Program-made: the position numbers and the translations under genes
Virus record (IMG/VR): IMGVR_UViG_3300022555_000015
Reading direction: 5' to 3' (one strand)
Source of the DNA: a virus
Taxonomy: Duplodnaviria; Heunggongvirae; Uroviricota; Caudoviricetes
Length of the DNA: 64,000 nt
In this document: positions 1 to 64,000 of the stretch, piece by piece
Layout of the letters: each line of letters opens with the position of its first letter
How positions within the stretch are numbered: position 1 is the first letter of the stretch
Notes under the pieces: model-generated
Databases searched by the model: none
What the model was told of the DNA's origin: nothing
What the model saw: only the letters and a program-made list of their open reading frames with translations

Positions 1-537
1 AAGGATGCAAACCCTCCATTCACCCAGGATCATCTTCGGTTCGGCTACCTGGATGAGAGTGTCCGGTGTTGGCCCACCCTTGACACCTACAGAGCTTCCC
101 AGACGGAGCTTCCATTCCTGGTACTCACGAACGGCACCTATGACACTCTTGGTGTCATGGATAGGCCGAACGAAGAAGAGTTCATCCCCTAGGGACTCCC
201 ATGTCAGGAAGTCCTCCATGGTCACCACACGGCTGTCATGGTTGAGTAGATTCTCTCCATAATGCTTGAAAAGTGCAGGGAACGAAGAAGCCTCCAGGTC
301 TTGGAACACCCCAGGTTTCCACTTCCCTTCGGCCTGAACCCTACGAATCATGGATGTAGACCCGTAGAAGATCACGGGCCCGTCCCAGGGTTGAACCTCC
401 AGGGTGATATCATCGAAGACAGGGATCAGTAGAATCTCCTGGAAGGTAGTGCCCTGTGCCTCCAGGAAGCGTTTGAGCTTGTCCTCAGAAGTTTCACTGG
501 TGAGGTTGGACTGTAGTACCCAGAGTACGGGTTTCAT
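1..537 (-). CDS. hypothetical protein, N-terminal 179 aa (gene runs off window start); weak ATP-grasp-like resemblance (DELFFVRPIHDTKSVIGAV)
   Basis: manual minus-strand translation from ATG (plus 535-537) is stop-free to position 1; MKPVLWVLQSNLTSETSEDKLKRFLEAQG...; absent from ORF track only because it leaves the window. Confidence 0.45.
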   Translation of the reverse strand, partial: MKPVLWVLQSNLTSETSEDKLKRFLEAQGTTFQEILLIPVFDDITLEVQPWDGPVIFYGSTSMIRRVQAEGKWKPGVFQDLEASSFPALFKHYGENLLNHDSRVVTMEDFLTWESLGDELFFVRPIHDTKSVIGAVREYQEWKLRLGSSVGVKGGPTPDTLIQVAEPKMILGEWRVCIL

Positions 538-545
538 GGAGACTC

Positions 546-875
546 CTAGGGGCTTTCCCGAAGAGCTTCCAGGAAAGCATGAATTTCATCGTGGGTAGTG
601 AACTCTAGCCTCAGAACGCAACGGTAGATCCTACTCCAGATAGTCTCGGTATGTTTGGAGTTCTCACCCTTGGCATTCATCTTTGTGTAGACGGTCTCTA
701 CCGGCCACACTTTCTTCGGCTCGATGAACTCACACCAGAAGGCACCCTTCCCCCAGGGATAGGGCTCCTGGACGACTTCCCCCAGTAAGCGTAGAACCTT
801 TGCCTCTCGGTCAGGACTAGCCTTGATAACCTCTAAGATGCCCAGAGGAATTGTGAGTTGATCCTTGGGGATCAC
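546..875 (-). CDS. hypothetical protein (109 aa)
   Basis: ORF track; 4-nt overlap with next gene start (872..1720). Confidence 0.5.
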   Translation of the reverse strand: MIPKDQLTIPLGILEVIKASPDREAKVLRLLGEVVQEPYPWGKGAFWCEFIEPKKVWPVETVYTKMNAKGENSKHTETIWSRIYRCVLRLEFTTHDEIHAFLEALRESP

Positions 876-1720
876 AACTTGATTCCTGAGTCATTATAGT
901 AGACCATCTCGACCTCTCGGAAGTCAAAGGCCCCTTCATCACTCAGGAGAACGTGCAGGATGGGGTGACGAAGCACATCTCCGATAGGGTAGTCCACACC
1001 ATCAATTACAACAGTTTCCCCGATCAGCCGAACACCATGGCTGTAATCCACGTAGGTGTTGGAGTGATCAGTGTAGTTGAGTCCCTGGATGGGCTTGGAA
1101 TACCAAAACTCAGGGAGTCTAGTAGCATCAGTCTTGCCCTTGATCCTGACGTGCCACCCATAGATCGCAACGTGTCCTGGGTGGTTCTTGAGCTTCGGGG
1201 TGAGGACGATGTCCTTCTTGTGACCCGCAATGATCTTGGTTCTGTCATTGCCTAGAGCCTGTAGCTGGGCCTCTACCATCTGGTTGTGTTCCCAGAAGGC
1301 TCTAGGGCTGGTCATGGAGAAGTGATTCGCCAGGAAATAGCTCTGCCGAATGGGTTTCGGGGGAAGCTTGATTCCGGCCCCCTGATAGATCAGGTCAACG
1401 ATCTTCTTGGTGGGGAGGTAGAAACCATGGTCCTGAGCTAGCTTCTGAGCCGTGGAAGGCCACATGGGGACTCGGAAGTAGTCAGTACCACTGCCGAAGC
1501 CCAGGTAATCTGGGGACACCTGTAGGGTGACCGTGTGGTCTTGGCCCTGTGCGTCCTTGCCATGGAAGGTTAGTTCCTTGGGTTGCATCCACTCGGGAAT
1601 GTTCTGGTAGTCTTCCGTGTCTAAGGCATCCAGGATCGCTGTTTCCCGGTCATGCCCAGATAGAAGTTTGATGGATTGGTAGAATTCGGCAGGATTCATG
1701 GTACTGACTCCAAGTACCAT
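872..1720 (-). CDS. hypothetical protein (282 aa)
   Basis: long minus ORF in operon-like packing. Confidence 0.55.
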   Translation of the reverse strand: MVLGVSTMNPAEFYQSIKLLSGHDRETAILDALDTEDYQNIPEWMQPKELTFHGKDAQGQDHTVTLQVSPDYLGFGSGTDYFRVPMWPSTAQKLAQDHGFYLPTKKIVDLIYQGAGIKLPPKPIRQSYFLANHFSMTSPRAFWEHNQMVEAQLQALGNDRTKIIAGHKKDIVLTPKLKNHPGHVAIYGWHVRIKGKTDATRLPEFWYSKPIQGLNYTDHSNTYVDYSHGVRLIGETVVIDGVDYPIGDVLRHPILHVLLSDEGAFDFREVEMVYYNDSGIKL

Positions 1721-1766
1721 TACTCTTGAAGGGCACTAGTCTTCGGGAGGTACCTAGTCTCTGGGG

Positions 1767-2417
1767 TCAGAAAGTATCATCCCATTCAGACTCATCCGGG
1801 TACCTCTTATCCAGTTCAGTATGTGGGGGCTGGAAGTGGAGCTTCACGTTGGGGTCAGGGAAGAACCTCAACCGTCTAACGATGTAAGCCAGTCGGTCTC
1901 TCTTGTCCTGCGGGATTTCAAGTTCATCCAGGAGCCAGCACCCTTCAAGCAGGAGCCTCTGGCTCTCCTCGTATTCTCGACGGGCACTTAGAAGGTCATA
2001 CCAGTACTTCATGCAGTTATTGGAGTGAATTCCACACCGATACCCGTCCTGGACTTGAGTCAGAGTCCCATAGAGGCACCCCATCTCTCCCATCTCTCCA
2101 TACTTACTATGGATGCAGACGGTTTCCCCTAGATCAATGGCAATCTGGTGTTCCGCTGCATACGGGGGATTGAGCATCTCCCCACGGGCAAGACAGGTTA
2201 CAATCCATGCAGCCCCGTCTTCATTGAGGATGTCCCAAACCTCATCCTCAAAGGCAATCTTGAAGCCGCTCACTTCCCACATCACCCTTACAACCCTGTT
2301 GGTATCAGGGTAGGTAACGGATATGAGGTTGTCCAGGGTTTGAACCTGGATGGCAGGGTCCAGGTTCGTGAGCTTTTTGGCCCAGCCCTGAACCATGCAG
2401 GAGTTGATGGGGTACAT
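1767..2417 (-). CDS. hypothetical protein (216 aa)
   Basis: ORF 1767..2591 trimmed to internal ATG at 2415-2417 (MYPINSCMVQGW..), 1 nt after the pilin stop; longer start would overlap pilin gene by 170 nt. Confidence 0.5.
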   Translation of the reverse strand: MYPINSCMVQGWAKKLTNLDPAIQVQTLDNLISVTYPDTNRVVRVMWEVSGFKIAFEDEVWDILNEDGAAWIVTCLARGEMLNPPYAAEHQIAIDLGETVCIHSKYGEMGEMGCLYGTLTQVQDGYRCGIHSNNCMKYWYDLLSARREYEESQRLLLEGCWLLDELEIPQDKRDRLAYIVRRLRFFPDPNVKLHFQPPHTELDKRYPDESEWDDTF

Positions 2418-2418
2418 G

Positions 2419-2802
2419 TTACTCCTGGTTGCGGTAACGCACCTGGGGGCTGGGGGTCTGGCATCCATGGTTTCGGTCCATGTACACCCATGCCGAGCAC
2501 TCGATGGCATCGGGAGAGACTTCACGGACGGTTCCGCTTGGAAGAGTCTCACTAGCTCCAATGGTACATCTGACGTACCCGTTCTGGTCACTGTCCACTC
2601 CCTGACAGAGAACTCGCACGTTGGTCCAGGTGGGGTGCATCGTCTGGACGTATTCTCGTGCCTGAGTTACGGCATGTTGCCGAACGGTATCCGAAGTGTT
2701 ACATCCCTTGACGAAACCACCCAGGACAACCGACGCAAGGATGCCGATGATCACAACCACGATCATCAACTCAACCAGAGTGAAACCATTCTGACGCTTC
2801 AT
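2419..2802 (-). CDS. type IV pilin / pseudopilin-like protein (prepilin-type N-terminal cleavage-methylation domain)
   Basis: N-terminus MKRQNG-FTLVELMIVVVIIGILASVVL is the canonical prepilin peptidase site (G|FTLxE + hydrophobic helix); promoter-like motif 2862-2877 upstream. Confidence 0.7.
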   Translation of the reverse strand: MKRQNGFTLVELMIVVVIIGILASVVLGGFVKGCNTSDTVRQHAVTQAREYVQTMHPTWTNVRVLCQGVDSDQNGYVRCTIGASETLPSGTVREVSPDAIECSAWVYMDRNHGCQTPSPQVRYRNQE

Positions 2803-2861
2803 AGATGTTCCTTTGTTTGGGGGCGTTGCCCCTCTTTGCTTCCCTTACCCTAGAGGACGGG

Positions 2862-2877
2862 AATCTTAACTTCAAAA
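2862..2877 (-). promoter_or_regulatory. conserved upstream motif, candidate promoter (serves pilin-like gene)
   Basis: AATCTTAACTTCAAAA on plus strand. Confidence 0.4.
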
Positions 2878-3123
2878 ATTGGTTGCTTCCCCGATTACCC
2901 TGACCATTTCGAACAGGTCCATGATGGGTTTCCCATCCTTGGAGACGTGGATGCACTCTCCCTGGTCCTTCCCCGGAACCAAGATGAGGGTGTAGGTTCT
3001 GCCAGTGCCACTCTCTGCCTGAAGCATCCGGTTGAGGGCCCTGAGTTTCTCGTTGACTTCAGGGCTATGCGTGGGGTTCTCACACCAATCAGTCATGGGG
3101 ACAACCTCTCCTGGAGAGTCCAT
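2872..3123 (-). CDS. hypothetical protein (83 aa), paralog of 3143..3406
   Basis: shared block LILVPGKDQGECIHVSKDGKPI vs LILVPPVDSQECIHVSVGGKPL. Confidence 0.5.
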   Translation of the reverse strand: MDSPGEVVPMTDWCENPTHSPEVNEKLRALNRMLQAESGTGRTYTLILVPGKDQGECIHVSKDGKPIMDLFEMVRVIGEATNF

Positions 3124-3142
3124 AGAATTTCATGTGTCTTGC

Positions 3143-3406
3143 TTATCGGTGAAGTACTTCGTTCACATAGTCCTTGATGGACAGGATGATACCGTACAGG
3201 GTGCCGTGCATGACGTTGAGGGGTTTGCCCCCTACGGAGACGTGAATGCACTCCTGGGAATCCACGGGTGGAACCAAGATCAGGACAAACTCATGGTGCC
3301 TGTCCCGCTCTTCTGCTACCAGTAGGTCATTCAGGTGAAGTAGCGCATGGTTGATCTCATCCGAGAACGTGGGGGAGTTGGTTTGGTTGATCTCGATTTT
3401 CAGCAT
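3143..3406 (-). CDS. hypothetical protein (87 aa), paralog of 2872..3123
   Basis: ORF 3143..3493 trimmed to Met MLKIEINQ.. at 3406 to avoid 85-nt overlap with ligase gene; paralog similarity. Confidence 0.45.
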   Translation of the reverse strand: MLKIEINQTNSPTFSDEINHALLHLNDLLVAEERDRHHEFVLILVPPVDSQECIHVSVGGKPLNVMHGTLYGIILSIKDYVNEVLHR

Positions 3407-3407
3407 T

Positions 3408-4646
3408 TTAGTGACCGTCCTTCTCACCGGCACGGCAGAGGTACTCATCACTGACGTACTTGAGGATCTTTCGGTAGGTGGAGCCGTCATCATCCACCAC
3501 TCGGGCTTCGGGCTCGGAGGTCACAACCACACCCTCTCGGACGTGGGTACCCCCAGGAACCGTAGTCTTGCCGTCTCGAAGTCCCATGACTACCTGGGCA
3601 TTGAAGGGGCCCCGGTAGAGCACAGGGACCGTTTCCACACCGAAGAGTTCTGCAATCTTCTGGATGACATCCCACGGTTGGAAAACGTGGTCAATCTCCA
3701 CGTCGAAGATGCGAACCTTCCGTTCACCATTGGCACACCCGTAGGTCAAGTCCTGGACCTTGGACCCGTAGATTTCACCATGAATGATGAAGTGCTCAGT
3801 GAAGGGCCACTTCCCGTTGTCATTCTGGAAGACCTCTCGGACCTTGGCCTCCGGGAAGTACTTCTGGCCCATCAAAGCGTACAAGGTAGTCCCATCCGGC
3901 TTCTTGGCCGTAGTGTGGGAGCCTACGATGTACTCCGGGGTGTCCTTGCCATCGAAGACCATGCCCACCCTGAAATTTGTCCCATGGATCTTCTCGGTGA
4001 GACGAATTGCCTCACCCTCCGTGAACCAAGACGGATGGTTCTTGGAGTTTTCGATGTCCGTGTAGTGGACGAAGCTTCCAGGAGACCTGACCATCTCACC
4101 CCTCATGTCCACGGGGACAGGGGGCTCATACCGCTCGATGTGCAGAGCATGGCAGATGAGAAGGCTCTCCAGGTCCACCTTGGTTTCGGCCAGGAGGATC
4201 TCCTGGGCAAATGGGTTATCCTTGTAGACTTCGGCCAGAACCGTCTTGGCATTCACTGAGGTATCTGCAAGGCAGTCCAGAAGACCCTTGGGGGCAGAGA
4301 TCACCAATCCCTGGCTGATCTGGCCCCGGAGCCGAACGGTCTTGACCCTGTGACCGGGCCTTCCGTCCGGGAACTTCTTGGTTGCCTTGAGGAATGCGAA
4401 CTCCGGGACCGCAGGGTCCAGGAGAGCGTCCAGGTGGATGTAGATGCCCTTGTAGACGGGAGGGTAGCCCTCTTCCAGAAGGTACTCCAGTTCCCCATCC
4501 ACTACAGACTGATGGGGAGAGCCCACCCAGTCGGAAGTACGCACCACACACTGCCAGCCCATGCCCTGAATTTTGGCAAGGCTCAGGGTGTCAGCGTTGG
4601 GGTGTTGGTCCAGGATGAACGTGACCTGTCGAGCAAGGATTTTCAT
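3408..4646 (-). CDS. ATP-dependent RNA ligase (Rnl2/Rnl5-like nucleotidyltransferase with N-terminal extension)
   Basis: covalent nucleotidyltransferase motifs EKIHGTNF (motif I, KxHGxN as in Rnl2/REL1 family), HGEIYG, REGVVVT (IV), ILKYV (V); start set to ATG 4644-4646 (MKILARQ..), 35 nt downstream of motif 4683-4698; ORF-track start 4808 lies upstream of that motif. Confidence 0.75.
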   Translation of the reverse strand: MKILARQVTFILDQHPNADTLSLAKIQGMGWQCVVRTSDWVGSPHQSVVDGELEYLLEEGYPPVYKGIYIHLDALLDPAVPEFAFLKATKKFPDGRPGHRVKTVRLRGQISQGLVISAPKGLLDCLADTSVNAKTVLAEVYKDNPFAQEILLAETKVDLESLLICHALHIERYEPPVPVDMRGEMVRSPGSFVHYTDIENSKNHPSWFTEGEAIRLTEKIHGTNFRVGMVFDGKDTPEYIVGSHTTAKKPDGTTLYALMGQKYFPEAKVREVFQNDNGKWPFTEHFIIHGEIYGSKVQDLTYGCANGERKVRIFDVEIDHVFQPWDVIQKIAELFGVETVPVLYRGPFNAQVVMGLRDGKTTVPGGTHVREGVVVTSEPEARVVDDDGSTYRKILKYVSDEYLCRAGEKDGH

Positions 4647-4682
4647 TTGGATTCTCCACCCTCTCTTACTCCGAGAGGGGAG

Positions 4683-4698
4683 AATCTTAACTGAAATC
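4683..4698 (-). promoter_or_regulatory. conserved upstream motif (gene orientation GATTTCAGTTAAGATT), candidate promoter
   Basis: AATCTTAACTGAAATC on plus strand; instance of ~20-copy motif. Confidence 0.45.
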
Positions 4699-4749
4699 TT
4701 CGATGTGGTGTGTAGTAGTTGTATGTGGGTAAGTTGTGTAGGGTGGGGT

Positions 4750-5175
4750 TTATTCCCCCTGTTCAATGATCCGCAAAGTCTTTCGTTCGATAGCACCCAG
4801 TTTGGCAAGTTTTGCCCAATCTACGTTATCCAGAGCATCCTGCATTTCTTCCATGATGCTCTCATTTTTCTTATATTCCTCTTGTACTTCTTCTTCTTCT
4901 CCAGTGAGGGAGAGGATCTGATCCTCTAGTTCAGTAATCTGCTCCTGGAGTTTTTCTTTCTTCTGATTGATGCCGCTGATCTTTGTTGAAAGCTCATCAT
5001 TCTCATTCTTGATATCTTGAATGCTACTTTCTGCTTCACTACTTGCGTCACTTGCTGCATCCTCAAAACTCTTGCCTTTGCTAGTTTTCAGGGTTGCAAG
5101 TAGAAGGATACGTTCCTTCGAACCCTTGGGGAGAGTAGATGCTAGACGGATGATCTTAGACCGTAGAATGTCCAT
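4750..5175 (-). CDS. coiled-coil acidic protein with N-terminal LRSKIIRLAS leader (leader-family member 1)
   Basis: ORF-track start at 5184 is GTG; ATG at 5173-5175 gives MDILRSKIIRLASTLPKG.. matching leader of 13558, 13931 and 61677 genes; strongly coiled-coil C-terminus (E/K/Q-rich). Confidence 0.5.
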   Translation of the reverse strand: MDILRSKIIRLASTLPKGSKERILLLATLKTSKGKSFEDAASDASSEAESSIQDIKNENDELSTKISGINQKKEKLQEQITELEDQILSLTGEEEEVQEEYKKNESIMEEMQDALDNVDWAKLAKLGAIERKTLRIIEQGE

Positions 5176-5217
5176 GTGCTTCACCTATTCCAGTGAAGCT
5201 ATAGACGATACAACGAA

Positions 5218-5634
5218 CTACTTGAAGGGGGCAACCTTCACTGACTTGCAAACCTTGAGTCTGCGGATAGCTCTCTTGACTGTAACGGTTTCCCGTTCAA
5301 GCTTTCTAAGCTGGGATGTGAGGTACCTCTGCATGTACTTCACGGCAGCTTCAGGAGTCGCTCGGAGATCCGAAAGCTTGCACCATGCGGAACCCAAGTC
5401 TGATTTGAAGACGAAGACCTTGAATGTGCCAATCTCATTGATGGTGCCAACAATCTCTCTTACAGTGATGGAGTTCCCACGAATACGGTAAACCACATAC
5501 TTCTTCAAGAGCTTGGTGACAGTGGTAGTCGGTAAAGACTTCCCACCGTCAATGAGTTTGAATGCCGTCTTATCTTCCTTATCCTGAATGTCCTTCACGA
5601 CCTTCAGGTGCCGTTCTTTGGGGGTATCTGTCAT
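5218..5634 (-). CDS. hypothetical protein (138 aa)
   Basis: ORF track, basic protein, operon packing. Confidence 0.5.
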   Translation of the reverse strand: MTDTPKERHLKVVKDIQDKEDKTAFKLIDGGKSLPTTTVTKLLKKYVVYRIRGNSITVREIVGTINEIGTFKVFVFKSDLGSAWCKLSDLRATPEAAVKYMQRYLTSQLRKLERETVTVKRAIRRLKVCKSVKVAPFK

Positions 5635-5828
5635 TTCACTCTCACAACAAAGTAGGGATCGAGACTATAAACCCTGGTGAGTTTCTTCCAGTCCCAACCC
5701 TCCTTGTTGACAATACAGCATTCATCTTCGTCACTATCAACTACGGTAATCTTGTGCTCCGTCACGGGTCCTGATTCGGTCTCAACCGTGTCAGTGTAGA
5801 TCAGCACCCTTGGGCTACGGTTCTCCAT
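5631..5828 (-). CDS. hypothetical protein (65 aa)
   Basis: ATGA overlaps both neighbours. Confidence 0.4.
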   Translation of the reverse strand: MENRSPRVLIYTDTVETESGPVTEHKITVVDSDEDECCIVNKEGWDWKKLTRVYSLDPYFVVRVK

Positions 5829-6043
5829 CAGCCTTCTCCAGAGATGCTTGTTTCAAACGTAAGGGTCAGGTGTGTAGCTCTCGACAACCGGGTGATGTCC
5901 TTGAGAAGCCACTTATGTTCCTTGAGGATCTTAGCTTCATCCTCATCCCCTAGAGCTAGGATAATCGTGAACTCGTTCCCATCACGAATCTCTCCCATGA
6001 GATTTCGTTTGTGGACTATAACCCTGGGCTCATTGGGCTTCAA
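5828..6043 (-). CDS. hypothetical protein (71 aa)
   Basis: ORF track. Confidence 0.45.
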   Translation of the reverse strand: MKPNEPRVIVHKRNLMGEIRDGNEFTIILALGDEDEAKILKEHKWLLKDITRLSRATHLTLTFETSISGEG

Positions 6044-6272
6044 CGATATGCCCCTTTGTGAAGTGAAACTCGTAAGAGATCACCCTACCCAGGTTGCTTG
6101 GGATGGGGGGTCCAAGCCATACCTCAGTACCATCTGGAAATGTACCCATGAGCTTGTCCCAGGTACCCCCTCTGAGAGGGGACCCATGACTTACTAGGGT
6201 GCCTTCTTCCAGATGCCGACGAAGGTGGTAGAGGGAACCTACCAGCCAATCAGACATTCTTCCGGTATTCAT
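6030..6272 (-). CDS. hypothetical protein (80 aa)
   Basis: ATG 6270-6272 preceded by GAGG RBS that directly abuts the 3' end of the intron-containing tRNA. Confidence 0.45.
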   Translation of the reverse strand: MNTGRMSDWLVGSLYHLRRHLEEGTLVSHGSPLRGGTWDKLMGTFPDGTEVWLGPPIPSNLGRVISYEFHFTKGHIVEAQ

Positions 6273-6282
6273 ATTCCTCTAG

Positions 6283-6564
6283 TAGGCCCTCCGGGACTTG
6301 AACCCGGAACCTTTCGATTATCGTCCCACTCCTTGTTTCCAAGGCCGGTTTCCCGTTGTGGGCTGGACTATATCTTCACCATCTCAGGTGTACTGGTATC
6401 TAGTCTCTACGGTGCCCCACCTTTCGGCAGGTTCCCTCGGTGTTGTCTTCGGCATGACCCGTTCAGGTTTTCACCGATATCCCAGTATCCACTCACAAAG
6501 TTCCTATTCCCTTGTGAGGCTCTAATGAAAAAGTCGAAGGCTCTGACCATTGAGCTAAGGGCCT
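6283..6564 (-). tRNA. tRNA gene interrupted by a ~209-nt group I intron in the anticodon loop (exon1 6531-6564, intron 6322-6530, exon2 6283-6321); anticodon probably UAU (Ile) if splice is U34|A35 after omega-G, UUU (Lys) not excluded
   Basis: exons give AGGCCCT-TA-GCTC-AATGGTCA-GAGC-C-TTCGA-CTT / ATAA-TCGAA-AGGTT-CCGGG-TTCAAGT-CCCGG-AGGGCCT-A with perfect acceptor, D, anticodon and T stems; intervening sequence carries group I R-like GTAGAGACTAGATACC and the canonical S element AAGATATAGTCC (P7 GACTA/TAGTC). Confidence 0.7.
6322..6530 (-). ncRNA. group I (IC3-like) self-splicing intron within tRNA
   Basis: AAGATATAGTCC S element and GACTA/TAGTC P7 pairing; inserted after wobble U34 like bacterial tRNA-Leu(UAA) introns. 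Confidence 0.6.
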
Positions 6565-6577
6565 AAACAGTAACCAC

Positions 6578-6826
6578 CTACTCTACAGTGAATTTCATCA
6601 CTAGGGACTCAGGTATTCGACCTTGCTCTTTACACTTCTTTAGTTCCTGCCGAAAACCTTCATTGAGGGTGGCAGTCAACTGTTCTGCTAAAGAAACCAT
6701 GGTTCCCTTCTCAATGGCATCTCGCCATTCAGTAAGTAGAGCCTCGAATCTCCAGAAGGCATCCGGTCCATGATGCTTGGATCGAATCTCAAAGAGTTCC
6801 AATGTCATTTCCATAGGGGACTTCAT
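6578..6826 (-). CDS. hypothetical protein (82 aa) between the two tRNAs
   Basis: ORF 6578..7015 trimmed to ATG 6824-6826 (MKSPMEMTLELFEIRSKHHG..) with AAGGAA RBS; longer ORF would run through the tRNA-Val gene. Confidence 0.5.
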   Translation of the reverse strand: MKSPMEMTLELFEIRSKHHGPDAFWRFEALLTEWRDAIEKGTMVSLAEQLTATLNEGFRQELKKCKEQGRIPESLVMKFTVE

Positions 6827-6836
6827 GGTTCCTTCT

Positions 6837-6911
6837 TGGTGGGCCGTGCAAGATTTGAACTTGCGACCTCCTCCGTGTAAGAGAGGCAATCTGCCGCTGA
6901 TATAACGGCCC
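6837..6911 (-). tRNA. tRNA-Val (anticodon UAC), CCA encoded
   Basis: GGGCCGT..ACGGCCC acceptor, anticodon stem CCTCT/GGAGG with loop CTTACAC, T arm GCAAG-TTCAAAT-CTTGC, then ACCA; D stem only 3 bp. Confidence 0.6.
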
Positions 6912-6930
6912 ATGTATCTACTGAACTGAG

Positions 6931-7461
6931 CTAACCACCCATAGGTACAGGTTTCAATGATCCTCGGAGATACAAGGGATGTTTGGGTGTTCCTCCGGTA
7001 TTGAGTCCTAGACAACAGGTTTCTGTAAGAGGGGACACCAACCCTACCACGTACTTACCCCGTCCCGCAAGTTCTCCATGAGTCCCCCATGCGAAAACTG
7101 TTTTGCTGCATTCCTGGATGGTCTGAAGGATCATAGAGTCATTCATGGGGCCTACAACATCAACCCCACGTTGGGAAGCCTCAATCATGTTCTTCGGATC
7201 TGTAGCCCTGTAGGCGAACAGATTGACGACCTTGATTCCGCCGAAACCCCAGGAACGAGCATAGGCCATGCACTTCTCGATGGTAGGGTCATCCTCAAAA
7301 GCATCGGCTGTACTGGGATTCAGCATCACCCAGCATAGCAAGGGAAGGTTCTTATCCCAGATCCTCCAGAGACGGTATCTGTAGCAATCCACAATTTCGG
7401 CACCGGCATCCCAGCCATCTGTCATGCCGAGAAGGTCCAGTACGGTTGAATTTTCGGTCAT
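6931..7461 (-). CDS. DUF1643-family protein
   Basis: CWVMLNPSTADAFEDDPTIEKC ... VNLFAYRATDP matches DUF1643 signature (MLNPS..AD...DPT, NLFA.R). Confidence 0.6.
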   Translation of the reverse strand: MTENSTVLDLLGMTDGWDAGAEIVDCYRYRLWRIWDKNLPLLCWVMLNPSTADAFEDDPTIEKCMAYARSWGFGGIKVVNLFAYRATDPKNMIEASQRGVDVVGPMNDSMILQTIQECSKTVFAWGTHGELAGRGKYVVGLVSPLTETCCLGLNTGGTPKHPLYLRGSLKPVPMGG

Positions 7462-7597
7462 CGTTCAATCAACATTACTCTATGCCCTCACTATTCAACG
7501 TCAGGTCCGGGGGTAGTGTGGGACATTATATTACACTGTGGTTAGAATTCTTGTGCGTGTCTTCCTTGGGTAGAGTAACTAGCGAAGAGGTAGTTCC

Positions 7598-7924
7598 ATG
7601 AGCAAGTCTGTTCGATACACTCTCAGAGGCAAGTTCGGCGGTCAGTGGGTAGTCCTGGATCGCAACGGCACGAACCATCCCTACAGCACTCGGGACTTGG
7701 CCCGGCTGGCTGTTCACGAGGGCAACCTGGGCAGGCCCCTGCCCAAGAACGATCCGAAGCTGACTTCCAAGGTGGTCAAGGTGGGTGCTTCCAAGAAGAG
7801 TGCCCCCAAGGCCCAGTCTCCCCTTCAGGCACTCGTTCAGAGGTTCACGTCTGACCTCATGAGCGTGCTGTCCAATCATGTGGACAATGTCTGCAAGGAG
7901 ATGACTCTCTCCAAGGCATCCTGA
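7598..7924 (+). CDS. hypothetical basic protein (108 aa)
   Basis: plus ORF with AGAGGTAG RBS 7 nt upstream; antisense ORF 7526..7966 is low-complexity. Confidence 0.5.
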   Translation: MSKSVRYTLRGKFGGQWVVLDRNGTNHPYSTRDLARLAVHEGNLGRPLPKNDPKLTSKVVKVGASKKSAPKAQSPLQALVQRFTSDLMSVLSNHVDNVCKEMTLSKAS

Positions 7925-8028
7925 TTCTTCGTCTGTCGGTTCACACTTCCTTTCTCCTCTTAACAAGAGGAGCCCCCCGGACCCCCCAACACGGAGCCCT
8001 AGGGCTCTTCTATGCTAGGAGGTAGAAA

Positions 8029-8601
8029 GTGATTCTTAGTGATTCCGCAATACTCGCTGCTAGGTCTGCAAGCCAGATTGTCATTACACCGTTTGACGAG
8101 AAGTGTCTCGGGTCAAACAGTTATGACGTTCATCTCAGTGAACACCTAGCCATCTACAACTCGAATGCCGACCCGGAGCTCTGGGGTGAGGGGATCATTG
8201 ATCCCAAGGTTCCACCAGAGATTCGGAGGTTCAAGATTCCAGCTAGTGGTATGGTCCTTCGGCCTGGGACCTTGTACCTTGGGTCCACGGTGGAATACAC
8301 CGAGACTCATGGGTACATCCCTAACCTGAATGGTAAATCCAGTACAGGTAGGCTCGGCATCTTCATCCATGTAACGGCTGGACAGGGTGACGTTGGTTTC
8401 TGTGGGTACTGGACCCTGGAGATCATCGTGGCTCACTCCATCATTCTGTACCCTGGAATGGTAATCGGGCAGCTTTCCTACAGTGATGTCAAGGGAGTAG
8501 TCCTTGTACCGTATGGCAACAAGGCCAATGCGAAGTACCGTCAACAGGAAGCTTTGCCCCAGCCATCACAGATGTGGAAGAACTTCGGGGTGCAAAAATG
8601 A
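8029..8601 (+). CDS. dcd: dCTP deaminase / dUTPase-superfamily protein
   Basis: LGSNSYDVHL, GKSSTGRLGIFIHVTAGQGDVGFCGYWTLEI match the Dcd trimeric dUTPase-fold motifs. Confidence 0.75.
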   Translation: MILSDSAILAARSASQIVITPFDEKCLGSNSYDVHLSEHLAIYNSNADPELWGEGIIDPKVPPEIRRFKIPASGMVLRPGTLYLGSTVEYTETHGYIPNLNGKSSTGRLGIFIHVTAGQGDVGFCGYWTLEIIVAHSIILYPGMVIGQLSYSDVKGVVLVPYGNKANAKYRQQEALPQPSQMWKNFGVQK

Positions 8602-9104
8602 ACCCCGCTACACTTCGGCTCATAGCAGCCCTCACGTTCATGTGGCCCTCTCTACGGGGAAAGGTAGCTACTGAGTTCAACCAGATGGATCAGTACACAG
8701 CATCTAGGAATGTACCTAACTCCCTGGTGCTCGCTGTCTGTATGTTTGAATCCGGTGCTGGGTCTAACCAAAGAGCTCTGTACCTGTGTGGAGTACAGCC
8801 AAGGACACTCAGGGCTCTATGGCATGAGGGAGTGATTGTCCACCACGATAACAGGAACCTGGACCAACTGGATGGGGCAGCTTATGTCCTATGGAATGGA
8901 CATAGGCATTGCCACACCTGGGAAGGGGCAGCTAACTTCTTTCGTTCAGGGAGTTGTGGTTTGACAGGGACGAACTACGGGAGACGGGCAATTACACTTT
9001 CCCGTCAACTGGAACTTCGGGCTTCACAGGGTCAACCGGCTTCACCAAGTCCACTACAGGTTCCACCACGGGCTCGGGTTTCGTCTCGACGGGCTGAATT
9101 GTAG
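8598..9104 (+). CDS. hypothetical protein, possible lytic transglycosylase-like (LAVCMFESGAGSN); 3' extent uncertain
   Basis: ATGA overlap with dcd stop; C-terminal 110 nt overlaps convergent gene 8992..9429 on opposite strand, so true stop may lie earlier or there is a frameshift. Confidence 0.35.
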   Translation: MNPATLRLIAALTFMWPSLRGKVATEFNQMDQYTASRNVPNSLVLAVCMFESGAGSNQRALYLCGVQPRTLRALWHEGVIVHHDNRNLDQLDGAAYVLWNGHRHCHTWEGAANFFRSGSCGLTGTNYGRRAITLSRQLELRASQGQPASPSPLQVPPRARVSSRRAEL

Positions 9105-9429
9105 AACCATCAGCTTTGTCAGGACCGTAACTACCCGTTGCTACTGGCGGGTCAGGGATAGGGAACTTGCCTGTGAGTACCTGAACAATCCCTGCCCAAG
9201 CTTCTTCCCACACCCAAGCGAATGATTCCACGATCATCAGAAGCCCCTGGAGACGAGGGTACTTCTTCCCGATGGTTGTCCCAATGAGAACCTTCCATTC
9301 CTGAGCGGTGTGTTTCCTGACAATACTCAGGAGAATACCGGCAAGAATAGGCCACACTATCCCCTTGAGGGTGACAAACAGTGTGGGGTGAGCATGGAGG
9401 TAATTCAACACTGTAGACATGGACACCAA
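8992..9429 (-). CDS. membrane protein with Pro/Val-rich C-terminal linker (holin/spanin-like topology)
   Basis: two predicted TM segments (LFVTLKGIVWPILAGILLSIV) then PEPVVEPVVDLVKPVDPVKPEVP repeats. Confidence 0.45.
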   Translation of the reverse strand: MVSMSTVLNYLHAHPTLFVTLKGIVWPILAGILLSIVRKHTAQEWKVLIGTTIGKKYPRLQGLLMIVESFAWVWEEAWAGIVQVLTGKFPIPDPPVATGSYGPDKADGSTIQPVETKPEPVVEPVVDLVKPVDPVKPEVPVDGKV

Positions 9430-9433
9430 CCTT

Positions 9434-9751
9434 TCAACCTAGTACGTCAATGCACCGTCCACCGGGACGCATAGGTTCTTTGGTGCCACTTACAATCACT
9501 TTCCAGGTGAAGGGGTGAGTAGACCTGGAATTCACATCATAGAGTAACTTGTCTGCTTCAGCTTTAGAAGCAAGGTCACTCACACAGATGTCATAGAAGG
9601 GGACTTCATCATCGTGAGCTACGATGAGAATGATGTCACAACGGTAGTCCAGAGGGAGTAGGACGGACCTGACGAGAATGTCTAGGGGATTCACCCATGA
9701 CAATACCCTAGTTCTGATCTGGGTCTTGGTTCTTCTTGAGGCTGGCAGCAT
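9434..9751 (-). CDS. hypothetical protein
   Basis: ORF 9434..9883 trimmed to internal Met (MLPASRR..) to limit overlap with 9708..10460. Confidence 0.4.
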   Translation of the reverse strand: MLPASRRTKTQIRTRVLSWVNPLDILVRSVLLPLDYRCDIILIVAHDDEVPFYDICVSDLASKAEADKLLYDVNSRSTHPFTWKVIVSGTKEPMRPGGRCIDVLG

Positions 9752-10460
9752 AGCAGCCGTAGTGACTGCAACCCACCAATGCACACAGAGCTCCATGGGC
9801 ATTGGGAAGCATCTTAGGCTTCTCCATGTAGATGCGTGCCAGGAGACAGGCCATGCCGAAGGTATTCCCGGAGTGGCCTTCATCGAGGTCTGGGACCATC
9901 AACCGCTGGTCCTCATACTTCATGTCATAGAACCTCTTCAGGTCTGCCGGGTTCTTGACCCTTGCCACGATCTTGAGTGCTTCCAGGCAAGAGAAAAGCT
10001 CATACCCCCCAAACTCGGGTCCCCAGCCGGGCTTCAGAAGGAACCTGTCAATCCGGGCTTTGAACGGTTCCGGGAGGGCATCCACCTTGGCTCGGAATTC
10101 AGTGAAGCCCTCCTGGAACTTGGATTCCCGATTTGCTCTCTCCTTCTCCTGGTATGCCTTGAATGCAGCTTCTTCTTCGGCTGCTGTCTGGTAGCGGTAG
10201 ACCAGAACATTGAAGCCATCCACGAGAGCAATACCCCGGACGGTGTAGCCGAAGCCCTTGCCGTAGAACCTGACAATGTCATTGACCTTGGGGAAGTGTC
10301 CCACACCTTCCTGATCTTCTACGAAGAGACTACCAGCCTCAGTCGTGACACAACAGGACGGGTAGGGGTGCTCTCCATCCGGTGCCCTCACTTCGGACAC
10401 GTCTCGGACAGGGTACGTTTCGAACTGGTTATCCATTTGAAACATTGTGTTGTTATACAT
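9708..10460 (-). CDS. hypothetical protein (250 aa)
   Basis: long minus ORF. Confidence 0.55.
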   Translation of the reverse strand: MYNNTMFQMDNQFETYPVRDVSEVRAPDGEHPYPSCCVTTEAGSLFVEDQEGVGHFPKVNDIVRFYGKGFGYTVRGIALVDGFNVLVYRYQTAAEEEAAFKAYQEKERANRESKFQEGFTEFRAKVDALPEPFKARIDRFLLKPGWGPEFGGYELFSCLEALKIVARVKNPADLKRFYDMKYEDQRLMVPDLDEGHSGNTFGMACLLARIYMEKPKMLPNAHGALCALVGCSHYGCYAASLKKNQDPDQN

Positions 10461-10504
10461 GAGATGTACCTTTTGATGGCTGTTACCCGGACTATGGCCG
10501 GTTG

Positions 10505-10577
10505 CGTTCCCATGGGGAATCGGACCCCAAACTTACGGATTTGAAATCCGCTGCTCTGCCAATTGAGCTATGGGAAC
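10505..10577 (-). tRNA. tRNA-Trp-like with anticodon UCA (reads UGA; opal suppressor or code-4-type tRNA-Trp)
   Basis: GTTCCCA-TA-GCTC-AATTGGCA-GAGC-A-GCGGA-TTTCAAA-TCCGT-AAGTT-TGGGG-TCCGATT-CCCCA-TGGGAAC-G; D arm near-identical to bacterial tRNA-Trp (TAGCTCAATTGGCAGAGCA); loop UUUCAAA gives U33 and anticodon UCA. Confidence 0.65.
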
Positions 10578-10611
10578 AATCCTCACCCTAGTTACGGTAT
10601 TGAGGGTGGTT

Positions 10612-11088
10612 TTAACTCGCTTTCTTGGTTACCCGTTGATTTTTTGGGGCACGGTGCATGTGTTGGGTTTTGGCATGAGCACTGACGGTTCCCTTGACGG
10701 ACCCTGCCGCTGGAGAAAGGAAAGCCAAGATCACTCCGTCCACCACTCGACGGACAACCGCATTCCTCTTGTCCAGGGAACCCAGATACCTCATGGATTG
10801 GAGACACTTGATGAGGTCTCGGAACGGGACTGGGGACTTTCCAGGGATCTGAAGCTGGTAAGGGGGTGAGCCATCCCTAGGGTGGGGTGGCGGGGGAATG
10901 AATACAGGCTTCGTCGGGTTAGGACTCACCTTGGAGCGGTCATTCCCGAACTTGGGACCCCGCACCTGGGGCTGATTCTGGGGCTTTGGATGAACCTTAG
11001 CCTTGGGCTGAACCTTGGTCTTAGCCTTTGGCCGAACTTTAACCTTGGGCTGAACCTTGGATTTACGGGCCGGAAGCTTCTTGGTCAT
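10612..11088 (-). CDS. lysine-rich histone H1-like basic protein (KVQPKVKVRPKAKTKVQPKAKVHPKP repeats)
   Basis: ORF trimmed to ATG 11086-11088 (MTKKLPARKSK..) downstream of variant motif 11104-11116; tandem nucleotide repeats cttgggctgaacctt at 10960-11060. Confidence 0.55.
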   Translation of the reverse strand: MTKKLPARKSKVQPKVKVRPKAKTKVQPKAKVHPKPQNQPQVRGPKFGNDRSKVSPNPTKPVFIPPPPHPRDGSPPYQLQIPGKSPVPFRDLIKCLQSMRYLGSLDKRNAVVRRVVDGVILAFLSPAAGSVKGTVSAHAKTQHMHRAPKNQRVTKKAS

Positions 11089-11103
11089 GTGAGGGATATT
11101 ACC

Positions 11104-11116
11104 CCTAACCTGAATT
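11104..11116 (-). promoter_or_regulatory. variant upstream motif (gene orientation AATTCAGGTTAGG)
   Basis: CCTAACCTGAATT on plus strand 16 nt upstream of ATG 11088. Confidence 0.3.
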
Positions 11117-11132
11117 ATTGTCCAAGTTTGAA

Positions 11133-11453
11133 TCACTGGACAAGGTGAAGCTTCTGGACCAGATTCTTTGCGGAAGGGCAGGGTGCCAGGACAAGGGCCG
11201 TAGCATGGGCTTCCATGTCAGGCTCTCGGAAGATCGAACAGGGGATGTCCCGACCTTCGGCCCTCTCCCGAAGGAAAAGAAGGTGCTCTTCGTCCCGGAC
11301 GTGGAGGATTGCCAGGGTGTTGGACTCCTTCCTCCACTTGGAGAACTCCGCAGGGTGCCAGTACTCAAACTCATGCACTGCATGGATGGATTGAGAAATC
11401 TGTGCTCCCGGAGTGAGGTCTGCCCTGACCAGGACGAAGAGCTTCTCAGCCAT
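11133..11453 (-). CDS. peptidyl-tRNA hydrolase PTH2-like protein
   Basis: FVLVRADLTPGAQISQSIHAV matches the PTH2 N-terminal VxRxDLxMxxGKxxAQxxHA motif. Confidence 0.55.
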   Translation of the reverse strand: MAEKLFVLVRADLTPGAQISQSIHAVHEFEYWHPAEFSKWRKESNTLAILHVRDEEHLLFLRERAEGRDIPCSIFREPDMEAHATALVLAPCPSAKNLVQKLHLVQ

Positions 11454-11917
11454 TAGGCCACCTGTGCAGCCCGTTCCGCCTGAATCCGTGCCACGTACTC
11501 GACTCTGCGAGCGGCACGGAGCTCCTTGGCCTTGGCCTCTGCCGTCTCCCGCTTGACCCTGTGGGTCTCGGGCTCGGGTTCTGCCATCCAGGCATTGATG
11601 GTCTCTGCCGTGGCAGGCTTCCCGTGGATCGTGGAAAGGCCAGCGATGGCCTTCACGAACTCGGTGTAGGAGTGCCCGTAGTACTTGAAGAGATCGTGGG
11701 ACTTGGGCTCCATCACACGGTAGGGGATGCCCCGGATGAAGCCCAGGGTGAGCAGGGCCGCACGGTCCCTTCCAGAGAAGTACCTGGGCACACCCTGGAG
11801 GCTAAACAGGTAGCTTCCAAAGGTGGGACCCCCTGCCTTGAGAGCAGCCTTAAGGGGCTTGATGGTTTCGTTGAGGGTGGACTGGTTGCTGGACTGAGCG
11901 GTTTGTTCGATGGTCAT
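11453..11917 (-). CDS. hypothetical protein (154 aa)
   Basis: ORF track; motif 11972-11987 upstream. Confidence 0.5.
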   Translation of the reverse strand: MTIEQTAQSSNQSTLNETIKPLKAALKAGGPTFGSYLFSLQGVPRYFSGRDRAALLTLGFIRGIPYRVMEPKSHDLFKYYGHSYTEFVKAIAGLSTIHGKPATAETINAWMAEPEPETHRVKRETAEAKAKELRAARRVEYVARIQAERAAQVA

Positions 11918-11971
11918 GGTCTGTAACTCCTAAACTGTGCCTTTCCGTTGTCTTACCCCGACAGTCGCACT

Positions 11972-11987
11972 TCTTAACCTGAAAACT
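11972..11987 (-). promoter_or_regulatory. conserved upstream motif, candidate promoter
   Basis: TTCTTAACCTGAAAAC on plus strand. Confidence 0.4.
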
Positions 11988-12080
11988 TCAGGTGCCTGTG
12001 CTTTTTAGTCGGGGGGTGTTTGGGTGGAAAGGTCGCTCAGGAGGGGCCCGAATTCACCAAAAGTGCATCATAGGTCCATG

Positions 12081-13040
12081 TTACCCACGAGTTGGAGCTC
12101 TGTCAAGGGGTTTTCGATGGAGTCCGTTCCAAAGGGTGAGGGGGAGGGTAGCACCCCAGAAAATCCCGAAATACAGTAAAGTACCCTTCCAGGTATGAGG
12201 GAGGCCGAGGATAAGGGTACGGATATGGCTTCCGATGGGAATAACAATGAAGAATGCCAGGAACTTGTAAGCCCAGGGGTCCAGGTACCAGGACCCCTTA
12301 GATGTCTCTGGCCCAACTGGAACCGTCATCCAGTACCCATCCCGTAGGAGACAGAGGATGCCCGTGCCGAAGAAGGCGATGAAGAGTGTCATGGCATGAA
12401 TCATCGAGGCACCCACTTGGTAAGCCCAGACAACCCCTACGATCCCTAGAAGGTGTGCAAACACCAGGAGAGGTATCATTCTCTTGGCTCTAGGTGCCAA
12501 TTTCCAGACCTTCTTGGTAGCGGTCACCTGGAAGCTGGAGTCTCGGTAGCCACTACCTGGGGTTACCTGGATATCTAGGTTGGGTGTCTCCTCTGTTGGT
12601 GCCTCTACGGGTCTTCGGAAAGCCAGTAGGAACATCAGGAAAGCCCAGACCACATACACTAATAACATCCATTGGATGTGGTGGTGGTGGCCCCCGAAGA
12701 CCCATTCCCCTAGTATCATCAGGAGTGCCACGGTAGGATTGAACATTGCAGACAGGTAGGCACCCTGTTCCTTGGTGCCGTAAACCCAGCCCCAATCGGG
12801 TTTATTGTATTCATAGGGGTCAGGAATGTGCATCATAGGGTCAACCATTTTGTTTGTAGTTTGGGTGGCTTCGTGATAGCAGTCCCCGCAGAAGAAGTAA
12901 CCATCCAGGGTTACTCCAAGTGTAGTCCTGTCCCTGCCACACCTAGCACAGTTGAAGTCCCTAGAGGCAGGGATGCCCCCATGTAGATGCCTCTGCCGGT
13001 CTACAAGGCTCTTGATGAAAGCTAGGGAGTTCAGTTCCAT
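12081..13040 (-). CDS. polytopic membrane protein with N-terminal CxxC..CxxC zinc ribbon
   Basis: trimmed to MELNSLAF.. at 13040; NCARCGRD..CGDCYHE then at least 6 hydrophobic segments. Confidence 0.55.
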   Translation of the reverse strand: MELNSLAFIKSLVDRQRHLHGGIPASRDFNCARCGRDRTTLGVTLDGYFFCGDCYHEATQTTNKMVDPMMHIPDPYEYNKPDWGWVYGTKEQGAYLSAMFNPTVALLMILGEWVFGGHHHHIQWMLLVYVVWAFLMFLLAFRRPVEAPTEETPNLDIQVTPGSGYRDSSFQVTATKKVWKLAPRAKRMIPLLVFAHLLGIVGVVWAYQVGASMIHAMTLFIAFFGTGILCLLRDGYWMTVPVGPETSKGSWYLDPWAYKFLAFFIVIPIGSHIRTLILGLPHTWKGTLLYFGIFWGATLPLTLWNGLHRKPLDRAPTRG

Positions 13041-13044
13041 GGGC

Positions 13045-13518
13045 TTACTTGGGGATGATTCCTGCCAGCCTGAACTTTTCCTTGAGTTTCTCTTCCCCAA
13101 CCATGTTCAGAGTGCCATTCTCGGCCAGAGCTTCACCTGATGCCACAGCTTCCTCAAAGGCTGTAATAGTGACTGCTTGGTTCTTGGACTCGATGAACTT
13201 CTTCATCCATTCCATGATGTATTCCCGTGTCACTGAAGGATCACAACAGTTCATGAGGGAGTAGCCCCCTCCTCCCTTGGACACTACAAAAAAGTCCACC
13301 AGGGCTTGCATGGCCGAACGGTGGTAGTGCATCCACTCGGGGGTGATGGAGGCAATGACTTCGTTGTAGCCCGTACAGGTTTGGATCACATCCCCAGGCT
13401 TCAGGGTCAAACCCCAAAGGATGCCCTTGTCACTGTTGTCTCTCTTCTGTCGCCGAATGAACGACTTGGCATATCTGATCTTTCGGCTATTGATGGTTTT
13501 CATGGTGGTTTCCTTCAT
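13045..13518 (-). CDS. hypothetical protein A1 (157 aa), paralog of 14756..15226
   Basis: LWGLTLKPGDVIQTCTGYNEVIASITPEW vs LWGLTLKPGEVVYSYLGYNEKIEDLIPCW; ASGEALAENGTLN vs LTGEALNEDGTLN. Confidence 0.5.
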   Translation of the reverse strand: MKETTMKTINSRKIRYAKSFIRRQKRDNSDKGILWGLTLKPGDVIQTCTGYNEVIASITPEWMHYHRSAMQALVDFFVVSKGGGGYSLMNCCDPSVTREYIMEWMKKFIESKNQAVTITAFEEAVASGEALAENGTLNMVGEEKLKEKFRLAGIIPK

Positions 13519-13557
13519 GGGTACTTAGCCTATTCCTAGATAGAACAGGAGCAAAAT

Positions 13558-13914
13558 ATGCCTACCCTACGATCCAAGATCATCAAGCTTGCCCATACAC
13601 ACCCTGAGCTTCGGAAGGAACTTCTTCCGATCTTGACTGAGAAGACCGCAGCCTACAACCCTACTGAACTTCTTAGGGTAGCAAAAGCAGTTGCGGCCTT
13701 GAACCTTCATACGGCAGCAAGCTCTGAAGACGTAGAGGCACTTTCCCGTATGTTTGAAGTGATGGGTTCCCTCATGTACATCCTGAACCAGGGCAAGTTG
13801 AAAGGGAAGCTCACTCAGTTGATCTTGAGAAACAGGGTCATCAGTGACAACCTTTATGAAATTTGGGGTGAGATGTTCATGCCCGGTGAAGTGACTGACG
13901 GATCTGCTATCTGA
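13558..13914 (+). CDS. leader-family protein B1 (MPTLRSKIIKLAHTHPELRKELLPIL...)
   Basis: AGGAG RBS; paralog of 13931..14320 over full length (KLKGKLTQLILRNRVIS vs KLKGMLTQEIVRNQSIQ). Confidence 0.55.
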   Translation: MPTLRSKIIKLAHTHPELRKELLPILTEKTAAYNPTELLRVAKAVAALNLHTAASSEDVEALSRMFEVMGSLMYILNQGKLKGKLTQLILRNRVISDNLYEIWGEMFMPGEVTDGSAI

Positions 13915-13930
13915 ACTTTAGGAGACTCCC

Positions 13931-14320
13931 ATGCCCAACCTTCGTGCCGCAATCATCAAGCTTGCACATGCTCACCCTGAGTTTCGTAGTGCTCTTCTCC
14001 CGGTATTGACCAAGAAGAAGGCTGGGACATACAATGCTATGGTTCTTGTACAAGCTGTAAAGGGCTTGGTTGAGAATCTTCATGGGACTCGTGAGACTCT
14101 CCCTTACAATGAGATTGCAGTAAGACTTGTGGTTATCTATGAGCAACTGGGGTTCATTCTCAGGTTCCTGGGTAGGAACAAATTGAAGGGTATGTTGACA
14201 CAGGAGATTGTCAGGAATCAGTCTATTCAGTCTGCCCTTGGTGATCTTCTATCCCTCGACTTGGATACTATGGATAATGTCCATACCCTGATGGACTCCA
14301 GCGAACATCCCATTGTATAG
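13931..14320 (+). CDS. leader-family protein B2 (MPNLRAAIIKLAHAHPEFRSALLPVL...)
   Basis: AGGAG RBS; tandem paralog of B1. Confidence 0.55.
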   Translation: MPNLRAAIIKLAHAHPEFRSALLPVLTKKKAGTYNAMVLVQAVKGLVENLHGTRETLPYNEIAVRLVVIYEQLGFILRFLGRNKLKGMLTQEIVRNQSIQSALGDLLSLDLDTMDNVHTLMDSSEHPIV

Positions 14321-14321
14321 T

Positions 14322-14627
14322 TCAATCAAACGGTAGAATCTCTACCACCTTCCCGTAGACATTCTTGGTCCAACCGTTGTTGTGACCATGGTTATTACCA
14401 ATCAGGACTCCCTTGTCCGGGTTGGTGGCATGGACTAGGTGTGTGTAGTAGTTCCCGTGTACCTTGCTGTACACAATGTCCCCTACTACTACCTTATCCC
14501 AAGTCGTCGGAGCCAGTCTCACTGGTTGCCGAGACTTGAGGATGGGAGTCATCGAGTTCCCGGGTTCACGGGAGATGATGGTCTCCCCACGAAGTAGTGC
14601 CTGAACTTTGTAGTTGGGTACGCCCAT
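14322..14627 (-). CDS. S24/S26-type serine peptidase-like domain protein (UmuD'/LexA C-terminal domain-like)
   Basis: GNSMTPIL (GxSMxP Ser nucleophile context) and VVVGDIVYSKVHG (Lys general base context); 101 aa, no HTH. Confidence 0.4.
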   Translation of the reverse strand: MGVPNYKVQALLRGETIISREPGNSMTPILKSRQPVRLAPTTWDKVVVGDIVYSKVHGNYYTHLVHATNPDKGVLIGNNHGHNNGWTKNVYGKVVEILPFD

Positions 14628-14755
14628 GGTAATTCTTGGGGTTAGCGTGAGGGATCAGGTAGGGTGACCCCAGGAAGATGCAGATGTCAACAAGGATCAG
14701 GGAGACAAGGAGCCCTAGCATCACCTTGCCGAAGCGATCCCTTGGTCGGAAATCT

Positions 14756-15226
14756 TCACAGTGCAACATGCCGTCTCAGTTCCCGTCCCAAGGAGTTCAG
14801 GGTGCCATCCTCATTCAGAGCTTCTCCCGTGAGGATCGCTCTTGTGAGGGGCCTCATGCAGTCCAGGCCGATATGAGAGACAGCATCCTTCATAGTCTCG
14901 ATGATTTCAGCCTTGGTCTTGGGCTTGTCATAGCCTAGAGCAAAATGCCCCAACTGACCTTCGATCACAATGTCAATGTCCATCAGGATTCTACCCGTGC
15001 GGCGGATAGGCTCCCAACAGGGGATGAGGTCTTCGATCTTCTCATTGTAGCCGAGGTATGAATAGACAACCTCCCCAGGCTTCAGGGTCAACCCCCACAA
15101 GAGCCTTTGGAAGATGTAGGACTTCTTCATGTCCCGAAGCCAGGGCTTGGCATACCGAGACTTCCTGGTTTGAATGACCTTGTGCCACGGGACGGGGAAA
15201 TTCATGTGAGGGCCCTCAGCAACCAA
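14756..15226 (-). CDS. hypothetical protein A2, paralog of 13045..13518
   Basis: see A1. Confidence 0.5.
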   Translation of the reverse strand: MVAEGPHMNFPVPWHKVIQTRKSRYAKPWLRDMKKSYIFQRLLWGLTLKPGEVVYSYLGYNEKIEDLIPCWEPIRRTGRILMDIDIVIEGQLGHFALGYDKPKTKAEIIETMKDAVSHIGLDCMRPLTRAILTGEALNEDGTLNSLGRELRRHVAL

Positions 15227-15914
15227 CCTTTGTCATCTTCATTCTCAGGTCCGTCCTTGGAGGAACAACCACCCCGTAGGAACACAACCTCTTCGTGAGT
15301 CTTACCCCGTACACCATGTCCGTCCATGAGATGTTCGAAGGGTAGCCATTGGGCTCCTACTCCCTCACAGACAATCAGTTGGCCTTGCCGAGCAAGGCTC
15401 CATTGTGCCAAGGCAGGGTAGTCAATCTGGGAGCTTCCAAAGTGGTAGCCTGTACCGGGTTCACCCTGGTAGGGGGATCAATGAACCAAGTGGCGGGGAT
15501 GTCCGGTGCCTGTGTGTAGTCTCCCTCGATGATCTTCCAGTGCTTGACTTTGTGGACGTTCTTAGCCATCTGCCGTTTGCCGTACCACCATCCCTTAGCC
15601 ATCAGGGGTGTTACGGTGGCTTTATGGTAAGTGAATCCCATCTTGCTAGCCATGTAAAGGATATGCAAGAAGTTATCTGTCTGTTCTCCTACTACTAGAT
15701 CAGGCATGGCTAGGATCGACTCTCGGGTAGCCTCTTCGATCAGCCACTTCCAGAGAGCAATGATCCTGGGGTCTTTCTCGATCAGTAGAACAGCCCGCTT
15801 CCAATACCGCATGGCATAGGAGGCACTACCAGCAAACGGTTCTATGATTGTTGGATGTGCTGGTGGAGGGTACCACTCCACGAACTTCTTCTTTCGACCA
15901 TAATAGTAGAACAA
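15202..15914 (-). pseudogene. Dam-like N6-adenine DNA methyltransferase, interrupted by 1-nt frameshift in C5 tract inside DPPY motif
   Basis: N-terminal ORF (15375..15914) has YYYGRKKK and EPFAGSAS (motif I) and ends FIDPPT*; adding one C to CCCCC at 15473-15477 reads DPPYQGEPGTGYHFGSSQIDYPALAQWSLARQGQLIVCEG.. joining ORF 15202..15411. Confidence 0.6.
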
Positions 15915-15915
15915 G

Positions 15916-16230
15916 CTACAGACCTTGCAGGCTGGGAGTCTGCCGCTCGGGTGCTACATAGTGGTGAAGTCCAGCATCGAGTCCGGTGCATCTACAGCAT
16001 TCCAACCTGCATTCGAACTGTCCCTGAGCCACTCCCATCCTGAAGGTGAGCCTGAACAAGAAGGAACACAACAGGAAGATGAACAAGAGCCAAAGGATCT
16101 TGGCAAAGACCTTCAGGTACTTGTGCCTATCCCAGAATGAAGGCGGGGTTTCTTGGACACTCAATCCCAGTCCCCGGAGTGAAGGGTCTAGTCCAAGGAG
16201 TGTTTCTTCTTGGTCTTTGGGCTTAGTCAT
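15916..16230 (-). CDS. small membrane protein (104 aa)
   Basis: hydrophobic core ILWLLFIFLLCSFLF; fills gap between rSAM and MTase genes. Confidence 0.4.
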   Translation of the reverse strand: MTKPKDQEETLLGLDPSLRGLGLSVQETPPSFWDRHKYLKVFAKILWLLFIFLLCSFLFRLTFRMGVAQGQFECRLECCRCTGLDAGLHHYVAPERQTPSLQGL

Positions 16231-17225
16231 GCGTGAAGGCTTCTTTCTACGGCCCCTACATTACCCACGGTATTGTTGAACTGCCTACAGAAGTCCAGGC
16301 ACGAACCGGAACAGATGGGGTCCTGGTGTGTGTCATGTGTCTGGAACCAATTGAATCTCTCCAACCTTACTTCCCTCATGGTAGTCATCTCACCGATGGG
16401 TTTGCCCTGTTCCCTCATGTAGATGGGGCACGGGTAGTGGTTCCCACCAATGTAGGTCACTTCGTCCAGGACCAGGGGACAGCAATGGTTGTCAGTATCC
16501 CTTAATCCCCGAACCTCAACCTTAGCCTGGAGGTTCTTGATCCTGTACTTGAGGATTGGATGAGCATTGAGGATACCCTCCGGGATGCCCACGGCTTCCA
16601 TCGTTCGGCCACTCTGGGCAGCGGGAATGAGCCGGATGTCAGCCACCCCAAGATCATGGGCAAACTGAACGATCCCGGTTGCTTCCGGGAGATTTTTGTC
16701 AGTCAGGACCACACCTACGGTTGTGTAGACTCTGTGACTCAACCACCGAATGTTCTCGATGACCTTCTCCCACTGACCCTTCACACCGGCCATAGTGTTC
16801 CCGGTACTTGCACAGCAAGCATCCAGGGAGACACTGAAGTCATCCACCCCAGCCTGGATGAGTTCCTCATAGATTTCTCTCGGAGCGGACCCGTTGGTAG
16901 ACACAGCCACTCGGTCACAAGTGAGACTTGCGAGTCCTACCAGTAGTGGGAGCGACTTGTGGAGGGTCGGTTCACCACCAGAGAAGCGAATGTGCTTCAA
17001 TCCGTGGCTTTGCCACTCACTCAGGGTTCTGACGGCTTTTGCCAAGGGGAGGCTTCCTCGGTACTCAGGCTTGACCCCTCGGCAGTAGCCACATTTGAAG
17101 TTGCAGGCATCCGTGAGGATCATCTCGCATCGCCACAGGGGAGAGCAAGCACTGGTTTGGAGGGCCCTTGCGTCGGACAGGGTGTAGAAACCGATGTCAT
17201 CCAGTCTGGTCATGTGGGTACTCAT
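16227..17225 (-). CDS. radical SAM enzyme (MoaA/PqqE-like core with C-terminal Cys-rich auxiliary-cluster region)
   Basis: ILTDACNFKCGYC (CxxxCxxC), FSGGEPTLH; C-terminal CCPLV..NHYPCPIY..CSGSCLDFC; start set to MSTHM at 17225 downstream of motif 17246-17261. Confidence 0.7.
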   Translation of the reverse strand: MSTHMTRLDDIGFYTLSDARALQTSACSPLWRCEMILTDACNFKCGYCRGVKPEYRGSLPLAKAVRTLSEWQSHGLKHIRFSGGEPTLHKSLPLLVGLASLTCDRVAVSTNGSAPREIYEELIQAGVDDFSVSLDACCASTGNTMAGVKGQWEKVIENIRWLSHRVYTTVGVVLTDKNLPEATGIVQFAHDLGVADIRLIPAAQSGRTMEAVGIPEGILNAHPILKYRIKNLQAKVEVRGLRDTDNHCCPLVLDEVTYIGGNHYPCPIYMREQGKPIGEMTTMREVRLERFNWFQTHDTHQDPICSGSCLDFCRQFNNTVGNVGAVERSLHA

Positions 17226-17245
17226 ACTTACCACATCCAGGGGGA

Positions 17246-17261
17246 GACTTAACCTGGATTC
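17246..17261 (-). promoter_or_regulatory. conserved upstream motif, candidate promoter
   Basis: GACTTAACCTGGATTC on plus strand. Confidence 0.4.
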
Positions 17262-17575
17262 TTCTGTGTGAGTTTCAGGAGGGCTAGAGCAATGGTATGG
17301 ACCGGCTTGCAATTCTCACAGGGCCCGGGATGCCCATAGGTCGTTACTTCCTTGTCTGAGATACGGAAGTAGGCTCCACAGGTAGAGCAACTGAAGGCAA
17401 AGACAAGCTGCCAGAGAATCTCCAGGAAGCCCTTTCCTGTGTGTTCTTGGGCATGATCATGCTCCTTGCACACAAGGTAATCGAACAAGGAACGATGAGC
17501 TTTGCTATGACAGTGCAAGCAAGTTGGGAGTTCAACTTTTCTTAGCTCATAGAGAAACTCTGACAGGTCACTCAT
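17249..17575 (-). CDS. Cys/His-rich small protein (108 aa)
   Basis: CLHCHSKAH..CKEHDH..CSTCGAY..CENCKPVH. Confidence 0.45.
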   Translation of the reverse strand: MSDLSEFLYELRKVELPTCLHCHSKAHRSLFDYLVCKEHDHAQEHTGKGFLEILWQLVFAFSCSTCGAYFRISDKEVTTYGHPGPCENCKPVHTIALALLKLTQKNPG

Positions 17576-17940
17576 TGTCCATGTTCCTTGTAGAGAGGAT
17601 GGTTCTCAATGGTCTCGATATGGATGGCAACTAGCTTTGCGGGTCCAAGAATGGGTCCATAAACCCGTAGGTGCTGGTACACCTTCAGGGCTGGGTCTTC
17701 AATCTTACGGGCTTCACAGCAAGTCTCACAATCACAGACTTTGTAGTCCCTGATTCTATGTCCCTCTCCTACCCGTTTCTTATCACAGTACAGGCAGTAG
17801 AAACCATCTGGCATATCTACTTCCCCATCTTCAACCTTGACGAGAACCGTCTTGACTTGCCATAGATGGAAGCCGAACTGGCAACGGTGACGTACCCACC
17901 AGGAAGGAGACTTGGGTGTACTGAGAGTTCTGTAGGTCAT
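17572..17940 (-). CDS. Cys-rich small protein (122 aa)
   Basis: CLYCDKK..CDCETCCEARK; ATGA overlap with downstream gene. Confidence 0.45.
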   Translation of the reverse strand: MTYRTLSTPKSPSWWVRHRCQFGFHLWQVKTVLVKVEDGEVDMPDGFYCLYCDKKRVGEGHRIRDYKVCDCETCCEARKIEDPALKVYQHLRVYGPILGPAKLVAIHIETIENHPLYKEHGQ

Positions 17941-18041
17941 GCGTCAGACATCAACCCAAGCCTTTCGGCTTCCTCGTTGCCCATTCCGAGAATGACCATC
18001 TCTTCGTATGTGCCCGCCAAACTGGCGTGCCCTGAAGCTTG

Positions 18042-18566
18042 TCAATCGAACCCAGTATAATCGCACCCAGCCGAAACGAAGGCAAATCTCCCGTCCCGGA
18101 GCTTCACGGCTGCAAGCCAGTTGGCTTCATCCCTCTCACCATCATCCTTGGCAAAGACCTCTGCCACATCGAACATGGAGAAGCCCTTGGTGTCCCCTGT
18201 ATAGCCAGGGATGGGGTTGACGTTGGAGTCACAGAAGGCAAAGACCTCGTTCCACTCGTAATCGTGGAACTCCTTGAGGCCCAGATAGCCGTTACTGTAA
18301 GCAATTACAATGGACTCCGAAATTACACGGAGAAGCTCATTCTTATCCATCATCCCGGACGCAAAGCTAGGTGCCCACTCGCTTCGCTGCAAACCCTTGT
18401 CTGGGTACCAGTACCCCGTCATAATCTCAGGAGGGTCCCATCCCTTCGGGTCCAGAGACACCTGGACATCGAAGTTAGACCCATTGAACTCCACCTTAAC
18501 GAATAGGGTTTCCCCATAGGCGTTAGTCTGGATGTTTCGAACAGGATTGGGACCGTTGTGAGCCAT
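18042..18566 (-). CDS. hypothetical protein
   Basis: trimmed to MAHNGPNPV at 18566 to abut stop of upstream gene. Confidence 0.5.
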   Translation of the reverse strand: MAHNGPNPVRNIQTNAYGETLFVKVEFNGSNFDVQVSLDPKGWDPPEIMTGYWYPDKGLQRSEWAPSFASGMMDKNELLRVISESIVIAYSNGYLGLKEFHDYEWNEVFAFCDSNVNPIPGYTGDTKGFSMFDVAEVFAKDDGERDEANWLAAVKLRDGRFAFVSAGCDYTGFD

Positions 18567-19132
18567 CAGGGCTTCTCGATGACCTTGGCTGTGTAGACCC
18601 ACACCCAGGGGTTGTTCCCGGCTTCGCAGGTGCCCTTCATCCAGGTCTTGAGTTCTCCGTCCCAGTACTTGTAGTAGTGTTCTCGGCTCAACCAGCCCAT
18701 CCCGTTGACCTCATCCTTGGTCAAGTCCAGGATCTTGGTGAGCCGGATGCTGGTGATCTCGATGAAGTGCCGAGCATCCTGAGCCTTGAGGGTGTTGGCC
18801 CGGTTCCAGCCCTGGGCCCTCACAGCCGTTGTGTCATAGTCAGACTTGTAGATGACCTTCCCACCCTGATCGTGGGACCATGCTTCCTGGATGAAGAGCT
18901 TGGAGCCCGTCTTGAACCGGGGCCGAACCTCAGTGGTTCCCGACCCACAGCCCCCAGTGACGGTATGGAAGACAGCCACCTTGCCATCGAACTTGGGGGT
19001 GATGGCAGGCTCGATGCCTTGCCAGGACCGGCAGAGCATGACGAAGTTGATCTGCCCTACCTCCAGTTCAGCCATTGTGAACGGGGGAAGCTCGGTCTTG
19101 TCTCGGAGCTTGAGTGTAGCAAAACCAGTCAT
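18566..19132 (-). CDS. hypothetical protein (188 aa)
   Basis: ORF track; motif 19169-19186 upstream. Confidence 0.5.
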   Translation of the reverse strand: MTGFATLKLRDKTELPPFTMAELEVGQINFVMLCRSWQGIEPAITPKFDGKVAVFHTVTGGCGSGTTEVRPRFKTGSKLFIQEAWSHDQGGKVIYKSDYDTTAVRAQGWNRANTLKAQDARHFIEITSIRLTKILDLTKDEVNGMGWLSREHYYKYWDGELKTWMKGTCEAGNNPWVWVYTAKVIEKP

Positions 19133-19168
19133 ATTATCCTCTTACACCCCTCTTACCGTGGGATGGGG

Positions 19169-19186
19169 GATTCTTAACCTGGATTC
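19169..19186 (-). promoter_or_regulatory. conserved upstream motif, candidate promoter
   Basis: GATTCTTAACCTGGATTC on plus strand. Confidence 0.4.
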
Positions 19187-19389
19187 GTAGGCTTTCCCCA
19201 CGTTCTTGCACCGGGTAGGTTCTTCCAGGCCAGGGCATCAATGGCTTCAATCACATCTTCTCGGGCAAACCACTCTCCCCGGATGATGTCCAGGATGGTA
19301 TTCACGAACACGTTGGGTTCCAAGGGGTTAGGCCACTTGGCTTCCACCAGTGCCGTGACTCTGTTCCTATGTTCTTCCGGGGTTTCCAT
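19174..19389 (-). CDS. hypothetical protein (71 aa)
   Basis: trimmed to METPEEHRNR.. at 19389 (ATGA overlap with 19389..19676). Confidence 0.4.
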   Translation of the reverse strand: METPEEHRNRVTALVEAKWPNPLEPNVFVNTILDIIRGEWFAREDVIEAIDALAWKNLPGARTWGKPTNPG

Positions 19390-19676
19390 CAGGCATTCTT
19401 TGGGTGTTTGGCTTCCCAATGGAGCCCACTGAAGGTTACTCCCCCAGGGACAAAAGACATGGCAGCTAGGGCACTTGCCAGGACATTGAAAGCCTTGGCA
19501 GTCTCGCCCTTCTTGGGGCTCTTGTACATGATGATGTCTCCCTGTGAGACAAGTACATCTGCCCACTCCGGGAGTTTACGGGCGATCTCATCCCAGGGGA
19601 TTCGTTGGAGATCTGCGATCCTGAGAGGGACCGCAACCTCCAGAGTCATTTTCAGGAGTTCAGTGCCAGTGTCCAT
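19389..19676 (-). CDS. hypothetical protein (95 aa)
   Basis: ORF track; motif 19701-19717 upstream. Confidence 0.5.
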   Translation of the reverse strand: MDTGTELLKMTLEVAVPLRIADLQRIPWDEIARKLPEWADVLVSQGDIIMYKSPKKGETAKAFNVLASALAAMSFVPGGVTFSGLHWEAKHPKNA

Positions 19677-19700
19677 GTCCCTCTTACCTTGGACTGGCCG

Positions 19701-19717
19701 AAACTTAACCTGGAATT
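19701..19717 (-). promoter_or_regulatory. conserved upstream motif, candidate promoter
   Basis: AAACTTAACCTGGAATT on plus strand. Confidence 0.4.
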
Positions 19718-19730
19718 GGTGTAGGTGTGA

Positions 19731-19973
19731 CTAATACCTGAGAATCTCTTCGGCCCCCAGAGCAATCACGATGCTTCGGGCGTAGGCCAAGAGTCTCTCT
19801 CGGTCCTGGAGGTAGGTCTCCATTGCCGGGTCGGTGTCCCTGGTGTTCCTGGGGGGCTGATGGAGTCCCCCAGCAATGTTGCAGGCTTCAGTGACCTGTA
19901 GCTGGAGTCGTGCCCTATCGGACATGGTTCCAATGGGGTCTCCGAGGAAAATGGAATGTGTGAAGAGCTTCAT
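19731..19973 (-). CDS. hypothetical protein (80 aa)
   Basis: ORF track, first of 8 tightly packed small genes. Confidence 0.4.
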   Translation of the reverse strand: MKLFTHSIFLGDPIGTMSDRARLQLQVTEACNIAGGLHQPPRNTRDTDPAMETYLQDRERLLAYARSIVIALGAEEILRY

Positions 19974-19975
19974 TC

Positions 19976-20446
19976 TTACCTGTCAGGTGGGAAGCACAGG
20001 GTCACGGTCTTCAGGTAAGACAGGACTCTGGCTACCCCTCTCATTGGAACTTCGTGACCCCCGTAGAGAATCCTTGGAAGGGCCAGAAGGGCTTGTGTAA
20101 GGGAATCAAAAGTGACTTCTCCCGCAACCTTCTCTCGAAGGTCGGTCTCATAGGTGACCAACCGCCACTTGGAGGGTTGACGGAACTTATCCCTACCCAT
20201 CCATTGGAGTTCAACACCCTGGATAGTGAATACCGAAGCAGTTGAAGCCAGGAAGTACAGGGCATCCCGTTGCTGGACAAGAGAGCTTACCACGAGTCTG
20301 ATACTATCCATCCTGTGCTGGATAGGTCGTTCAAGCTCCTGCTGAAGGCTACTCAGGTATTCTCGCACCAGGGCATAGGGCTGCTTGTGCTCCTTCTCCC
20401 TGGTTTCCTCTACCATAGCATATCCATCACTGATGCCGTCGCTCAT
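19976..20446 (-). CDS. hypothetical protein (156 aa)
   Basis: ORF track. Confidence 0.5.
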   Translation of the reverse strand: MSDGISDGYAMVEETREKEHKQPYALVREYLSSLQQELERPIQHRMDSIRLVVSSLVQQRDALYFLASTASVFTIQGVELQWMGRDKFRQPSKWRLVTYETDLREKVAGEVTFDSLTQALLALPRILYGGHEVPMRGVARVLSYLKTVTLCFPPDR

Positions 20447-20640
20447 GGTGTACCTACAACCCTGGTGTAGTTGCCTTGTTCCAGGAACTTACAGAAGTCA
20501 TCTCGGTTCATGTCGGGAGCCCTACATGAATCCAAGATATATCTCCACTTCACCGTTGGGGTATTCTTTACCTCACCTTCCACCACTAGCAGAGGGGGCT
20601 CATGGCTAAAGGAAACATACATACCGTTTCTGATGTCCAT
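20443..20640 (-). CDS. hypothetical protein (65 aa)
   Basis: ATGA overlap. Confidence 0.4.
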   Translation of the reverse strand: MDIRNGMYVSFSHEPPLLVVEGEVKNTPTVKWRYILDSCRAPDMNRDDFCKFLEQGNYTRVVGTP

Positions 20641-20641
20641 G

Positions 20642-20989
20642 CTACTCTCTTTTGGTAGAAGGAAAAGCTTCCCTCAATGCTTTGATCAGTGCCTCTTGAG
20701 CCGCAAGGTTGAACTGCAAGGGTGCTAGAGACAGAGGAAGGTTGTCAGTGTGGATTACTCTATCGTAGAGAACTACGGTGGGGTAAACTCTATATTCCCT
20801 GGAGACAACGGTGAGCATCAGTAGGTGGTCTCCTAGTGTGAAGACAAACCCCCCAGCCTTTTGTGCTCCCATGCTGAGAGGGACAATTACCACCGTAGCT
20901 AAGTTACGGGTATTCCCGTCCAAGTCTCCAGTCAGGTTGATGTAGAGAATACGGGTGTAGAGCCTGGAGTCGATATCATACGTTGTCAT
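20642..20989 (-). CDS. hypothetical protein (115 aa)
   Basis: ORF track. Confidence 0.45.
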   Translation of the reverse strand: MTTYDIDSRLYTRILYINLTGDLDGNTRNLATVVIVPLSMGAQKAGGFVFTLGDHLLMLTVVSREYRVYPTVVLYDRVIHTDNLPLSLAPLQFNLAAQEALIKALREAFPSTKRE

Positions 20990-21209
20990 GCTTGTGCTTC
21001 TCCATGAACTCCAGGACTCTGGCTTCGAAGTAGTCCACTCCTGATTGGTTTCCTTGTACCAGGGGTCCTGACTTGATCTTCTCCGAAGCCCTGCATTTCA
21101 TACAGGCCAAGCTGTGCTCCCCTATGTTGTAGAAAATCCAGGCAGGAACACCCGGAAACTCATCCATCAGAGGAACCATCATTGGGTCTGACATTGGACT
21201 TAACCTCAT
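20976..21209 (-). CDS. hypothetical protein (77 aa)
   Basis: ORF track. Confidence 0.4.
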   Translation of the reverse strand: MRLSPMSDPMMVPLMDEFPGVPAWIFYNIGEHSLACMKCRASEKIKSGPLVQGNQSGVDYFEARVLEFMEKHKHDNV

Positions 21210-21411
21210 CCCAGAGTGTGATAATATCTTTGAAGATATCCACTTTGACTTCCATGCTACATAGCGGACAGGTAATAAAGGTATAGGAGTAGTCTCTCCC
21301 CTGATATTCTACAACCCCTGTCAACACGTCTTCCCGGTGATATTCCAAAATAGAGTTGCAGCAACAGGTTCTCAGGACTCGTCTGAGGTTGGTTCCTACT
21401 ACCTTTATCAT
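21160..21411 (-). CDS. zinc-ribbon protein (83 aa)
   Basis: CCCNS..CPLC pairs. Confidence 0.4.
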   Translation of the reverse strand: MIKVVGTNLRRVLRTCCCNSILEYHREDVLTGVVEYQGRDYSYTFITCPLCSMEVKVDIFKDIITLWDEVKSNVRPNDGSSDG

Positions 21412-21620
21412 GCTACCTCTATGCCTAGGCGTTTGAGGGCTTCCAGTGCGACTTCCAAATGCTTATTCAACTCTGTGCGTGAAGGCATGGAAGCCTGACG
21501 TATTTCAATGAGGACTTTCTCAGGCATCTCGGCTAGGTGCCATGTTTTAGGTGCCAGAAGCTTACCGTTCCAATCGAAGGTAGCTTCGGTGCCATCCTCA
21601 AAGGTAGCGATGTACTTCAT
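21408..21620 (-). CDS. hypothetical protein (70 aa)
   Basis: ATGA overlaps. Confidence 0.4.
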   Translation of the reverse strand: MKYIATFEDGTEATFDWNGKLLAPKTWHLAEMPEKVLIEIRQASMPSRTELNKHLEVALEALKRLGIEVA

Positions 21621-21952
21621 GGTTTACCCTGCACTACCAGGATGTTTGTCCCATCCTTGGCCTTGTAGGTAGTCACGACCATTGCAGAGGGTCCTACCAT
21701 GGTGGCTGTACCACACTTGGGGCACCGAACAAACTTTCGGGGATCATCTTGACTGAGGATGAAGGTGTCCACAGTATAGAGAAAGGAAATGAGATTATGA
21801 CAGTTATTACACTTCACGCAATGACGGACACTCTCAGCATTGCCCGTGAGCTCCAAATAGAACGTGACAGGGGTCTTTGCTTCAGGTCCGGTGAGGAGTT
21901 CAACCATAGTCCCTCTATTACCCCCGTAGAACGTGCCTAACCTTACTCCCAA
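21617..21952 (-). CDS. zinc-ribbon protein (111 aa)
   Basis: CVKCNNCHN...CPKCG. Confidence 0.45.
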   Translation of the reverse strand: MGVRLGTFYGGNRGTMVELLTGPEAKTPVTFYLELTGNAESVRHCVKCNNCHNLISFLYTVDTFILSQDDPRKFVRCPKCGTATMVGPSAMVVTTYKAKDGTNILVVQGKP

Positions 21953-22442
21953 CGGCCGAACCGATGAATTTACTCGGCACCCGTACTTTGCTTACGGGTC
22001 CAACATGGACACAGAGTTGATGCTAGCTGCTGTGCCTGATGCAGAATTGATAGGTACAGGAAGCTTGCTGGGCTACATCCTGGAGTTCAAAGGTCATTCC
22101 AGGCACCATACAGGGCATGGGGTTTGTACGATTGAAGTCAACCGTGGGCTAGTCCCAGGTGTTCTTTGGAAGGTACATGACCATAGGGCACTGGACACCA
22201 AGGAGGGTGTCCCTACGGCTTATACCATACACTTCTTGGATGCCAAGACACCAAAGGGCATGGTTCGATGCTGGACCTACCGGCATTTACCGGCAGAGTA
22301 CAACATCCCTGACATGGGTTACTATCGGTCAGTGCTGGAAGGGTGCAATGAACACGGGCTAACACAAAGCTGTGTCCGAGAAGCTCTTCAGAGGGTCTTA
22401 TTTCAGGTTGGCAGGAGAACTTTGGGGAACCGTCGCCCATAG
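21933..22442 (+). CDS. gamma-glutamyl cyclotransferase (GGCT/AIG2-like) family protein
   Basis: N-terminal YFAYGSNM motif (YxxYGSNL of GGCT fold); lone plus-strand gene overlapping minus genes at both ends. Confidence 0.5.
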   Translation: MPNLTPNGRTDEFTRHPYFAYGSNMDTELMLAAVPDAELIGTGSLLGYILEFKGHSRHHTGHGVCTIEVNRGLVPGVLWKVHDHRALDTKEGVPTAYTIHFLDAKTPKGMVRCWTYRHLPAEYNIPDMGYYRSVLEGCNEHGLTQSCVREALQRVLFQVGRRTLGNRRP

Positions 22443-22814
22443 CTGTTCACCACCGTTGTAGTGGTGAACTTCATCTCTATCAAACACAACCGTCAGTGGC
22501 TTTCCCGACTTGTCAGCAAGTCTGATAGAATACTCGGTCCCTTTACTTCGGCCATCCCAAAATGCCACTACCCATTCACTGTTTTCAATGATGTATTCAT
22601 TACGGACAAAGCCCGCAGCCCGACCTTGCTTCTGCCAATTTGCTCTGTAGATAAGCTTCTGGAGACCATTCTCGTTGGCTCTGACTTCGGCTAGGGTATC
22701 TACACCCCTAGCACCCCCAGAGACAAGGATGGTGTCTGTCGGGAGACGGTCCATGAACTCAAGGACCAATTCCCAATACTGGTAGTCCCTGGAACCGATG
22801 ACCCCTATCTTCAT
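22398..22814 (-). CDS. SLOG/DprA-like Rossmann-fold protein (DUF2493-like)
   Basis: KIGVIGSRDY..VSGGARGVDTLAEVRA resembles DprA/SLOG GxARGxDxxAH motif. Confidence 0.5.
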   Translation of the reverse strand: MKIGVIGSRDYQYWELVLEFMDRLPTDTILVSGGARGVDTLAEVRANENGLQKLIYRANWQKQGRAAGFVRNEYIIENSEWVVAFWDGRSKGTEYSIRLADKSGKPLTVVFDRDEVHHYNGGEQLWATVPQSSPANLK

Positions 22815-23020
22815 TTGTCCAGCTTCACGATGTCATCCCAGAGTTCTTTGGTGAGGTACATGACATCCCTTCTTAGGGGTTGCTTGTACATACGGTCCAA
22901 GACCACCTGGAGAGGCTCCCGTGCTGGAGGCAGAAGAATCTTGTCCAGTTCCGCAAGGAACCTCTCATCTTCAGCTTTCTGAAGCTCTTCCAGATAAAAT
23001 GGTGGGTACTTCGGGCTCAT
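22811..23020 (-). CDS. hypothetical protein (69 aa)
   Basis: ATGA overlap. Confidence 0.4.
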   Translation of the reverse strand: MSPKYPPFYLEELQKAEDERFLAELDKILLPPAREPLQVVLDRMYKQPLRRDVMYLTKELWDDIVKLDK

Positions 23021-23049
23021 ACCTTCGGCTTAGGATAGGCAATCAATAC

Positions 23050-23613
23050 CTAGAACCCCAGGTACTTGAGTTCATCGTAGGAAAGCTGATGCTGGACACC
23101 TGGGTCGATATTCCGAGCGATCAGGTTCAGCTTCTCAAGCTGATTCTTCTCGGATTCGATCAGGCTGGACTCCTGTCCAATCTCAGCAATCTTGCCAGCC
23201 GGGATGTCAGCACGGAACTTGGGGCCTTCATCCTCGCTCCCATCACTCAGTACCGTGCTCTTGTATTCGATCCTGCCACGGTTTCCAGCATACATCTGGG
23301 CCAGAGCGAACAGGTCCGCTGGGGTGATGTTGTACTTCTCACAGACTGTAGAGATTCGTACCTGACGTTCCTTGATCTTGGCTGAAACCTGAACTGCCTT
23401 GGCCTCTGCCTTGGCCTTGATCTCAGAACCAAGCTTGGTGAACTTCAACTGGCCGAACATGTGCTCGATGTGAATGCCTTCCATGGGGTCCTCTCTGTAG
23501 TGGTCAATGAGACTGTACCGACGTTTACTGATGTCATCAAGGCTGATGACAGGTGAAGACAACCCTTGCCAAACAGGGGGGAGTACTTCACCCGGATCTA
23601 GGTAACTTTGCAT
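23050..23613 (-). CDS. hypothetical protein (187 aa)
   Basis: ORF track. Confidence 0.5.
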   Translation of the reverse strand: MQSYLDPGEVLPPVWQGLSSPVISLDDISKRRYSLIDHYREDPMEGIHIEHMFGQLKFTKLGSEIKAKAEAKAVQVSAKIKERQVRISTVCEKYNITPADLFALAQMYAGNRGRIEYKSTVLSDGSEDEGPKFRADIPAGKIAEIGQESSLIESEKNQLEKLNLIARNIDPGVQHQLSYDELKYLGF

Positions 23614-23839
23614 GGGAACTCAAAGGAGAGCACAGGTAGATGGTCTGTCAGAGGGAGTAGGGAGTCTAAGCCAAACCTCCCCATGCCTATCGGAACCTTC
23701 CGGTCTGACGAGGGTATCCACTAAGGGAGCGACCCGTTGTAGATAAACTCCTAACCACCCAATCGTGGCTTTCGAGGGCATCTTTCAACACCGTTTCTCG
23801 ATTGCCTGTGCTCTCCTTTGAATCTCCATGTGGGGGACT

Positions 23840-24400
23840 CAATCAAGTACACGGGGTAAACGGTGAGGGTGAGAAGGGGTACGGGAATGCCGAACCCGCC
23901 TAATCCGACCCACACCAAGAGATGGGTTGCCGTAGCGAGCAGCGCACCCACCTTAACCCTGTCCCGTCCGGTTGCGGCTTCCATGAACTGGGATAACCAG
24001 TCTGTAACAACCGCCCCATGTACTTGATTGAATCCCCTATCAGAACATCAACCTCAAAACTCTTCTCAAGGATCGAGTACACCATGCCGTGAACTCATCA
24101 CAGTCACACTTGATGCACCCGTGCAAAGGAAAGTGATGCACCCGTGCAAAGGAAAGTGATACATGAAGCTGTGTCTACAACGACTGCAATCACCTACCAT
24201 TGTCCTTCTCCTGTCAAGACTCTCAAAGGAACTCACGAGGTAAACGGTTAGGGGAAGAAGCTGTGAAGATTTGCTGATCTCCCGTGGGCCTCTTGCACTC
24301 CAAAGATCCTCTGGGGTATGAATCCCAGATTCCCTCTGTCCCGTCCAGTTGCAGCAATCGTAGCCCGTTAGAACTACTAATCAACCGCCCCATGAGCTCC
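23840..24400. repeat. two diverged direct copies (~170 bp each, ~60-70 percent identical; about 23840-24010 and 24215-24400) of a non-coding element
   Basis: shared blocks acgGgtaaacggtNaggg..gaag, cTgtcccgtccRgttgcRgc, caaccgccccatg in same order and orientation; protein frames not conserved between copies. Confidence 0.5.
24115..24160. repeat. perfect 2 x 23-bp tandem direct repeat gcacccgtgcaaaggaaagtgat (iteron-like) between the two diverged copies
   Basis: exact duplication read directly. Confidence 0.85.
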
Positions 24401-24418
24401 TTTGAGAGCCTTGAGTGA

Positions 24419-24569
24419 AAGAGATTGAAGGAACCGAGAGGCAGACCCTCTGTGATCGAACCGTGGACTAATGTTCGTCATACCCAAGGGGGATAGGTAG
24501 GACGTATTTCATCCTTGGACGTGATCCTCGGGCGTTCCTTGGAACGTCCTCTCGGCTCCTTCAATCTCT
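24419..24569. repeat. 22-bp inverted repeat (1 mismatch) agagattgaaggaaccgagagg / cctctcggctccttcaatctct with 106-nt spacer containing nested near-palindrome gggcgttcc-tt-ggaacgtcc
   Basis: read directly; could form a long stem-loop or cruciform. Confidence 0.7.
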
Positions 24570-24715
24570 CTCACACCTAACATCTTACTCCCATCCCCAG
24601 GAATTTTACCCGCATCATACACTCGGCTGATACGATTCCAATGGTTCATCCGGTCTAGCCAGCGATGATGCTCGTCAAGAGCTTCCTGAACACCGTAGGG
24701 CATCGTTACCTCCAA
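24509..24715 (-). CDS. possible small protein (68 aa)
   Basis: protein-like sequence (HRWLDRMNHWNRISRVYDAG) immediately downstream of HD gene, but overlaps inverted-repeat arm. Confidence 0.3.
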   Translation of the reverse strand: MEVTMPYGVQEALDEHHRWLDRMNHWNRISRVYDAGKIPGDGSKMLGVREIEGAERTFQGTPEDHVQG

Positions 24716-24738
24716 TGGACTCGGGTATAGCAGACCTA

Positions 24739-25503
24739 TTAGAAGGGAATGTTATCTTCCATGGAGGAAGGGTCATTGTTGTAGACAGGGTAGGGTTCAT
24801 ACGATGGGGTGTTACCCTCTACCATCTGCAACAAATCATGGAAGAGTTTGGGTTCAGTAAGCTCATAGAGCTTGCGAGCTAGTCTCAGATAGTGGTAATA
24901 GGCACTACACCTGACTTCATAGGGGTCCATCGCCCTGAGCCGAAAGTTCTTGACCGTAGGGTAGGCTTCAAGGTCAGGAAGGTGCCAGTTCTTCGGGTTA
25001 CCACACAGGTCCCTAGCCTCCAGGGCTAGAGCAAGGTTGTCTGCATGATGGACAATCGGGTGAAGGTTCCTGAGCTTGTCACCCAGTCCCAACCGGACAC
25101 CAATGGCATCAGCCACCTTGAGTTCAGCTTCCTTGTAGGCAGGCATGTGCCTCTTCAGGGGCCGAACCAAGTCACTCATGTAGGTTTCAGTGGCATCGTG
25201 AAAGAGTCCCTGGAACTGGAGTTCCTCTACATGGGGGAAGCTTTCCCATCCTGGGAGGGACTGGATAACTTCTGGTTGCCGGATGATGTCCATGACCAAC
25301 AGGCTGTGTTGAAGTACGCTGTACATCCAATCACAGTGTCCAGCAAACCGGCATTGCTGAGACAGTGCCCAGAAGATGTCTCTAACATCAACGTCTTCAG
25401 GTCTGGGGTCCAAGGGATAGAACTGCTTGTTGGTGTGGGTCCAGCACCAGTCACCTACTCGGGTGCTGTCCCCCTTCTCACCAATGCCAGTATTGTCAAT
25501 CAT
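24739..25503 (-). CDS. HD-domain phosphohydrolase
   Basis: H..HSLLV ... HDATETYMSD (H..H...HDxxE spacing of HD superfamily). Confidence 0.55.
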   Translation of the reverse strand: MIDNTGIGEKGDSTRVGDWCWTHTNKQFYPLDPRPEDVDVRDIFWALSQQCRFAGHCDWMYSVLQHSLLVMDIIRQPEVIQSLPGWESFPHVEELQFQGLFHDATETYMSDLVRPLKRHMPAYKEAELKVADAIGVRLGLGDKLRNLHPIVHHADNLALALEARDLCGNPKNWHLPDLEAYPTVKNFRLRAMDPYEVRCSAYYHYLRLARKLYELTEPKLFHDLLQMVEGNTPSYEPYPVYNNDPSSMEDNIPF

Positions 25504-25512
25504 TGATATTAC

Positions 25513-26217
25513 CTATGCCTTGAGACTTTCCAGGAATCTCTTGTACTTGGACTTGGTTGTGGGGGTAGCCGAAGGCCACTTCTCTTGTAGTTTTCTGACT
25601 ACAGCCTTGATCGTTTCGGCACTGTCATGTTCCACTTCCAGGAGGAAGAACTCCTGGTTGGAGTCAGGGAGGATACTGTGGTCCAGACAAACCTCAATCC
25701 CGAAGAATTCCAGGAAGAACCGTTGAGTGTAGAGGCTCCCTAACTTCTCAACCGAAGTGATCCCCAAGGCTTTCAGGGGTGTGTACACGTTCGGCCAAAG
25801 GAACTCCTTGAACTCAAAGGTATCAGGGATCTGGACTCTGGTGCCGTCATCAACATCAAAACCATCCGAGAGTTCTACACAGGTACGGATACCGTCCTTG
25901 AAAGAGGCTGGACCCTTGAAGGTGATTTCCCAACTTAGAATCTGGTTAGGGACAGGTTCTCTGGATTGAAGGGTAAAACCATCTGGGGACAGGTAATGTC
26001 CAGGACCCTTGGTAACTTCGGCTATGTGAAGTGTTTCCCGGAACCGAAGCATACTGTAACTGTTGGTGATGACCCCGTTGTGATCGTAATAGTGGTTGCC
26101 CTGTTCTTCATATCTATAGGTAGTACCCACGGGTACAGATGCCTGAATGGCATCATAGATCATAAAATCCAGTTCAAGAATTGCTTCTTGTTCTTGTCCT
26201 TCGGTCATGGTTACCAA
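25513..26217 (-). CDS. hypothetical protein (234 aa), weak CYTH-like features
   Basis: ExE-rich beta-strands (ILELDF, FFLLEVEHD); low confidence on family. Confidence 0.5.
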   Translation of the reverse strand: MVTMTEGQEQEAILELDFMIYDAIQASVPVGTTYRYEEQGNHYYDHNGVITNSYSMLRFRETLHIAEVTKGPGHYLSPDGFTLQSREPVPNQILSWEITFKGPASFKDGIRTCVELSDGFDVDDGTRVQIPDTFEFKEFLWPNVYTPLKALGITSVEKLGSLYTQRFFLEFFGIEVCLDHSILPDSNQEFFLLEVEHDSAETIKAVVRKLQEKWPSATPTTKSKYKRFLESLKA

Positions 26218-26669
26218 GACTCTTTCTCATCCCTAGGGACTATCTTGTTGCAAGTGACACAGAAGATGTTCCGGGTCCCATCGTTTCGAACGACCATATT
26301 GGCCTTGCCACATTCCTTGTGCCTACCGTGACAGGTATGTGTGATGTAATGGTCCACCACATAGATATCTTCACCCATGAAGGCTGCTTCTTCGGCTAGG
26401 AGATGAACACCCTTTAAGTATTGTGCCGGGGTTGTGAGCCAAAGAACTTTGCGGAAAGCCCTGAGAAACCATCTTTCGGTCTTGGTCCGGTCTTCGAAGT
26501 TGTAGTCCCAGTGATAGAACAGTACAGCAATCTCGGTCCAGACCCTCAAGTACTCTTCCTCAGAGGTTTCCCAAGCCTGCCGAAGTTGAAGGACGTAGGG
26601 GTGAAGTTGATTGTATAGGTCTTTGTTGGGTCTACCAGAGTTTCGATGGAAGTGAATCATACGCTCCAC
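26211..26669 (-). CDS. hypothetical protein (152 aa)
   Basis: ORF track. Confidence 0.5.
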   Translation of the reverse strand: MERMIHFHRNSGRPNKDLYNQLHPYVLQLRQAWETSEEEYLRVWTEIAVLFYHWDYNFEDRTKTERWFLRAFRKVLWLTTPAQYLKGVHLLAEEAAFMGEDIYVVDHYITHTCHGRHKECGKANMVVRNDGTRNIFCVTCNKIVPRDEKESW

Positions 26670-26851
26670 TTGACAGTCGTGATGGAATTACAGTGAGGGC
26701 ACTTACGGTCATCAGTAACACCGTCAGGGTAGTCCTTCACAGCGATGGAGTCATGGGCTTGAATCCATTGCTTGCACCCTAGACAGATATACATGGCAGA
26801 AAAGAATGTACCACTGAAGGGTGTGAACTTGTCGGGAGGTCTAGGCATCAT
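26657..26851 (-). CDS. zinc-ribbon protein (64 aa)
   Basis: CLGCKQW...CPHC. Confidence 0.4.
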   Translation of the reverse strand: MMPRPPDKFTPFSGTFFSAMYICLGCKQWIQAHDSIAVKDYPDGVTDDRKCPHCNSITTVKWSV

Positions 26852-27336
26852 TCCTCTGGAGTGTCTTGGACCATGTAGCCATGGTCATAAAGAATACACA
26901 CAGCCTCCTGCCAAGGCACCTTGAGTTCTGCCGATGTGGACCAGTAGGTTCCTACACTCGATGCACCATGCACCCCAATGTGACCCTTATCAGCATTCTT
27001 GAAAGAAAGTCTTGTGACACCCATCCACACTTTAGCCGGATAGGGCTCTGTAGTGATCTTCTTCAGTGCTTGGATCAGTAGAACACCGGCATGTTCAGAG
27101 GCACGAACGGCAAGGTAGAGTGCCTTCTTGGCTGTCTCTTCCCACTGAATCTTCTCTAGCGTCCGTTCTACTAACAGGACTGACAGGGTTTTTATCCTTC
27201 GTTCCAAATAAGCAATGTACTCCTCATCCGTCCCGATAGGTATAGATGTGAAGGAGAAGAAGGGTGCTGGGGGTGCCTTAGCCTTGTCCCGGATACGGTC
27301 CAGACATTCCTCAACCGGGTAGTCCATGGTATCCAT
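26848..27336 (-). CDS. hypothetical protein (162 aa)
   Basis: ORF track. Confidence 0.5.
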   Translation of the reverse strand: MDTMDYPVEECLDRIRDKAKAPPAPFFSFTSIPIGTDEEYIAYLERRIKTLSVLLVERTLEKIQWEETAKKALYLAVRASEHAGVLLIQALKKITTEPYPAKVWMGVTRLSFKNADKGHIGVHGASSVGTYWSTSAELKVPWQEAVCILYDHGYMVQDTPEE

Positions 27337-27605
27337 CAGAAACCTTCATCTTTCCAGACGGTAGGCATCTCATCCTTCTCTACAGCTTCCTGGATGTGGT
27401 TTCCAGCCTCACAAATCTGATCGAAGATGTCATGGATGGTATCAAAGAGACCTGGGTAGAGGTCCAGGTAGTCTGTCAGGTTGCTGTCAATGTAGGCTTT
27501 CGCCATCTTGTCCAGGACAGCCTGGGAAGCTTCCAGAGCCTTCTTGTCTTCAGGACTAAGCATCTCTACTAGCCTCCAAGGTGAAGGTAGCGAAGGAGCC
27601 TCCAT
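27336..27605 (-). CDS. hypothetical protein (89 aa)
   Basis: ATGA overlap. Confidence 0.45.
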   Translation of the reverse strand: MEAPSLPSPWRLVEMLSPEDKKALEASQAVLDKMAKAYIDSNLTDYLDLYPGLFDTIHDIFDQICEAGNHIQEAVEKDEMPTVWKDEGF

Positions 27606-27942
27606 TTGCCTTGTGCCTACGAAGGGCAGCGGCTACATGGTGTCCCTCATCTGTCAGCTTGTAGACACGGTTGAGACTAGTACCCGTGTTAATCAGGAGA
27701 CCCACTGCTTCGGCATCCTCAAGGCAAGACCAATCATCGTGATTAGGAACTTCCCCCTCACGAAGACGAGTAGGGTATGTCCTTCCCGAACTACCCTCAT
27801 GTGCTAGAAGCGGGTGGAGCTTGGGATCACACCGCATGTGATGGTTGTCAGGGATGCCCTTGAAGTCTACGATTCGGATTTCAATGTACCCGAAAGTAGA
27901 CCAGTGATCTCGGCCCCAGTCATAGATTGGAATGTTCATCAC
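27556..27942 (-). CDS. hypothetical protein (128 aa)
   Basis: ORF track. Confidence 0.45.
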   Translation of the reverse strand: MMNIPIYDWGRDHWSTFGYIEIRIVDFKGIPDNHHMRCDPKLHPLLAHEGSSGRTYPTRLREGEVPNHDDWSCLEDAEAVGLLINTGTSLNRVYKLTDEGHHVAAALRRHKANGGSFATFTLEASRDA

Positions 27943-27961
27943 TAACCCCTTGTAGGGTTAG

Positions 27962-28318
27962 TTACTCCAATGCCCGCATGATCTTGGCTACCAGGGCAGG
28001 AAATTGGTTCAGGTCTACGCCTTCCCTGAACTTCTCAAAAGCCCCACAGTAGGCTCGACCGTCGAGAACGGAGACCTGAACACCTGGAAGTCTATTCCAG
28101 AAGTACCGTGTGACGTAGGATTCTTGGAGAGTATCGTAGGAAGTACTGGCACGGTCTGGGGGTACACCCCCCTGGACGAAGAACATCTGTGCCCTACAGG
28201 GCCGAAGGTACAGGTTCACAGTTCCTCGACGGACACCACCTGAATGTTGGTATCCTTGAGACGGTCTTTCATGGATTCCACGGCTTCCCGTGGGCCATCC
28301 TTGTGCCAGATTCGGCAA
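27962..28318 (-). CDS. hypothetical protein (118 aa)
   Basis: ORF track. Confidence 0.45.
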   Translation of the reverse strand: MPNLAQGWPTGSRGIHERPSQGYQHSGGVRRGTVNLYLRPCRAQMFFVQGGVPPDRASTSYDTLQESYVTRYFWNRLPGVQVSVLDGRAYCGAFEKFREGVDLNQFPALVAKIMRALE

Positions 28319-28671
28319 GACAGGTGGTAGTCAATGAAATTGTGGATAAGCTCCAGGAGGTCAAGGATAGGCTTCTCCAATTCCTTGATCCCTTCAGCAT
28401 CCCTACGTTCAGAGCTAACACTGGAACTCTTGACAATAACAAACAAGAACTCCAACCCTAAAACCTCTGCGTTCGTAGGATCTGAGAAGTAGGCAACCTT
28501 CACGGCTACAGACCTACCATCCCTGGGATTGCTTGCTGGAATTTCGGCTGGTGGCTTAGTGATAAGCCCTTCAATTCTCTTCATCTTTGAAGATAGAAGG
28601 GAGTACCCCCCTACAACCACTAGGCTGTAAAGGATACCAGCAATAACTAGAACAATGAGGTATGGGGGCAT
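28216..28671 (-). CDS. membrane-anchored protein (151 aa)
   Basis: N-terminal TM MPPYLIVLVIAGILYSLVVVGGYSLL. Confidence 0.45.
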   Translation of the reverse strand: MPPYLIVLVIAGILYSLVVVGGYSLLSSKMKRIEGLITKPPAEIPASNPRDGRSVAVKVAYFSDPTNAEVLGLEFLFVIVKSSSVSSERRDAEGIKELEKPILDLLELIHNFIDYHLSCRIWHKDGPREAVESMKDRLKDTNIQVVSVEEL

Positions 28672-28723
28672 GGGCTACTCCTACTAGTACCTTAGCCCAG
28701 GTATAGGCAAATGTGTAGTAGAA

Positions 28724-29293
28724 TCAACCCCCTTGGGGCCGTCTTCCATAGATGGTCCGACGCTGTGCCGGGGGCTTGACACCAGGGTCAGGGGTGTAGG
28801 ACTTGGGGCCTCCTGCATTGTTCTCTCTCAGAGCCCCAATCATAATGTAGGCAATCTTGGACCACTCCCCACCGAACTCCCGAAGGGCATCCAGGAATCG
28901 GAATCGAGTGTCATCCAGGTAGTCCTGGGGGTACTCGATGGGAGCATTGGGATCTTCCGTAGCGAACTCATCGAGGTCGAAAGATGCCGTGTTGACGGAG
29001 CCATCCTGATTGAATACCGGGCCCTTGCTCCGGTAATGGATCTTGGCTCCCGCAGGGTCACTGTCATCAATGCAGAGCACCCAGCGCCCACGCTCCGTGT
29101 ATTCAATGAACACGGGACAGTCAGGGATGTCAATGACACCTGCAAGGCTGATCAGCTTGTTGAAAGCATGAGCCTTGGTGAAGTCAGACCGGGGACCCTG
29201 ACGGGGCCTTCCACGTTCCTGATAGGCACCAGGAGTGCTTGCGTTGGTACCAGCATTGCCGTAGTTGTCATCTGTTTCGTCATGGTCAGTCAT
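28724..29293 (-). CDS. hypothetical protein (189 aa)
   Basis: ORF track. Confidence 0.5.
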   Translation of the reverse strand: MTDHDETDDNYGNAGTNASTPGAYQERGRPRQGPRSDFTKAHAFNKLISLAGVIDIPDCPVFIEYTERGRWVLCIDDSDPAGAKIHYRSKGPVFNQDGSVNTASFDLDEFATEDPNAPIEYPQDYLDDTRFRFLDALREFGGEWSKIAYIMIGALRENNAGGPKSYTPDPGVKPPAQRRTIYGRRPQGG

Positions 29294-29649
29294 TGCGATA
29301 CTCCATTGTCAGGTTCATTTTCAAGTAAGGTTGCAATCTCATTCCAACGTCCCCCCAGGAGCTTCAGTGCTTCCAGAAGGGAAAAGTGAGTCTGTTCTGA
29401 GTCACCGGAATAATCAAACGTCCCGATGACCTTATTACCCTCATGCAAGGGACCACAAGCCTTATTGTAATAACCTCTAGGCTCCTCATACAGAGTGTAT
29501 TCGGAATCTGAATAGGCTGAGATCACCCAGTAACCTTCAGGTCTCTTACGGAGGGTGACATTCAAGTACTTTCCCGTCTGAAAGTCCCTGAACTCCCCAA
29601 CGATGTCAAGTCTGGTGGTGACTTTCAGGAATGCCAGTAGAGGGTTCAC
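29290..29649 (-). CDS. hypothetical protein (119 aa)
   Basis: ATGA overlap. Confidence 0.5.
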   Translation of the reverse strand: MNPLLAFLKVTTRLDIVGEFRDFQTGKYLNVTLRKRPEGYWVISAYSDSEYTLYEEPRGYYNKACGPLHEGNKVIGTFDYSGDSEQTHFSLLEALKLLGGRWNEIATLLENEPDNGVSQ

Positions 29650-29674
29650 AGGGGATGTTACCCCAACTGGGTGC

Positions 29675-30043
29675 CTACTCGGTGAGGATTAGGGTCTTGT
29701 CTCGCAGAATCATGGAAGCTGCGTCCATTCCTGCAAGTTCATTGATCTGTTCGGCCACTTTGGGCTCCTTGAAGAGCTTGGCCGAAAGCCGTGCCTTATA
29801 GGGTAGGTCAATCTCAGTCCCAAGATACCTATGGCCTGCGGGCTTGAATCGAAGAGAAGGGGGGGAGTATTTCTGGAGACCTCTACCACCCCAACACATC
29901 TTGCCAGGAATCCAGAACAGTTCCCATTCCAGGTTCCCTGTCGTGTACTTGCGAATGAAACAAGGCCGATCCTTGTCCCAATCCACACCATGTTCATGCC
30001 GTGGGAGACTCATGCGAGGGATGTACTGGAACTCCATGTTCAA
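29675..30043 (-). CDS. hypothetical protein (122 aa)
   Basis: ORF track. Confidence 0.5.
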   Translation of the reverse strand: MNMEFQYIPRMSLPRHEHGVDWDKDRPCFIRKYTTGNLEWELFWIPGKMCWGGRGLQKYSPPSLRFKPAGHRYLGTEIDLPYKARLSAKLFKEPKVAEQINELAGMDAASMILRDKTLILTE

Positions 30044-30402
30044 CCATTGTCTCGCTGGTATTCTTCACAGGACACAGCACTGATGTTGAGGAGGTAGCCT
30101 AGAGCTTCTGCCAGGACCACAGCATCCGAGACGGAGCCAAGCCCCAGCTTTCCCTTCACCCAGGTCCAGTGGAGGGTGCCCGTGAACACGGGAATTGCCA
30201 TGTTGCGGTCATCATAGAGGACCATCCAACCACCCTCGGCAGGGAGCCCGTGAGTGCCCGGTGGAAGTTGCAGACCCCGAAGATCGGTGATGAAGAGTTC
30301 GTACCGGGTTGAATTGCCCGGTTCCACCGTGACAATACGGACGTTGCCAAGACGGGTGTCTCTGACAATGCTATCGCTGAGTGGCCGTGTTCGAAGACTC
30401 AT
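30040..30402 (-). CDS. hypothetical protein (120 aa)
   Basis: ATGA overlap. Confidence 0.5.
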   Translation of the reverse strand: MSLRTRPLSDSIVRDTRLGNVRIVTVEPGNSTRYELFITDLRGLQLPPGTHGLPAEGGWMVLYDDRNMAIPVFTGTLHWTWVKGKLGLGSVSDAVVLAEALGYLLNISAVSCEEYQRDNG

Positions 30403-30505
30403 TGGATGCCCTCTTGTGAGAACGGATGATCGGAACCATGATTCCTACATAGGTGATGATGAGGGCTAGTGTGGCAGAGAACAGGAATTCGTACAGTGTG
30501 TCCAT
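30372..30505 (-). CDS. possible 44-aa hydrophobic peptide (MDTLYEFLFSATLALIITYVGIMVPIIRSHKRASNESSNTATQR)
   Basis: manual translation; GGAGG RBS 6 nt upstream; 30 nt downstream of motif 30537-30555; below ORF-track size cutoff. Confidence 0.3.
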
Positions 30506-30536
30506 GGTTGCCTCCCCACCATTACCACTCTGCATT

Positions 30537-30555
30537 GAAATCTTAACTGGAAATC
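30537..30555 (-). promoter_or_regulatory. conserved upstream motif, candidate promoter
   Basis: GAAATCTTAACTGGAAATC on plus strand. Confidence 0.4.
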
Positions 30556-30558
30556 ATT

Positions 30559-30768
30559 CTAGGCAGAGGCTTTCCAGACTCCACCCAGGAGAACGGACTT
30601 GTCCACGTTCTCGGATTGGGTTGGGAGTGCATGGTCGTGACATAGATGCACTTGGGCTACGATCACCCCATTCTTGAGTGTTACCCGGGTGAACTTGGCA
30701 TGATCCCTACAGGACGTAGGGTGTTCACAAAGCACCGGGTCACGGTAGCGGGAGAACTTGAGGCTCAT
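30559..30768 (-). CDS. hypothetical protein (69 aa)
   Basis: ORF track. Confidence 0.4.
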   Translation of the reverse strand: MSLKFSRYRDPVLCEHPTSCRDHAKFTRVTLKNGVIVAQVHLCHDHALPTQSENVDKSVLLGGVWKASA

Positions 30769-31016
30769 AGCTTGGATGCCGGAAGGGGTTTGATATCAAC
30801 ACCGAAGCTCTGCCAGCGGGCCACTGTCCAGGCCGAAGGCCCCTTCTGTTCCGAGACCTTGCCGACCTTGATTATCCAGGTTTCGTAGGTGTGGTAGGTC
30901 CGGGAGATTGTCCCTGAATCCTCTTCCGACTCCGGGAAGGCCCGGTCGTACCGGAGCATGTCCAGAGGAAAATCACCCCTACCCGAAATCACTGCCATGT
31001 GCCTGTACTGTGCCAT
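30765..31016 (-). CDS. hypothetical protein (83 aa)
   Basis: motif 31052-31067 upstream. Confidence 0.45.
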   Translation of the reverse strand: MAQYRHMAVISGRGDFPLDMLRYDRAFPESEEDSGTISRTYHTYETWIIKVGKVSEQKGPSAWTVARWQSFGVDIKPLPASKL

Positions 31017-31030
31017 TGTCTACCTCACCC

Positions 31031-31225
31031 CTACTTACCGCAGACGAGACGAATCTTAACCTGAAAACAACCTGGGGTATTCCTGATCTGGGACACCTTC
31101 TTGGGGGCCTCGACAACCCACACACCACCCGGACGCTTGGTGACCTTGAAGGTGGTGTCTTCTCCACGCTCTACACGGAGACGAAGAAGCTCACTCATGG
31201 CCGTTCGGCACATGATGTTGGTCAC
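31031..31225 (-). CDS. hypothetical protein (64 aa)
   Basis: ORF track. Confidence 0.4.
   Translation of the reverse strand: MTNIMCRTAMSELLRLRVERGEDTTFKVTKRPGGVWVVEAPKKVSQIRNTPGCFQVKIRLVCGK
31052..31067 (-). promoter_or_regulatory. conserved upstream motif, candidate promoter
   Basis: AATCTTAACCTGAAAA on plus strand. Confidence 0.4.
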
Positions 31226-31321
31226 TTACCGTTGCCATTCCAGACGGATGATCCAGAGGGTCAGGAGCACGAAGATGACAGTGTTCATAGCAACCTCGCT
31301 ATACTTACTGTAACCGTCGGC

Positions 31322-31338
31322 AATCTTAACCTGAAATC
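31322..31338 (-). promoter_or_regulatory. conserved upstream motif, candidate promoter
   Basis: AATCTTAACCTGAAATC on plus strand, abutting stop of 31337..31456. Confidence 0.4.
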
Positions 31339-31456
31339 AACGTCGGCCACAGCCCAGGATAGAGAGCCCTAGGCCGACGGCTCCAAGTACAACCACGACG
31401 GTTGTAACGACTATGATTCTCAGGACTAGGTTGGGCTTGAAGGGGGGTATTGCCAT
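31337..31456 (-). CDS. possible 39-aa single-pass membrane peptide (MAIPPFKPNLVLRIIVVTTVVVVLGAVGLGLSILGCGRR)
   Basis: internal Met of ORF 31337..31555 with AAGG RBS, directly after SPFH gene. Confidence 0.3.
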   Translation of the reverse strand: MAIPPFKPNLVLRIIVVTTVVVVLGAVGLGLSILGCGRR

Positions 31457-31481
31457 GCAATACCTTACCCCATTGAAGAGA

Positions 31482-32504
31482 CTAGTGGGAGGGATGAGCA
31501 GTAACAGGAGCCGACGGTGTAGCTGTAGGGGTCGTAGTGTCCGAAGGGATGGCATTCATAAGCTGGAGAAGCCGTACATGCCGTGACCCGTCCTGAGCCT
31601 CTGCCGGGGGAACGTCCAGTGCCAAGATGTTCTGTGAACCCCCCTGGACAGTCGGGAGCACACCGTTCCAACGCTGGATGGCACGGTACCGAAGAACTCT
31701 GGCCGTAGTGGAAAGCTCGATGATCTCATTGGCCTGTGCCTCTGCCGAAGCCATGAGAATCCGATTGCGGGCATCTGCCTGAGTACGGATCATCAGGGAG
31801 TTTGCAGCCCCCCGTGCCTCTGCTTCCGCTGCACGGGCAGTACCCTCGGCAGTAGCCGTGGCACTCCTAGCCTGAGCCTCTGCCTGGGCAAGCCTCTGGT
31901 TGGCTTCCATCGAAGCATTGATGGCTTGCTGGACGTTGGGAGGGAACCTGGGTGCATTCACGAAGGTGAGATTGTCCACGAGAATTCCACGGGGACCAAG
32001 CCGTGCAATGATGTCTGCCTTGGCTGTCTCCAGGAGAGTGTTCCGACCATTCCCCAAGAGGTCTTGAACCTGCATGTTGCAAGCGGCATGTGCCAAAGCA
32101 TCCCGGACAACATTCCTGAGTTCACCATCCGAGAACTGCTTCATTTCAGTGAAGTGGTACATGATGTACAGGTCTGCTGCATGATTGGGGTCCACTCGAT
32201 AAGTGATACCCACGTCTGCATTGACCGAAACACCCCCTGAAGCTGCAAACGTGAGGGACTCATCAGTGGGATTGCCCTCACCAATGTCCTTGGTCCAGAC
32301 CACATTCTGACGGGTGATGGGGAAGACCACTACTTCCTGTCCATACCCGGCATAGACCCGACCCACCTGGGGGTGATGGTCTACACCCCTACCGGACCCG
32401 AACTTCGTGACCACGATGCCCACGAATCCAGGCTCCACGTCAGTGTAGCAACCGATCATGGACAAGAGACACATCGCCAACACACACATGATGAGACTAC
32501 GCAT
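31482..32504 (-). CDS. SPFH/band-7 (stomatin/HflK-C-like) domain lipoprotein
   Basis: signal + lipobox LLSMIGC; SPFH core (GFVGIVVTKFG ... YRVDPNHAADLY ... ) followed by Ala/Gln/Glu-rich coiled coil QAINASMEANQRLAQAEAQA. Confidence 0.7.
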   Translation of the reverse strand: MRSLIMCVLAMCLLSMIGCYTDVEPGFVGIVVTKFGSGRGVDHHPQVGRVYAGYGQEVVVFPITRQNVVWTKDIGEGNPTDESLTFAASGGVSVNADVGITYRVDPNHAADLYIMYHFTEMKQFSDGELRNVVRDALAHAACNMQVQDLLGNGRNTLLETAKADIIARLGPRGILVDNLTFVNAPRFPPNVQQAINASMEANQRLAQAEAQARSATATAEGTARAAEAEARGAANSLMIRTQADARNRILMASAEAQANEIIELSTTARVLRYRAIQRWNGVLPTVQGGSQNILALDVPPAEAQDGSRHVRLLQLMNAIPSDTTTPTATPSAPVTAHPSH

Positions 32505-32516
32505 ACTGTGACCTTT

Positions 32517-32966
32517 CTACTTACGATTGAGAATGACCTTCTTGACAAACACAGGTGAGAGAAGATTCATGCCTACCAGGGCCAGGAAGGAGAGCATACC
32601 CAGAGTGTGGCCGATATCACTCGGGGAATTCAACAGGTGGAGTCCCACCATGTAGAACACCACGTTCAGGATCAATACAGCAAGGCACGTTACCCCAACC
32701 AGGACAGATTTCCAGAAGAGTCCAAGTTCCATCTTGTGATGGTGCTTTGCCTCAATCTTGTGGAAAGCTTCCTCCATCTCGGCCTTGGAAACCCCCATGA
32801 CTCCAGCCGTTTCCAGGACATCAGCCACCCGAACCTTGCCTTCATGCTGGGCATGGATTCGTAGAGCTTCCTCCACAACTTCGGCTACCTCTTCCCGAAC
32901 AATACCGTCTTCAGTTTCGGCAGGTTCTTTGTTAGGGGATTCGGACATGTAGAAGTTATTTGGCAT
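32517..32966 (-). CDS. membrane protein partner of SPFH gene (acidic N-terminus, 3 C-terminal TM segments)
   Basis: ORF track; hydrophobic LFWKSVLVGVTCLAVLILNVVFYMVGL. Confidence 0.5.
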   Translation of the reverse strand: MPNNFYMSESPNKEPAETEDGIVREEVAEVVEEALRIHAQHEGKVRVADVLETAGVMGVSKAEMEEAFHKIEAKHHHKMELGLFWKSVLVGVTCLAVLILNVVFYMVGLHLLNSPSDIGHTLGMLSFLALVGMNLLSPVFVKKVILNRK

Positions 32967-33150
32967 AACCTCTCCTACTTATGAGGGTAGTTCGGCGGAA
33001 TCAAACGGAGCCTACCCCGACTAGAGTGCTTCCTGATCCATTCGACGCAATCCATCATCTTGGAGGATGCGTACAGGTCTTTGTTACCCAGTTTCACCCG
33101 GTACTTGGAGATTGCCGAACGGCCCCTACCGCCATGTACATCACTGGGCA

Positions 33151-33411
33151 TTACTTACCCGCTGCCTTGTGGAGACACACCCAGCACAGGGCATACACCG
33201 GGATTGCACAGGAACTCTGGTACTCTGCTTCAGGGTATATTCTGGCATCTGAGAAGTCCTTGCCAACCAAAGGCTTCCCCTGAAGCCCACAGGAGTTCAC
33301 TTCAGTCCCAGCGGGGAAGATAGCACCTTTGACTATGATCCCGTCCAGGGCACTGTGAAGTTCCTGGTTGCAGCATTCACAGAGGGGGGTGTTGATGACT
33401 TTGGTTTTCAT
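33151..33411 (-). CDS. small Cys-containing protein (86 aa), paralog of 33408..33650
   Basis: ALCWVCLHKAAGK vs ALCWDCLFRMLKAPVGK. Confidence 0.45.
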   Translation of the reverse strand: MKTKVINTPLCECCNQELHSALDGIIVKGAIFPAGTEVNSCGLQGKPLVGKDFSDARIYPEAEYQSSCAIPVYALCWVCLHKAAGK

Positions 33412-33650
33412 GGTTCGATCTTACCCACAGGTGCCTTGAGCATTCGAAAGAGACAGTCCCAGCACAGAGCCTTGGGTTGAACGTCCTTGATGGGGGTGTT
33501 GTCATTAGTTTGTGATCTACCCACCAAGACCTGAACCTTCTCGATTTCATTCGTAGAAGGGTCAAAGGGGTGTACCTCAAGGATAGAGCCCTTGATGATC
33601 ACACCCTCTCCGGGATGAAGAACCTTCCCGCAAGGTTCCTCTTCTCTCAT
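33408..33650 (-). CDS. small Cys-containing protein (80 aa), paralog
   Basis: ATGA overlap, paralog similarity. Confidence 0.45.
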   Translation of the reverse strand: MREEEPCGKVLHPGEGVIIKGSILEVHPFDPSTNEIEKVQVLVGRSQTNDNTPIKDVQPKALCWDCLFRMLKAPVGKIEP

Positions 33651-33713
33651 CCTGTCAGATACGTTCCAGCCTTCACAGAGAGGGCAAAAGTCTGTACCTT
33701 TGCGAACTTCATA

Positions 33714-35027
33714 TCAGTCCTCACCCTTGATGACGGCAACGGGCTTGAGCTTCAACGTGACGGCTGCAAGACCCGCCATCTCAACCGTATCCAGGACGGC
33801 ATCCAGGTTCTTGTAACAGGGCCCCGACTCATCGAGGGGGATTTCACGGGTATTCACGAGGATGTCGAGTTCCTCCATCCTCCGATTGATGTACTCCTGG
33901 TCAAGCTTCTTCTTGGCCTGATTCCGACCCAGCCTTCGGCCCGCACCATGATTGACAGAGTAGGCAGACTCCTTGGCCCCAGCCAGGGGAAAGAGCACCG
34001 CAGCCCCTTCCTCCATAGACCCAGGGATCAAGATGGGGTGACCCGTCTCTTCCCACTTGGAGCCCATCAGGAGAGGGTGCTGTCCAGGGAATGCTCTGGT
34101 GGCACCCTTCCGATGAACGAACCGATCACCCTCCCGCTGAATGAGATTGTGGGAAATCTCATAGTAGAGTTCGGCCGTGCCACCGAAGACACTCTTGAGA
34201 GCCCCAATGACTTCCTTTGCAATCACCAGTCGGTTAGCGATTGCAAAGTTTGCTGCCCTGTTGTGATCATTCCAATAGAGCTTGCCGAGCTCGGAGTCAG
34301 CCTCCATGCACACCAAGTCCTCATCCTTCTTGGCAAGGCCCTGGGCAATGCACCCTCGGGAGAAGTAGTGCTGTGCCGTGACATAGCCCAGACCCCTGGA
34401 CCCCGTGTGGAGCATGATCCATACTTTGTCGTCATCTCCTACCTGCATCTCACAGAAATGGTTTCCTGACCCAAGAGATCCAAGTTGATTCCCCTTCATC
34501 ATTGCCATAGGAAGGGGGGGTGCCAAGTCAGGATCAACGGGAAGGCAATCTCTTTCAGAGTTCCCCCTGGACTCACCAAAAGCCAAGGCACCCCTATTGA
34601 TAATGTCAATGAGATCCTCTTTGGATATATCCTGAGAGCCTGCATGACCGAGACCAACACCAATGCGACTCTCTACCTTCTTCATCCAACGACGACGTAG
34701 GTCTTTGCTCTTAACATCTTCCCTTGTTAGAGATGTGCTGATTAAAACCATACCGCAAGATATGTCATACCCTGCTGCTGTAGGCAAAAGAGTACCTTCG
34801 GTTTCAATTACACAACCAATAGGTACACCGTAACCTGTGTGTACATCAGGTGTAATAACTACCTTCTTGACTCCTGGCAGTCCAGCGGCTCTTTCAATCT
34901 GAGCCCAGGCATTCTCTTCTGATGCCTGAAAGAGAAGATCACTGAGAAAGACACTCACTGGACAGGGGAGTCCCTCGACAACCCAATGTCCCTCAGAAAC
35001 CTTCGTTGCTCTGTCCTTGAGACTCAT
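33714..35027 (-). CDS. rtcB: RtcB-family 3'-phosphate/2',3'-cyclic phosphate RNA ligase
   Basis: ITPDVHTGYGVPIG, GSGNHFCEMQ, LHTGSRGLG, VNHGAGR: hallmark metal and GTP-binding motifs of RtcB. Confidence 0.8.
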   Translation of the reverse strand: MSLKDRATKVSEGHWVVEGLPCPVSVFLSDLLFQASEENAWAQIERAAGLPGVKKVVITPDVHTGYGVPIGCVIETEGTLLPTAAGYDISCGMVLISTSLTREDVKSKDLRRRWMKKVESRIGVGLGHAGSQDISKEDLIDIINRGALAFGESRGNSERDCLPVDPDLAPPLPMAMMKGNQLGSLGSGNHFCEMQVGDDDKVWIMLHTGSRGLGYVTAQHYFSRGCIAQGLAKKDEDLVCMEADSELGKLYWNDHNRAANFAIANRLVIAKEVIGALKSVFGGTAELYYEISHNLIQREGDRFVHRKGATRAFPGQHPLLMGSKWEETGHPILIPGSMEEGAAVLFPLAGAKESAYSVNHGAGRRLGRNQAKKKLDQEYINRRMEELDILVNTREIPLDESGPCYKNLDAVLDTVEMAGLAAVTLKLKPVAVIKGED

Positions 35028-35400
35028 AGGAATTCCTGAAGCTTTCCAGAACCCTGTTCATGGATTCTCTTAGGTCCTTGATGGACCTCCGTCCAAAATT
35101 CTTCTTGTGTAGGGCGTTATCCTTATGTGTGAGTAGCTTTCGAACATCCCTTAGAGTCTCAAATCCATTACACTCCAGGAAATGCTTTGCCCTGAATGGG
35201 AGATCCATTAGATGATTTTGCCAGGGTTGTTCCAGGAAGCACCCGAAGCCATAGAAAGAAGAACTCCAGGCTTCTCCTAGCTTCTCCCGTGCTTGGAGAA
35301 TGTCCCCCAAAGGTACTTCCTGGAGATAGGGATTCCGTGCCACGGCTTCTCCAAGTTCCAAGCCGAACAGGGACCAGTCAACGATAGGGTGTCCTTCCAT
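34993..35400 (-). CDS. RNA polymerase alpha C-terminal domain-like (HhH) protein
   Basis: DLPFRAKHFLECNGFETLRDVRKLLTHKDNALHKKNFGRRSIKDL resembles alphaCTD (LELSVRSxNCLKxxGIxTxGDL...NFGxKSLxEI). Confidence 0.45.
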   Translation of the reverse strand: MEGHPIVDWSLFGLELGEAVARNPYLQEVPLGDILQAREKLGEAWSSSFYGFGCFLEQPWQNHLMDLPFRAKHFLECNGFETLRDVRKLLTHKDNALHKKNFGRRSIKDLRESMNRVLESFRNSYESQGQSNEGF

Positions 35401-35423
35401 GCCCTACTTACTGTCCCGACCCT

Positions 35424-35441
35424 GAATCTTAACTCGAAATC
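35424..35441 (-). promoter_or_regulatory. conserved upstream motif, candidate promoter
   Basis: GAATCTTAACTCGAAATC on plus strand. Confidence 0.4.
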
Positions 35442-35917
35442 ATCTCAAAAGGCTTGTGAGGGATAAGTTCATGTGTCTTGACAAACTTCCTGAGAGATTT
35501 CAGGCAGTTCTGGTAGCCTGTCTCGCTGTTTTTGCAGTCCTGTCCCCAGATGTAGATTACATATCCAGGTTTACCGTTGTTTCCTGATCTAGTCAGTTTG
35601 ATTGCCACAGTGTTGTTGGTATGGGGGCAAGGGCTTAAGGTCCCGACAACATGGGGGTAGTTCCATCGGTAGAGGGCACCATCTCCAGCGGCAGTAATCA
35701 GAGTCTTCTCAGGTCCCAGAATCTTGACCAGTGCCCGGTGGAGCCTTTCCAGGGCATCCAGGAACCGAACTTCCCGTTGGGCATTCGTGACTGCTAGGTA
35801 GTGGCACGCTCGGGCATAATCCAAGGTGTAGGCCCTGTAAAGGAGGTCTGACTTCTTGAGCCTGGGGAGAAGTTTACGGATCATGGCATCTCTTACCCTA
35901 TTCAAGAAATCGTACAC
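35429..35917 (-). CDS. hypothetical protein (162 aa)
   Basis: ORF track. Confidence 0.5.
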   Translation of the reverse strand: MYDFLNRVRDAMIRKLLPRLKKSDLLYRAYTLDYARACHYLAVTNAQREVRFLDALERLHRALVKILGPEKTLITAAGDGALYRWNYPHVVGTLSPCPHTNNTVAIKLTRSGNNGKPGYVIYIWGQDCKNSETGYQNCLKSLRKFVKTHELIPHKPFEMISS

Positions 35918-36252
35918 AGACCCTTGACAGCCGAACCTACACCACCTACACTGTAGGTATGATAGACATTCATTGTGATGGAAGCTGGAAGAGTACGGAT
36001 GGGGTCACCTGTACAAACCCCGTGGCCTATGTCTGTACCTGCCGACGGTGTACAGCCGAAGGGGATGATGCGTTCCATGCCTGTGCAGACCCTAATCACA
36101 GGGACGAAGCGGCCAGGAAGCACTACAGGGTCTACGATAGATTTGCTGAGTTGACGGAGCTTTAGAACAGGGACATTGATAGGACAGGCACTACAGGGTC
36201 CTGGTTGGTCACATTCCGGCCACCATGCCCAACAGTAGGGATAACCCTTCAT
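35902..36252 (-). CDS. Cys-rich protein (116 aa)
   Basis: CWAWWPECDQPGPCSACP. Confidence 0.4.
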   Translation of the reverse strand: MKGYPYCWAWWPECDQPGPCSACPINVPVLKLRQLSKSIVDPVVLPGRFVPVIRVCTGMERIIPFGCTPSAGTDIGHGVCTGDPIRTLPASITMNVYHTYSVGGVGSAVKGLCTIS

Positions 36253-36746
36253 TTCTTGGGTTCTACAGGTTCCTCGGAGACCCTTCGAACGGCACCCAAC
36301 ATCTGTCCCATCCTACGTCCAGGGAGTCTCTTGGACATGGGAACACAGGGTTCAGAGTCTCTCGGCTTCTGGGGGTTCTCACCTTCTGGATTTGAAGGCT
36401 CATTGGGCAGAACACCTACGGGACCTGGACGGGAAACAACTTCACTCAAGAAAGACAGGGGAGGGAGGCTATCCAGAGATTTCAGTACGGACTGAGGAAA
36501 TCCATAGGCTTCCCTGAAGCCCTTCTTTTGTCTCTCAATGAACTCCTTGCGTTCCTTGTACTCTTCGGAGTCTGAATCTACGAAGTGGTGCCCGCAAGAC
36601 AGGCAGGCATGTGTTGGGTCTTCTGCATGTTCTAGTGAACTCCCCAGGACAGCCTCTCCACGTATGACTTTCGCCCAAGAGGTTTGCGACAGTCTACTAT
36701 AGAGGACAGGGATGTTCTTTTCACTCTCACAAATGGGACATTTCAT
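36249..36746 (-). CDS. zinc-ribbon protein (165 aa)
   Basis: MKCPICES..CLSCGHH. Confidence 0.45.
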   Translation of the reverse strand: MKCPICESEKNIPVLYSRLSQTSWAKVIRGEAVLGSSLEHAEDPTHACLSCGHHFVDSDSEEYKERKEFIERQKKGFREAYGFPQSVLKSLDSLPPLSFLSEVVSRPGPVGVLPNEPSNPEGENPQKPRDSEPCVPMSKRLPGRRMGQMLGAVRRVSEEPVEPKK

Positions 36747-37771
36747 GTCTTCACCGTGCGGTACAGTTCCATATCCATCACTTGAAGTGTATCAAACAAT
36801 TCCAAACCGGGTAGGAATTGAATCAGGGCTTCCAGGCCGAAGAAGGCACCCAGGAAGGCTCCTGCTACGGCTGCTCTGGAGTCAGTGTCACCACCACCCA
36901 TGATAGCAACCTCATAGGTTCCTCTGGCAACACCATCAGCGTGTTCCAATACATTGTCCCCGGCCATCTTCAATCGAGACAGGAAACAATAGAAAGCCAT
37001 GGGGACCAGTTCCCACACCTTGCCTGAGTTCCCCAGGATTGTGTAAGCTTCCTTCCAATAGAGACTTTTCTCCAGCATTAGCTGGACAAGTCGTAGACCC
37101 TTGAAGGTCATTGTGTCCTTATAGCCATGCTCTTCCAGTGTCTTGATGACGGAAGAAAGCATGATATCGTAGGGCACAGTTCCTTTAGGCATCTTCCGGC
37201 AGTAATAGGTCATCAGAGCTACGGCAATGGACCCAGCCCTACCTTCGGGATGTTTGTGAGTCAGGTTGGCATCGAGTTCAGCAAACTGAAGGATATTCTC
37301 CTTGTCATAGACAACCCCAAGGGGGGCTACCCTCATAGCAGAACCACAACCAATGATATCTCCTACCTTGAAGTCCCTACTGGCAGTTCTCCAATTTCCC
37401 AGATCACTGACAAGCTTGTCCATGGCATAGCGGACGGTACTCCCCGTCCCTCTACAGGCACCACTAGGCCCCTTGCCCTGATACCAGTTCCGGTAAGCTT
37501 CGGCTACAACCACGGGGTTGTAAGCATGATGGCTGATGATGCACTGGGCGAGAGCCAGGGTCATCTGTGTGTCATCTGTCCAGGCACCGGCTTTTAGACC
37601 CGCTTCCCCTAGGTTCTTGAACCCACCAGAGAGATAGGTATGTCCATCCCAGTTTACCAGGGGAGGGTACTCTGCATCCTTGTTCTCAAAGGTTTTGCCT
37701 AGGGCATCCCCAATAGCAGTTCCGAGAACAACGTAAGGAACTACACCGTTCATTAGTCCAGGGCTCCCCAT
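36743..37771 (-). CDS. ADP-ribosylglycohydrolase (ARH/DraG family)
   Basis: GTAIGDALG...WTDDTQMTLALA and GGDTDSRAAVAGAFLGA: both Mg-binding motifs of ARH fold. Confidence 0.7.
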   Translation of the reverse strand: MGSPGLMNGVVPYVVLGTAIGDALGKTFENKDAEYPPLVNWDGHTYLSGGFKNLGEAGLKAGAWTDDTQMTLALAQCIISHHAYNPVVVAEAYRNWYQGKGPSGACRGTGSTVRYAMDKLVSDLGNWRTASRDFKVGDIIGCGSAMRVAPLGVVYDKENILQFAELDANLTHKHPEGRAGSIAVALMTYYCRKMPKGTVPYDIMLSSVIKTLEEHGYKDTMTFKGLRLVQLMLEKSLYWKEAYTILGNSGKVWELVPMAFYCFLSRLKMAGDNVLEHADGVARGTYEVAIMGGGDTDSRAAVAGAFLGAFFGLEALIQFLPGLELFDTLQVMDMELYRTVKT

Positions 37772-38304
37772 CGTCTGTCTACGATGGCTTTCAATCTCTT
37801 ACGTTTATCCAGGTCTTCAACCATGATGAAAGGTTTGGTCTTAGGCCAGTTACAGGTACGATACATCCACTCTACGAGTTCGATGTCATTGTGGGGGCAA
37901 GTTACCTTGCGTTTCTTGCAGTCATCACAGATCCCCATGTCATAGACCATGAGCTTCGTGACTTGATTCCCAGCTATGAACATCTTGGCAAGGCCCAGGT
38001 CATTGATCCAAAGGTAGTCATTCTTCTGTGTTGGTGATGGGTGAACTTTGCCAACACAGAGGGAGATTATTTCTACCTTGGCACCCTCGGGTTGATTGAA
38101 GATCGGAGAGGACATGATTGCCTTATTCTTGAGGGCATCATTCCTAATTAGTTCCTTGATAGCCTTAACAAGGTCCAATGTCCATTGAATACACTTGTAG
38201 ATACCCAACAGGATGACTGCCAGGAGGAGTGCTTCCTGGAGGAGCCCGAAGGTAAGATCACCCAACTGAAGGTTAGCCAGGATCACGGATGGGTTTCTTT
38301 CCAA
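37753..38304 (-). CDS. membrane-anchored Cys-motif protein, paralog 1 of 3
   Basis: N-terminal TM; WINDLGLAK...GICDDCKKRKVTCPHNDIELVEWM...WPKTKP. Confidence 0.5.
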   Translation of the reverse strand: MERNPSVILANLQLGDLTFGLLQEALLLAVILLGIYKCIQWTLDLVKAIKELIRNDALKNKAIMSSPIFNQPEGAKVEIISLCVGKVHPSPTQKNDYLWINDLGLAKMFIAGNQVTKLMVYDMGICDDCKKRKVTCPHNDIELVEWMYRTCNWPKTKPFIMVEDLDKRKRLKAIVDRRWGALD

Positions 38305-38732
38305 CGAAGGTCCACGAGTTCCTGGAGGTCATACTGATCCCGCTTTGCAACCTCTACACAGATAGGCTTCTCCTGGGGCCAGTGTGTGGAGTTATCAATA
38401 TACTTTGACCCCTTCATCCAATCCACGAGGTCAGTACCATCGTGATTGCACTTATCCCCCAAGTCTTTGCACTTGATACAGATACCGAGAGCCTTGGTGA
38501 AATACAGTTTACGGACAACACCCTTTTCGATCAGGGCCTTGGCGCTATCCAAGTCATTGACCCAGATGGGGATGTCAGACCCGCAACAGTCGGGGACTCG
38601 GGTGCCTACCCACAGGTCGATTGTCCTGACCCTCTTGGTCTTGGCATGGGCAAACATGTCCAGTACCCAGGCCAGGAAGATGAAGGGGCAAACGGATGCC
38701 AGTGCTACGATGAGAGCCATTTGCCAGGGCAT
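38283..38732 (-). CDS. membrane-anchored Cys-motif protein, paralog 2 of 3
   Basis: WVNDLDSAK...GICIKCKDLGDKCNHDGTDLVDWM...WPQEKP. Confidence 0.5.
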   Translation of the reverse strand: MPWQMALIVALASVCPFIFLAWVLDMFAHAKTKRVRTIDLWVGTRVPDCCGSDIPIWVNDLDSAKALIEKGVVRKLYFTKALGICIKCKDLGDKCNHDGTDLVDWMKGSKYIDNSTHWPQEKPICVEVAKRDQYDLQELVDLRWKETHP

Positions 38733-38738
38733 GATTTC

Positions 38739-39182
38739 TTATTCCTCTACTTCCGGTGCTTCCGGGAAGTAGCGGTTGATGAAGGATACCATTCGCTCCC
38801 GACCTACGGGGTTCATGGAATGAACTTCGGGCTTAGTCTTGGGCCAGAGGTCTCGGTCTGCCATTTCCTTCAGGAGCCAGTAGCCATCATGGTTACAGGA
38901 CTGAGTCTTATCTTTCAGACAGTCTGCACAGATGCCCAGATCATGGTCCATACTTATCTCATTGACTTGGTAAGTCAGGAGATAGGAGAGTGCTTCCCGT
39001 GCATTCTTGGCCCAATACCAACCTTCAGGGGCAGGACGTTCATCGTCCAACCACAGGTTGTAGGGTGCCTTGATAGACAGGGTGAGATAGGTCATCCCCC
39101 CAACACTCAGGATCATCAGGACAGAACCAACGATGATGACAGTAAGCATGGTATTTCCTAGGTGAATTCTCGTACCTTCCAA
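38739..39182 (-). CDS. membrane-anchored Cys-motif protein, paralog 3 of 3
   Basis: LWLDDERPA...GICADCLKDKTQSCNHDGYWLLKEM...WPKTKP. Confidence 0.5.
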   Translation of the reverse strand: MEGTRIHLGNTMLTVIIVGSVLMILSVGGMTYLTLSIKAPYNLWLDDERPAPEGWYWAKNAREALSYLLTYQVNEISMDHDLGICADCLKDKTQSCNHDGYWLLKEMADRDLWPKTKPEVHSMNPVGRERMVSFINRYFPEAPEVEE

Positions 39183-39538
39183 CTCTCCAGGAAGTCCTTG
39201 AAGGTCTTGACCAGAGGACTACCTTCCTGGACAAACTCCCAATCACTCAGGAGATCCTCCGGTTCAATCTGCCCACGGAGGGCAACGAAGTTTCCATCGT
39301 AATCAACCTCGATCACATGGAAGACTTCCCGGTCATTCCTCTTGGCACACAGGGGCTTGGACTCACACTTCTTACAGGGGTCCTTGTCTCGGGGATGTGC
39401 CTTACTGCATCCCCGTTCGGCAAAGATCGAACAGGTCTTGATGCCCAGGACATAGTGGCCCGTTGTCCGTCCATCTGGGATAGGCTGGGTGAGCAACCGA
39501 CCCTTGCAGAGATATGCAACTGCTTCGTGAAGTTTCAT
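39158..39538 (-). CDS. Cys-rich protein (126 aa)
   Basis: ORF track. Confidence 0.45.
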   Translation of the reverse strand: MKLHEAVAYLCKGRLLTQPIPDGRTTGHYVLGIKTCSIFAERGCSKAHPRDKDPCKKCESKPLCAKRNDREVFHVIEVDYDGNFVALRGQIEPEDLLSDWEFVQEGSPLVKTFKDFLESWKVREFT

Positions 39539-39556
39539 GGTTTCAACTTACCCCTC

Positions 39557-40114
39557 TCACGGGGTTACCCGATGCTTCAATCCCTTGACACACTGGTTCT
39601 CATAGTTCTTCATGTGCTTCGGATCGTTGTCGAGCCGAACAGGGGGCCGTGTGGGGGTGACAGCATACAGAGGGAGACCCAGGTGTACTGAGTCATGGAA
39701 GGCATGGGCACCGTCCCTGATTGGAAAGTTGTCCCTTTCGTAGGGAGGGGGCTCATTTTCCATGTCCCCATACCTTCCACCCTGAATAGTTGTCTTCCCC
39801 AGGGGGATGATGACTTCATGGTTACACAGATGAGTCATCACCATTCGATACTCAACCGTGTAGTCCCCCCAGCCAAATTCCGGGTCAGGATTCCAGCAGA
39901 TTTCCAGACGGGGGGAAGGCAGGTTGGACTTTTCCTTGGAGTCTCGATGGTAGTACCACCCCAACTTTATTCCTTGGATTCTCTCTTCCAGGTCTTGAAT
40001 GCCCTGGAGATGTTCCTCCCGCTCCGTATCGAGTTCCTCGATCTTGGCCCGCTGCATGGAAACGAGGTCCAGGAGGGCACTTACGGTCTTGGGGTCATCC
40101 GTTTCATCACTCAT
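39557..40114 (-). CDS. hypothetical protein with N-terminal coiled coil (185 aa)
   Basis: ORF track. Confidence 0.5.
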   Translation of the reverse strand: MSDETDDPKTVSALLDLVSMQRAKIEELDTEREEHLQGIQDLEERIQGIKLGWYYHRDSKEKSNLPSPRLEICWNPDPEFGWGDYTVEYRMVMTHLCNHEVIIPLGKTTIQGGRYGDMENEPPPYERDNFPIRDGAHAFHDSVHLGLPLYAVTPTRPPVRLDNDPKHMKNYENQCVKGLKHRVTP

Positions 40115-40491
40115 GGCATATCCTTGGGGGGCATACGAGAGGGGTACCAGCCGAAGATTCCGGTGTTTTCACAAACACAGAAGTAAGCACAGTTGTGTGC
40201 CCAGTTAGCTTCCGGTTCCAGGTCAATGAACCAGACGTGGACTTTATAGGACGGGCAGGTAGGCATCACGGGTCGGTACAAAGTATCAAGCAATGTATCG
40301 TGGGGAGAGGTAATCACCCCCAGGTCATGGACCATCGCTGGGGCAAGGGATGTCTGTGAGAGAGCGAGTAGGGTGTCAGCGAACGCTGCCCCAAACTTGA
40401 GCCTGAATTCTTGAAGGTCACTCATTTGTAAGTTCCAGAGTCCATTCCACCGATTGCAGGAGGTCATCCTTGGCAAAGCAGGACTTCTCAC
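40111..40491 (-). CDS. hypothetical protein (126 aa)
   Basis: ATGA overlap. Confidence 0.45.
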   Translation of the reverse strand: MRSPALPRMTSCNRWNGLWNLQMSDLQEFRLKFGAAFADTLLALSQTSLAPAMVHDLGVITSPHDTLLDTLYRPVMPTCPSYKVHVWFIDLEPEANWAHNCAYFCVCENTGIFGWYPSRMPPKDMP

Positions 40492-40806
40492 TGTTCCGGT
40501 ATCTCATACCAGCCGTATAGTCAGGACGAGGCACCCATGTAGAAGAGTGCATGATGACCGGGATAGTACGGAGAGAATCATCCTCGGCCATCTTGGAGAC
40601 CATCTCGGAGCCGGTCATGCCGGGCATCCGGTTGTCGGTCACCACCAAGTCAGGTCGCTCCGTTCGCATGTACTCCAGGGCATCCTCCCCGTTCATGGAC
40701 GTATTCACCCGGTAGCCAGCATCCCGGAACAGCTTGGAGTTCCTCTCCAGGACTTCCTCTCCAGGACTTCCACTTCATCATCCATCAGTAGAATCAAGGG
40801 GCTCAT
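40418..40806 (-). pseudogene. CheY-like response-regulator receiver domain gene disrupted by 14-bp tandem duplication (cctctccaggactt x2 at 40742-40769)
   Basis: ATG 40804-40806 gives MSPLILLMDDEVEVLER then frameshift; removing one 14-bp copy yields continuous MSPLILLMDDEVEVLERNSKLFRDAGYRVNTSMNGEDALEYMRTERPDLVVTDNRMPGMTGSEMVS...IPVIMHSS (DD pocket, phospho-Asp in VVTD, receiver fold). Confidence 0.6.
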
Positions 40807-40830
40807 GGTTCTCTTACCCTGGGGTCAACC

Positions 40831-40847
40831 AATCTTAACCAATAATC
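40831..40847 (-). promoter_or_regulatory. conserved upstream motif, candidate promoter
   Basis: AATCTTAACCAATAATC on plus strand. Confidence 0.4.
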
Positions 40848-41497
40848 TTCACCAATCGGGGAACATCATGTCCGTACACTGGAGCTGGTGTGGTCCTCTG
40901 TAGGTCCAGGAACTCTTCGGAAGACATCCACTGACCATGTTCCAGGGAGAGTACCTCCGGGAAGGCACGGATGATTTCCGGGTTATGAACGGCCAGGAGA
41001 ACTTGACTGTCCTTCTCTACATTGGTCTGAAGGTCGTGGATGAGGTCATACAGGCTCCTGGGGGACAGAGCCATGTCGGGTTCATCCATGGAGATAACGT
41101 GGGGGCCTAGAGGCTTCTTGAACATGTTCAGGAGGGCCCTGGAGGTCTGCCCATGGGAAGAGAACATGGCCGAGACCTGGAAGTCCATATCATAGCGATC
41201 ATCCATGCCGAAGGCTGGCTGGGTCCTGGGATTGCCCTTCTCGAAATCGAAGTGCCCGTACTTTCCCGGAGGGCCATCCCAATGAAGGTCTACAGCACCC
41301 TCAAAGTCATGGTGGACGTATCTCTTAGGACCCTCTCCCTTACCTTTGCTAGCGGCATAACCGTCAATGGCATCCAGGAGAGTGCTCTTCCCACAACCCT
41401 GGTCCCCCACGATGAGGTTCACTCCAGGGTGGAAGAGAATGATACTACCCTCTTTGAAGCATCGAACGGTCTTGCGGAAGATACAGACTTGGAACAT
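40835..41497 (-). CDS. P-loop ATPase (AAA_21/ABC-like)
   Basis: Walker A GDQGCGKST, Walker B-like VISMDEPDMALSP; trimmed to MFQVCIF.. at 41497. Confidence 0.6.
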   Translation of the reverse strand: MFQVCIFRKTVRCFKEGSIILFHPGVNLIVGDQGCGKSTLLDAIDGYAASKGKGEGPKRYVHHDFEGAVDLHWDGPPGKYGHFDFEKGNPRTQPAFGMDDRYDMDFQVSAMFSSHGQTSRALLNMFKKPLGPHVISMDEPDMALSPRSLYDLIHDLQTNVEKDSQVLLAVHNPEIIRAFPEVLSLEHGQWMSSEEFLDLQRTTPAPVYGHDVPRLVKIIG

Positions 41498-41511
41498 GGC
41501 TATACCCTGTG

Positions 41512-42036
41512 TTAGAGCGTGGGGTCCAGGGCCAGAACGATCTGCCAGAAGATTGCGTAGAGATCGTAGTCCCCACCACAAGAGAAAGCGAACCGTCGCT
41601 TGTTCTTCTTGTACGGAACCTCGATGCACCAATCCTTGGGGAACCCTTCGAAGAAGCAGTAGCTAGTACTCTCTGAATCGAAGAGGAGCTTGGGGTTGAT
41701 GATGATGTCCCGGTCGGAGTCGAGGGTCACGTTCCAGTTGTAGAGGTTGTTCCTGAGCACGGCCCGGAAGCCCAGTCTGGGGTGGTTCACACCGAAGACC
41801 ACAAGGTCAATGCTCTTGGAGTGGTGCATCCCCACCACTCTTGCATTCGGCCCTTCCACGAAAGTCTTGTATTCTTCCAGGGAATTGGACCAGATGGTCG
41901 GGAGGGTGTCACGGATGAAGAATACCTGATTCCAGCGGGTGTCCTCTCCACGCTGGCCCTTGCGTTCCGGCTGTGACCGGCACCAATCAATGAGAGCATT
42001 ACCCATGGGGAGAATGAGATTAGGAATGACTGACAT
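41512..42036 (-). CDS. hypothetical protein (174 aa)
   Basis: ORF track. Confidence 0.5.
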   Translation of the reverse strand: MSVIPNLILPMGNALIDWCRSQPERKGQRGEDTRWNQVFFIRDTLPTIWSNSLEEYKTFVEGPNARVVGMHHSKSIDLVVFGVNHPRLGFRAVLRNNLYNWNVTLDSDRDIIINPKLLFDSESTSYCFFEGFPKDWCIEVPYKKNKRRFAFSCGGDYDLYAIFWQIVLALDPTL

Positions 42037-42040
42037 TAGC

Positions 42041-42289
42041 TCAAACCTCGGTGTCCAGGAGTTCCGGGAGTTGGCCGAACCCGGTCATGTTCTGGTCAAG
42101 AGCAGCCAGAACCTTGAGGAAAGCATTTGCCAAGAAAATCTTCTCCTGGGCAAAGCTCGTATCGTAGAAACCCTTGGGATACCTTGCCCGGTAGTCATGG
42201 ATTTCCTTGCACTCCAGGAGTGCTTCCGCTCGAAGGTCGTCCAGGTGCCCTCTCAGGGACAGGGTTTCACTGGTTGTGAGTGTGGACAT
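42041..42289 (-). CDS. hypothetical protein (82 aa)
   Basis: motif 42328-42345 upstream. Confidence 0.4.
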   Translation of the reverse strand: MSTLTTSETLSLRGHLDDLRAEALLECKEIHDYRARYPKGFYDTSFAQEKIFLANAFLKVLAALDQNMTGFGQLPELLDTEV

Positions 42290-42327
42290 CTTGTGCCTCT
42301 TACCCCTCTCTTACCGAAGGGGGTGGT

Positions 42328-42345
42328 AATCTTAACCTAAATTCG
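42328..42345 (-). promoter_or_regulatory. conserved upstream motif, candidate promoter
   Basis: TAATCTTAACCTAAATTC on plus strand. Confidence 0.4.
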
Positions 42346-42346
42346 T

Positions 42347-43948
42347 TCAGTAGCAGGAACCTGCCCTGCAAGTACCCCCACAACGATGCCCACAAGTCCC
42401 ACAATTGTCGTTGTCAAAACCCATGTTGATACAGGTCCCGTGACAAAGCCCAAGGCCCACAGGACACTGACAGGCAAAGGTTGAGGTACAAAGTTGGCCC
42501 CCACCACAACCATGACCACAAACACCACAGTTGGTGGTGGTGTTCAGGGCTGCACAGACCCCAGAGCAACATCCTTGACCCGTTGCACAGCTTCGGCCAC
42601 AAGCCCCGCAGTTGAGGGCATCCTCCATGATGTTCGTGCAGTAGCTACCACAGAGGGTCTGTCTGACAGGGCAGGTACAGGTCCCACTGACACAGGTCTG
42701 TCCAGTACCGCAAGTGTGCCCACAGGCACCACAATTGATGGGGCTTGTGTTGAGGCTCGCTTCGCAACCATCCGAAGGGTTGCCGTTGCAATCGGCATAG
42801 AGAGGGAGGCAAGAGAAGGCACAGGTACTTGCCGAACACCTGGGTGCCGTTGCGTTGGCTGGGGTTGAGCACACCCTCCCACACGTCCCACAGTTGTTGG
42901 TGTCAGTAGTGGTGTCCACGCACATCCCGGAGCAATTGAGGGTCCCACCAGAACAGGAGAGGGTACAAGCCCCAGCCGAGCAGACATAGCCAGTCGTGCA
43001 ATAGTGCCCACAGGCTCCACAGTTGAAGTTGCTGATCTGGAGGTTGGTCTCACATCCGTTGGAAGTGGTGATCCCTAGGTCACCATCACAATCAGTGAGT
43101 CCAGCGTTGCAAACCCAGCCTCCACAGGTCCCAGCGGTACAGGTCCCGTGGGCACCGACCCTAGAGCACACGTTCCCGCAAGCCCCACAAGACATTGAAC
43201 TGTTGAGGTCTGCTTCACAGCCGTCTGTCATGGAACCGTTACAGTTGGCCCAGCCTGGGGCACAGACGGTTCCACAAGTCCCGGAGGTACAGGTAGGGGT
43301 GGTATTGGGTTGGGTAGGGCATCCATACCCACAGGTTCCGCAGTTGTTCAGGTCCGTTGAGAGGGTTACTTCACAGCCGTTGGTCACAATCCCATCACAG
43401 TTATCCTGGCCCGACGAGCACCGGAAGATGCACGTCCCTGACTCACAGATGGCTGGGGCACCTGAACGGATGGGACACACGTTCCCGCAGACCCCACAGT
43501 TGGAGGTCATGGTCTGGAGGTCCACGCATGAGGTCCCGCAACGGGTCTGCCCGTAGGGGCACGTCCCCGTGTCCGTTCCAGTGTCTCGGGTTCCCGTGTC
43601 CGTCCCGGTTCCCGTGTCTCGGGTTCCGGTATCCGTCCCGGTATCCTGGATTCCTGAGTCAGTTCCCGTGTCTTGGGCAATCCAGGTATCCGTCCTCGAA
43701 TCCGTCCCGGTGTCTTGGGCAATCCAGGTGTCCGTCCCGGTGTCTGGGGCAACCCAGGTGTCCGTTCCAGTTCCCGTGTCGGGATTGGAAGTCTCGGAAG
43801 TGCTGGAATCCTGAGTCTCGGAAGCTCGGGAGTCCTGAACCTCGGCATCCGTGTCACCGTCAGGGCCCGGAATTGCGGCAGGTTCCCGCCACTGACGGAT
43901 ATCCCAGCATCCCATGACGAACAAACACAGCAGGAAGATTCGACTCAT
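42347..43948 (-). CDS. secreted/lipoprotein Cys-rich repeat protein (533 aa; ~20 NCGxCGxxC-type repeats; N-terminal TGTDTW Thr/Asp-rich tandem repeats)
   Basis: signal peptide with lipobox-like LFVMGC; repeats NCGVCGNVC, NCGTCGYGC, SCGACGNVC, NCGACGHYC etc.; AAAGGG RBS; motif 43991-44007 upstream. Confidence 0.6.
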   Translation of the reverse strand: MSRIFLLCLFVMGCWDIRQWREPAAIPGPDGDTDAEVQDSRASETQDSSTSETSNPDTGTGTDTWVAPDTGTDTWIAQDTGTDSRTDTWIAQDTGTDSGIQDTGTDTGTRDTGTGTDTGTRDTGTDTGTCPYGQTRCGTSCVDLQTMTSNCGVCGNVCPIRSGAPAICESGTCIFRCSSGQDNCDGIVTNGCEVTLSTDLNNCGTCGYGCPTQPNTTPTCTSGTCGTVCAPGWANCNGSMTDGCEADLNSSMSCGACGNVCSRVGAHGTCTAGTCGGWVCNAGLTDCDGDLGITTSNGCETNLQISNFNCGACGHYCTTGYVCSAGACTLSCSGGTLNCSGMCVDTTTDTNNCGTCGRVCSTPANATAPRCSASTCAFSCLPLYADCNGNPSDGCEASLNTSPINCGACGHTCGTGQTCVSGTCTCPVRQTLCGSYCTNIMEDALNCGACGRSCATGQGCCSGVCAALNTTTNCGVCGHGCGGGQLCTSTFACQCPVGLGLCHGTCINMGFDNDNCGTCGHRCGGTCRAGSCY

Positions 43949-43990
43949 ACGGCACCAGGGCCTTTCAGACCCTTTACCGTGGGAAAGCCG

Positions 43991-44007
43991 AATCTTAACT
44001 AGAAATC
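43991..44007 (-). promoter_or_regulatory. conserved upstream motif, candidate promoter
   Basis: AATCTTAACTAGAAATC on plus strand. Confidence 0.4.
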
Positions 44008-44022
44008 GGTATTGTAGAAATC

Positions 44023-44415
44023 TTAGGGCTTCTGTCCGTAGTCACAGACGGTAAGGAACCATCCGGCATTCCCCTCGACTTCCAGGTCCAGGGCTTCCAG
44101 AGCTTCCTGGAGAATCTCCGACCGATTCTCGGGAAGTACCGGGAGGTTACAGGGAGTGACCCCCTTGTCCTTCTCCAGAAGTGACCAAACCTCCACCCCG
44201 GACTCCACCAAGGCCAGAGCGAAGCCCGTACCGTTGTCACTGACCCCTGGTTCCCCGTGGAGGATGAGGGCCACCTTGTACTTCTGGATGAGGGTATTCA
44301 GGACCCCGGTCATATCCTCTTTGGGAAGGCCCAGCTTCTCAGCGAGGTAGTAGATGACGTTGGTAGGCTTCGGGTTGATCCTGACGCCCCAGAAGAAACA
44401 GGCAGAAGCGGACAT
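44023..44415 (-). CDS. hypothetical protein, weak nucleoside 2-deoxyribosyltransferase-like pattern
   Basis: VALILHGEPGVSDNGTGFALALVESG loosely resembles NDT/Rcl D.GTxFExG motif but catalytic Glu not conserved. Confidence 0.4.
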   Translation of the reverse strand: MSASACFFWGVRINPKPTNVIYYLAEKLGLPKEDMTGVLNTLIQKYKVALILHGEPGVSDNGTGFALALVESGVEVWSLLEKDKGVTPCNLPVLPENRSEILQEALEALDLEVEGNAGWFLTVCDYGQKP

Positions 44416-44424
44416 TGGGGACTC

Positions 44425-44778
44425 CTACATGATCCGGGTGAGGGTGCTGGGTTTTCCGTTGAGCAGCTTGATCCATACCGTGGTCCCCGGCTCGATGTTC
44501 CCCAGGGGAAGGTCGATACGGCTCTTGGGGAGGGGGTCCACGAGACAGCAGGAGGTTTCCACGGGGAGAACCAGGGGGAGCTTGCTGGGGTCCTCCAGGT
44601 TGGACACCAACTGGTGCGATCCGTCCCTCACGCTGTCCACTTCGGCATCCGTGTACTGGTGGCCCAGCATGAAGTCCACGAGGTCTGCCCGGTGGAGGGC
44701 ATCCAGGAACTTCTCCTGTGCCTCGGTGTAGCAGAGGGTACGATGGCAGGCGAGGTACTGATCCCGAAGGTTTCCCAT
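44425..44778 (-). CDS. hypothetical protein (117 aa)
   Basis: motif 44802-44819 and GGTAAGAGAGG RBS upstream. Confidence 0.45.
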   Translation of the reverse strand: MGNLRDQYLACHRTLCYTEAQEKFLDALHRADLVDFMLGHQYTDAEVDSVRDGSHQLVSNLEDPSKLPLVLPVETSCCLVDPLPKSRIDLPLGNIEPGTTVWIKLLNGKPSTLTRIM

Positions 44779-44801
44779 GCCTCTCTTACCGCACGGGAGG
44801 G

Positions 44802-44819
44802 GAATCTTAACCTGGAATC
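44802..44819 (-). promoter_or_regulatory. conserved upstream motif, candidate promoter
   Basis: GAATCTTAACCTGGAATC on plus strand. Confidence 0.4.
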
Positions 44820-44820
44820 A

Positions 44821-45090
44821 TCAAGTTACAGAAAACCTTTGATTTTCATCAATCCAGTTGGTCAACATCTGAAAGACCACACTCAGGTACTTCTTGGCCT
44901 CTGCCCTGTCCGAATCCTTCTCCTTCTCAGAGAGGTATTCATAGGGGGTGTCCATCTGTCGCTTCCAGCGAGCGATGTGTTCCTCCCGTTCAGGGCTGTC
45001 CAGGCACTTCAGCATGTACCGGGTCCAACCTGCCCAGGATTCGTGTGCGAGAGCCGCAAACGTCTCCAGGATGGTCTTGTTCATGCTCAC
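44821..45090 (-). CDS. hypothetical protein (89 aa)
   Basis: ORF track. Confidence 0.4.
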   Translation of the reverse strand: MSMNKTILETFAALAHESWAGWTRYMLKCLDSPEREEHIARWKRQMDTPYEYLSEKEKDSDRAEAKKYLSVVFQMLTNWIDENQRFSVT

Positions 45091-45866
45091 GTCAGGTCTC
45101 CTGCAAACATCTGATCCATGAACACGCCCGAACAGTTCCTACAGCACTCCTTGATTTCAGGAGACTTCTCAGTCTTGCTGGGGTCCCGGAAGACACGTCC
45201 GCAGAGAGAGTGGTTGTCCTTGTCAATGAGATGCCGCACCCTCTTGGAGCCCACAACGTAGCCCCACTTGTAGCCGTTGATACCCACGGTGGGTGCCGGG
45301 GTAGCGAAGGGATAGGGGGAAGCCGGTGCCTGTACGGGAGTCTCTTCAGGAAGCACTACCGAAGGAAGTGCCTCAACAGCCTCTCGTCTCTTGGCACGAT
45401 CCTCTTCACGAATCTTCTCTTCACGAATCTTCTCTACCGTCGCATACAGTTCAGCCCACCGCTTCTTGTCCTTCTCAGTAGTGCCACCGAAATACGGCTG
45501 GAGATTCTTCCTGGTACTGAGGGTCCTTCCCCCAATCATGGTAGGAGAGAGAAGTTCTACGGTGTTCTCATCAATGGCATACCTGCCACCATAGGTATGC
45601 GTGATGTCGATAGAGACTCCCCTGAACTCCATCCCAGCGTGCAGGTACATGGGAAAGTCCACACTCTGTACCGAGAGGACTACCGCACAGTCATTCTCCC
45701 CACGAATACCGAACCTGTGGATGTTCACGCTCTTGCTGTCAACACCGAGATAGAAGCCGGTGATGTTGACAGTCTCCCCCATGGGAATCTTGTCCAGAGC
45801 GAAAATCTCTACGTTTGTCTTGATGATGGTATCCTGCCACATGGGGTGCCTCGGCTTCCTGGACAC
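45087..45866 (-). CDS. hypothetical protein with C-terminal zinc ribbon (259 aa)
   Basis: ORF track; CGRVF...ECCRNC. Confidence 0.5.
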   Translation of the reverse strand: MSRKPRHPMWQDTIIKTNVEIFALDKIPMGETVNITGFYLGVDSKSVNIHRFGIRGENDCAVVLSVQSVDFPMYLHAGMEFRGVSIDITHTYGGRYAIDENTVELLSPTMIGGRTLSTRKNLQPYFGGTTEKDKKRWAELYATVEKIREEKIREEDRAKRREAVEALPSVVLPEETPVQAPASPYPFATPAPTVGINGYKWGYVVGSKRVRHLIDKDNHSLCGRVFRDPSKTEKSPEIKECCRNCSGVFMDQMFAGDLT

Positions 45867-45928
45867 GACTTGTGTCCCGTGAACCTTACCCCATAGAGGT
45901 TTCGTGCTCCATCGAGCACGAAACTTTC

Positions 45929-46180
45929 CTAGCCTTTGGTCTCAGGCCGAATCTGGTAATGGGACTTGCCAAGTTCTATGATATCATCCCTTCCAGAGAG
46001 GATAGCTCTGATAATGTTACCGTCAGGGGGTGTGTTGATTCCAGCTAGCTTGGCAAACTCCTGTGCGAAGCCTGCATTGTTGAAGATGACACCGACAGAA
46101 TCCCCATTGTAGGCTCGGACAGCCCGTTCTATTGCGAGATGTACTAGGTCACTCATGGTTATCTTATCTGTGTGACACAA
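45929..46180 (-). CDS. hypothetical protein (83 aa)
   Basis: ORF track. Confidence 0.4.
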   Translation of the reverse strand: MCHTDKITMSDLVHLAIERAVRAYNGDSVGVIFNNAGFAQEFAKLAGINTPPDGNIIRAILSGRDDIIELGKSHYQIRPETKG

Positions 46181-46416
46181 TCACTAGTGTCAATCCCGAA
46201 CTGTTCTGCCATCTTGCAGATATCGTAGCAGATTGCCCGTGCGGTTACATGGACAGCAAGGTCACATTGACCTTGAACTACACTCCTGTTGGTATCAGGG
46301 GGCCCTGGGTTTCTCATGTAAGCCCTGGGGTTAGCTTCAACAGCCAAACGGTCAGCTAGCTTCGCAGCCGACTTGAGGGCTTCCTTGAGCTTGGCATTCT
46401 CTTCTAGTAGGTCCAC
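46159..46416 (-). CDS. coiled-coil protein (85 aa)
   Basis: ORF track. Confidence 0.4.
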   Translation of the reverse strand: MDLLEENAKLKEALKSAAKLADRLAVEANPRAYMRNPGPPDTNRSVVQGQCDLAVHVTARAICYDICKMAEQFGIDTSDCVTQIR

Positions 46417-46422
46417 ATTACC

Positions 46423-46773
46423 TCAGTAGGGCCGGTCGGTTGCTAGGTCAGGCTCGGGGTCGATAACGAACTGCCGAACAGGGATGGTCCGTTCCCCCTG
46501 GAGGATGGATTTAGCTACTCGATGATAGCCGTCCATGACTTCTCCCGTGCTGGAGACAATCACCGGGTACTGGAGTTCTGCATCCCTTGTCCGTGTTGGC
46601 TCATACGTCTTGAGCATCTCGACCATGAAGATCGACACACCCAGGGACCTCGGATCATGGTTAGTGATAGGTAGGTCGGCAGAGGCTAACCACAGAGTCT
46701 CATCCTTCCAGTAGTACCTCTTGGTGTCAAAATCCCGGAAGTAGGGAGAGAATAAGTTGGTCATTCCTGCCAC
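46423..46773 (-). CDS. ParB/Srx-like nuclease domain protein
   Basis: PVIVSSTGEVMDGYHRVAKSILQGERTIPV matches ParB N-terminal DGHHR box. Confidence 0.5.
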   Translation of the reverse strand: MAGMTNLFSPYFRDFDTKRYYWKDETLWLASADLPITNHDPRSLGVSIFMVEMLKTYEPTRTRDAELQYPVIVSSTGEVMDGYHRVAKSILQGERTIPVRQFVIDPEPDLATDRPY

Positions 46774-46979
46774 GTACCTTTCTTCAGATTTCTCTGGATA
46801 GCCTCGGAACAGTCAGGGCAAGCTAGAAGTCTGCCTCCTTTGAGACCATTGAGGGCTGCATGAGTCGCATCCTGGAAGTACCAACCCACCAAAGGTTTTC
46901 CACACCATGAGTGGGAATCATGGGCAACCCCCGTTGCAACACAATGAACATAATCAGGTCTATCACTCATGTCCACCAC
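46761..46979 (-). CDS. Cys/His-rich small protein (72 aa)
   Basis: ORF track. Confidence 0.4.
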   Translation of the reverse strand: MVDMSDRPDYVHCVATGVAHDSHSWCGKPLVGWYFQDATHAALNGLKGGRLLACPDCSEAIQRNLKKGTWQE

Positions 46980-47393
46980 CTAAGCCTTGATGTACTTGAT
47001 CCCCAGGTAAGCTTCAGTAGCATCTGAACAATTCTTGTTGCAGAAGTTAGGGGCATAGGGGTTATCATTCCCTAACCGATCTTTCCTGAAGACATCCTCA
47101 CCACAGTCCATGCACTTCCCTACGGGACGGTTCTCTTCGGCTAACTCTTCGTAGTCACCATCTTGGGAGGGGAATTGACATGCCGTGGGGTCTACAATGT
47201 CACCCTCGGGGGATACACACCACCAGTGTTGCTGCTTCCCCCAGTAGGGGCAATAGTAATATCCAGCTACTAGCCTTAGCTCTGGGAACACCTTCTTTAT
47301 GGCACGAGAGAGTTTCCCACAATCACCCCTGCCCTTACCGGGTTTGTTGGCAGGGGAATGAGCATCTAACCATGCTTGATACTTACTCAGCAT
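46980..47393 (-). CDS. Cys-rich protein (137 aa)
   Basis: ORF track. Confidence 0.45.
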   Translation of the reverse strand: MLSKYQAWLDAHSPANKPGKGRGDCGKLSRAIKKVFPELRLVAGYYYCPYWGKQQHWWCVSPEGDIVDPTACQFPSQDGDYEELAEENRPVGKCMDCGEDVFRKDRLGNDNPYAPNFCNKNCSDATEAYLGIKYIKA

Positions 47394-49089
47394 ACCAACC
47401 CTTACCGTACAGGCTTAGGATCTGATCGAAGTATTGCTGGTATTGTGGTGCTACGGCATCAATGGTGAAGTTGTTCATAGCCCACATCAGACAACTTGCG
47501 GGGTTGATACTGTCAATGTTCCTGACTGCTTCCAGGAATTCCTTGAAGTTTCGGCAACGGTAACCCGTTCTGCCATGGACTACTGTCTCAGGGAAGGCAC
47601 CGAAGTCTGTAGTGATAACTGGAGTTCCTGAGAAAGCTGCTTCCAGGGCAACGTAGCCGAAGGGTTCCAGGTAGGTAGTGGGCATGAAGACAGCTTTAGC
47701 CCGACTCAGGAGTTCCCGACGCTTCTCCTTCCCAGCGAAGCCCACATACTCAACACAGGGGTCTTGCGTGACTTCTCTGAATACTTCATCTCCATGGCCG
47801 AAACCGGCAACAATGAGCTTTTTGCCTAGCCTCTTGCAGACATCCTTAGCAATCAGGATGCCCTTACCGGAAATGATCCTGCCAATGAACAGGAAGTAGT
47901 CATCCTTATCCCCGGAGTAAGTGAAGTCTCTGGGATCGAAGAAGCCAGGGATCACTGTGTCATAGAAGTTCCCGTCCCCCTTCCTCTCGGCCCCGTAGGT
48001 CCAGTTCATGTGAGCATGGCTCTCAAAGATACGGAATCGGGCAAAGGAACCTGTGTACCCTATCCCTATCTCAACCGTATCCTTGATGTCCACGGCATCC
48101 GCAATGGGCTTCTGGTACACCCCAAAGGAACAGAGTAGGAAGTCCCCGAAGAGTTTCCGACTATTGATTTCTCGGATGGCATTCTCATTGAAGGTCTTGT
48201 GAGCTAGGTTGTCCTCACCCTCACCGTAGACCTTGGTCTTGTCCCACTTGCCATAACATTCCTCCAGGATTGCCTTGGTGGACACCTGGACGAACTCATC
48301 GGCATTTGTTTTCGACCCCTCTACACCGTACAGGATGACATGGTGCCCTAGCTTCTTGAGCACCTGGACCATGCGAACACACTTTGATGCAAAGGCGTTT
48401 CCTAACCCTTCATCCTCCAGGGTTACCGGGGCATTGAAGGGACCTAAGAGATGGATTCTGAGAGGTTCCTTGACCGGAACTACATCCTGATTCTTGACCA
48501 AGATACGGTTACCGTAAGCTCGGTCAGTCGTGACCAGCTTGAAACCGTAAGTGTCAACCAACCAGTCTGTAGTCTTGTTGTACCAATCCTCCAGGATGAT
48601 TGTCAGCGGACGGTGGGTTTGGAGAACTCTCTCCATACCTTGAAGTGCCTGCTTCTCATGCCCTTCGATGTCCAGCTTGATCATATCCGGGTCAGGAATG
48701 CCCAGGTCATCAAAGGGCAGGGCCCGTACACTCACGGACTCCCCAGTGCCCAGTAGGCTATGCTCCCCTGAAGTCTTGCCTTTGAACAGGTTTGCTTCCC
48801 TGGCCGAATTGGAAAGGGCATAGTCAAAGACCATCACCCTCATACCCTGGACGTTCCGCAAGAGGTACTCACGGTTCATGGGGCTGGGTTCAAAGGCATA
48901 GACCTTGGCACCCAGGGAAGCTGCTAGCGTTGAGTAGTAGCCTACTTGTGCCCCTACGTCTAAGAACACTTGACCGGGCTTCAGGTGACTTTGGACATAC
49001 TCAGTAGTCCTATTCTCCCAAACCCCATAGCGTTCCATATCACGCTTGACGTAATCGAATCCTTCGGGGAACTCCAGGGTCTTCATCAT
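47383..49089 (-). CDS. bifunctional FkbM-family methyltransferase / GT4 (GT-B) glycosyltransferase
   Basis: N-terminus VFLDVGAQVGYYS...VYAFEPSP (FkbM SAM-MTase motifs); C-terminus PTTYLEPFGYVALEAAFSGTPVITTDFGAFPETVVHGRTGY (GT1/GT4 E-x7-E region). Confidence 0.7.
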   Translation of the reverse strand: MMKTLEFPEGFDYVKRDMERYGVWENRTTEYVQSHLKPGQVFLDVGAQVGYYSTLAASLGAKVYAFEPSPMNREYLLRNVQGMRVMVFDYALSNSAREANLFKGKTSGEHSLLGTGESVSVRALPFDDLGIPDPDMIKLDIEGHEKQALQGMERVLQTHRPLTIILEDWYNKTTDWLVDTYGFKLVTTDRAYGNRILVKNQDVVPVKEPLRIHLLGPFNAPVTLEDEGLGNAFASKCVRMVQVLKKLGHHVILYGVEGSKTNADEFVQVSTKAILEECYGKWDKTKVYGEGEDNLAHKTFNENAIREINSRKLFGDFLLCSFGVYQKPIADAVDIKDTVEIGIGYTGSFARFRIFESHAHMNWTYGAERKGDGNFYDTVIPGFFDPRDFTYSGDKDDYFLFIGRIISGKGILIAKDVCKRLGKKLIVAGFGHGDEVFREVTQDPCVEYVGFAGKEKRRELLSRAKAVFMPTTYLEPFGYVALEAAFSGTPVITTDFGAFPETVVHGRTGYRCRNFKEFLEAVRNIDSINPASCLMWAMNNFTIDAVAPQYQQYFDQILSLYGKGWYAE

Positions 49090-49190
49090 GCACCTTCAGT
49101 CAGTATCCCACTTCACTATGGCATAGATCAAAGCCCCAAAGCATAAAAGTAGGACAGCAATCTGTGGTAATTCAGCAAGAGTAGGCATGG

Positions 49191-49568
49191 TTACTTGGGG
49201 AATTTCTTGGTCCAGGGTAGGAAGTTCTTGACGAACTCCATGGACGGGAATGATCCCGAAAAGTGAAATCCACGGTCATCAATGTAGAGCCGGGCCGTTG
49301 GTTTATTCACGGGGAAGGTGATTCTACTGAGGGCACGCTCAGACAACCCATACCTTCTGAACCAAGCCGTAGCTGCCAGCCAGAATTGCTTGTCACTACA
49401 ACGGGTGGAGTTGATAGCAACGTAGTAATTCTTGGTGAGTTCCTCCAACCACTCGATAGCTCCCGGAACTGGGGGATCAGAGATGATCGTGGGCTCACTG
49501 AAGGCAGTTCGATAAGAATGGAGCACACCGTCAAAGTCAACGGCAATGGTATCTCTTGCACTAGGCAT
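49191..49568 (-). CDS. HAD-superfamily phosphatase-like protein
   Basis: IAVDFDGVLH (DxDG motif I) and YIDDRG (motif IV-like); size and motifs compatible with polynucleotide 3'-phosphatase-type HAD. Confidence 0.45.
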   Translation of the reverse strand: MPSARDTIAVDFDGVLHSYRTAFSEPTIISDPPVPGAIEWLEELTKNYYVAINSTRCSDKQFWLAATAWFRRYGLSERALSRITFPVNKPTARLYIDDRGFHFSGSFPSMEFVKNFLPWTKKFPK

Positions 49569-49702
49569 TCTGAATCCTCCAGGTAGATGTTACCCCTTAC
49601 AGACCTCTTTTGATTGGTTTTCCCATCCTCATGTCAGCCATAATTTTTCCGATCAAGTCCTCTGGGGGTGGGGGCTCGGGAGTCCTACCATCAACTATAG
49701 GT

Positions 49703-50143
49703 TCAGAAAGGGGAAGAGGTAGAATAGAGACGAAGGGGGTCTTCTTCATTGATTGGCTCATCCTCGGTGTCCTCTGAATATGGTAGTTGGGTCTTGTAGG
49801 TGATCTTGGTGCCGCAACTACAGGTTACCGTATGGATACCGGGACTACAGTCCCAAGAAATGTGCTCATGCCTACATTTCTTGGCCTTTTGGATCTTCTC
49901 TTCCTTTAGCTTTGCAGCCATCTCTGGAGGAAGCTCTACCGTTGCAATCTCTCGGAACCTGGGGTTATCAATTCCCCACTCTTCCATGTGTTGTGTGCAG
50001 TAGTAGAATTTACGACCATCACTCTCGATCCCTACCCAATCGGCAGGTTGAGAGCAGATGATAGAATCCATGTAACCTAAATCAACATCACACTTGGGGA
50101 CTCGGATGGTTCCGTCAGTGTTTCGGATAAAAGCTTCATCCAT
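49703..50143 (-). CDS. Cys-motif protein, paralog 1 of 4
   Basis: FIRNTDGTIRVPKCDV...YYCTQH. Confidence 0.5.
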   Translation of the reverse strand: MDEAFIRNTDGTIRVPKCDVDLGYMDSIICSQPADWVGIESDGRKFYYCTQHMEEWGIDNPRFREIATVELPPEMAAKLKEEKIQKAKKCRHEHISWDCSPGIHTVTCSCGTKITYKTQLPYSEDTEDEPINEEDPLRLYSTSSPF

Positions 50144-50326
50144 ACTTGTATTACCCCTACAGCTTCACCAATCGACCATCACAGAGCCGATGGAGCCAAG
50201 GATACTTTCGACCCGTACCATCTTCGGTGAGATACCGTTGATCCCCTAGGTGTCTCCAATAAGGCTTACCGCAGACTTCACAGATGCAGTCCCCGGCAGC
50301 ATAAGTGAAGTCAGGGTAGCTGTCCG

Positions 50327-50626
50327 TCATACATCCTCGGGAAGATTCACGTTGTCCAGGTCCAAGATGTTCTTATACTTGGATGCTTGTAAGTGTGCAG
50401 AACAGAAGTAATACCGTGTAGCATTATTCATGGTGACAACCCATACCGCACAGTTATTACAGAAATCATCCCCTACATCAACATCACATTCAGGGGCACG
50501 AATCCTCCCATCTGGGAATCGAAGGAAAGGCTCGACTGCAAAGTGCCGAAATTTACAACGAGTTACAATTGCACCCCTGCGTATGGCCCTTACCTTCTTG
50601 TCTTCAAGGAAGTTCAGGTGAATCAA
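50327..50626 (-). CDS. Cys-motif protein, paralog 2 of 4
   Basis: FPDGRIRAPECDV...YYFCSAHL...LDLDNV. Confidence 0.45.
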   Translation of the reverse strand: MIHLNFLEDKKVRAIRRGAIVTRCKFRHFAVEPFLRFPDGRIRAPECDVDVGDDFCNNCAVWVVTMNNATRYYFCSAHLQASKYKNILDLDNVNLPEDV

Positions 50627-50631
50627 GGTAT

Positions 50632-50865
50632 CTACCCGTCATTGGTAACAAAGATCCTCACGTTGTCCAGGTCAGTAATCTCTTCGTAGCCCCATTGCTG
50701 TAGATGGTGGGAGCACATGTAGCTCCTTACTCCCGTATTGAATGTCACAACCCACTCGGCCGTTCTACCACAAGGGATTTCCCAACCTGTATGGACAGCA
50801 TCCAAAACCGAACAGACCGGCTTCAGGATCTTACCTTCAGTATCCCTGAGAAACGACTCATTCAT
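50632..50865 (-). CDS. Cys-motif protein, paralog 3 of 4
   Basis: FLRDTEGKILKPVCSV...YMCSHHL...DLDNV. Confidence 0.45.
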   Translation of the reverse strand: MNESFLRDTEGKILKPVCSVLDAVHTGWEIPCGRTAEWVVTFNTGVRSYMCSHHLQQWGYEEITDLDNVRIFVTNDG

Positions 50866-51199
50866 GGTCCTCGGGTATGAGTATCCACTCTTCCTCTTCA
50901 GTATCCCAGAGGACTCGCACGTTGTTTATATCAACGATGCCTTTGTAGCCATCATTTCGGGTTCTTAGGTGCATGGCACACAGGTAGATGCACCTACCCT
51001 CTTCTAACTCAACCACAAAATCCGCTGGCTCTTTACATAGATGGGGTGGACGTTCGGCCCAGTTGATGACCAGACCACACTTAGGAGGTTTGATTGTACC
51101 ATCTGGGTTGTAGATGCAAGGCCCGGCCATGGTAAGAGTTACCCACTCACCTGGAGAACTAGGATAGGTGGTGGTTTCCCATCCCATGCTGTCTCCCAA
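50858..51199 (-). CDS. Cys-motif protein, paralog 4 of 4
   Basis: NPDGTIKPPKCGLV...YLCAMHL...DINNV. Confidence 0.45.
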   Translation of the reverse strand: MGDSMGWETTTYPSSPGEWVTLTMAGPCIYNPDGTIKPPKCGLVINWAERPPHLCKEPADFVVELEEGRCIYLCAMHLRTRNDGYKGIVDINNVRVLWDTEEEEWILIPEDHE

Positions 51200-51579
51200 C
51201 CCTTCGGGTCCTTGCGTGTTTCTTCACGGGCTCTAACCAGAGCTTGGACCCCAGCTTCTTCCCTCACCACAAGTACACGGTCATCTACCAGCCAGATCAG
51301 GTGTTTGTTCCAGAGATAGGCAACGGGGCCCTCTCTTTCGGCCCCAGGTATCGGAATCTTCTTGGTTCCTGGAGAGTTCTCAGGGAACCAATCATCCACG
51401 GCACCTTTGGGGTTTCCACCTGTGTAGTAGGAAGGTTGACCCTCTACTGCTGGGTTTACGGGACACCAATCAGGGCACGTCCACCAACCCTCAGAGGGTC
51501 GCAACCGCTGGAGGGGTGCCCCACAGGCTGGACAGGTCCAGAAGTGCGGTGTGAACACCTTAGCCTTCCTTGCAGACAC
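51139..51579 (-). CDS. zinc-ribbon protein (146 aa)
   Basis: WTCPACG...WTCPDWC. Confidence 0.45.
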   Translation of the reverse strand: MSARKAKVFTPHFWTCPACGAPLQRLRPSEGWWTCPDWCPVNPAVEGQPSYYTGGNPKGAVDDWFPENSPGTKKIPIPGAEREGPVAYLWNKHLIWLVDDRVLVVREEAGVQALVRAREETRKDPKGWETAWDGKPPPILVLQVSG

Positions 51580-52294
51580 AATGAGCTAGAATCTTTTCAA
51601 TGGACTCATCCGACAAGCGGTAGTTTGTCTCACCCCCTCTTGGGCCATACAGGAGCTTCCCATAGGAAGCCAAGTGCCAGAGGTAGAACGTACACTCATG
51701 GATAGTCAGGGCAACCCATCCATCAGTGTAGATCAGGGCATGTGTCTCATCCCCGTACTCATCTTCATGTCCCTTGGGGGGTGTCCCAATGTACTGTGCT
51801 GTCACTGGGAAGATGTAAGTAGGATGGTCCCCGTGCTCACACTCCAACATCAGGCCCTCACCTGTGAGACACTTGATCGGTAGCCCGTTCGGCAGATGTT
51901 CCTTGGCTCCTGTAGCTCTCCAGGCTGCTACCTGACAGTCCCAGTCACAGTAGTTGCAGGCAAAGGACGTAGGTTTCCCACAATGGGCACAGACACCCTT
52001 CCAGTTCTTGACCCTATCCTCATAGGTCTCACCCTCGGTCTTGGGGGTGCCATGCTGAAGGTCACAACTTGTACAGTTGTGACCACAGTGACCCTCATGG
52101 TGTTCAACCACCTTTCCAGGGATAGTGTCACAAGCACAACACGTCTCAGGAGCTTCGGCACCCTTACAGGGGGGACGTTGATGACGGTCTGGGGTACAGA
52201 TCCAGCAACCATCATCATCGGCACCGTCACAGCCGCAGCCGATACGTTCCAATTCACAGACAGAACAGTCAGGGAGTTTACAGTGTTCAGTCAT
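51560..52294 (-). CDS. Cys/His-rich metal-binding protein (244 aa, ~30 Cys)
   Basis: ORF track. Confidence 0.5.
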   Translation of the reverse strand: MTEHCKLPDCSVCELERIGCGCDGADDDGCWICTPDRHQRPPCKGAEAPETCCACDTIPGKVVEHHEGHCGHNCTSCDLQHGTPKTEGETYEDRVKNWKGVCAHCGKPTSFACNYCDWDCQVAAWRATGAKEHLPNGLPIKCLTGEGLMLECEHGDHPTYIFPVTAQYIGTPPKGHEDEYGDETHALIYTDGWVALTIHECTFYLWHLASYGKLLYGPRGGETNYRLSDESIEKILAHCVCKEG

Positions 52295-52299
52295 TGGTT

Positions 52300-52893
52300 T
52301 TAGCCCTCTCTATCCACGTCTAGTCTATCAACTATATCTCTTTCAACCCTTGGTACGGAAGGTCTGGATTTCCCCTCGATCTTACTTCCCCTTAGCACTT
52401 CTTCTTCTGCATCCTTCACTGAAGGATTATCTCCGCTTAGACCCGTAGCTGCACAGAGAATCTTGGAATAGTCGTGCCAACCGGGTCTATCCACCCCAAA
52501 CTCACCTATAGCCTTCATTGCGGCCTCAAGAGCATACTTCAAAGACAAGGTGCCCTCCTTATCCATGACATACACTTGAGTTCCAAAGGTGATACCATGT
52601 AGGACGTAGAGAACTGGACATTTCCCAACTCGGGTCATTGCCAGGGTATGCAAGCCATCCCCGGAGCTACCTGTGAAGCCGAAGTATGCCCTATCAGTCC
52701 CACCAATGTCGATATGAACCTTCAAGTTGCTTTTGGTGACAATGACACTCCCTGTGAAGGGGGGTTCTGAATTAGGACCCATAAGATTGATGCTCTCTGG
52801 ATGCCACTCCAGATGAACTCCGTTGATTTCAATGGTCTTCAACAGGGAACGGGTGAGTACCCCTCGGCTCTCAAAACAATAGATCAAACTCAT
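52300..52893 (-). CDS. hypothetical protein
   Basis: trimmed to MSLIYCF.. (ATG 52891-52893) with GAGG RBS. Confidence 0.5.
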   Translation of the reverse strand: MSLIYCFESRGVLTRSLLKTIEINGVHLEWHPESINLMGPNSEPPFTGSVIVTKSNLKVHIDIGGTDRAYFGFTGSSGDGLHTLAMTRVGKCPVLYVLHGITFGTQVYVMDKEGTLSLKYALEAAMKAIGEFGVDRPGWHDYSKILCAATGLSGDNPSVKDAEEEVLRGSKIEGKSRPSVPRVERDIVDRLDVDREG

Positions 52894-53103
52894 ATTACCT
52901 CGGAGGTTCTTACCCCCAAATAGGCGAATGCCTATGGGATGCACTCACATAGGCATTCTTGTAGGCTTTCTAGGTCACTGGTCACTGGTCAGGTTCGGCG
53001 GTGATGGTCTGGGCAGGCTTGATTATACAATCATCGCCTACAGCGTGCCTAGACGAGCATCCACTATCTTGACCGTAACAGGCCCCGGAGTAACTTCTCG
53101 GGG

Positions 53104-53769
53104 CTAGGGCTTGCCGATGACCTTATTGGGGTCTTCAAAGAAGTCACCCTTGGCTTGACCCTTGGAGGTACGTTTCCTGAGACTCTGCGTACCCTTGGAG
53201 AGCTCCTTGTAGGACTCTCCCACACCAGCAGAGTCAGCGATGTAGTTCATGGAACAGGTGCCATCAACACCCAGGTCTCCACCGACCTTCTTGGCATCAA
53301 TGTTAGCACCCATGAACACAAAGGACCAGTTGTACTTCTCTGTCTGGTGCTTGACCATCTCCCGGATAGCAGAAGTCCCCTTCGGTCCAGGGTACTTCTT
53401 GGAAGAGTTCTCCAGGCCGTCCGTCATTGCCAGCACGATCACCAGTCCAGGACGCTCTTCTTCGGGCTTCGCAGCCAAGGACTCTCCCGTGGACTGGATA
53501 CCTTCGGCCAGAGCATCGTTCATGGCAGTCCAGCCTCCAGCCTCGTAGACTTTGGAGGTCAGATCAGGAACGTCCTTGAGGTCCACGGCATTGTGGACAA
53601 CCTTGGATTCCTCATTGAAGAGGATCAGGGTGAACGTGACACTTCCAGGGAGTGCCTTCTGCTCATTCTTGTACTTGTTGAAGCCTCCGATTGTATCAGA
53701 GGTCAGTTCGGCCATAGACCCGCTACAGTCGAGGATAGCTGTGATGTGCGTGCGATTAGGGTCAGTCAT
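53104..53769 (-). CDS. von Willebrand factor type A (vWA) domain protein
   Basis: MIDAS DxSGS in AILDCSGSM, TAMNDAL, LAMTDGLEN. Confidence 0.7.
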   Translation of the reverse strand: MTDPNRTHITAILDCSGSMAELTSDTIGGFNKYKNEQKALPGSVTFTLILFNEESKVVHNAVDLKDVPDLTSKVYEAGGWTAMNDALAEGIQSTGESLAAKPEEERPGLVIVLAMTDGLENSSKKYPGPKGTSAIREMVKHQTEKYNWSFVFMGANIDAKKVGGDLGVDGTCSMNYIADSAGVGESYKELSKGTQSLRKRTSKGQAKGDFFEDPNKVIGKP

Positions 53770-53850
53770 TGGTGAATCCTTCCTTGTATGTGCCTTACTC
53801 TATCTCTGAGTTTCGGCTGTACAAGAACCTATACCCCTAAATAAGCGAGA

Positions 53851-53875
53851 GCCCGGAAAGTATCCTTTTCCGGGC
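53851..53875 (-). terminator. GC-rich hairpin gcccggaaag-tatc-cttttccgggc; possible intrinsic terminator on minus strand (followed by UCUCGCUUAUUU)
   Basis: read directly; U-tract imperfect. Confidence 0.35.
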
Positions 53876-54001
53876 CCTCTAACGGTTGTAGAAGAACTCA
53901 ACCTTGGTAGGGTTGCTCTTTCCTACTGGCAGGCATCATCAACCACCGACGTTTAATCTACTCGCTCAGTCTACAACCACCATGCCTTACGATTAGGCGA
54001 C

Positions 54002-54047
54002 AGGCTCTCAATACCCGCAACACCGGGTTTGTGGGCATTGAGAGCCT
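54002..54047. repeat. long imperfect palindrome / hairpin (19-bp arms, aggctctcaatacccgcaa ... ttgtgggcattgagagcct)
   Basis: read directly; in 575-bp non-coding region. Confidence 0.6.
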
Positions 54048-54253
54048 AGTCGGAATTGCACCAACATCTGGCAGATAATCTTGGCAAGTAGAGTTCGATG
54101 TGGCTGAAGTCCCTCCTTACTAATGCTGTGTGCAGACAAATTTGAGCTTGAATGCCTGCTCTTATGCCTCTAGCCAGTTGGGCTACTCCCTCTTGGGACC
54201 AAGCACTTTCGTACTTGGTCTGGGCCTACAGAGTCGGGGAAACCCTGTTGGCC

Positions 54254-54290
54254 GGTGAGGGAGGATGGATTCGAACCATCACTTTTCAGA
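54254..54290 (-). other. tRNA-like 3' fragment (canonical T arm GATGG-TTCGAAT-CCATC plus CTCCCTC-A-CC) without matching 5' half
   Basis: no complementary 5' acceptor strand found within 500 nt upstream; possible tRNA remnant, att-like core or tRNA-like structure. Confidence 0.35.
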
Positions 54291-54345
54291 GCTACGCATC
54301 ACACTGAGCTTCACACTGAGTCTGGCACAACCTCTTCCACGGTCC

Positions 54346-54528
54346 CTATCGAACAGGAACCGAAGTTTGGACGTTATCTTCACTGGTTGCCTTAGCATCT
54401 CTGGCATTTGCTTCGGCAATCAGAACAGCCTTGAGGAGCCCATGGACTACCAAGGGTTTGCCCGCTTCATCCAAGGCTCGGATCAACTCCTTAGCCTTGT
54501 CAAAGTACGGCCTACCCTTGGTATCCAC
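54346..54528 (-). CDS. possible small protein (60 aa)
   Basis: ORF track; KELIRALDEAGKPLVVHGLLKAVLIAE protein-like. Confidence 0.35.
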   Translation of the reverse strand: MDTKGRPYFDKAKELIRALDEAGKPLVVHGLLKAVLIAEANARDAKATSEDNVQTSVPVR

Positions 54529-54536
54529 AACTATCT

Positions 54537-55271
54537 CTACTTGTTGAAGAGATAGTTGAGTACCGCACTACCCATCTTGTGCTGCTCGTCTACCACGATG
54601 GTGTTGGCACCTTCTCTTGCGATCTTGACTGCCGAGCGAAGCTTGGCAACACGGTCCTTGAGCGCAGCCTTGCGTTCAGCAGGAAGGGCTCCACTGAACT
54701 TGACCGTGGACCAGTAGCCCACAACCACGTCTTCGTGGAACACTTCCACCTGGGCCGGGTGTTTATCCGTTGCCGGGGACTTCTCGATCACCTTCGGCAG
54801 CTTCTTGGTACGGTGGGTCTCCACAGGCTTCGTGGCCCAGCAGTTCTGTGAAGAGTCCTTCTCCCACTGTTCGCTGGGGTCCAGGACCGGAAGCTTGTCC
54901 ACGAAGGTTGCAAGATCCGTTACCTGCTTCTCCAGGAAGAGAAGGGCACAGACCGGGACATCCTTCAGGAGAGGCACACCCTCCACGGTCACATCGGCCC
55001 TGGCACCCTGGTTGGCCGTCTCCTTCTGGAGGGTGAGGTCAAACAGCTTGCCCAGGAGCCCGCTGATCTCCGGGAAGGTGTCTTCCACCCGAAGCTGAAC
55101 GAGAGTGCTCTCGGGAGGAAGGGCTTCCCCACCGTCCTGCATGGGACGGTAGCGACGGGAGATACCCGACAGGATCGGAGACTTCTCGATCCGATGGTAG
55201 GCTTCCGTGAGGCCCTTGAGAGCGGCAGACTTGGTATCCTTCTCGACCGTGAGTAGCTGATGAAGACGCAT
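54537..55271 (-). CDS. hypothetical protein (244 aa)
   Basis: ORF track. Confidence 0.55.
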   Translation of the reverse strand: MRLHQLLTVEKDTKSAALKGLTEAYHRIEKSPILSGISRRYRPMQDGGEALPPESTLVQLRVEDTFPEISGLLGKLFDLTLQKETANQGARADVTVEGVPLLKDVPVCALLFLEKQVTDLATFVDKLPVLDPSEQWEKDSSQNCWATKPVETHRTKKLPKVIEKSPATDKHPAQVEVFHEDVVVGYWSTVKFSGALPAERKAALKDRVAKLRSAVKIAREGANTIVVDEQHKMGSAVLNYLFNK

Positions 55272-55371
55272 GATGTTCGGCCTTTCCTCTTTGGGGATGC
55301 TCGATGGTTGCCTGACCTGTTACGCTTCCACTTGGGGTCTTGTCGGAAATCTTTTGTGCCGAATGATTTTC

Positions 55372-55755
55372 CTAGGGGGCGGGGATGAGCTTGTTCATCT
55401 CTTCCTGCCAGGGTCGGAGAAGGAACTCACGATCCCCGTCCACCCTGGGAAGCCTCAACCCGATGATGTCCCCACTCGGGGTCTCCCGGAGGGCAATGAT
55501 GTATCGGTTCTTGATTTGATACAGGTCTTGAACGCCGAAGAGGTCCAGGAGCCGACACACTAGATCAGTCCCAGCCAGCGTCCCCCGCTGCTTGTATCTG
55601 TGATCCGGGAGTACTTCACTCCGGGAGAGGATCATGCCCCCGAAGCCCTGACCACTTCCCCCGAAGTCCAGATGAAGGAATAGCGTGAGGATGCCATGAT
55701 CCTCATAGCCGAACATGATGCTTTTAACCTTGCCCAGTTCTTCCAGGAGCTTCAT
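55372..55755 (-). CDS. hypothetical protein (127 aa)
   Basis: ORF track. Confidence 0.5.
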   Translation of the reverse strand: MKLLEELGKVKSIMFGYEDHGILTLFLHLDFGGSGQGFGGMILSRSEVLPDHRYKQRGTLAGTDLVCRLLDLFGVQDLYQIKNRYIIALRETPSGDIIGLRLPRVDGDREFLLRPWQEEMNKLIPAP

Positions 55756-55776
55756 GCCCCCAGTTACACTCTGGGT

Positions 55777-56046
55777 TCAGTCTTCATCTTCGGGATCAAC
55801 ATTGGGTACGTCCATCTCCTTCGTACCGTTGGAACTCACGGGGTAGCCGAAATCCTGCTCGGACTCCCCAGGGAAGAGGCTCCCCACCTTGGGGTCCCGG
55901 TCGTAGCCTTCGCACCCGCCAGTCTCTCCAGGGAACCTGGGGTGGCAGTAGCCACTCGACGTTTCCATGGACACGGAACGGCCCCAAGGTGCCTTGGTTC
56001 GGCCACAGACAGCACACTCTACTCGGATGCCAACTTTCATTATCAT
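55777..56046 (-). CDS. zinc-ribbon protein (89 aa)
   Basis: trimmed to MIMKVGIRVECAVCGR.. (ATG 56044-56046, GGAGAAGC RBS) downstream of motif 56071-56086. Confidence 0.5.
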   Translation of the reverse strand: MIMKVGIRVECAVCGRTKAPWGRSVSMETSSGYCHPRFPGETGGCEGYDRDPKVGSLFPGESEQDFGYPVSSNGTKEMDVPNVDPEDED

Positions 56047-56070
56047 GCTTCTCCTACCGTAGCCGGGGTC

Positions 56071-56086
56071 AATCTTAACCCCGAAA
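56071..56086 (-). promoter_or_regulatory. conserved upstream motif (minus-oriented half of back-to-back pair)
   Basis: AATCTTAACCCCGAAA on plus strand. Confidence 0.45.
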
Positions 56087-56092
56087 GTGGAT

Positions 56093-56107
56093 TTTAGGTT
56101 AAGATTG
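56093..56107 (+). promoter_or_regulatory. conserved upstream motif (plus-oriented half of back-to-back pair)
   Basis: TTTTAGGTTAAGATT 26 nt upstream of ATG 56133. Confidence 0.45.
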
Positions 56108-56132
56108 GGACCGGAGATAGTAAGTAGGGTAC

Positions 56133-56552
56133 ATGGCCTGCATTGAACAAATCCTGTCCATCGAGTACCACGAAAACGGGGTGGGTGGGGAACACTTCTT
56201 TGTCGTCCTCTTCGAACCGACACAACACTCTGTAGGTAGTGAACCTACCAACACCCCTATGGTAGCCATTGTGTTCCCGTCTGAAGGGACCGATCTTTGC
56301 CATACAGCCGTGATGGCTCTCCCCAAGCTAGCCGCTGGGCACATAAGTCATGAGAATAGCTGGATGGGTGACTTCTACGATGCAGAGCTTCGGGAAGCTA
56401 TCCGGTTGTGGGAGGCTGAAAGAGTAGCAGCATCCAAACCTAGGGTTGAAAGAGTAGCAACAGACAATCCATCCTGGAGTGATAAAGCTATCCGAGATAA
56501 CCAGGGTAGGAACTGGCTAACAGGAAACATTGACCCCACACCTAACAAGTGA
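56133..56552 (+). CDS. hypothetical protein (139 aa)
   Basis: first gene of plus-strand block. Confidence 0.5.
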   Translation: MACIEQILSIEYHENGVGGEHFFVVLFEPTQHSVGSEPTNTPMVAIVFPSEGTDLCHTAVMALPKLAAGHISHENSWMGDFYDAELREAIRLWEAERVAASKPRVERVATDNPSWSDKAIRDNQGRNWLTGNIDPTPNK

Positions 56553-56555
56553 GCC

Positions 56556-56738
56556 ATGGAATCAAAAGAAGAAAAGTCCACTCGTATGCACAACCTTCAT
56601 GGGCGTAAACCCATGTCTGTGGAAATGAAGAAGATCCTGACTTCAGGGATTCTTTGTGCCTACAACAACAGCGAGATCACGGGGGAGCAATACTCCCGTG
56701 CCTGGGATTTCCTGGCAAGCATCGAGACGGAAGGGTAA
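56556..56738 (+). CDS. hypothetical protein (60 aa)
   Basis: ORF track. Confidence 0.4.
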   Translation: MESKEEKSTRMHNLHGRKPMSVEMKKILTSGILCAYNNSEITGEQYSRAWDFLASIETEG

Positions 56739-56747
56739 CTAGAGCCA

Positions 56748-57016
56748 TGCCTAACCCCATTCGAAATTTCAACCCTGACTCTTCCCTGTCCACAGTCCTG
56801 GACTGTGTCTACCGTGTCGAGAGGGCTCTGGAAGCCGCAGAGACGGCAGGCATTGACCCTAGCTGCCCTAACCCGGAAGATATAAGGGAAGCAACAGAAC
56901 AGGCCCTCAAGGACTCCGAGGGTGATATTCGGGTGATTGTCCGTGCCTTCCGGGAGCTTGATACTTGGCTGGCCGAAGGGAATCGGGTGCCGAATCGCTG
57001 GTCAGGGAGGACATAA
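56748..57016 (+). CDS. hypothetical protein (89 aa)
   Basis: ORF 56654..57016 trimmed to ATG 56748 (MPNPIRNF..). Confidence 0.45.
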
Positions 57017-57234
57017 TGCCAGCACATAAGAACGATCACATCTGGGTTACTCACGGTCTGAGACTCAAGGGTATGGACCTAGCAGACCTAGCTCTGCCTG
57101 TGATGATGGAAGCGGTCAAGAGGTTGGCTAGCCCTGAGTTTGCCAGCATAGTGTTCAAGGAAGCCCTGTTCCAAGTGTATGAACTCCCGAAACTGACCCC
57201 TGAAGCTAGATCCCGCCTGGAATGGAAGAAGTAA
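57016..57234 (+). CDS. hypothetical protein (72 aa)
   Basis: ATG overlaps preceding TAA (TAATG). Confidence 0.45.
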   Translation: MPAHKNDHIWVTHGLRLKGMDLADLALPVMMEAVKRLASPEFASIVFKEALFQVYELPKLTPEARSRLEWKK

Positions 57235-57674
57235 TGAAGACCCTCTGCCTATGCCTTTTGATGGGGTGTTCCCAGCTATCTCCTGAAGATCGGGAAGCAC
57301 CGGCACCTGTGCATATCCCTGTGCATACCTCACCGGCACCTAGCCCTGTCCCTGTCCCTGCATCACCGGCACCTGTACCTGCCACAACGGATATCACCAA
57401 CGCTCGGTCGGCTGCAATCCATGAGGTCTGGAACATCTCGCAGAGGTCTCCAGCCGCAGAACGGGGACAGATTGTAGTGACGTGCAGGGCAGTTACAGCG
57501 ATGAATGCCATCTGCACGGCTAACTACCTCCAACTCCCCACCCTGAGAATGGAGTGCGAGAACGGCCCCTACCCTTACAACGGTGGGTGCGTGATTCTGG
57601 GGGATGCCAACCCTCCAACGGATGAACTCACGGCATGGGACCGACACTTCATCCCAGGTTTGATCGTTCACTAG
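57234..57674 (+). CDS. lipoprotein with Pro-rich linker, paralog of 58480..58887
   Basis: MKTLCLCLLMGCS lipobox; LRMECENGPYPYNGGCVILGD vs LTLMCHNGPYPYNHGCVIPLY. Confidence 0.5.
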   Translation: MKTLCLCLLMGCSQLSPEDREAPAPVHIPVHTSPAPSPVPVPASPAPVPATTDITNARSAAIHEVWNISQRSPAAERGQIVVTCRAVTAMNAICTANYLQLPTLRMECENGPYPYNGGCVILGDANPPTDELTAWDRHFIPGLIVH

Positions 57675-57682
57675 AGGTAACT

Positions 57683-58483
57683 ATGCTTGTTCACGTCATT
57701 GGTACTGGGGATGCCTTCTCCAAGACTCGCTTCGGGTCATCTCTACTGGTCCAAGCTGAAGGTGGGGCTATTCTCATTGATACACCCCCGGCACTGAGCC
57801 ATGCCCTCCGAAGCTACCATTCCACAATGGGTCTGGATGACATCACAACGGTGTTGATCACACACCTTCACTCCGATCATGTCGGAGGGTTGGAGCAACT
57901 GCTCTTCCACCAGAGACTCGTCAGGGGTCAGAAGATCAGGATTCTCGGGGCACCGGAAGTCCTGGAGAACCTGTGGGGTCACACCCTCAAGGGAGGGATG
58001 GGACAGATTACTAGCCCTCTCACGGGTAAGCCTCTGGCAATGCAGATGGATGACTACGCAACCCTGGTTCCAATCAAGCCTGGGGAGAGATTTCAGGCTA
58101 CTGACAACCTGGAAGTACAGCTTCATCTCACGAAGCATCACATCCCGACAACTGCGGTCAAGATCACCGAGACTGGTGAAAAGACCTTTGCTTACAGTTC
58201 CGACACGGCTTTCAGTCCAGAAATCATCGAATGGATGGATGCCTATGTGATGGTCCATGAAGTCGGAGCCGGGAATGGCTGGGGGGCTATCGAAGCAACC
58301 CATACGTCCCTAACCAAGCTCATGGAGTTGCCAGCTAGTGTCAGGGAGAAGATGTACCTGACGCACTACTGCGATGCTTTCCCGATTGAGGTCTGTCCTA
58401 TCCCATGTCTCAGGGACGGTAACTGCCTGACTATCAACTTGAGGGAATTCCCTGCGGGTCATCCTTCCACAAGGGACACATGA
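57683..58483 (+). CDS. metallo-beta-lactamase-fold hydrolase, RNase Z/ElaC-like
   Basis: HxHxDH in ITHLHSDHVGG; N-terminal VIGTGDAFSKTRFGSSLL resembles RNase Z LGTGxGxPSxxRNVSS motif; trimmed to MLVHVIG at 57683. Confidence 0.6.
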   Translation: MLVHVIGTGDAFSKTRFGSSLLVQAEGGAILIDTPPALSHALRSYHSTMGLDDITTVLITHLHSDHVGGLEQLLFHQRLVRGQKIRILGAPEVLENLWGHTLKGGMGQITSPLTGKPLAMQMDDYATLVPIKPGERFQATDNLEVQLHLTKHHIPTTAVKITETGEKTFAYSSDTAFSPEIIEWMDAYVMVHEVGAGNGWGAIEATHTSLTKLMELPASVREKMYLTHYCDAFPIEVCPIPCLRDGNCLTINLREFPAGHPSTRDT

Positions 58484-58887
58484 AGAAGCTCCTATTGGCA
58501 CTGTGTCTAGTCCCATGTCTTGTCCAAGCTCAACAGAGCCGTGAAGGTGAACGGGCTGCGACTGAAGCAAGGGCACAGGGTTGCGGGAATGCCCATGATG
58601 CTGCTCGGCACACGGTATGGGTGATGGCTCATACCGAAGTTGCCGGGCTGGTCATCGCTTGTCCTTGCACACCGATAGCACCCCCGGACCCGGTTTACCC
58701 CAGTCCTTTCCAGACCCGGTGTGTTGCGATGGAACGGACCCGCCCACCCTTAACCCTCATGTGTCACAACGGGCCCTACCCCTACAACCATGGTTGTGTC
58801 ATCCCTCTGTATGTGACAAACGAGATCATGGCTCGATGGAGAGGTCACAGTAATCCCCCACCCCTTCCACCACTTCCCCCTAGGTGA
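58480..58887 (+). CDS. secreted protein with C-terminal PPLPPLPP, paralog of 57234..57674
   Basis: signal peptide MKKLLLALCLVPCLVQA. Confidence 0.5.
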   Translation: MKKLLLALCLVPCLVQAQQSREGERAATEARAQGCGNAHDAARHTVWVMAHTEVAGLVIACPCTPIAPPDPVYPSPFQTRCVAMERTRPPLTLMCHNGPYPYNHGCVIPLYVTNEIMARWRGHSNPPPLPPLPPR

Positions 58888-59258
58888 AACCAATGCTAGT
58901 AGCTGATGCTGCCCAAAGAATCGCTGAAAGAGACCTGTTCCCTGTCTACCGGAAGGCACTGGGTAGAAGTGCTGACTGGAAAAACCTGGATGATTGGGAG
59001 CAAACTTATCTCATTCAGTGTGTCATGGCTGTTTCCGATGCTGTGGATGCTATCCATGAAACCGAGACCGATTATGACCAGTCTCCAGATTATGAGATTC
59101 GGCTCCTGAAGGCTCTTCACAGGAACTCTATCCTACAAGCTGCAACCGTGGGAGACCCGGAGGAAGCCAAGAGGCACCTTCGGGTAGCTCGGGAAGCTCA
59201 CAATGGGCTCCTTGCCCTCAAGGGTGAAACTTCTACACCCAATAGCCTTTGGCTCTAA
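58884..59258 (+). CDS. hypothetical protein (124 aa)
   Basis: ORF track. Confidence 0.45.
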   Translation: MKPMLVADAAQRIAERDLFPVYRKALGRSADWKNLDDWEQTYLIQCVMAVSDAVDAIHETETDYDQSPDYEIRLLKALHRNSILQAATVGDPEEAKRHLRVAREAHNGLLALKGETSTPNSLWL

Positions 59259-59264
59259 CCCTCA

Positions 59265-59669
59265 ATGGATGAGCACATGACTGAACCACTCATTGATTCC
59301 AGCAAGGTCCACGAAGCATTCATGGACTGTCTCTTCCGGGATGAGGAAGACCACAAGCTCTACACGGAAGCCCACGGGCTTACCTGCAATGTAGGCTTCC
59401 ATCCTGAACGTCTGGAAAGTCACAGGGCGGAAGTGGTTGGCTACCTGTCCAACCTACCCAACAGTTTCAAGAAAACTGGGGGAGGGGGGATGTCCTTCCT
59501 CAATGCCTGCAATGACAAGAATGGTACTCAGTGGACGGACTTCCACAAGATCATGGAGGAACTCTTCCTCCTGGGATCTGGGCTCAAGATTGTGAGCTTC
59601 CCAATACCCCGTGAGTTGTGGGATGTACTCCCAGGTGGAATGCCCTACGTTACGGTGGACGTTCCATGA
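59265..59669 (+). CDS. hypothetical protein (134 aa)
   Basis: ORF track. Confidence 0.45.
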   Translation: MDEHMTEPLIDSSKVHEAFMDCLFRDEEDHKLYTEAHGLTCNVGFHPERLESHRAEVVGYLSNLPNSFKKTGGGGMSFLNACNDKNGTQWTDFHKIMEELFLLGSGLKIVSFPIPRELWDVLPGGMPYVTVDVP

Positions 59670-59679
59670 GGTAGCCTCT

Positions 59680-59949
59680 ATGGTGCCCCCGAAGCTTGAC
59701 CCAACACTGTTCACTTGGCAGATATGGAGAGCGGGGTCACCCCATACTCTCGGGCTTGCTTGCCGAGAGTGTGATCTAATCTCAGCCCGTGGCAAGACCC
59801 TCCTACGGGAACATATCGTTGGCTGGTGTTTGGCTAACGAGCTACAGTGCCGTCCCAAGGGGGATCATGTAGCTGTGATGTGCTACCTGGACGGGGAACA
59901 CTTCTGGTTCCATCTCACTACTCGTGAGTTCCAGGCACTCTGGGGCTGA
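59680..59949 (+). CDS. hypothetical protein (89 aa)
   Basis: trimmed to ATG 59680 with GAGGTAG RBS. Confidence 0.4.
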   Translation: MVPPKLDPTLFTWQIWRAGSPHTLGLACRECDLISARGKTLLREHIVGWCLANELQCRPKGDHVAVMCYLDGEHFWFHLTTREFQALWG

Positions 59950-60469
59950 ACCAATCGGTATCTTCAGTTACGAAGATTGCCAGGGCAATTGCCTTGTCGA
60001 GCGGGATACCCTTGGCTAGGCACCAAGCCAAGCTGAATGAAAGAGGCTCCATCTCCTCAATGTCTTCTTCTTGCTTGAGACTCTTGATGACAGTCCTCAT
60101 AGCCTTCAGAGTATTGTAAGACACTAATCCGAATTGTTTCTTGATACCCTCTAGTTCATCCTTGCCAAGACTAGCTAGAGCTTTCTTGGACACAGCCAAG
60201 CGTTGCTTGTCCGTATACCAAATGAACATGTTGGGGCCGGGGCATACAAAACGATTGGCACCCATGTCAATGTTCAAATCGGCTGAAGACTTGCCCTCCA
60301 GGACTACCTGGGTAGCTTTGCCCTCTGGGGTGAGCAAAGCCGTCAGGGTCATCTTCTCAGCCAGTGCTCGACGGAAGACACCGAGGATCTTGAAAGGGAT
60401 CGTGGCATCCACCAAGTCACTGATCTTCTTGACCAGAATCGTCTTGGAGAACTCGGCAGGGTCACTCAC
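59918..60469 (-). CDS. hypothetical protein (183 aa)
   Basis: ORF track. Confidence 0.5.
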   Translation of the reverse strand: MSDPAEFSKTILVKKISDLVDATIPFKILGVFRRALAEKMTLTALLTPEGKATQVVLEGKSSADLNIDMGANRFVCPGPNMFIWYTDKQRLAVSKKALASLGKDELEGIKKQFGLVSYNTLKAMRTVIKSLKQEEDIEEMEPLSFSLAWCLAKGIPLDKAIALAIFVTEDTDWFSPRVPGTHE

Positions 60470-60846
60470 TTCACACCCCAGTTAGCTACGAACTCAACCC
60501 ACTCAACATCAGCCATATCTTTAACAGCTTCCATGGTATCATAAACGAAGTCTGCCTGGACAAGCTCCCATTCAATCCTCAGAAGGTTACAGGGCACGGT
60601 AAGCTTTCGGAAACTCTCGTACCATTTATGAACATGAATGGAGAAATTCTCATGGTCTACGATCCTATCCTGTTCCACAGCCTTTCGGCAGAAATCCACG
60701 CCCTTCAGATATCCCCAGTGCATACCCTCAGACATGGACTCCATGCTAGGGTCCCGCTTGTAGCCGTGTTCCATCAGGTCACAGAGAGTGAGCAATCGGC
60801 TCTGATAGGTGTTCATGGCTTGTTTCCATAGGTGATGATGGACCAT
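60466..60846 (-). CDS. hypothetical protein (126 aa)
   Basis: ATGA overlap. Confidence 0.5.
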   Translation of the reverse strand: MVHHHLWKQAMNTYQSRLLTLCDLMEHGYKRDPSMESMSEGMHWGYLKGVDFCRKAVEQDRIVDHENFSIHVHKWYESFRKLTVPCNLLRIEWELVQADFVYDTMEAVKDMADVEWVEFVANWGVK

Positions 60847-61211
60847 ACTTTGATAAAGACTCTGGCAACATCAGCCGGGAAGTACTTCAGGTCACGCTTC
60901 CCCATCAGGGTACGCATGAACTCACAAATGAATTCTACTTGTTTGATTGAAGCATCGTAATTCCAGTAACTAAGCCCTGACCTACATTTTGCCCGCTTCC
61001 CCTTCAGGTCATTTAGGTAGGACTCCAAGGTCTCCAGGTTAGCTGCCTTGCGGCAAAGCTTGATACCTTTGAGTGCCCAGTCCTTGCGTTCCACTACATC
61101 TGGGTTCTGTTCTCGGTAGTCACAGACGACTATGAGCCAGAGAGCAAAGTCAGGTGTAGGTGTAAGAGTCTTGGGGTGAGGGGTCAGAGTCTTGGGGTGA
61201 GGGGTCATCAT
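60813..61211 (-). CDS. hypothetical protein with in-frame 21-bp tandem duplication (TPHPKTL x2) at N-terminus
   Basis: agagtcttggggtgaggggtc repeated at 61173-61214. Confidence 0.45.
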   Translation of the reverse strand: MMTPHPKTLTPHPKTLTPTPDFALWLIVVCDYREQNPDVVERKDWALKGIKLCRKAANLETLESYLNDLKGKRAKCRSGLSYWNYDASIKQVEFICEFMRTLMGKRDLKYFPADVARVFIKVWSIITYGNKP

Positions 61212-61442
61212 TTATACCTCTGTGTTGAACTTGCACTTGGTACATCGCCATTCTTGGCTGTAATCTGTACGGTGACCATCATAGCTCTCCGACTCATACT
61301 CTTCCCATTCGTGAGTACACCGTGCCCATTGAAGCCATACCTTGATCTGTGCCCGTGCTTCTTGAAGGATAGCTTTGGCCTTGTTCCGCAGGAAGGCATT
61401 GAGAACCTTGGTGTTAGGGCAGAGCTTCTTGTAGTGTGCCAT
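61212..61442 (-). CDS. zinc-finger-like small protein (76 aa)
   Basis: ORF track. Confidence 0.4.
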   Translation of the reverse strand: MAHYKKLCPNTKVLNAFLRNKAKAILQEARAQIKVWLQWARCTHEWEEYESESYDGHRTDYSQEWRCTKCKFNTEV

Positions 61443-61642
61443 CAGGGTCTCTTTGATCTATCAAGCTTGGGGTCTTCATGGATAGCACAGATAGGGCAGG
61501 CTTCCTGATCCCCTACCCTGGGGGCACCACCAAACCTGCGGGTACGCAAGGTATGTCCACAATCATAGGTGATGTCCCAGTCATGGGTGGTGCCACTATC
61601 CGAGAACTGACAAAAGGGACTGTGTGTTAGGTGTGCAATCAT
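61442..61642 (-). CDS. Cys/His small protein
   Basis: trimmed to ATG 61640-61642 (MIAHLTHSPFCQF..) to clear divergent plus gene. Confidence 0.4.
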   Translation of the reverse strand: MIAHLTHSPFCQFSDSGTTHDWDITYDCGHTLRTRRFGGAPRVGDQEACPICAIHEDPKLDRSKRP

Positions 61643-61676
61643 TGTGTCCCTAGTTACTCTATAGGTGTGGTTCGGT

Positions 61677-62096
61677 ATGGACAATCTACGTTCCAAAATC
61701 ATCAAGTTAGCCCATTCTAAACCGGAACTTCGACCTTACCTACTTCCGATCCTGAAGCAAGCCACGGACTTCCCTACCCAGGAAGCCCTGGACAAGTACC
61801 TCAAGGACCATCCAGGAGCCGACAAGTCCAAGCACAAGGTTACGGATTCGGACAAGGGGAAGGAACTTTCGGACAAGGCAGAGCAGTCTAGTGCAGAAGC
61901 AAATCGAACTAGAGACTGGCGTCAATCTAGTGAAGCTCATGCCCAAGCCATGCACGACCAGTCTGTAGCAGCTAAACACCATGAGGGACAGGGAAACACA
62001 GAAAAGGCCAAATACCATCGAGAAAAGGTCAAGAAGCATAAGAGTAGAACGGATGCAAAGACTTACAAGAGTGTTGTTGGTGAGGGCTGGGAATAG
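61677..62096 (+). CDS. leader-family protein (MDNLRSKIIKLAHSKPELRPYLLPIL...), highly charged/disordered remainder
   Basis: ORF-track start 61665 is GTG; ATG at 61677 gives the conserved leader. Confidence 0.5.
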   Translation: MDNLRSKIIKLAHSKPELRPYLLPILKQATDFPTQEALDKYLKDHPGADKSKHKVTDSDKGKELSDKAEQSSAEANRTRDWRQSSEAHAQAMHDQSVAAKHHEGQGNTEKAKYHREKVKKHKSRTDAKTYKSVVGEGWE

Positions 62097-62354
62097 GCAC
62101 CCCTCATTCTTTCTCCCGTAGAACGGTTCCTACTGGAACCATCCCATCCACGGCAAATCCCCACTGATTCGGGCCCTCCTTCATTCGGAAGTGAGCGAGC
62201 CCCTGGAAGCGGACTTCTACCCCGTCTCCTACCAAGATGGTCCCTCTAGGTATAGACCTACCCTCAGAGTCTCCCATCAGGACCTATTGTGATCCTTTCG
62301 GGTAGCCTTCGAAGCACTCCCTGACCATAATCTGGAACGGCTCTGGTGTAGGCA

Positions 62355-62663
62355 TCAAGGTCTCCTGGACCTCTCCTTACGCCTATCCGTCGAGACCTTA
62401 CCCCCGGTTTGTTTGGAGATGAACTTCACGGTCTTGACAAACGTGGGGTGGGCTAAGAGAGCCTCAACCGTATTGTATTCGGCTTCAAGCTCCCGATTGC
62501 TGAACGTCGCATGGATAGCTCTGTGGCAGTCTGTACAGATAGGGAGTGTGTCCTTCCCACCCCGGCTACGGGGGACTAGGTGGTGGTCACTGAGCCGAAG
62601 CCACGGGTAGGCACGGTCACATAGGGGGCACTGTGGGATAATCTGATCTGGGTAGCACGGCAT
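62355..62663 (-). CDS. HNH endonuclease
   Basis: CPLCDR...DHHLVPRSRGG...CTDCHRAIH (HNH with flanking CxxC zinc knuckles). Confidence 0.65.
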   Translation of the reverse strand: MPCYPDQIIPQCPLCDRAYPWLRLSDHHLVPRSRGGKDTLPICTDCHRAIHATFSNRELEAEYNTVEALLAHPTFVKTVKFISKQTGGKVSTDRRKERSRRP

Positions 62664-62664
62664 G

Positions 62665-62680
62665 TTTTCAGGTTAAGATT
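62665..62680 (+). promoter_or_regulatory. conserved upstream motif, candidate promoter
   Basis: TTTTCAGGTTAAGATT then ccc..GTAAAGGGG RBS, ATG 62705. Confidence 0.45.
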
Positions 62681-62704
62681 ACCCCATCCCATAGTAAAGG
62701 GGAC

Positions 62705-62935
62705 ATGGGAACAAGGCAATACGTCGATCTCAAGGAAGGCAACCGAGTCATCTGCCAGGGTACTGAGCGGAAGTTCAAGGGCCTGACTGGCACGGTCTAC
62801 ACCATCTGGACCAAGGACTACGAGAGAGGCCCTTACTGCGTGAAGTTCGGCAACAGCCCGTGCATGTGCTGGGACTTCAAGCGGGAAGAACTCCGTAAGC
62901 TGACCCCTAGAACCTCCCGGTCGATTTCAAGTTAA
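62705..62935 (+). CDS. small KOW-like protein, cassette copy 1
   Basis: NRVICQGTERKFKGLTGTVY...EELRKLTPRTSRSISS; paralog of 62964..63173. Confidence 0.5.
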   Translation: MGTRQYVDLKEGNRVICQGTERKFKGLTGTVYTIWTKDYERGPYCVKFGNSPCMCWDFKREELRKLTPRTSRSISS

Positions 62936-62938
62936 GTT
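62923..62938 (+). promoter_or_regulatory. conserved upstream motif (variant GATTTCAAGTTAAGTT)
   Basis: overlaps 3' end of upstream gene; GTAAGGGGG RBS follows. Confidence 0.4.
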
Positions 62939-62963
62939 ACCCCACCATCAAGGTAAGGGGGAT

Positions 62964-63173
62964 ATGGAAAACATGAAGCTCAAGATGAATGATCGGGTGA
63001 TCTGCCAGGACAGTGATGTGCCCTTCTACGGCATGGCAGGCACGGTCCAGGGCATCCAGACCCAGGGCTACGAGCAGGGGCTCTGCATCGTGACCCTGGA
63101 CAAGTACCCCGGCAGGGAGTTCCAGTTCGAACGGTCAGACCTCCGTAAGCTTTCCGGGTCGATTTCAGGTTAA
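62964..63173 (+). CDS. small KOW-like protein, cassette copy 2
   Basis: DRVICQDSDVPFYGMAGTVQ...SDLRKLSGSISG. Confidence 0.5.
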   Translation: MENMKLKMNDRVICQDSDVPFYGMAGTVQGIQTQGYEQGLCIVTLDKYPGREFQFERSDLRKLSGSISG

Positions 63174-63177
63174 GATT
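63161..63177 (+). promoter_or_regulatory. conserved upstream motif, candidate promoter
   Basis: GATTTCAGGTTAAGATT overlapping 3' end of cassette copy 2; GTAAGGGGAGGG RBS. Confidence 0.45.
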
Positions 63178-63216
63178 CACCCCGTCTACAGTAAGGGGAG
63201 GGAAAGCAGGGACACC

Positions 63217-63780
63217 ATGAACCGAGCCGAACGTCGTCAGAGCAAGATCACGGATTCCAGGGTCGAGATGAGCCAGGGACGGATGTACGAGTTCACCGAG
63301 AGAACTACCCCCAACAGACGCCCTGCCATGGACAGTACCACCTTCCCGATGGATGCCCTGGTGGCACGTCTCCGGGACACCAACCGTCGGCTGATGGTGG
63401 AGTGCTCTGACGTGGAGTTCTTCCCGGAGTTCGTTCGGGTGTCGGACTACTTCTTCACCCTCCTCAAGAAGTATCCCGTTCAGATGAACGTCAAGGATTT
63501 CCTCCTGACCTGGGGAGATGCCCTTCTGGAATGCAGTAGCGGGGTGGATGACAATGGGAAGCCCGTTCAGGCTCCCAAGATCAGCCATGCAAAGGCCCTG
63601 TTCCTGGACCACTTCTTCAAGCAGACATACTGCAAGTACCTGCCCCCGGTCATTCGGGATCGCATTCCTGGGGCTCTGGCCGACATCCTGGACGAAGACA
63701 TCGAGATGGAGCCCGCTCTCAAGGGCTACACCAACACCCACGGACCTCTGGGCTACGGCCCTTCCAAAAACCTGAGCTAA
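63217..63780 (+). CDS. hypothetical protein (187 aa)
   Basis: ORF track. Confidence 0.5.
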   Translation: MNRAERRQSKITDSRVEMSQGRMYEFTERTTPNRRPAMDSTTFPMDALVARLRDTNRRLMVECSDVEFFPEFVRVSDYFFTLLKKYPVQMNVKDFLLTWGDALLECSSGVDDNGKPVQAPKISHAKALFLDHFFKQTYCKYLPPVIRDRIPGALADILDEDIEMEPALKGYTNTHGPLGYGPSKNLS

Positions 63781-63791
63781 GGGAACATACC

Positions 63792-64000
63792 ATGTACGAA
63801 GATTACGAAGACCGTATCCGGGCCCGCAACGCAAGCCGAAGCACGGTTCGGGCATTCTTCCGATGGATCGGGGCCCTCTTCATCAAGGCTGTGAAGATCA
63901 CGGTCCTGACTGCCATCAACTTCACCATGGCAGCGTTCGTGGCCTTCATCCTGGCCTACCCCCTGATGTGGCTCTGGAACTTCACGGTTCCCTACGTCAT
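63792..64000 (+). CDS. membrane protein, N-terminal fragment (runs off window end)
   Basis: ATG 63792; hydrophobic ALFIKAVKITVLTAINFTMAAFVAFILAYPLMWLW. Confidence 0.45.
   Translation, partial: MYEDYEDRIRARNASRSTVRAFFRWIGALFIKAVKITVLTAINFTMAAFVAFILAYPLMWLWNFTVPYV

Follow-up and report, generated by a model that had tools for sequence, protein, structure and literature searches.

A bipartite motif of ~41 bp stands before many gene blocks of an uncultivated huge phage, and it is most likely a phage-specific promoter. We analyzed 64,000 nucleotides of this phage (the window) and observed that the two boxes keep a rigid spacing, follow the orientation of the genes, sit at gene boundaries and also occur before non-coding DNA, so that a promoter function is well supported. 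We put the chances slightly better than even that the motif is a bipartite class-specific promoter in which the second box acts as a -10-like element of a non-sigma70 kind, transcripts begin near +33 and many of them lack a leader.

Two boxes at an invariant distance

The motif consists of GATTTCAGGTTAAGATT, a 12-nt variable, C-rich spacer and RGT(A/T)AG. Counting from the G of GTTAAG (position 0), box 1 (-8..+8) reads G-A-T/A-T-T/C-C/T-A-R-GTTAAG-A/T-T-T, the spacer closes with Y(+18) R(+19), and box 2 (+21..+26) reads R-G-T-(A/T)-A-G; downstream, purine-rich positions +27..+31 are followed by Y/G (+32) and R (+33). The original prediction had described a CCCC after the motif and then a loosely placed ribosome-binding site, GGTAAGAGG or GGTAAG. 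The former is in fact the C-rich spacer and the latter is box 2, which stands at an invariant distance in 19/19 window sites (GTA at +22..+24 in each). We observed no case in the window of GTTAAGATT from box 1 without box 2.

The box spacing was invariant across 47 sites (19 in the window and 28 on further contigs of this phage), as would follow if one protein complex reads both boxes, which we propose. In a set of 44 sites (the 19 window sites and 25 on multi-site metagenome contigs), G22 and T23 were conserved in 44/44, A25 in 43/44 and G26 in 39/44, all at a fixed distance from GTTAAG. The boxes are alike (GTTAAGA vs GGTAAGA), a likeness that a regulator binding in tandem would account for as well, and they show no mutual complementarity. 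AT content within the motif peaks in box 1, which contains TAAGAT (G -14, A -11 and T -7 in promoter numbering) and could itself be an extended -10.

Searching the window with TTCAGGTTAAGATT at up to two mismatches returned 14 matches against 0.44 expected. A position weight matrix (PWM) spanning -8..+26 found 19 sites at 25-48 bits and nothing between 8 and 25 bits (Table 1), and shuffled-sequence controls (n = 20) gave 0-2 PWM matches at 8 bits or more. About 20 copies had been listed beforehand: 19 of the 20 are full sites, at coordinates that agree once start counting is allowed for, and the one given as "11104 (variant)" is a half site. Three further sites lie just past the right end of the window. 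The 25 extra sites are on contigs that have no other sequence in common with the window and come from the same metagenomes as a contig whose DUF7873 protein is identical to the window's. Scanning IMG/VR and 185,579 species genomes returned no more than one match per contig, at about chance level, with the exception of one tandem duplicate in a Bacteroidetes MAG.

Table 1. Full motif sites in the window (positions -8..+32) and two partial elements. Offsets count from position 0, by which sites are named in the text; SD, Shine-Dalgarno sequence.
Span	Strand	Bits	ATG (coordinate)	Remarks
2838..2878	-	39.3	+68 (2802)	
4659..4699	-	30.8	+45	ATG opens RNA ligase gene 4646..3408; SD GGAG within 12 nt past +32
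11946..11986	-	33.8	+61 (11917)	Own SD AGGAG
17221..17261	-	36.0	+28, +40 (both in frame)	Precedes radical SAM gene; TAA of GTTAAG is stop of upstream ORF
19146..19186	-	43.5	+46	Second GTAAGAGG (SD) from +33
19677..19717	-	39.0	Exactly +33 (19676)	
30515..30555	-	25.4	+42	Box 2 GGTAAT; GAGG at +33
31028..31068	-	44.8	+44 (31016)	SD GAGG right behind +33
31298..31338	-	45.0	+42	GAGG at +33; site 31330, first ORF behind is only a 20-codon hydrophobic micro-ORF
35401..35441	-	35.0	Exactly +33 (35400)	RtcB gene in unit behind site
40807..40847	-	32.1	Exactly +33 (40806)	33-codon ORF
42304..42344	-	41.0	+47	Second GTAAGAGG from +33
43967..44007	-	40.4	+51	Box 2 GGTAAA; 533-aa Cys-rich Stig1-like protein
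44779..44819	-	46.5	Exactly +33 (44778)	
56047..56087	-	32.8	+33 (56046)	Box 2 GGTAGG; back to back with 56090..56130
56090..56130	+	38.6	+35 (56133)	The two motifs fill the 86-nt divergent gap
62664..62704	+	41.6	Exactly +33 (62705)	Box 2 AGTAAA; start agrees with independent gene call in L210
62923..62963	+	38.3	Exactly +33 (62964)	TAA of GTTAAG is stop of upstream ORF
63161..63201	+	48.5	+48 (63217)	
11086..11116	-	<8	(11088)	Half site, "11104 variant"; ATTCAGGTTAGG fused to GGGGTAAT; GTAA 14 nt upstream of ATG; not a full member
50141..50160	-		(50143)	Box 2 only, GGGGTAATACAAGT-ATG; GTAA 11 nt upstream of ATG; same form as GGGCGTAATACAACC-ATG of related phages

Placement at gene boundaries

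The motif was said to run always in gene orientation, and all 19 window sites indeed match the strand of the next gene; 19/19 are at gene boundaries. It also flips as claimed where the coding strand switches (56.07-56.11 kb), with sites 56079(-) and 56098(+) back to back exactly there, and overall we counted four back-to-back divergent pairs. An ATG-initiated ORF lies behind each of the 19 sites, starting 28-68 nt past the G of GTTAAG in 18 of them. On the other side, the upstream ORF ends inside the motif or at most 27 nt ahead of it in 13/19 sites, its stop codon being the TAA of GTTAAG, a TGA at -9 or -12, or a TAG at -3. The short ATG spacing first reported, 25-35 nt, is not uniform: counted from the end of ATT, the ATG follows after 24-26 nt in 8 sites, and most of the rest have 31-59 nt. 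Two sites (L174:5630 and L141:4344) keep box 2 with tRNA-like sequence behind them and no credible ORF.

These observations favor the proposed phage-specific promoter over a terminator or coding repeat, given the strict orientation, the restriction to gene boundaries, the divergent pairs, the two sites that precede tRNA-like DNA instead of an ORF, and the absence of any consensus RNA fold across the sites. Sigma70-consensus sites were not enriched between 28 and 47 kb (7 found, 10.5 ± 3.5 expected), which suggests that this motif-bearing region is not run by ordinary host promoters. We found no sigma or RNA polymerase gene among the 40 proteins scanned, which represent a minor fraction of a genome that is probably several hundred kb long.

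Start point, leaders and competing readings

The first ATG falls at +33 in 13/44 sites and at +35 in 2/44, and in none of the 44 at +29..+32, +34 or +36..+38. No start nearer than +33 is confident; two candidates are doubtful, the +28 in-frame ATG of site 17253 and a called ATG at +30 behind a weak variant site (L210:19982). Position +33 is a purine in 37/44 sites and never C, while +32 is never A and is a pyrimidine in 31/44. Where the ATG is far, the SD motif starts directly past +32. ATG triplets at +9..+30 are not depleted (11 seen, ~13 expected).

Box 2 is unlikely to be a ribosome-binding site. GGTAAG is rigidly coupled to box 1 at any ATG distance, and it persists at sites whose ATG is 39-94 nt away from position 0 and is preceded, 8-15 nt ahead, by a canonical SD of its own. 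Six related huge-phage loci, which have DUF7873, a VWA-like neighbor, RtcB, a Stig1-like gene and a radical SAM gene in common with the window, have no box 1; in them, SD-less ATGs are preceded at exactly 11-12 nt by a (C/G/T)GTAA box, which also speaks against GGTAAGAGG as a ribosome-binding site. In these loci GTA(A/C/T) lies exactly 11-12 nt upstream of the ATG in 29 genes. An SD 4-mer accompanies 1/29 of them vs 65/146 other genes (Fisher p = 6e-6), a contrast that is partly built in because the box takes the place of the SD. Several boxed genes of the relatives face divergent ATG-to-ATG gaps of 35-45 nt. The L193 box is TGGTGTAA(C/G/T), TGnTATAAT-like with G at -11. Taken together, the rigid coupling, the GTAA box of the relatives and the purine at +33 favor box 2 as a -10-like element, with a start predicted near +33 and leaders that would be very short or absent.

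The same data bear on an unlikely reading in which box 1 is an extended -10 (G-14, T-12, A-11, T-7 within GGTTAAGAT) without a -35, used by host RNA polymerase with a host or phage sigma and starting transcription at ~+14. Box 2, at transcript +8..+13, would then be an unusual ribosome-binding element or a sigma-dependent pause element; -10-like pause elements of this kind are known at lambdoid late promoters. TAAGAT does fit TAnnnT (A invariant, T in 38/44, with an invariant G two bases upstream), the AT-rich part of the motif is box 1, and the box 1 core recurs in box 2, as it should if the same sigma region reads a pause element there. In addition, box 2 lies 6 nt ahead of the ATG, a normal SD distance, in one-third of sites, and the six bases ahead of the +33 ATGs are purine-richer than in other sites, which hints at selection for ribosome binding and hence at a start upstream of +27. 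However, positions +13..+16 show no purine preference (purine in just 27-48% of sites) whereas +33 does, so that TAAGAT as the -10 with leaders of ~20 nt, as originally predicted, is not supported in detail. A constant promoter-to-ribosome-binding-site distance would have no known function, GTAAG cannot pair with the CCUCC anti-SD, and canonical SDs elsewhere in the window peak 9-10 nt ahead of ATGs. A +14 start also fits poorly with box 2 being retained before tRNA-like DNA and before distant ATGs with their own SD, and with ATG triplets at +17/+19 in 7 sites. In the relatives, box 2 stands alone in the 35-45-nt divergent gaps, where an upstream promoter would fall in the neighboring gene.

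We regard it as improbable that the motif is an operator and not a core promoter, bound by a phage regulator at direct half sites GTTAAG and GT(A/T)AG. These are similar and, at 22 bp or two helical turns apart, on the same helix face. The stoperators of mycobacteriophage L5 are likewise oriented and placed between genes, both defining traits, and the phage motif shares with them the strict orientation to transcription and the stop/start junctions. Against an operator, box 2 keeps a fixed place relative to the ATG or SD boundary and recurs in relatives without box 1, and the divergent gaps, which must contain the core promoters, are filled by the back-to-back pairs and show no other promoter-like signal; no repressor or integrase was seen in the limited sequence sampled.

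A conserved translation signal shortly ahead of start codons that recruits ribosomes or a phage translation factor, like SAS and ESAS, the start-associated sequences known from cluster K mycobacteriophages, is less probable again. Stoperators and SAS are single 13-bp boxes, and SAS includes the SD itself. Both resemble the phage motif in being oriented, multi-copy and intergenic at stop/start junctions, and the distance of SAS from start codons is, in addition, nearly constant; the phage motif differs in having two boxes with a rigid 12-nt spacer and in occurring before tRNA-like DNA and as back-to-back divergent pairs. The constant GTAA-to-ATG distance (exactly 11 nt, ATG at +33, in 15 sites; 11-12 nt in the relatives) is in keeping with a translation signal, as are the S1/S21-like proteins encoded by huge phages, some of which lack canonical SDs (PMC7162821). 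However, the ATG is elsewhere and has an ordinary SD in two-thirds of sites, the genome clearly uses canonical SDs, tRNA-like DNA follows two of the sites, and the 17-bp upstream box at constant distance would be left without a role. An RNA-level processing or structural element in polycistronic transcripts is hardly credible: the sites are oriented and intercistronic and +9..+39 folds better than shuffles (z < -2) in 8/44, but the mean z is -0.2, RNAalifold gave no consensus structure, the boxes are not mutually complementary, and divergent back-to-back copies are impossible on a single transcript.

Known systems and a proposed mechanism

Class-specific, bipartite promoters are familiar from T4 middle genes (a MotA box near -30 plus a -10) and from SPO1 (gp28/gp34 sigma promoters). 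The phage motif resembles them as a multi-copy upstream box at constant distance from a -10-region box, before small early/middle-type genes that are often a few hundred bp apart; the 12 bp from the end of box 1 to the start of box 2 match those from MotA box to -10. Its sequences, however, bear no relation to TGCTTtA or TAnnnT, G occupies the positions of the -10-like box at which sigma70 requires A(-11) and T(-7), the start is predicted to fall on the start codon, and no MotA, AsiA or sigma homologue was identified among the 40 proteins. Another parallel, in sequence pattern only, is the ECF (group 4) sigma SigW of B. subtilis, which reads TGAAAC-N16-CGTA: our boxes are 22 bp apart, start to start, and the (C/G)GTA core (GCGTAA in relatives) recalls CGTA, whereas the -35 lacks the AAC core and the 40 proteins held no ECF-like sigma.

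In Actinobacteria and Deinococcus, leaderless genes carry a -10 box immediately before the start codon. The phage likewise has two gene classes, one with an SD and one with a -10-type box ~7 nt before an SD-less ATG, and very short divergent gaps; its box, however, does not match TANNNT and occurs in a huge phage. On leaderless starts, PMC8244752 cites Shell et al. 2015. Characterized jumbo phages lack leaderless transcripts (phiKZ, PMC8244752), and AR9 leaders are 26-491 nt long (PMC5312081). The late promoter of the AR9 non-virion RNA polymerase, A(-11)ACA-N6-U-A/G(+1) (PMC7598289), shares its geometry with box 2: a conserved tetranucleotide spans -11..-8, six bases are free, and the purine at +1 follows a base that in our sites is mostly a pyrimidine (31/44). 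The tetranucleotide is GTAA here and AACA in AR9, whose promoter requires uracil DNA and has no upstream box, and we saw no phiKZ/AR9-type polymerase genes in the phage sequence available.

We therefore return to the two-box promoter as the favored reading. Box 2 would be a -10-like element at -12..-7 relative to the start, and box 1, centered near -31, a -35-like or activator box. Both would be read by one complex, putatively a sigma-like specificity factor or RNA polymerase that the phage encodes or modifies, and not unmodified host sigma70. Box 2 may be the lineage-wide part, used alone by related huge phages, and box 1 a phage-specific addition marking one regulon, probably of early or middle class, with accessory, RNA-repair, anti-defense and tRNA genes. 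Starting at ~+33, transcripts of most sites would carry a 7-35-nt leader that opens directly with a canonical SD, and an ATG at +33 would give a leaderless mRNA. If the promoter reading is true, about one-third of the messages from these sites would have no leader.

An element of two boxes at fixed spacing

We aligned all occurrences of GTTAAG in the window together with their flanks and built a weight matrix over positions -8 to +26, position 0 being the G of GTTAAG. The motif named in the original prediction proved real: the 14-mer, with up to two mismatches, occurred 14 times against 0.44 expected, and the weight matrix set apart 19 sites at 25-48 bits. The range of 8-25 bits was empty, and shuffled sequence gave 0-2 matches at ≥8 bits. 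These 19 sites confirmed the predicted positions save one, the variant at 11104, which is a half site only (ATTCAGGTTAGG fused to GGGGTAAT). The predicted orientation also held, since 19/19 sites share their direction with the downstream gene, and so did the flip at the strand switch, where two back-to-back copies take up the 86-nt gap between divergent genes at 56.05-56.13 kb. An ATG-initiated ORF of at least 30 codons begins at +28 to +68 at 18/19 sites; at site 31330, the first ORF behind the motif is a 20-codon micro-ORF at +42. At 13 window sites, the upstream ORF ends inside the motif or no more than 27 nt before it, its stop being the TAA of GTTAAG, a TGA at -9 or -12, or a TAG at -3.

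The alignment contained a second conserved block, with GTA at +22 to +24 in 19/19 window sites and zero length variation. This block had been read as a ribosome-binding site (RBS); its invariant distance and the inability of GTAAG to pair with the CCUCC anti-Shine-Dalgarno sequence speak against that reading. The element comprises box 1 (GaTTtcaR-GTTAAG-ATT, -8 to +8), which holds a conserved AT-rich 9-mer; a C-rich spacer of 12 nt, free in sequence and ending Y(+18) R(+19); and box 2 (R-GT(A/T)AG, +21 to +26), followed by purine-rich positions +27 to +31. We observed no conservation upstream of -10 in motif numbering, and no GTTAAGATT in the window without the second box. The two boxes are near-repeats, and box 1 may have originated as a duplicate of a -10-type box. 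We rejected pairing of the spacer CCCC with a downstream GGGG to sequester the Shine-Dalgarno (SD) sequence, since sites with G-rich spacers retain the G-rich stretch and there is no consensus fold. Counted over the full window, CCWGG is found 372 times where base composition predicts about 145, and the 9-mer GGATGCCCT is found 15 times, mostly on the coding strand and with unconserved flanks; the latter resembles an Asp-Ala-Leu effect at the codon level more than a signal.

A strict two-box pattern recovered eight further loci (seven contigs, several overlapping) with 3-7 sites each from JGI and other metagenome contigs. These loci have a GC content of 51-54%, and their similarity to the window, in DNA and protein, is limited to a tRNA and one weak protein match. 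They come from metagenomes Ga0114951 and Ga0209083, and a 77.5-kb contig of Ga0114951 encodes a protein 100% identical to the window DUF7873 protein. A 215-kb contig in the collection likewise encodes this DUF7873 protein, and the source data sets comprise JGI 3300009502 (Ga0114951), the Ga0209083 project, ENA ERZ1426631, and run ERR4195937. Because the metagenome also holds this identical protein, we assign the motif contigs to other regions of this phage genome or of a very close one (hereafter, sister contigs). They contributed 25 sites of identical geometry, with GTAAG and GTTAG as the only box 2 variants, and three further sites lie within 10 kb right of the window. The motif alone recovered contigs otherwise unlike the window, and can serve as a tag for scattered contigs of the same phage in metagenomes. 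Scans of IMG/VR with two stricter two-box patterns gave 17 and 1 matches, single per contig and nothing meaningful, and an exact 14-mer scan of IMG/VR likewise gave single matches per contig only. Among 185,579 species genomes, we found 14 loci in unrelated phyla, single-copy except for one tandem duplicate, which gave no host clue. Because these matches are scattered and near chance level in number, the motif is not a known host promoter type.

A probable transcription signal and its likely start point

The original prediction called the motif a promoter, and we favor a transcription signal because box 2 is fixed, tRNA-like sequence follows some sites, divergent pairs occur, and RNA structure is absent. 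Where the ATG lies 39-94 nt from position 0, it has its own canonical SD (GAGG, GGAG, or AAGG) 8-15 nt upstream, and box 2 is unmoved. At L174:5630 and L141:4344, on sister contigs, what follows the motif is not an ORF with an RBS but tRNA-like sequence bearing D-arm and T-arm signatures. Default ARAGORN and Rfam made no call in these tRNA-like stretches, and relaxed intron settings gave low-confidence calls only. Four back-to-back motif pairs sit at divergent junctions in the window and sister contigs. Across sites, we found no consensus RNA structure, with folding energies close to those of shuffles. GGTAA as a general RBS of the window phage was rejected: over the rest of the window, GGAG/GAGG is most frequent at its usual distance of 9-10 nt upstream of ATGs, and GTAA occupies the 11-nt position almost exclusively at motif sites. 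Neither sigma70-consensus sites (7 versus 10.5 ± 3.5 expected, 28-47 kb of the window) nor terminator-like hairpins were enriched. Two plus-strand gene islands and two longer stretches of the window lack the motif (see table), so at least one further promoter class must exist.

To place the start, we considered 44 aligned sites from the window and sister contigs. Thirteen sites had their first ORF-opening ATG at +33 and two had it at +35, whereas none had it at +29 to +32, +34, or +36 to +38; the remaining sites had it at +39 to +51 (18 sites), in frame at +28 (one), or at +56 to +117 (seven), or lacked an ORF (three). Two of the three extra sites on L210, a contig covering the right end of the window and beyond, have the ATG at +33, matching independent gene calls. 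At far-ATG sites, the SD begins straight after +32, as in GGTAAG-AGAGGG-GTAAGAGGCACAAG-ATG and AGTAAG-TATAGC-GAGGTTGCT-ATG. Position +33 is a purine in 37/44 sites and never C; at +32, 31/44 sites have C or T and none has A. This pattern fits a start near +33, with box 2 as a -10-type element at -12 to -7. On that placement, about one-third of the sites would yield leaderless mRNAs, and the others would yield leaders of 7-35 nt opening with an SD. Three observations qualify the +33 position: +27 to +31 is more purine-rich in sites with the ATG at +33 than in the others, the ATG is called at +30 in the weak variant site L210 19982, and an in-frame ATG occurs at +28 in site 17253.

Alternatively, box 1 could itself be an extended -10, with a start near +14 and box 2 acting as a leader element or a sigma-dependent pause site. 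Box 1 is the AT-rich part of the motif and offers G-14, T-12, A-11, and T-7. The original prediction had similarly proposed TAAGAT as the -10, and A-11 and T-7 are indeed in place; however, +13 to +16, where that start would fall, is a purine in just 27-48% of sites. ATG triplets at +9 to +30 are not depleted (11 seen, five of them at +19, versus about 13 by chance).

Box 2 in related huge phages and the likely host

Homologues of the DUF7873 protein (61-76% identity) were used to fetch six relative loci on contigs of 10-256 kb, with a GC content of 53-66%. All six share DUF7873 and a VWA-like neighbor with the window, and individual loci also share RtcB, a Stig1-like gene, a radical SAM gene, or an ADP-ribosylglycohydrolase. 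Box 1 was present in 0/6 loci. Many of their genes carry a box ending GTAA exactly 11-12 nt before the ATG (see table). GTAA is rare in these GC-rich relatives (29-44 copies, both strands, per 20.7-kb locus examined), and 5-6 copies per locus lie at that single start distance. An SD 4-mer precedes 1/29 boxed genes versus 65/146 unboxed ones (p = 6e-6; relatives), a contrast partly built in because the box takes the position that an SD would occupy. Several boxed genes are arranged divergently, with just 35-45 nt from ATG to ATG, which leaves no room for leaders. The form in L193, TGGTGTAAT, equals the extended -10 consensus TGnTATAAT save for G at -11. The window also has a few box-2-only starts. 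Because relatives and some window starts carry box 2 alone, we consider box 2 lineage-wide and box 1 specific to the window phage.

The window encodes an Rnl-type RNA ligase, RtcB, an ADP-ribosylglycohydrolase, a radical SAM protein, an SPFH protein, an Apyc1-like metallo-hydrolase, a methyltransferase-glycosyltransferase fusion, DUF7873, and two tRNAs. By tblastn, the RNA ligase has its best phage relative in LR745208.1, a 485-kb uncultured phage (50% identity), followed by jumbo phages of Caulobacter and Brevundimonas. The 41 kb of LR745208.1 examined contained neither the motif nor an obvious repeated signal. Megablast of 20 kb against a phage collection gave no match, the RNA ligase, used as a protein query against IMG/VR, gave no relatives, and exact look-up of two window proteins, the RNA ligase and a 282-aa ORF, gave no record. 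A tmRNA on a contig of the same phage scores 91.6 bits (Rfam); together with canonical SD use, it points to a bacterial host. One window tRNA, with anticodon TCA, may be an opal suppressor, hinting at partial stop-codon recoding. DUF7873 is a useful marker for retrieving related huge-phage contigs. The window phage belongs with the huge phages reported by Al-Shayeb et al. (PMC7162821), who note that genes for sigma70, AsiA-like, and TFIIB-like proteins can occur in such genomes.

Features of the window, sister contigs (L141, L159, L174, L179), the contig at the right end of the window (L210), and relative loci (L186, L188, L190, L191, L193)
Location	Strand	Feature	Observation
Window 7598-8601	+	Gene island in minus-strand region	No upstream motif
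Window 10504-10577	-	tRNA	Anticodon TCA, would read UGA; ARAGORN "SeC"; 66.8 bits, Rfam tRNA model; about 85% identical to tRNA-Lys(ttt) on L159/L179
Window 13558-14320	+	Gene island in minus-strand region	No upstream motif
Window 19.7-30.5 kb		Stretch without motif	
Window 31226-31288	-	Micro-ORF behind site 31330	20 codons, hydrophobic, MNTVIFVLLTLWIIRLEWQR, good SD; TAA stop falls within GGTAAG upstream of next gene
Window 44.8-56.0 kb		Stretch without motif	
Window 50143		Box-2-only start	GGGGTAATACAAGT-ATG
Window 54537-55271	-	DUF7873 protein	Very widely conserved, >6000 homologues; cellular homologues in Chloroflexota, Ktedonobacteria, Sorangium, Armatimonas (53-58% identity)
L141 4400-4640		tRNA-like stretch	Long insertions; directly behind a motif site
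L174 5671-6120		tRNA-like stretch	Long insertions; directly behind a motif site
L179 18-4499; L174 2800-3176		Array of 21 tRNA genes and tmRNA	Tag peptide ANDNASPSELRQAA
L210 19982	+	Motif site about 6 kb right of window end	Box 1 is GGTAAG, not GTTAAG; both boxes identical; called ATG at +30, the one departure from the +33 rule
L193 2881 and 4452		GTAA boxes (53%-GC relative)	Flanks GTTTCAAG-CGTAAC and AATTCAG-CGTAAG resemble window box 1 ATTTCAG-GTTAAG
L188, L190, L191		Relative box	GGGCGTAATACAACC-ATG
L186		Relative box	GCGTAACAGGGGAC-ATG
L193		Relative box	TGGTGTAACACCACC-ATG

Candidate reader, known promoter classes, and significance

We propose that a single complex would read both boxes, which would account for their invariant spacing. 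The sigma70 promoter has a -10 TATAAT, with A-11 and T-7, about 7 nt before a purine start, and a -35 TTGACA 16-18 bp upstream. In contrast, box 2 has G at -11 (44/44) and at -7 (39/44), and the motif is without a TTGACA-like block. These two G residues replace the A(-11) and T(-7) that sigma70 requires, so that a specificity factor encoded or modified by the phage is the probable reader. Searches for Sigma70_r2/r4 and polymerase genes covered about 40 proteins (30 window, 10 sister contigs; Pfam and PHROG), with about 150 kb of scattered contigs available for polymerase genes, and in this small sample of the genome we found no sigma factor, RNA polymerase, or obvious regulator.

In ECF sigma promoters, the starts of the two boxes lie about 22 bp apart, the -10 is of CGTA type, and the -35 has an AAC core. 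Here, the distance is exactly 22 bp, and the -10 reads RGTA in the window but GCGTA in relatives; the AAC core is absent, box 1 having TTAAG instead. T4 middle promoters place a MotA box, (a/t)(a/t)TGCTT(t/c)A at -30, 12 ± 1 bp before a sigma70 -10; our element shares the 12-bp gap but lacks the MotA box sequence and TAnnnT. T7-like single-subunit RNA polymerases recognize an unbroken conserved stretch of about 23 bp (-17 to +6), whereas a variable 12-nt spacer splits the window motif. The start-associated sequence of cluster K phages is a conserved 13-mer that contains an SD and lies 3-8 bp before start codons only; by contrast, box 2 is without an SD core, two-thirds of the sites place the ATG at +39 or farther, and tRNA-like DNA follows two sites.

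A less likely reading is a stoperator-type operator bound in tandem by a regulator. Mycobacteriophage stoperators are asymmetric boxes of about 13 bp that share the direction of transcription, lie at stop/start junctions, and are bound by the phage repressor. The motif resembles them in orientation and position, and near-repeat boxes 22 bp apart are as expected for tandem regulator binding, but the stoperator is a single box. Archaeal promoters place a TATA box near -27 before a leaderless ATG, and TTAAGATT would lie at -32 to -25 for a start at +33, a close geometry; we rejected this class, as the same phage has a tmRNA and SDs in use, and its nearest protein relatives are phages of bacteria.

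In characterized jumbo phages, the early promoter of the virion RNA polymerase, with its split beta/beta', is a single, highly conserved AT-rich block of about 10 nt centered at -10, and in phiKZ the late promoter consists of TATG at the start site (PMC7598289). Box 1, a conserved AT-rich 9-mer, may or may not correspond to such an early block. The AR9 nvRNAP late promoter reads A(-11)ACA-N6-U-A/G(+1) (PMC7598289); a start at +33 would give box 2 the same geometry (GTAA at -11 to -8, N6, Y, purine) with a different tetranucleotide. We treat the ECF, T4 middle, and AR9 analogies as leads only for the mechanism. AR9 leaders measure 26-491 nt (PMC5312081) and phiKZ has no leaderless transcripts (PMC8244752), so the proposed leaderless model differs from these characterized jumbo phages. 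A literature search returned no description of the motif, and the motif string matched primers only.

Genes behind the motif include accessory, RNA-repair, anti-defense, and tRNA genes, with sites often just 250-500 bp apart; by likeness to such regions of large phages, the regulon may belong to the early or middle class. Overall, the element is probably a phage class-specific promoter of unusual consensus, in a probable leaderless configuration common to a huge-phage clade. A fuller scheme, which we hold tentatively and with somewhat less than even confidence, is that uncultivated huge phages of one clade (52-66% GC) use a non-sigma70 box of the -10 type, (C/G/T)GTAA, to start many of their genes; it would lie exactly 7 nt before the AUG of leaderless mRNAs and be read by a candidate phage-encoded specificity factor. 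The window phage would have added a 17-bp upstream box at a fixed 12 nt and so set up a regulon of its own with at least 47 promoters, a start strategy unlike those of phiKZ, AR9, and T4.

Transcription signals of huge phages known from metagenomes only are essentially unknown, and a 41-bp element in 47 copies provides an operon map and a handle on the cognate sigma factor or polymerase. Such a compact orthogonal promoter could become a synthetic part once its reader is identified. If the +33 start is true, a large share of genes, here and in relatives, would be expressed from leaderless mRNAs, which would bear on how huge phages redirect host translation and would alter gene-start calling in these genomes.

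Follow-up and report, generated by a model that had tools for sequence, protein, structure and literature searches.

Dispersed RNA-repair and tRNA genes in an accessory region of an uncultivated jumbo phage

The window analysed here, a 64,000-nt stretch of IMG/VR virus record IMGVR_UViG_3300022555_000015, is an accessory region, transcribed mostly leftward, of an uncultivated jumbo phage whose longest contig is 215,642 bp. Many metagenome contigs carry this phage with its RNA-repair and tRNA genes intact. The repertoire of the window is real: an RtcB and an Rnl5-type ligase with different chemistries, a divergent PTH2-like hydrolase and three tRNA genes. The genes for the ligase, RtcB, the PTH2-like protein and a HAD phosphatase are spread over 3.4-49.6 kb, without operon structure linking them.

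RNA ligases and the rtcB block

The 412-aa protein encoded at 3408..4646 (minus strand) consists of an N-terminal OB-like domain (Pfam PHA02142 OB, 54.7 bits) followed by a nucleotidyltransferase domain (RNA_ligase, 64.7 bits, E 1.5e-17), with no C-terminal appendage; the gene call recurs in metagenome contigs. It matches PHROG 968 ("RNA ligase") over its full length (E 1.6e-36), and a profile of six phage homologues searched against the PDB aligned with NgrRnl (5COT) at E 4.7e-61 over residues 21-339, versus only E 6.8e-8 for T4 Rnl2. KIHGTN, noted in a preliminary description of this DNA, is motif I, and in the alignment its lysine, K219, is invariant together with E291 (GEIYG), E371-G372 (REGVVV) and K396 (LKYVS). 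The protein is assigned on this basis to the Rnl5 family (NgrRnl/DraRnl type) as a predicted ATP-dependent nick-sealing ligase with all nucleotidyltransferase motifs intact. Rnl5 enzymes are sealers of duplex nicks, the families tailored to stem-loop breaks being Rnl1 and Rnl4; this substrate preference was established by Unciuleac and Shuman (2015), who also mention phage homologues (PMC4408790).

The gene at 33714..35027 (minus strand) encodes a 437-aa protein that spans positions 1-426 of the 426-position Pfam RtcB profile (E 1e-96) and aligns with PDB 4DWR (E 1.4e-51). Its motifs PDVHTGYG, GYDISCG, GSGNHF, HTGSRG, SHN and NHGAGR align to the metal, GTP and His-nucleophile positions of that structure. 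GSGNHF and NHGAGR, on which the original RtcB call was made, fall on the active site of P. horikoshii RtcB. The product is thus predicted to be a full-length 3'-phosphate/5'-hydroxyl RNA ligase with every active-site residue present. Both ligase identifications of the preliminary description are correct at residue level, and the Pfam searches it proposed (RNA_ligase, RtcB and PTH2) all returned matches. Its view that the two enzymes address two break chemistries, 2',3'-cyclic phosphate/5'-OH and 3'-OH/5'-phosphate, agrees with how RNA repair in jumbo phages has been interpreted in the literature (PMC7824862).

A 135-aa ORF at 34993..35400 (minus strand) overlaps the start of rtcB by 35 nt, as had been described, and an AGGA lies 6 nt upstream of the rtcB ATG. 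Gene calls on three metagenome contigs include this ORF. Its earlier label as an alphaCTD-like helix-hairpin-helix protein is sub-threshold: residues 65-117 match Pfam RNA_pol_A_CTD at E 0.0015 and 18.7 bits (gathering score 23.8), and the same region matches RpoA (PDB 8DKC) at E 1.1. Homologue and PHROG searches with this ORF gave no match, and the AF2 model has a pLDDT of 45; an alphaCTD-like domain in residues 65-117 is a possibility.

Two further genes of the co-directional rtcB block had been overlooked. One, at 38739..39182 (minus strand), 3.7 kb upstream of rtcB, encodes a protein with a cRec (cyclic-phosphate-processing receiver) domain (Pfam cREC_REC, 83.4 bits against a gathering score of 27), for which a role in cyclic-phosphate processing has been predicted (PMC7824862, PMC9503650). 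The other, at 36743..37771 (minus strand), encodes an ADP-ribosylglycohydrolase (Pfam ADP_ribosyl_GH, E 3.9e-53; PHROG 6572, E 3.2e-30). Neither the window nor its flanks (4.5-6.6 kb on each side), out of a genome of at least 215 kb, showed a polynucleotide 5'-kinase, 2H phosphoesterase, RlaP, RtcA or archease, so that the Rnl5 ligase has no visible healing partner in the region covered.

tRNA genes, PTH2-like protein and two hydrolases

The count of three tRNAs given earlier holds, two being found by standard scans and the third by ARAGORN only with introns allowed. The first two are a tRNA-Val (UAC) with encoded CCA (6837..6911, minus strand; Rfam tRNA 59.3 bits) and a tRNA with a UCA anticodon, of opal-suppressor type (10505..10577, minus strand; 66.8 bits). 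The latter has the anticodon loop UUUCAAA and is labelled "SeC" by ARAGORN, yet is merely 73 nt long. The third, a tRNA-Ile at 6282..6564 (minus strand), is split into exon 1 (6564-6531) and exon 2 (6321-6282) by a 209-nt group I intron (6530-6322; Rfam Intron_gpI, 22.3 bits, E 0.0014 in a local search) with the core GAAGAUAUAGUC. A 75% identical homologue in the huge phage LR745208.1, with anticodon tat according to ARAGORN, shows compensatory changes in both the acceptor and the anticodon stem and in a peripheral hairpin; conservation between the two at the 3' splice site is limited to the terminal G. The spliced anticodon loop would be CUUAUAA, with an inferred UAU anticodon, and the tRNA likely reads AUA; ATA is a rare codon (2.7 per 1000).

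Upstream of the UCA tRNA, at a distance of about 550 nt, the gene at 11133..11453 (minus strand) encodes a 106-aa protein of the PTH2 superfamily (Pfam PTH2, 34.2 bits, gathering score 23; PHROG 1866, E 1.5e-16; M. jannaschii Pth2, PDB 2ZV3, E 7e-5). Across 1061 representative homologues, R10, D12, Q21, H24, W40, S44, N45, E77-P78-D79 and T85 are conserved, and the archaeal "GK" position has no Lys. The closest homologues are 207 Mycobacterium phage records, of which IkeLoa, a Bixzunavirus, was examined. Superfamily membership as first proposed is therefore upheld, with the protein placed in a divergent phage clade that is without the Lys conserved in archaeal Pth2.

The protein encoded at 49191..49568 (minus strand) is a capless HAD-superfamily phosphatase with 603 homologues; DFDGV, INST, K89 and IDD are invariant in 46 of them, the invariant residues being D11, D13, G14, V15, K89, D97 and D98. 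The best PDB profile match is a 5'(3')-deoxyribonucleotidase (E 2.3e-5), and the AF2 model (pLDDT 92) retrieves with Foldseek the heptose-bisphosphate phosphatase GmhB as top match (4.6e-3) and also T4 Pnkp (7.2e-3). Pfam HAD_SAK_2 is matched at E 0.027 only, and PHROG 415 ("polynucleotide kinase") at E 5e-4. The gene lies directly upstream of a glycosyltransferase and FkbM methyltransferase gene, and the neighbourhoods of its homologues held no informative neighbours and no contextual link to RNA repair. The phosphatase call stands, but its inclusion in RNA repair does not gain from this context.

The metallo-beta-lactamase (MBL) hydrolase at 57683..58483 (plus strand), described as RNase Z-like, is reassigned to the anti-Pycsar Apyc1 family (Pfam Anti-Pycsar_Apyc1, 76.5 bits, gathering score 50). 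It aligns with the Apyc1 entries 7U2R, 7U2S and 7T28 over 230 residues with the HxHxDH metal motif kept (7T28, E 8.4e-26; 7U2R, E 4.9e-25; Apyc1 entries overall, 8e-26 to 4e-21). RNase Z is ruled out, as ELAC1 (1.7e-4) and RNase Z (8e-3) match far more weakly. By sequence, the product is an Apyc1-type cyclic-nucleotide phosphodiesterase, unrelated to tRNA maintenance or RNA repair.

Possible functions of the dispersed genes

The genes had been presented as a toolkit. They lie up to 54 kb apart, which does not make a genomic unit, and the term is thus a functional guess; since the RNA-repair genes are dispersed, any joint function has to be inferred. Our preferred reading, with a probability of about 0.65, is that they form a dispersed jumbo-phage set protecting the translation apparatus and repairing RNA. 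Host RNases would cut tRNA or other RNA. RtcB would ligate 5'-OH ends directly to ends bearing a 2',3'-cyclic phosphate or a 3'-phosphate; breaks of this kind are made by metal-independent nucleases, among them anticodon nucleases of the PrrC type. The task of the Rnl5 ligase would be to seal 3'-OH/5'-phosphate nicks in base-paired RNA or RNA:DNA, left by metal-dependent nucleases or already healed. The cRec protein may open cyclic phosphates, the phage tRNAs would replace or supplement host tRNAs, and the PTH2-like enzyme would have an acylated tRNA species as its substrate; the HAD phosphatase could be a participant or a bystander. Apyc1 would be a separate counter-defence that breaks down cyclic-nucleotide signals.

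We give some credence, though clearly a minor share, to these being unrelated accessory genes that share one large genome and have no joint RNA-repair function. The tRNAs and PTH2-like protein would then tune translation to phage codon usage, as provision of a likely AUA-reading tRNA for a rare codon suggests. RtcB would process phage or host RNAs for take-over, and the HAD enzyme would serve nucleotide or sugar metabolism, consistent with its matches and its glycosyltransferase and methyltransferase neighbour. Rnl5 would act in nucleic-acid metabolism, for example by sealing RNA-terminated nicks of RNA:DNA hybrids in the course of replication or repair. For NgrRnl, both the 5'-phosphate strand and the template can be DNA; a part in DNA repair has been suggested, and the physiological substrates of Rnl5 may be DNA-repair intermediates (PMC4408790). 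In Brevundimonas phage vB_BpoS-Kabachok and Caulobacter phage CcrColossus, a single small ORF separates the Rnl5 gene from a helicase gene downstream. The 7-46 kb between the genes, with dozens of unrelated ORFs, also fits. However, across jumbo phages the presence of RtcB, Rnl, cRec, PTH2 and tRNAs varies together, and they are treated as one functional theme (PMC7824862), and cRec lies in the rtcB block here and, in Streptomyces phage Pepperwood, within a tRNA array near RNA ligase and polynucleotide kinase genes.

It is improbable that the block at ~40.7-33.7 kb is a single NAD+/ADP-ribose-linked RNA-repair operon of a Rec-like ORF, cRec, the ADP-ribosylglycohydrolase, the small overlapping ORF and RtcB, in which cyclic-phosphate or ADP-ribose adducts on RNA ends or bases would be removed ahead of sealing by RtcB, and in which the distant genes for Rnl5, the PTH2-like protein and the HAD enzyme would have no part. 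Seven unannotated ORFs are scattered through the block, which yielded no ADP-ribosyltransferase (KptA, sirtuin), an IMG/VR search gave no close RtcB or cRec loci, and the rtcB neighbourhood of Kabachok differs. These points stand against the co-directional, tightly packed genes with the ORF overlapping rtcB, the lack of a convincing terminator in the block (17 terminator-like hits, all weak, versus 9.8 ± 3.6 in shuffles) and the predicted processing of cyclic phosphates and ADP-ribose derivatives by cRec and ADP-ribosylglycohydrolase domains in RNA-repair contexts (PMC7824862, PMC9503650).

Comparison with known systems

T4 Pnkp plus Rnl1, acting against PrrC, had been cited as the precedent. 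It shares phage RNA end-joining, ATP-dependent ligation through a lysyl-AMP intermediate and a proposed reversal of anticodon-nuclease damage. The precedent fits poorly: no Pnkp-type 5'-kinase was found in the window or flanks, and the ligase is an Rnl5 duplex nick sealer, whereas Rnl1 seals stem-loop breaks. With RtcB, the phage of the window also has a one-step route, which is absent from T4.

The "peptidyl tRNA hydrolase" gp151 of IkeLoa is ~41% identical to the PTH2-like protein and shares its substitutions (the "GK" position is without Lys, and EPD replaces DAG). Its gene likewise lies among tRNA genes, a short way upstream of one of suppressor type (CUA there, UCA here), but inside an array of ~30 tRNAs and a tmRNA, where the window has only three tRNAs, all within 5 kb.

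The cultured phage Kabachok (ON529852; Dolichocephalovirinae relatives) encodes RtcB at 148.4 kb and a 412-aa Rnl5-type ligase at 189.2 kb, separate and ~40 kb apart, 29-32% identical to the window proteins; RtcB and Rnl5 also match Brevundimonas phages Domovoi and Papperlapapp. Kabachok and CcrColossus have tRNA genes near the ligase, the likeness of CcrColossus being for the ligase only. In Kabachok, rtcB instead adjoins Ter genes and a winged-helix protein, and cRec, ADP-ribosylglycohydrolase and the overlapping small ORF are not annotated.

These Brevundimonas phages contradict the view that Rnl and RtcB in one phage are unusual, and Iyer, Anantharaman, Krishnan, Burroughs and Aravind (2021, Viruses 13:63, section 3.4.9; PMC7824862) describe such combinations as general in the RNA-repair and tRNA-provisioning repertoire of jumbo phages. 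Their survey names Rnl1 and Rnl2 as the principal families, versus Rnl5 by profile comparison here, and this window of an unannotated metagenomic lineage shows neither kinase nor RlaP. Otherwise the repertoires agree: phage tRNAs are accompanied by RtcB and by ATP-dependent RNA ligases, freely combined, with standalone HAD phosphatases, cRec, PTH2 and nearby NAD+/ADP-ribose-processing genes (for example YAcAr-type SLOG proteins), and the proposed function is to counter host attack on the translation apparatus. The translation-apparatus protection genes of the window are typical for jumbo phages, as separate genes and not a single operon, and because the same repertoire has already been described there they are not novel in kind.

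Two predicted RNA ligases of an uncultivated jumbo phage

The window contains about 110 closely packed ORFs, predominantly on the minus strand, with a G+C content of about 52%. A megablast search of the INPHARED phage collection using the 8 kb surrounding rtcB resulted in zero matches. Many metagenome contigs, 70-127 kb long, carry the same proteins, and for one protein the contig is 215,642 bp long; the top match of the ligase described below (50% identity) is in a 485 kb uncultured phage, LR745208.1. Based on this recurrence on large contigs and the ligase match to a phage of that size, the source is an uncultivated jumbo phage, and the window is an accessory region of its genome. Genes for R2K ATP-grasp, WGR-domain and Cpn10 co-chaperonin proteins of the same phage are located just beyond the left edge of the window (positions 6303-8835 of locus L003).

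The preliminary description proposed a dispersed toolkit for RNA repair and tRNA maintenance that includes an ATP-dependent Rnl2/Rnl5-like ligase carrying KIHGTN and an RtcB carrying GSGNHF and NHGAGR, and both of these family calls are sound. The ligase (3408-4646, minus strand) is 412 amino acids long, has an ATG start consistent with metagenome gene calls, and was matched using Pfam, PHROG and an alignment profile. PHROG 968 ('RNA ligase') spans the entire protein, the Pfam RNA_ligase domain is present, and an N-terminal OB-like domain (Pfam PHA02142 OB, 54.7 bits, residues 67-116) precedes the nucleotidyltransferase domain. When the single sequence was aligned to the PDB, the Naegleria gruberi RNA ligase (NgrRnl) was the sole match (E=1.8e-6), with KIHGTN (K219) aligned to the NgrRnl segment KLDGSS, which is motif I. 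A profile built from six phage homologues matched NgrRnl with an E-value of 4.7e-61 over residues 21-339 of 340, vs 6.8e-8 for T4 Rnl2, and the ligase is thus placed by its sequence in the Rnl5 family.

Nucleotidyltransferase motifs I, III, IIIa, IV and V are all present and the motif I lysine is retained. Among the six phage homologues, aligned to NgrRnl, K219, E291, E371-G372 and K396 are invariant and FDV is invariant or conserved. The ligase stops 16 residues past motif V, where the alignment reaches the last residues of NgrRnl, and has no C-terminal appendage. Rnl5 ligases perform ATP-dependent sealing of 3'-OH/5'-phosphate nicks in duplexes with RNA as the 3'-OH strand; their homologues in phages were noted already in 2015 (Unciuleac and Shuman, 2015; PMC4408790). 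Rnl1 and Rnl4 are tailored to stem-loop breaks, whereas Rnl2- and Rnl5-type enzymes are not (PMC4408790).

RtcB (33714-35027, minus strand) is a full-length domain protein (Pfam RtcB, 325 bits, E=1e-96, profile positions 1-426 of 426) that also matches Pyrococcus horikoshii RtcB (E=1.4e-51). The segments PDVHTGYG, GYDISCG, GSGNHF, HTGSRG, SHN and NHGAGR are identical or conservatively replaced relative to the P. horikoshii enzyme, and we take them, from the structures of that enzyme, to hold the metal- and GTP-binding residues and, in NHGAGR, the histidine nucleophile. The predicted activity is GTP/Mn-dependent joining of a 3'-phosphate or 2',3'-cyclic phosphate to a 5'-OH. Genes for RtcA, RtcR and archease were absent near rtcB, and searches of IMG/VR by peptide patterns found no RtcB relatives.

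The rtcB block and two hydrolases

A 135-amino acid ORF (34993-35400, minus strand) is located immediately upstream of rtcB and overlaps it, as had been pointed out before; the overlap is 35 nt, and AGGA is found 6 nt ahead of the rtcB ATG. The alphaCTD-like HhH assignment of this ORF is below threshold (Pfam 18.7 bits vs 23.8; PDB E=1.1), its single-sequence AF2 model is unusable (pLDDT 45), and a homologue search detected none. Upstream on the same strand are genes for an ADP-ribosylglycohydrolase (36743-37771), a cRec domain protein (38739-39182; Pfam PF20274, 83.4 bits, gathering score 27) and a truncated receiver-like ORF (40418-40708). These neighbors were absent from the preliminary list, and in the whole 'toolkit', only the rtcB block that they form has genes in physical proximity. 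The cRec domain is predicted to resolve 2',3'-cyclic phosphates and has been linked to RNA ligases (PMC7824862; PMC9503650). No usable cRec relatives were obtained from IMG/VR; in Streptomyces phage Pepperwood, a cRec homologue is located within a tRNA/tmRNA array, 2.6 kb from an 'RNA ligase' and 4.2 kb from a 'polynucleotide kinase'. The block of rtcB, cRec and ADP-ribosylglycohydrolase genes offers a concrete candidate operon for testing the predicted cRec function. A YAcAr/SLOG protein is encoded elsewhere in the window (22398-22814, minus strand). Like the ADP-ribosylglycohydrolase, the cRec protein and the receiver-like ORF, it is NAD+/ADP-ribose-related, and for all of these families the predicted role in phage-host conflict is the processing of ADP-ribose derivatives or of cyclic phosphates.

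The MBL protein (57683-58483, plus strand) had been described as RNase Z-like and is reassigned here to the Apyc1 (anti-Pycsar) phosphodiesterase family. It matches Pfam PF23023 with 76.5 bits (gathering score 50) and the Apyc1 structures 7T28, 7U2R and 7U2S (E down to 8e-26, over 230 residues). Matches to ELAC1 (E=1.7e-4, first 80 residues only) and RNase Z (E=8e-3) fall far behind the Apyc1 match; the RNase Z reading was rejected, and the reassignment prevents a wrong annotation. The Apyc1-family gene represents counter-defense against cyclic-nucleotide signaling.

The HAD phosphatase-like protein (49191-49568, minus strand) is correctly described as such and belongs to a family of approximately 600 standalone proteins of 115-135 amino acids. 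All four HAD motifs are present, I (DxDxV/T), II (S/T), III (K) and IV (DD), with D11, D13, G14, V15, K89, D97 and D98 invariant in 46 sequences, and the AF2 model has a HAD-type fold (pLDDT 92). Its function is another matter. The top PDB sequence match is a 5'(3')-deoxyribonucleotidase bearing a cap insert, whereas the window protein has none; in Foldseek, the heptose-bisphosphate phosphatase GmhB scored just above the phosphatase domain of T4 Pnkp, both matches being weak and nearly level, and Pnkp-, GmhB- and nucleotidase-type HADs were not separated. Matches to HAD_SAK_2 (E=0.027, below threshold) and to PHROG 415 'polynucleotide kinase' (E=5e-4) are weak, and the neighborhoods of HAD homologues on three further large contigs from phages contained no RNA-repair genes. 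In the window, the HAD gene adjoins a glycosyltransferase/methyltransferase gene, which lies directly downstream and encodes a 568-amino acid protein in which an FkbM-type methyltransferase is fused to a group 1 glycosyltransferase (47383-49089, minus strand). The HAD protein may act in RNA repair or outside it.

Elsewhere in the window, a 533-amino acid protein (42347-43948, minus strand) matches the plant Stig1 (stigma-specific) family three times, and a 361-amino acid radical SAM ORF (16227-17312, minus strand; Pfam E=2.5e-20) begins with TTG. At the site of the latter, three short opposite-strand ORFs were called instead in a 127-kb contig from ERZ1426847; this reflects a difference in that contig or an oversight of the gene caller.

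tRNA genes and the PTH2-like protein

The three tRNAs of the preliminary description were all recovered. Standard scans predicted tRNA-Val-UAC and a 73-nt tRNA with a UCA anticodon, and the third, a tRNA-Ile (6282-6564, minus strand), was seen only with introns allowed; an insertion of 209 nt splits its anticodon loop between nucleotides 34 and 35. This insertion contains the core GAAGAUAUAGUC and matches Rfam RF00028 weakly (22.3 bits vs gathering score 50; local E=0.0014). A 75%-identical intron-split copy is located in a tRNA cluster of LR745208.1 (6000-6286 of that locus, L011), and between the two copies there are compensatory changes in the acceptor stem, the anticodon stem and a peripheral hairpin while the core blocks are invariant. 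The 3' junction of the intron holds one conserved G only. When this G is taken to be the last nucleotide of the intron, exon 1 ends in CUU, a U-G pair forms with the guide sequence, and the anticodon is UAU. ARAGORN assigned a GAU anticodon, which was dropped because only the UAU register yields a terminal G conserved in both homologues. The exons form a cloverleaf, the 5' splice-site U is paired with G, the intron ends in G, and a conserved core is joined by a covarying periphery; we infer from these sequence features that the tRNA-Ile gene carries a group I intron and has a UAU anticodon. The 18-nt core is present in 60 IMG/VR contigs, in at least 16 of them within predicted intron-containing tRNA genes, which include Arg-tct, Leu-taa, Ser-gct and Ile-tat. 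The literature searched held no description of phage tRNA genes interrupted by group I introns.

The UCA-anticodon tRNA (10505-10577, minus strand) is of the opal-suppressor type; its discriminator is G73, and its D-arm resembles, by eye, that of a Trp tRNA. A selenocysteine tRNA is ruled out by the 73-nt size and the short variable arm. Despite this tRNA, TGA terminates 56 of the 112 genes of the window, more than any other stop codon, and under code 11 the genes read intact. Between the tRNA genes are a DUF1643 gene (6931-7461, minus strand, 153 bits) and a dCTP deaminase-like gene (8029-8601, plus strand), which suggest nucleotide or DNA-modification metabolism.

The PTH2-like protein (11133-11453, minus strand) passes the Pfam PF01981 threshold (34.2 bits, gathering score 23) and matches archaeal Pth2 structures weakly (PDB 2ZV3, E=7e-5). 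A word-index search returned the query alone; an exhaustive HMMER search gave 1061 representative homologues. Among cultured phages, the nearest relatives are in 207 records of Mycobacterium phages, most of which carry the label 'peptidyl tRNA hydrolase'. R10, D12, Q21, H24, W40, S44, N45, E77-P78-D79 and T85 are conserved in 143 aligned representatives of the clade. The hydrolase claim holds for the superfamily, but the archaeal active site is not kept: the 'GK' lysine is Ala in the window protein and Q, A or L in the 143 representatives, and EPD, nearly invariant, stands in place of DAG. This lysine and the Asp of DAG are reported to be catalytic in Sulfolobus solfataricus Pth2. The window protein is thus a PTH2-superfamily member and probably an active enzyme, and only putatively a peptidyl-tRNA hydrolase. 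The 'PTH2' genes of phages make up a large clade that is well conserved and whose active site is altered, and for which the usual 'peptidyl-tRNA hydrolase' annotation may be wrong.

The UCA-anticodon tRNA is located approximately 550 nt downstream of the PTH2-like gene. In the mycobacteriophage IkeLoa (Bixzunavirus), the sole relative examined, the PTH2-like gene is one of the genes of a tRNA array, with a CUA-anticodon tRNA after it (11980-12678 of that locus, L010). A divergent PTH2-like gene is thus found just upstream of a suppressor-type tRNA in two lineages, a number at which chance is possible.

Comparison with known RNA-repair systems

The preliminary description is largely right, and its two ligase calls hold; the toolkit genes are dispersed, and a joint function would follow from family knowledge and published comparative genomics. 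Two further readings were considered. In one, the rtcB block (Rec-like, cRec, ADP-ribosylglycohydrolase, lineage-specific overlapping ORF and RtcB) is a single operon, and RNA ends modified with cyclic phosphate or ADP-ribose would be cleaned by it ahead of RtcB sealing. In the other, the PTH2-like clade, with the archaeal Lys lost, EPD invariant and a suppressor-type tRNA adjacent in the two lineages examined, may have a tRNA activity other than classical peptidyl-tRNA hydrolysis. We consider these readings unlikely, with a probability of roughly 15%. If true, the operon would represent an NAD+/ADP-ribose-linked RtcB repair pathway, so far predicted in outline only.

T4 Pnkp and Rnl1 were offered as the precedent for such a set, and this does not carry over. 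T4 heal-and-seal repair pairs a polynucleotide 5'-kinase with Rnl1, whereas the window has no kinase family match and its ligase is Rnl5; polynucleotide kinase, 2H phosphoesterase, RlaP, KptA and archease are all absent from the window and 4.5-6.6 kb of flank on each side.

Nor is the presence of RtcB and Rnl in one phage unusual, as had been claimed. Phage records matched number 502 for RtcB and 118 for the Rnl5-type ligase, and the Brevundimonas jumbo phages Kabachok, Domovoi and Papperlapapp are on both lists. Kinases, HAD phosphatases, cRec and PTH2 are parts of one jumbo-phage theme described by Iyer et al. (2021; PMC7824862). Because the combination is already part of this published counter-defense picture, the chief contribution of the present case is a further lineage, from the environment. 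In the window, as in the Brevundimonas jumbo phages, the ATP-dependent ligase that accompanies RtcB is Rnl5, and a phage system might reveal the physiological Rnl5 substrate. In Kabachok (ON529852), the rtcB and ligase genes are 40 kb apart, and the ligase is likewise 412 amino acids long.
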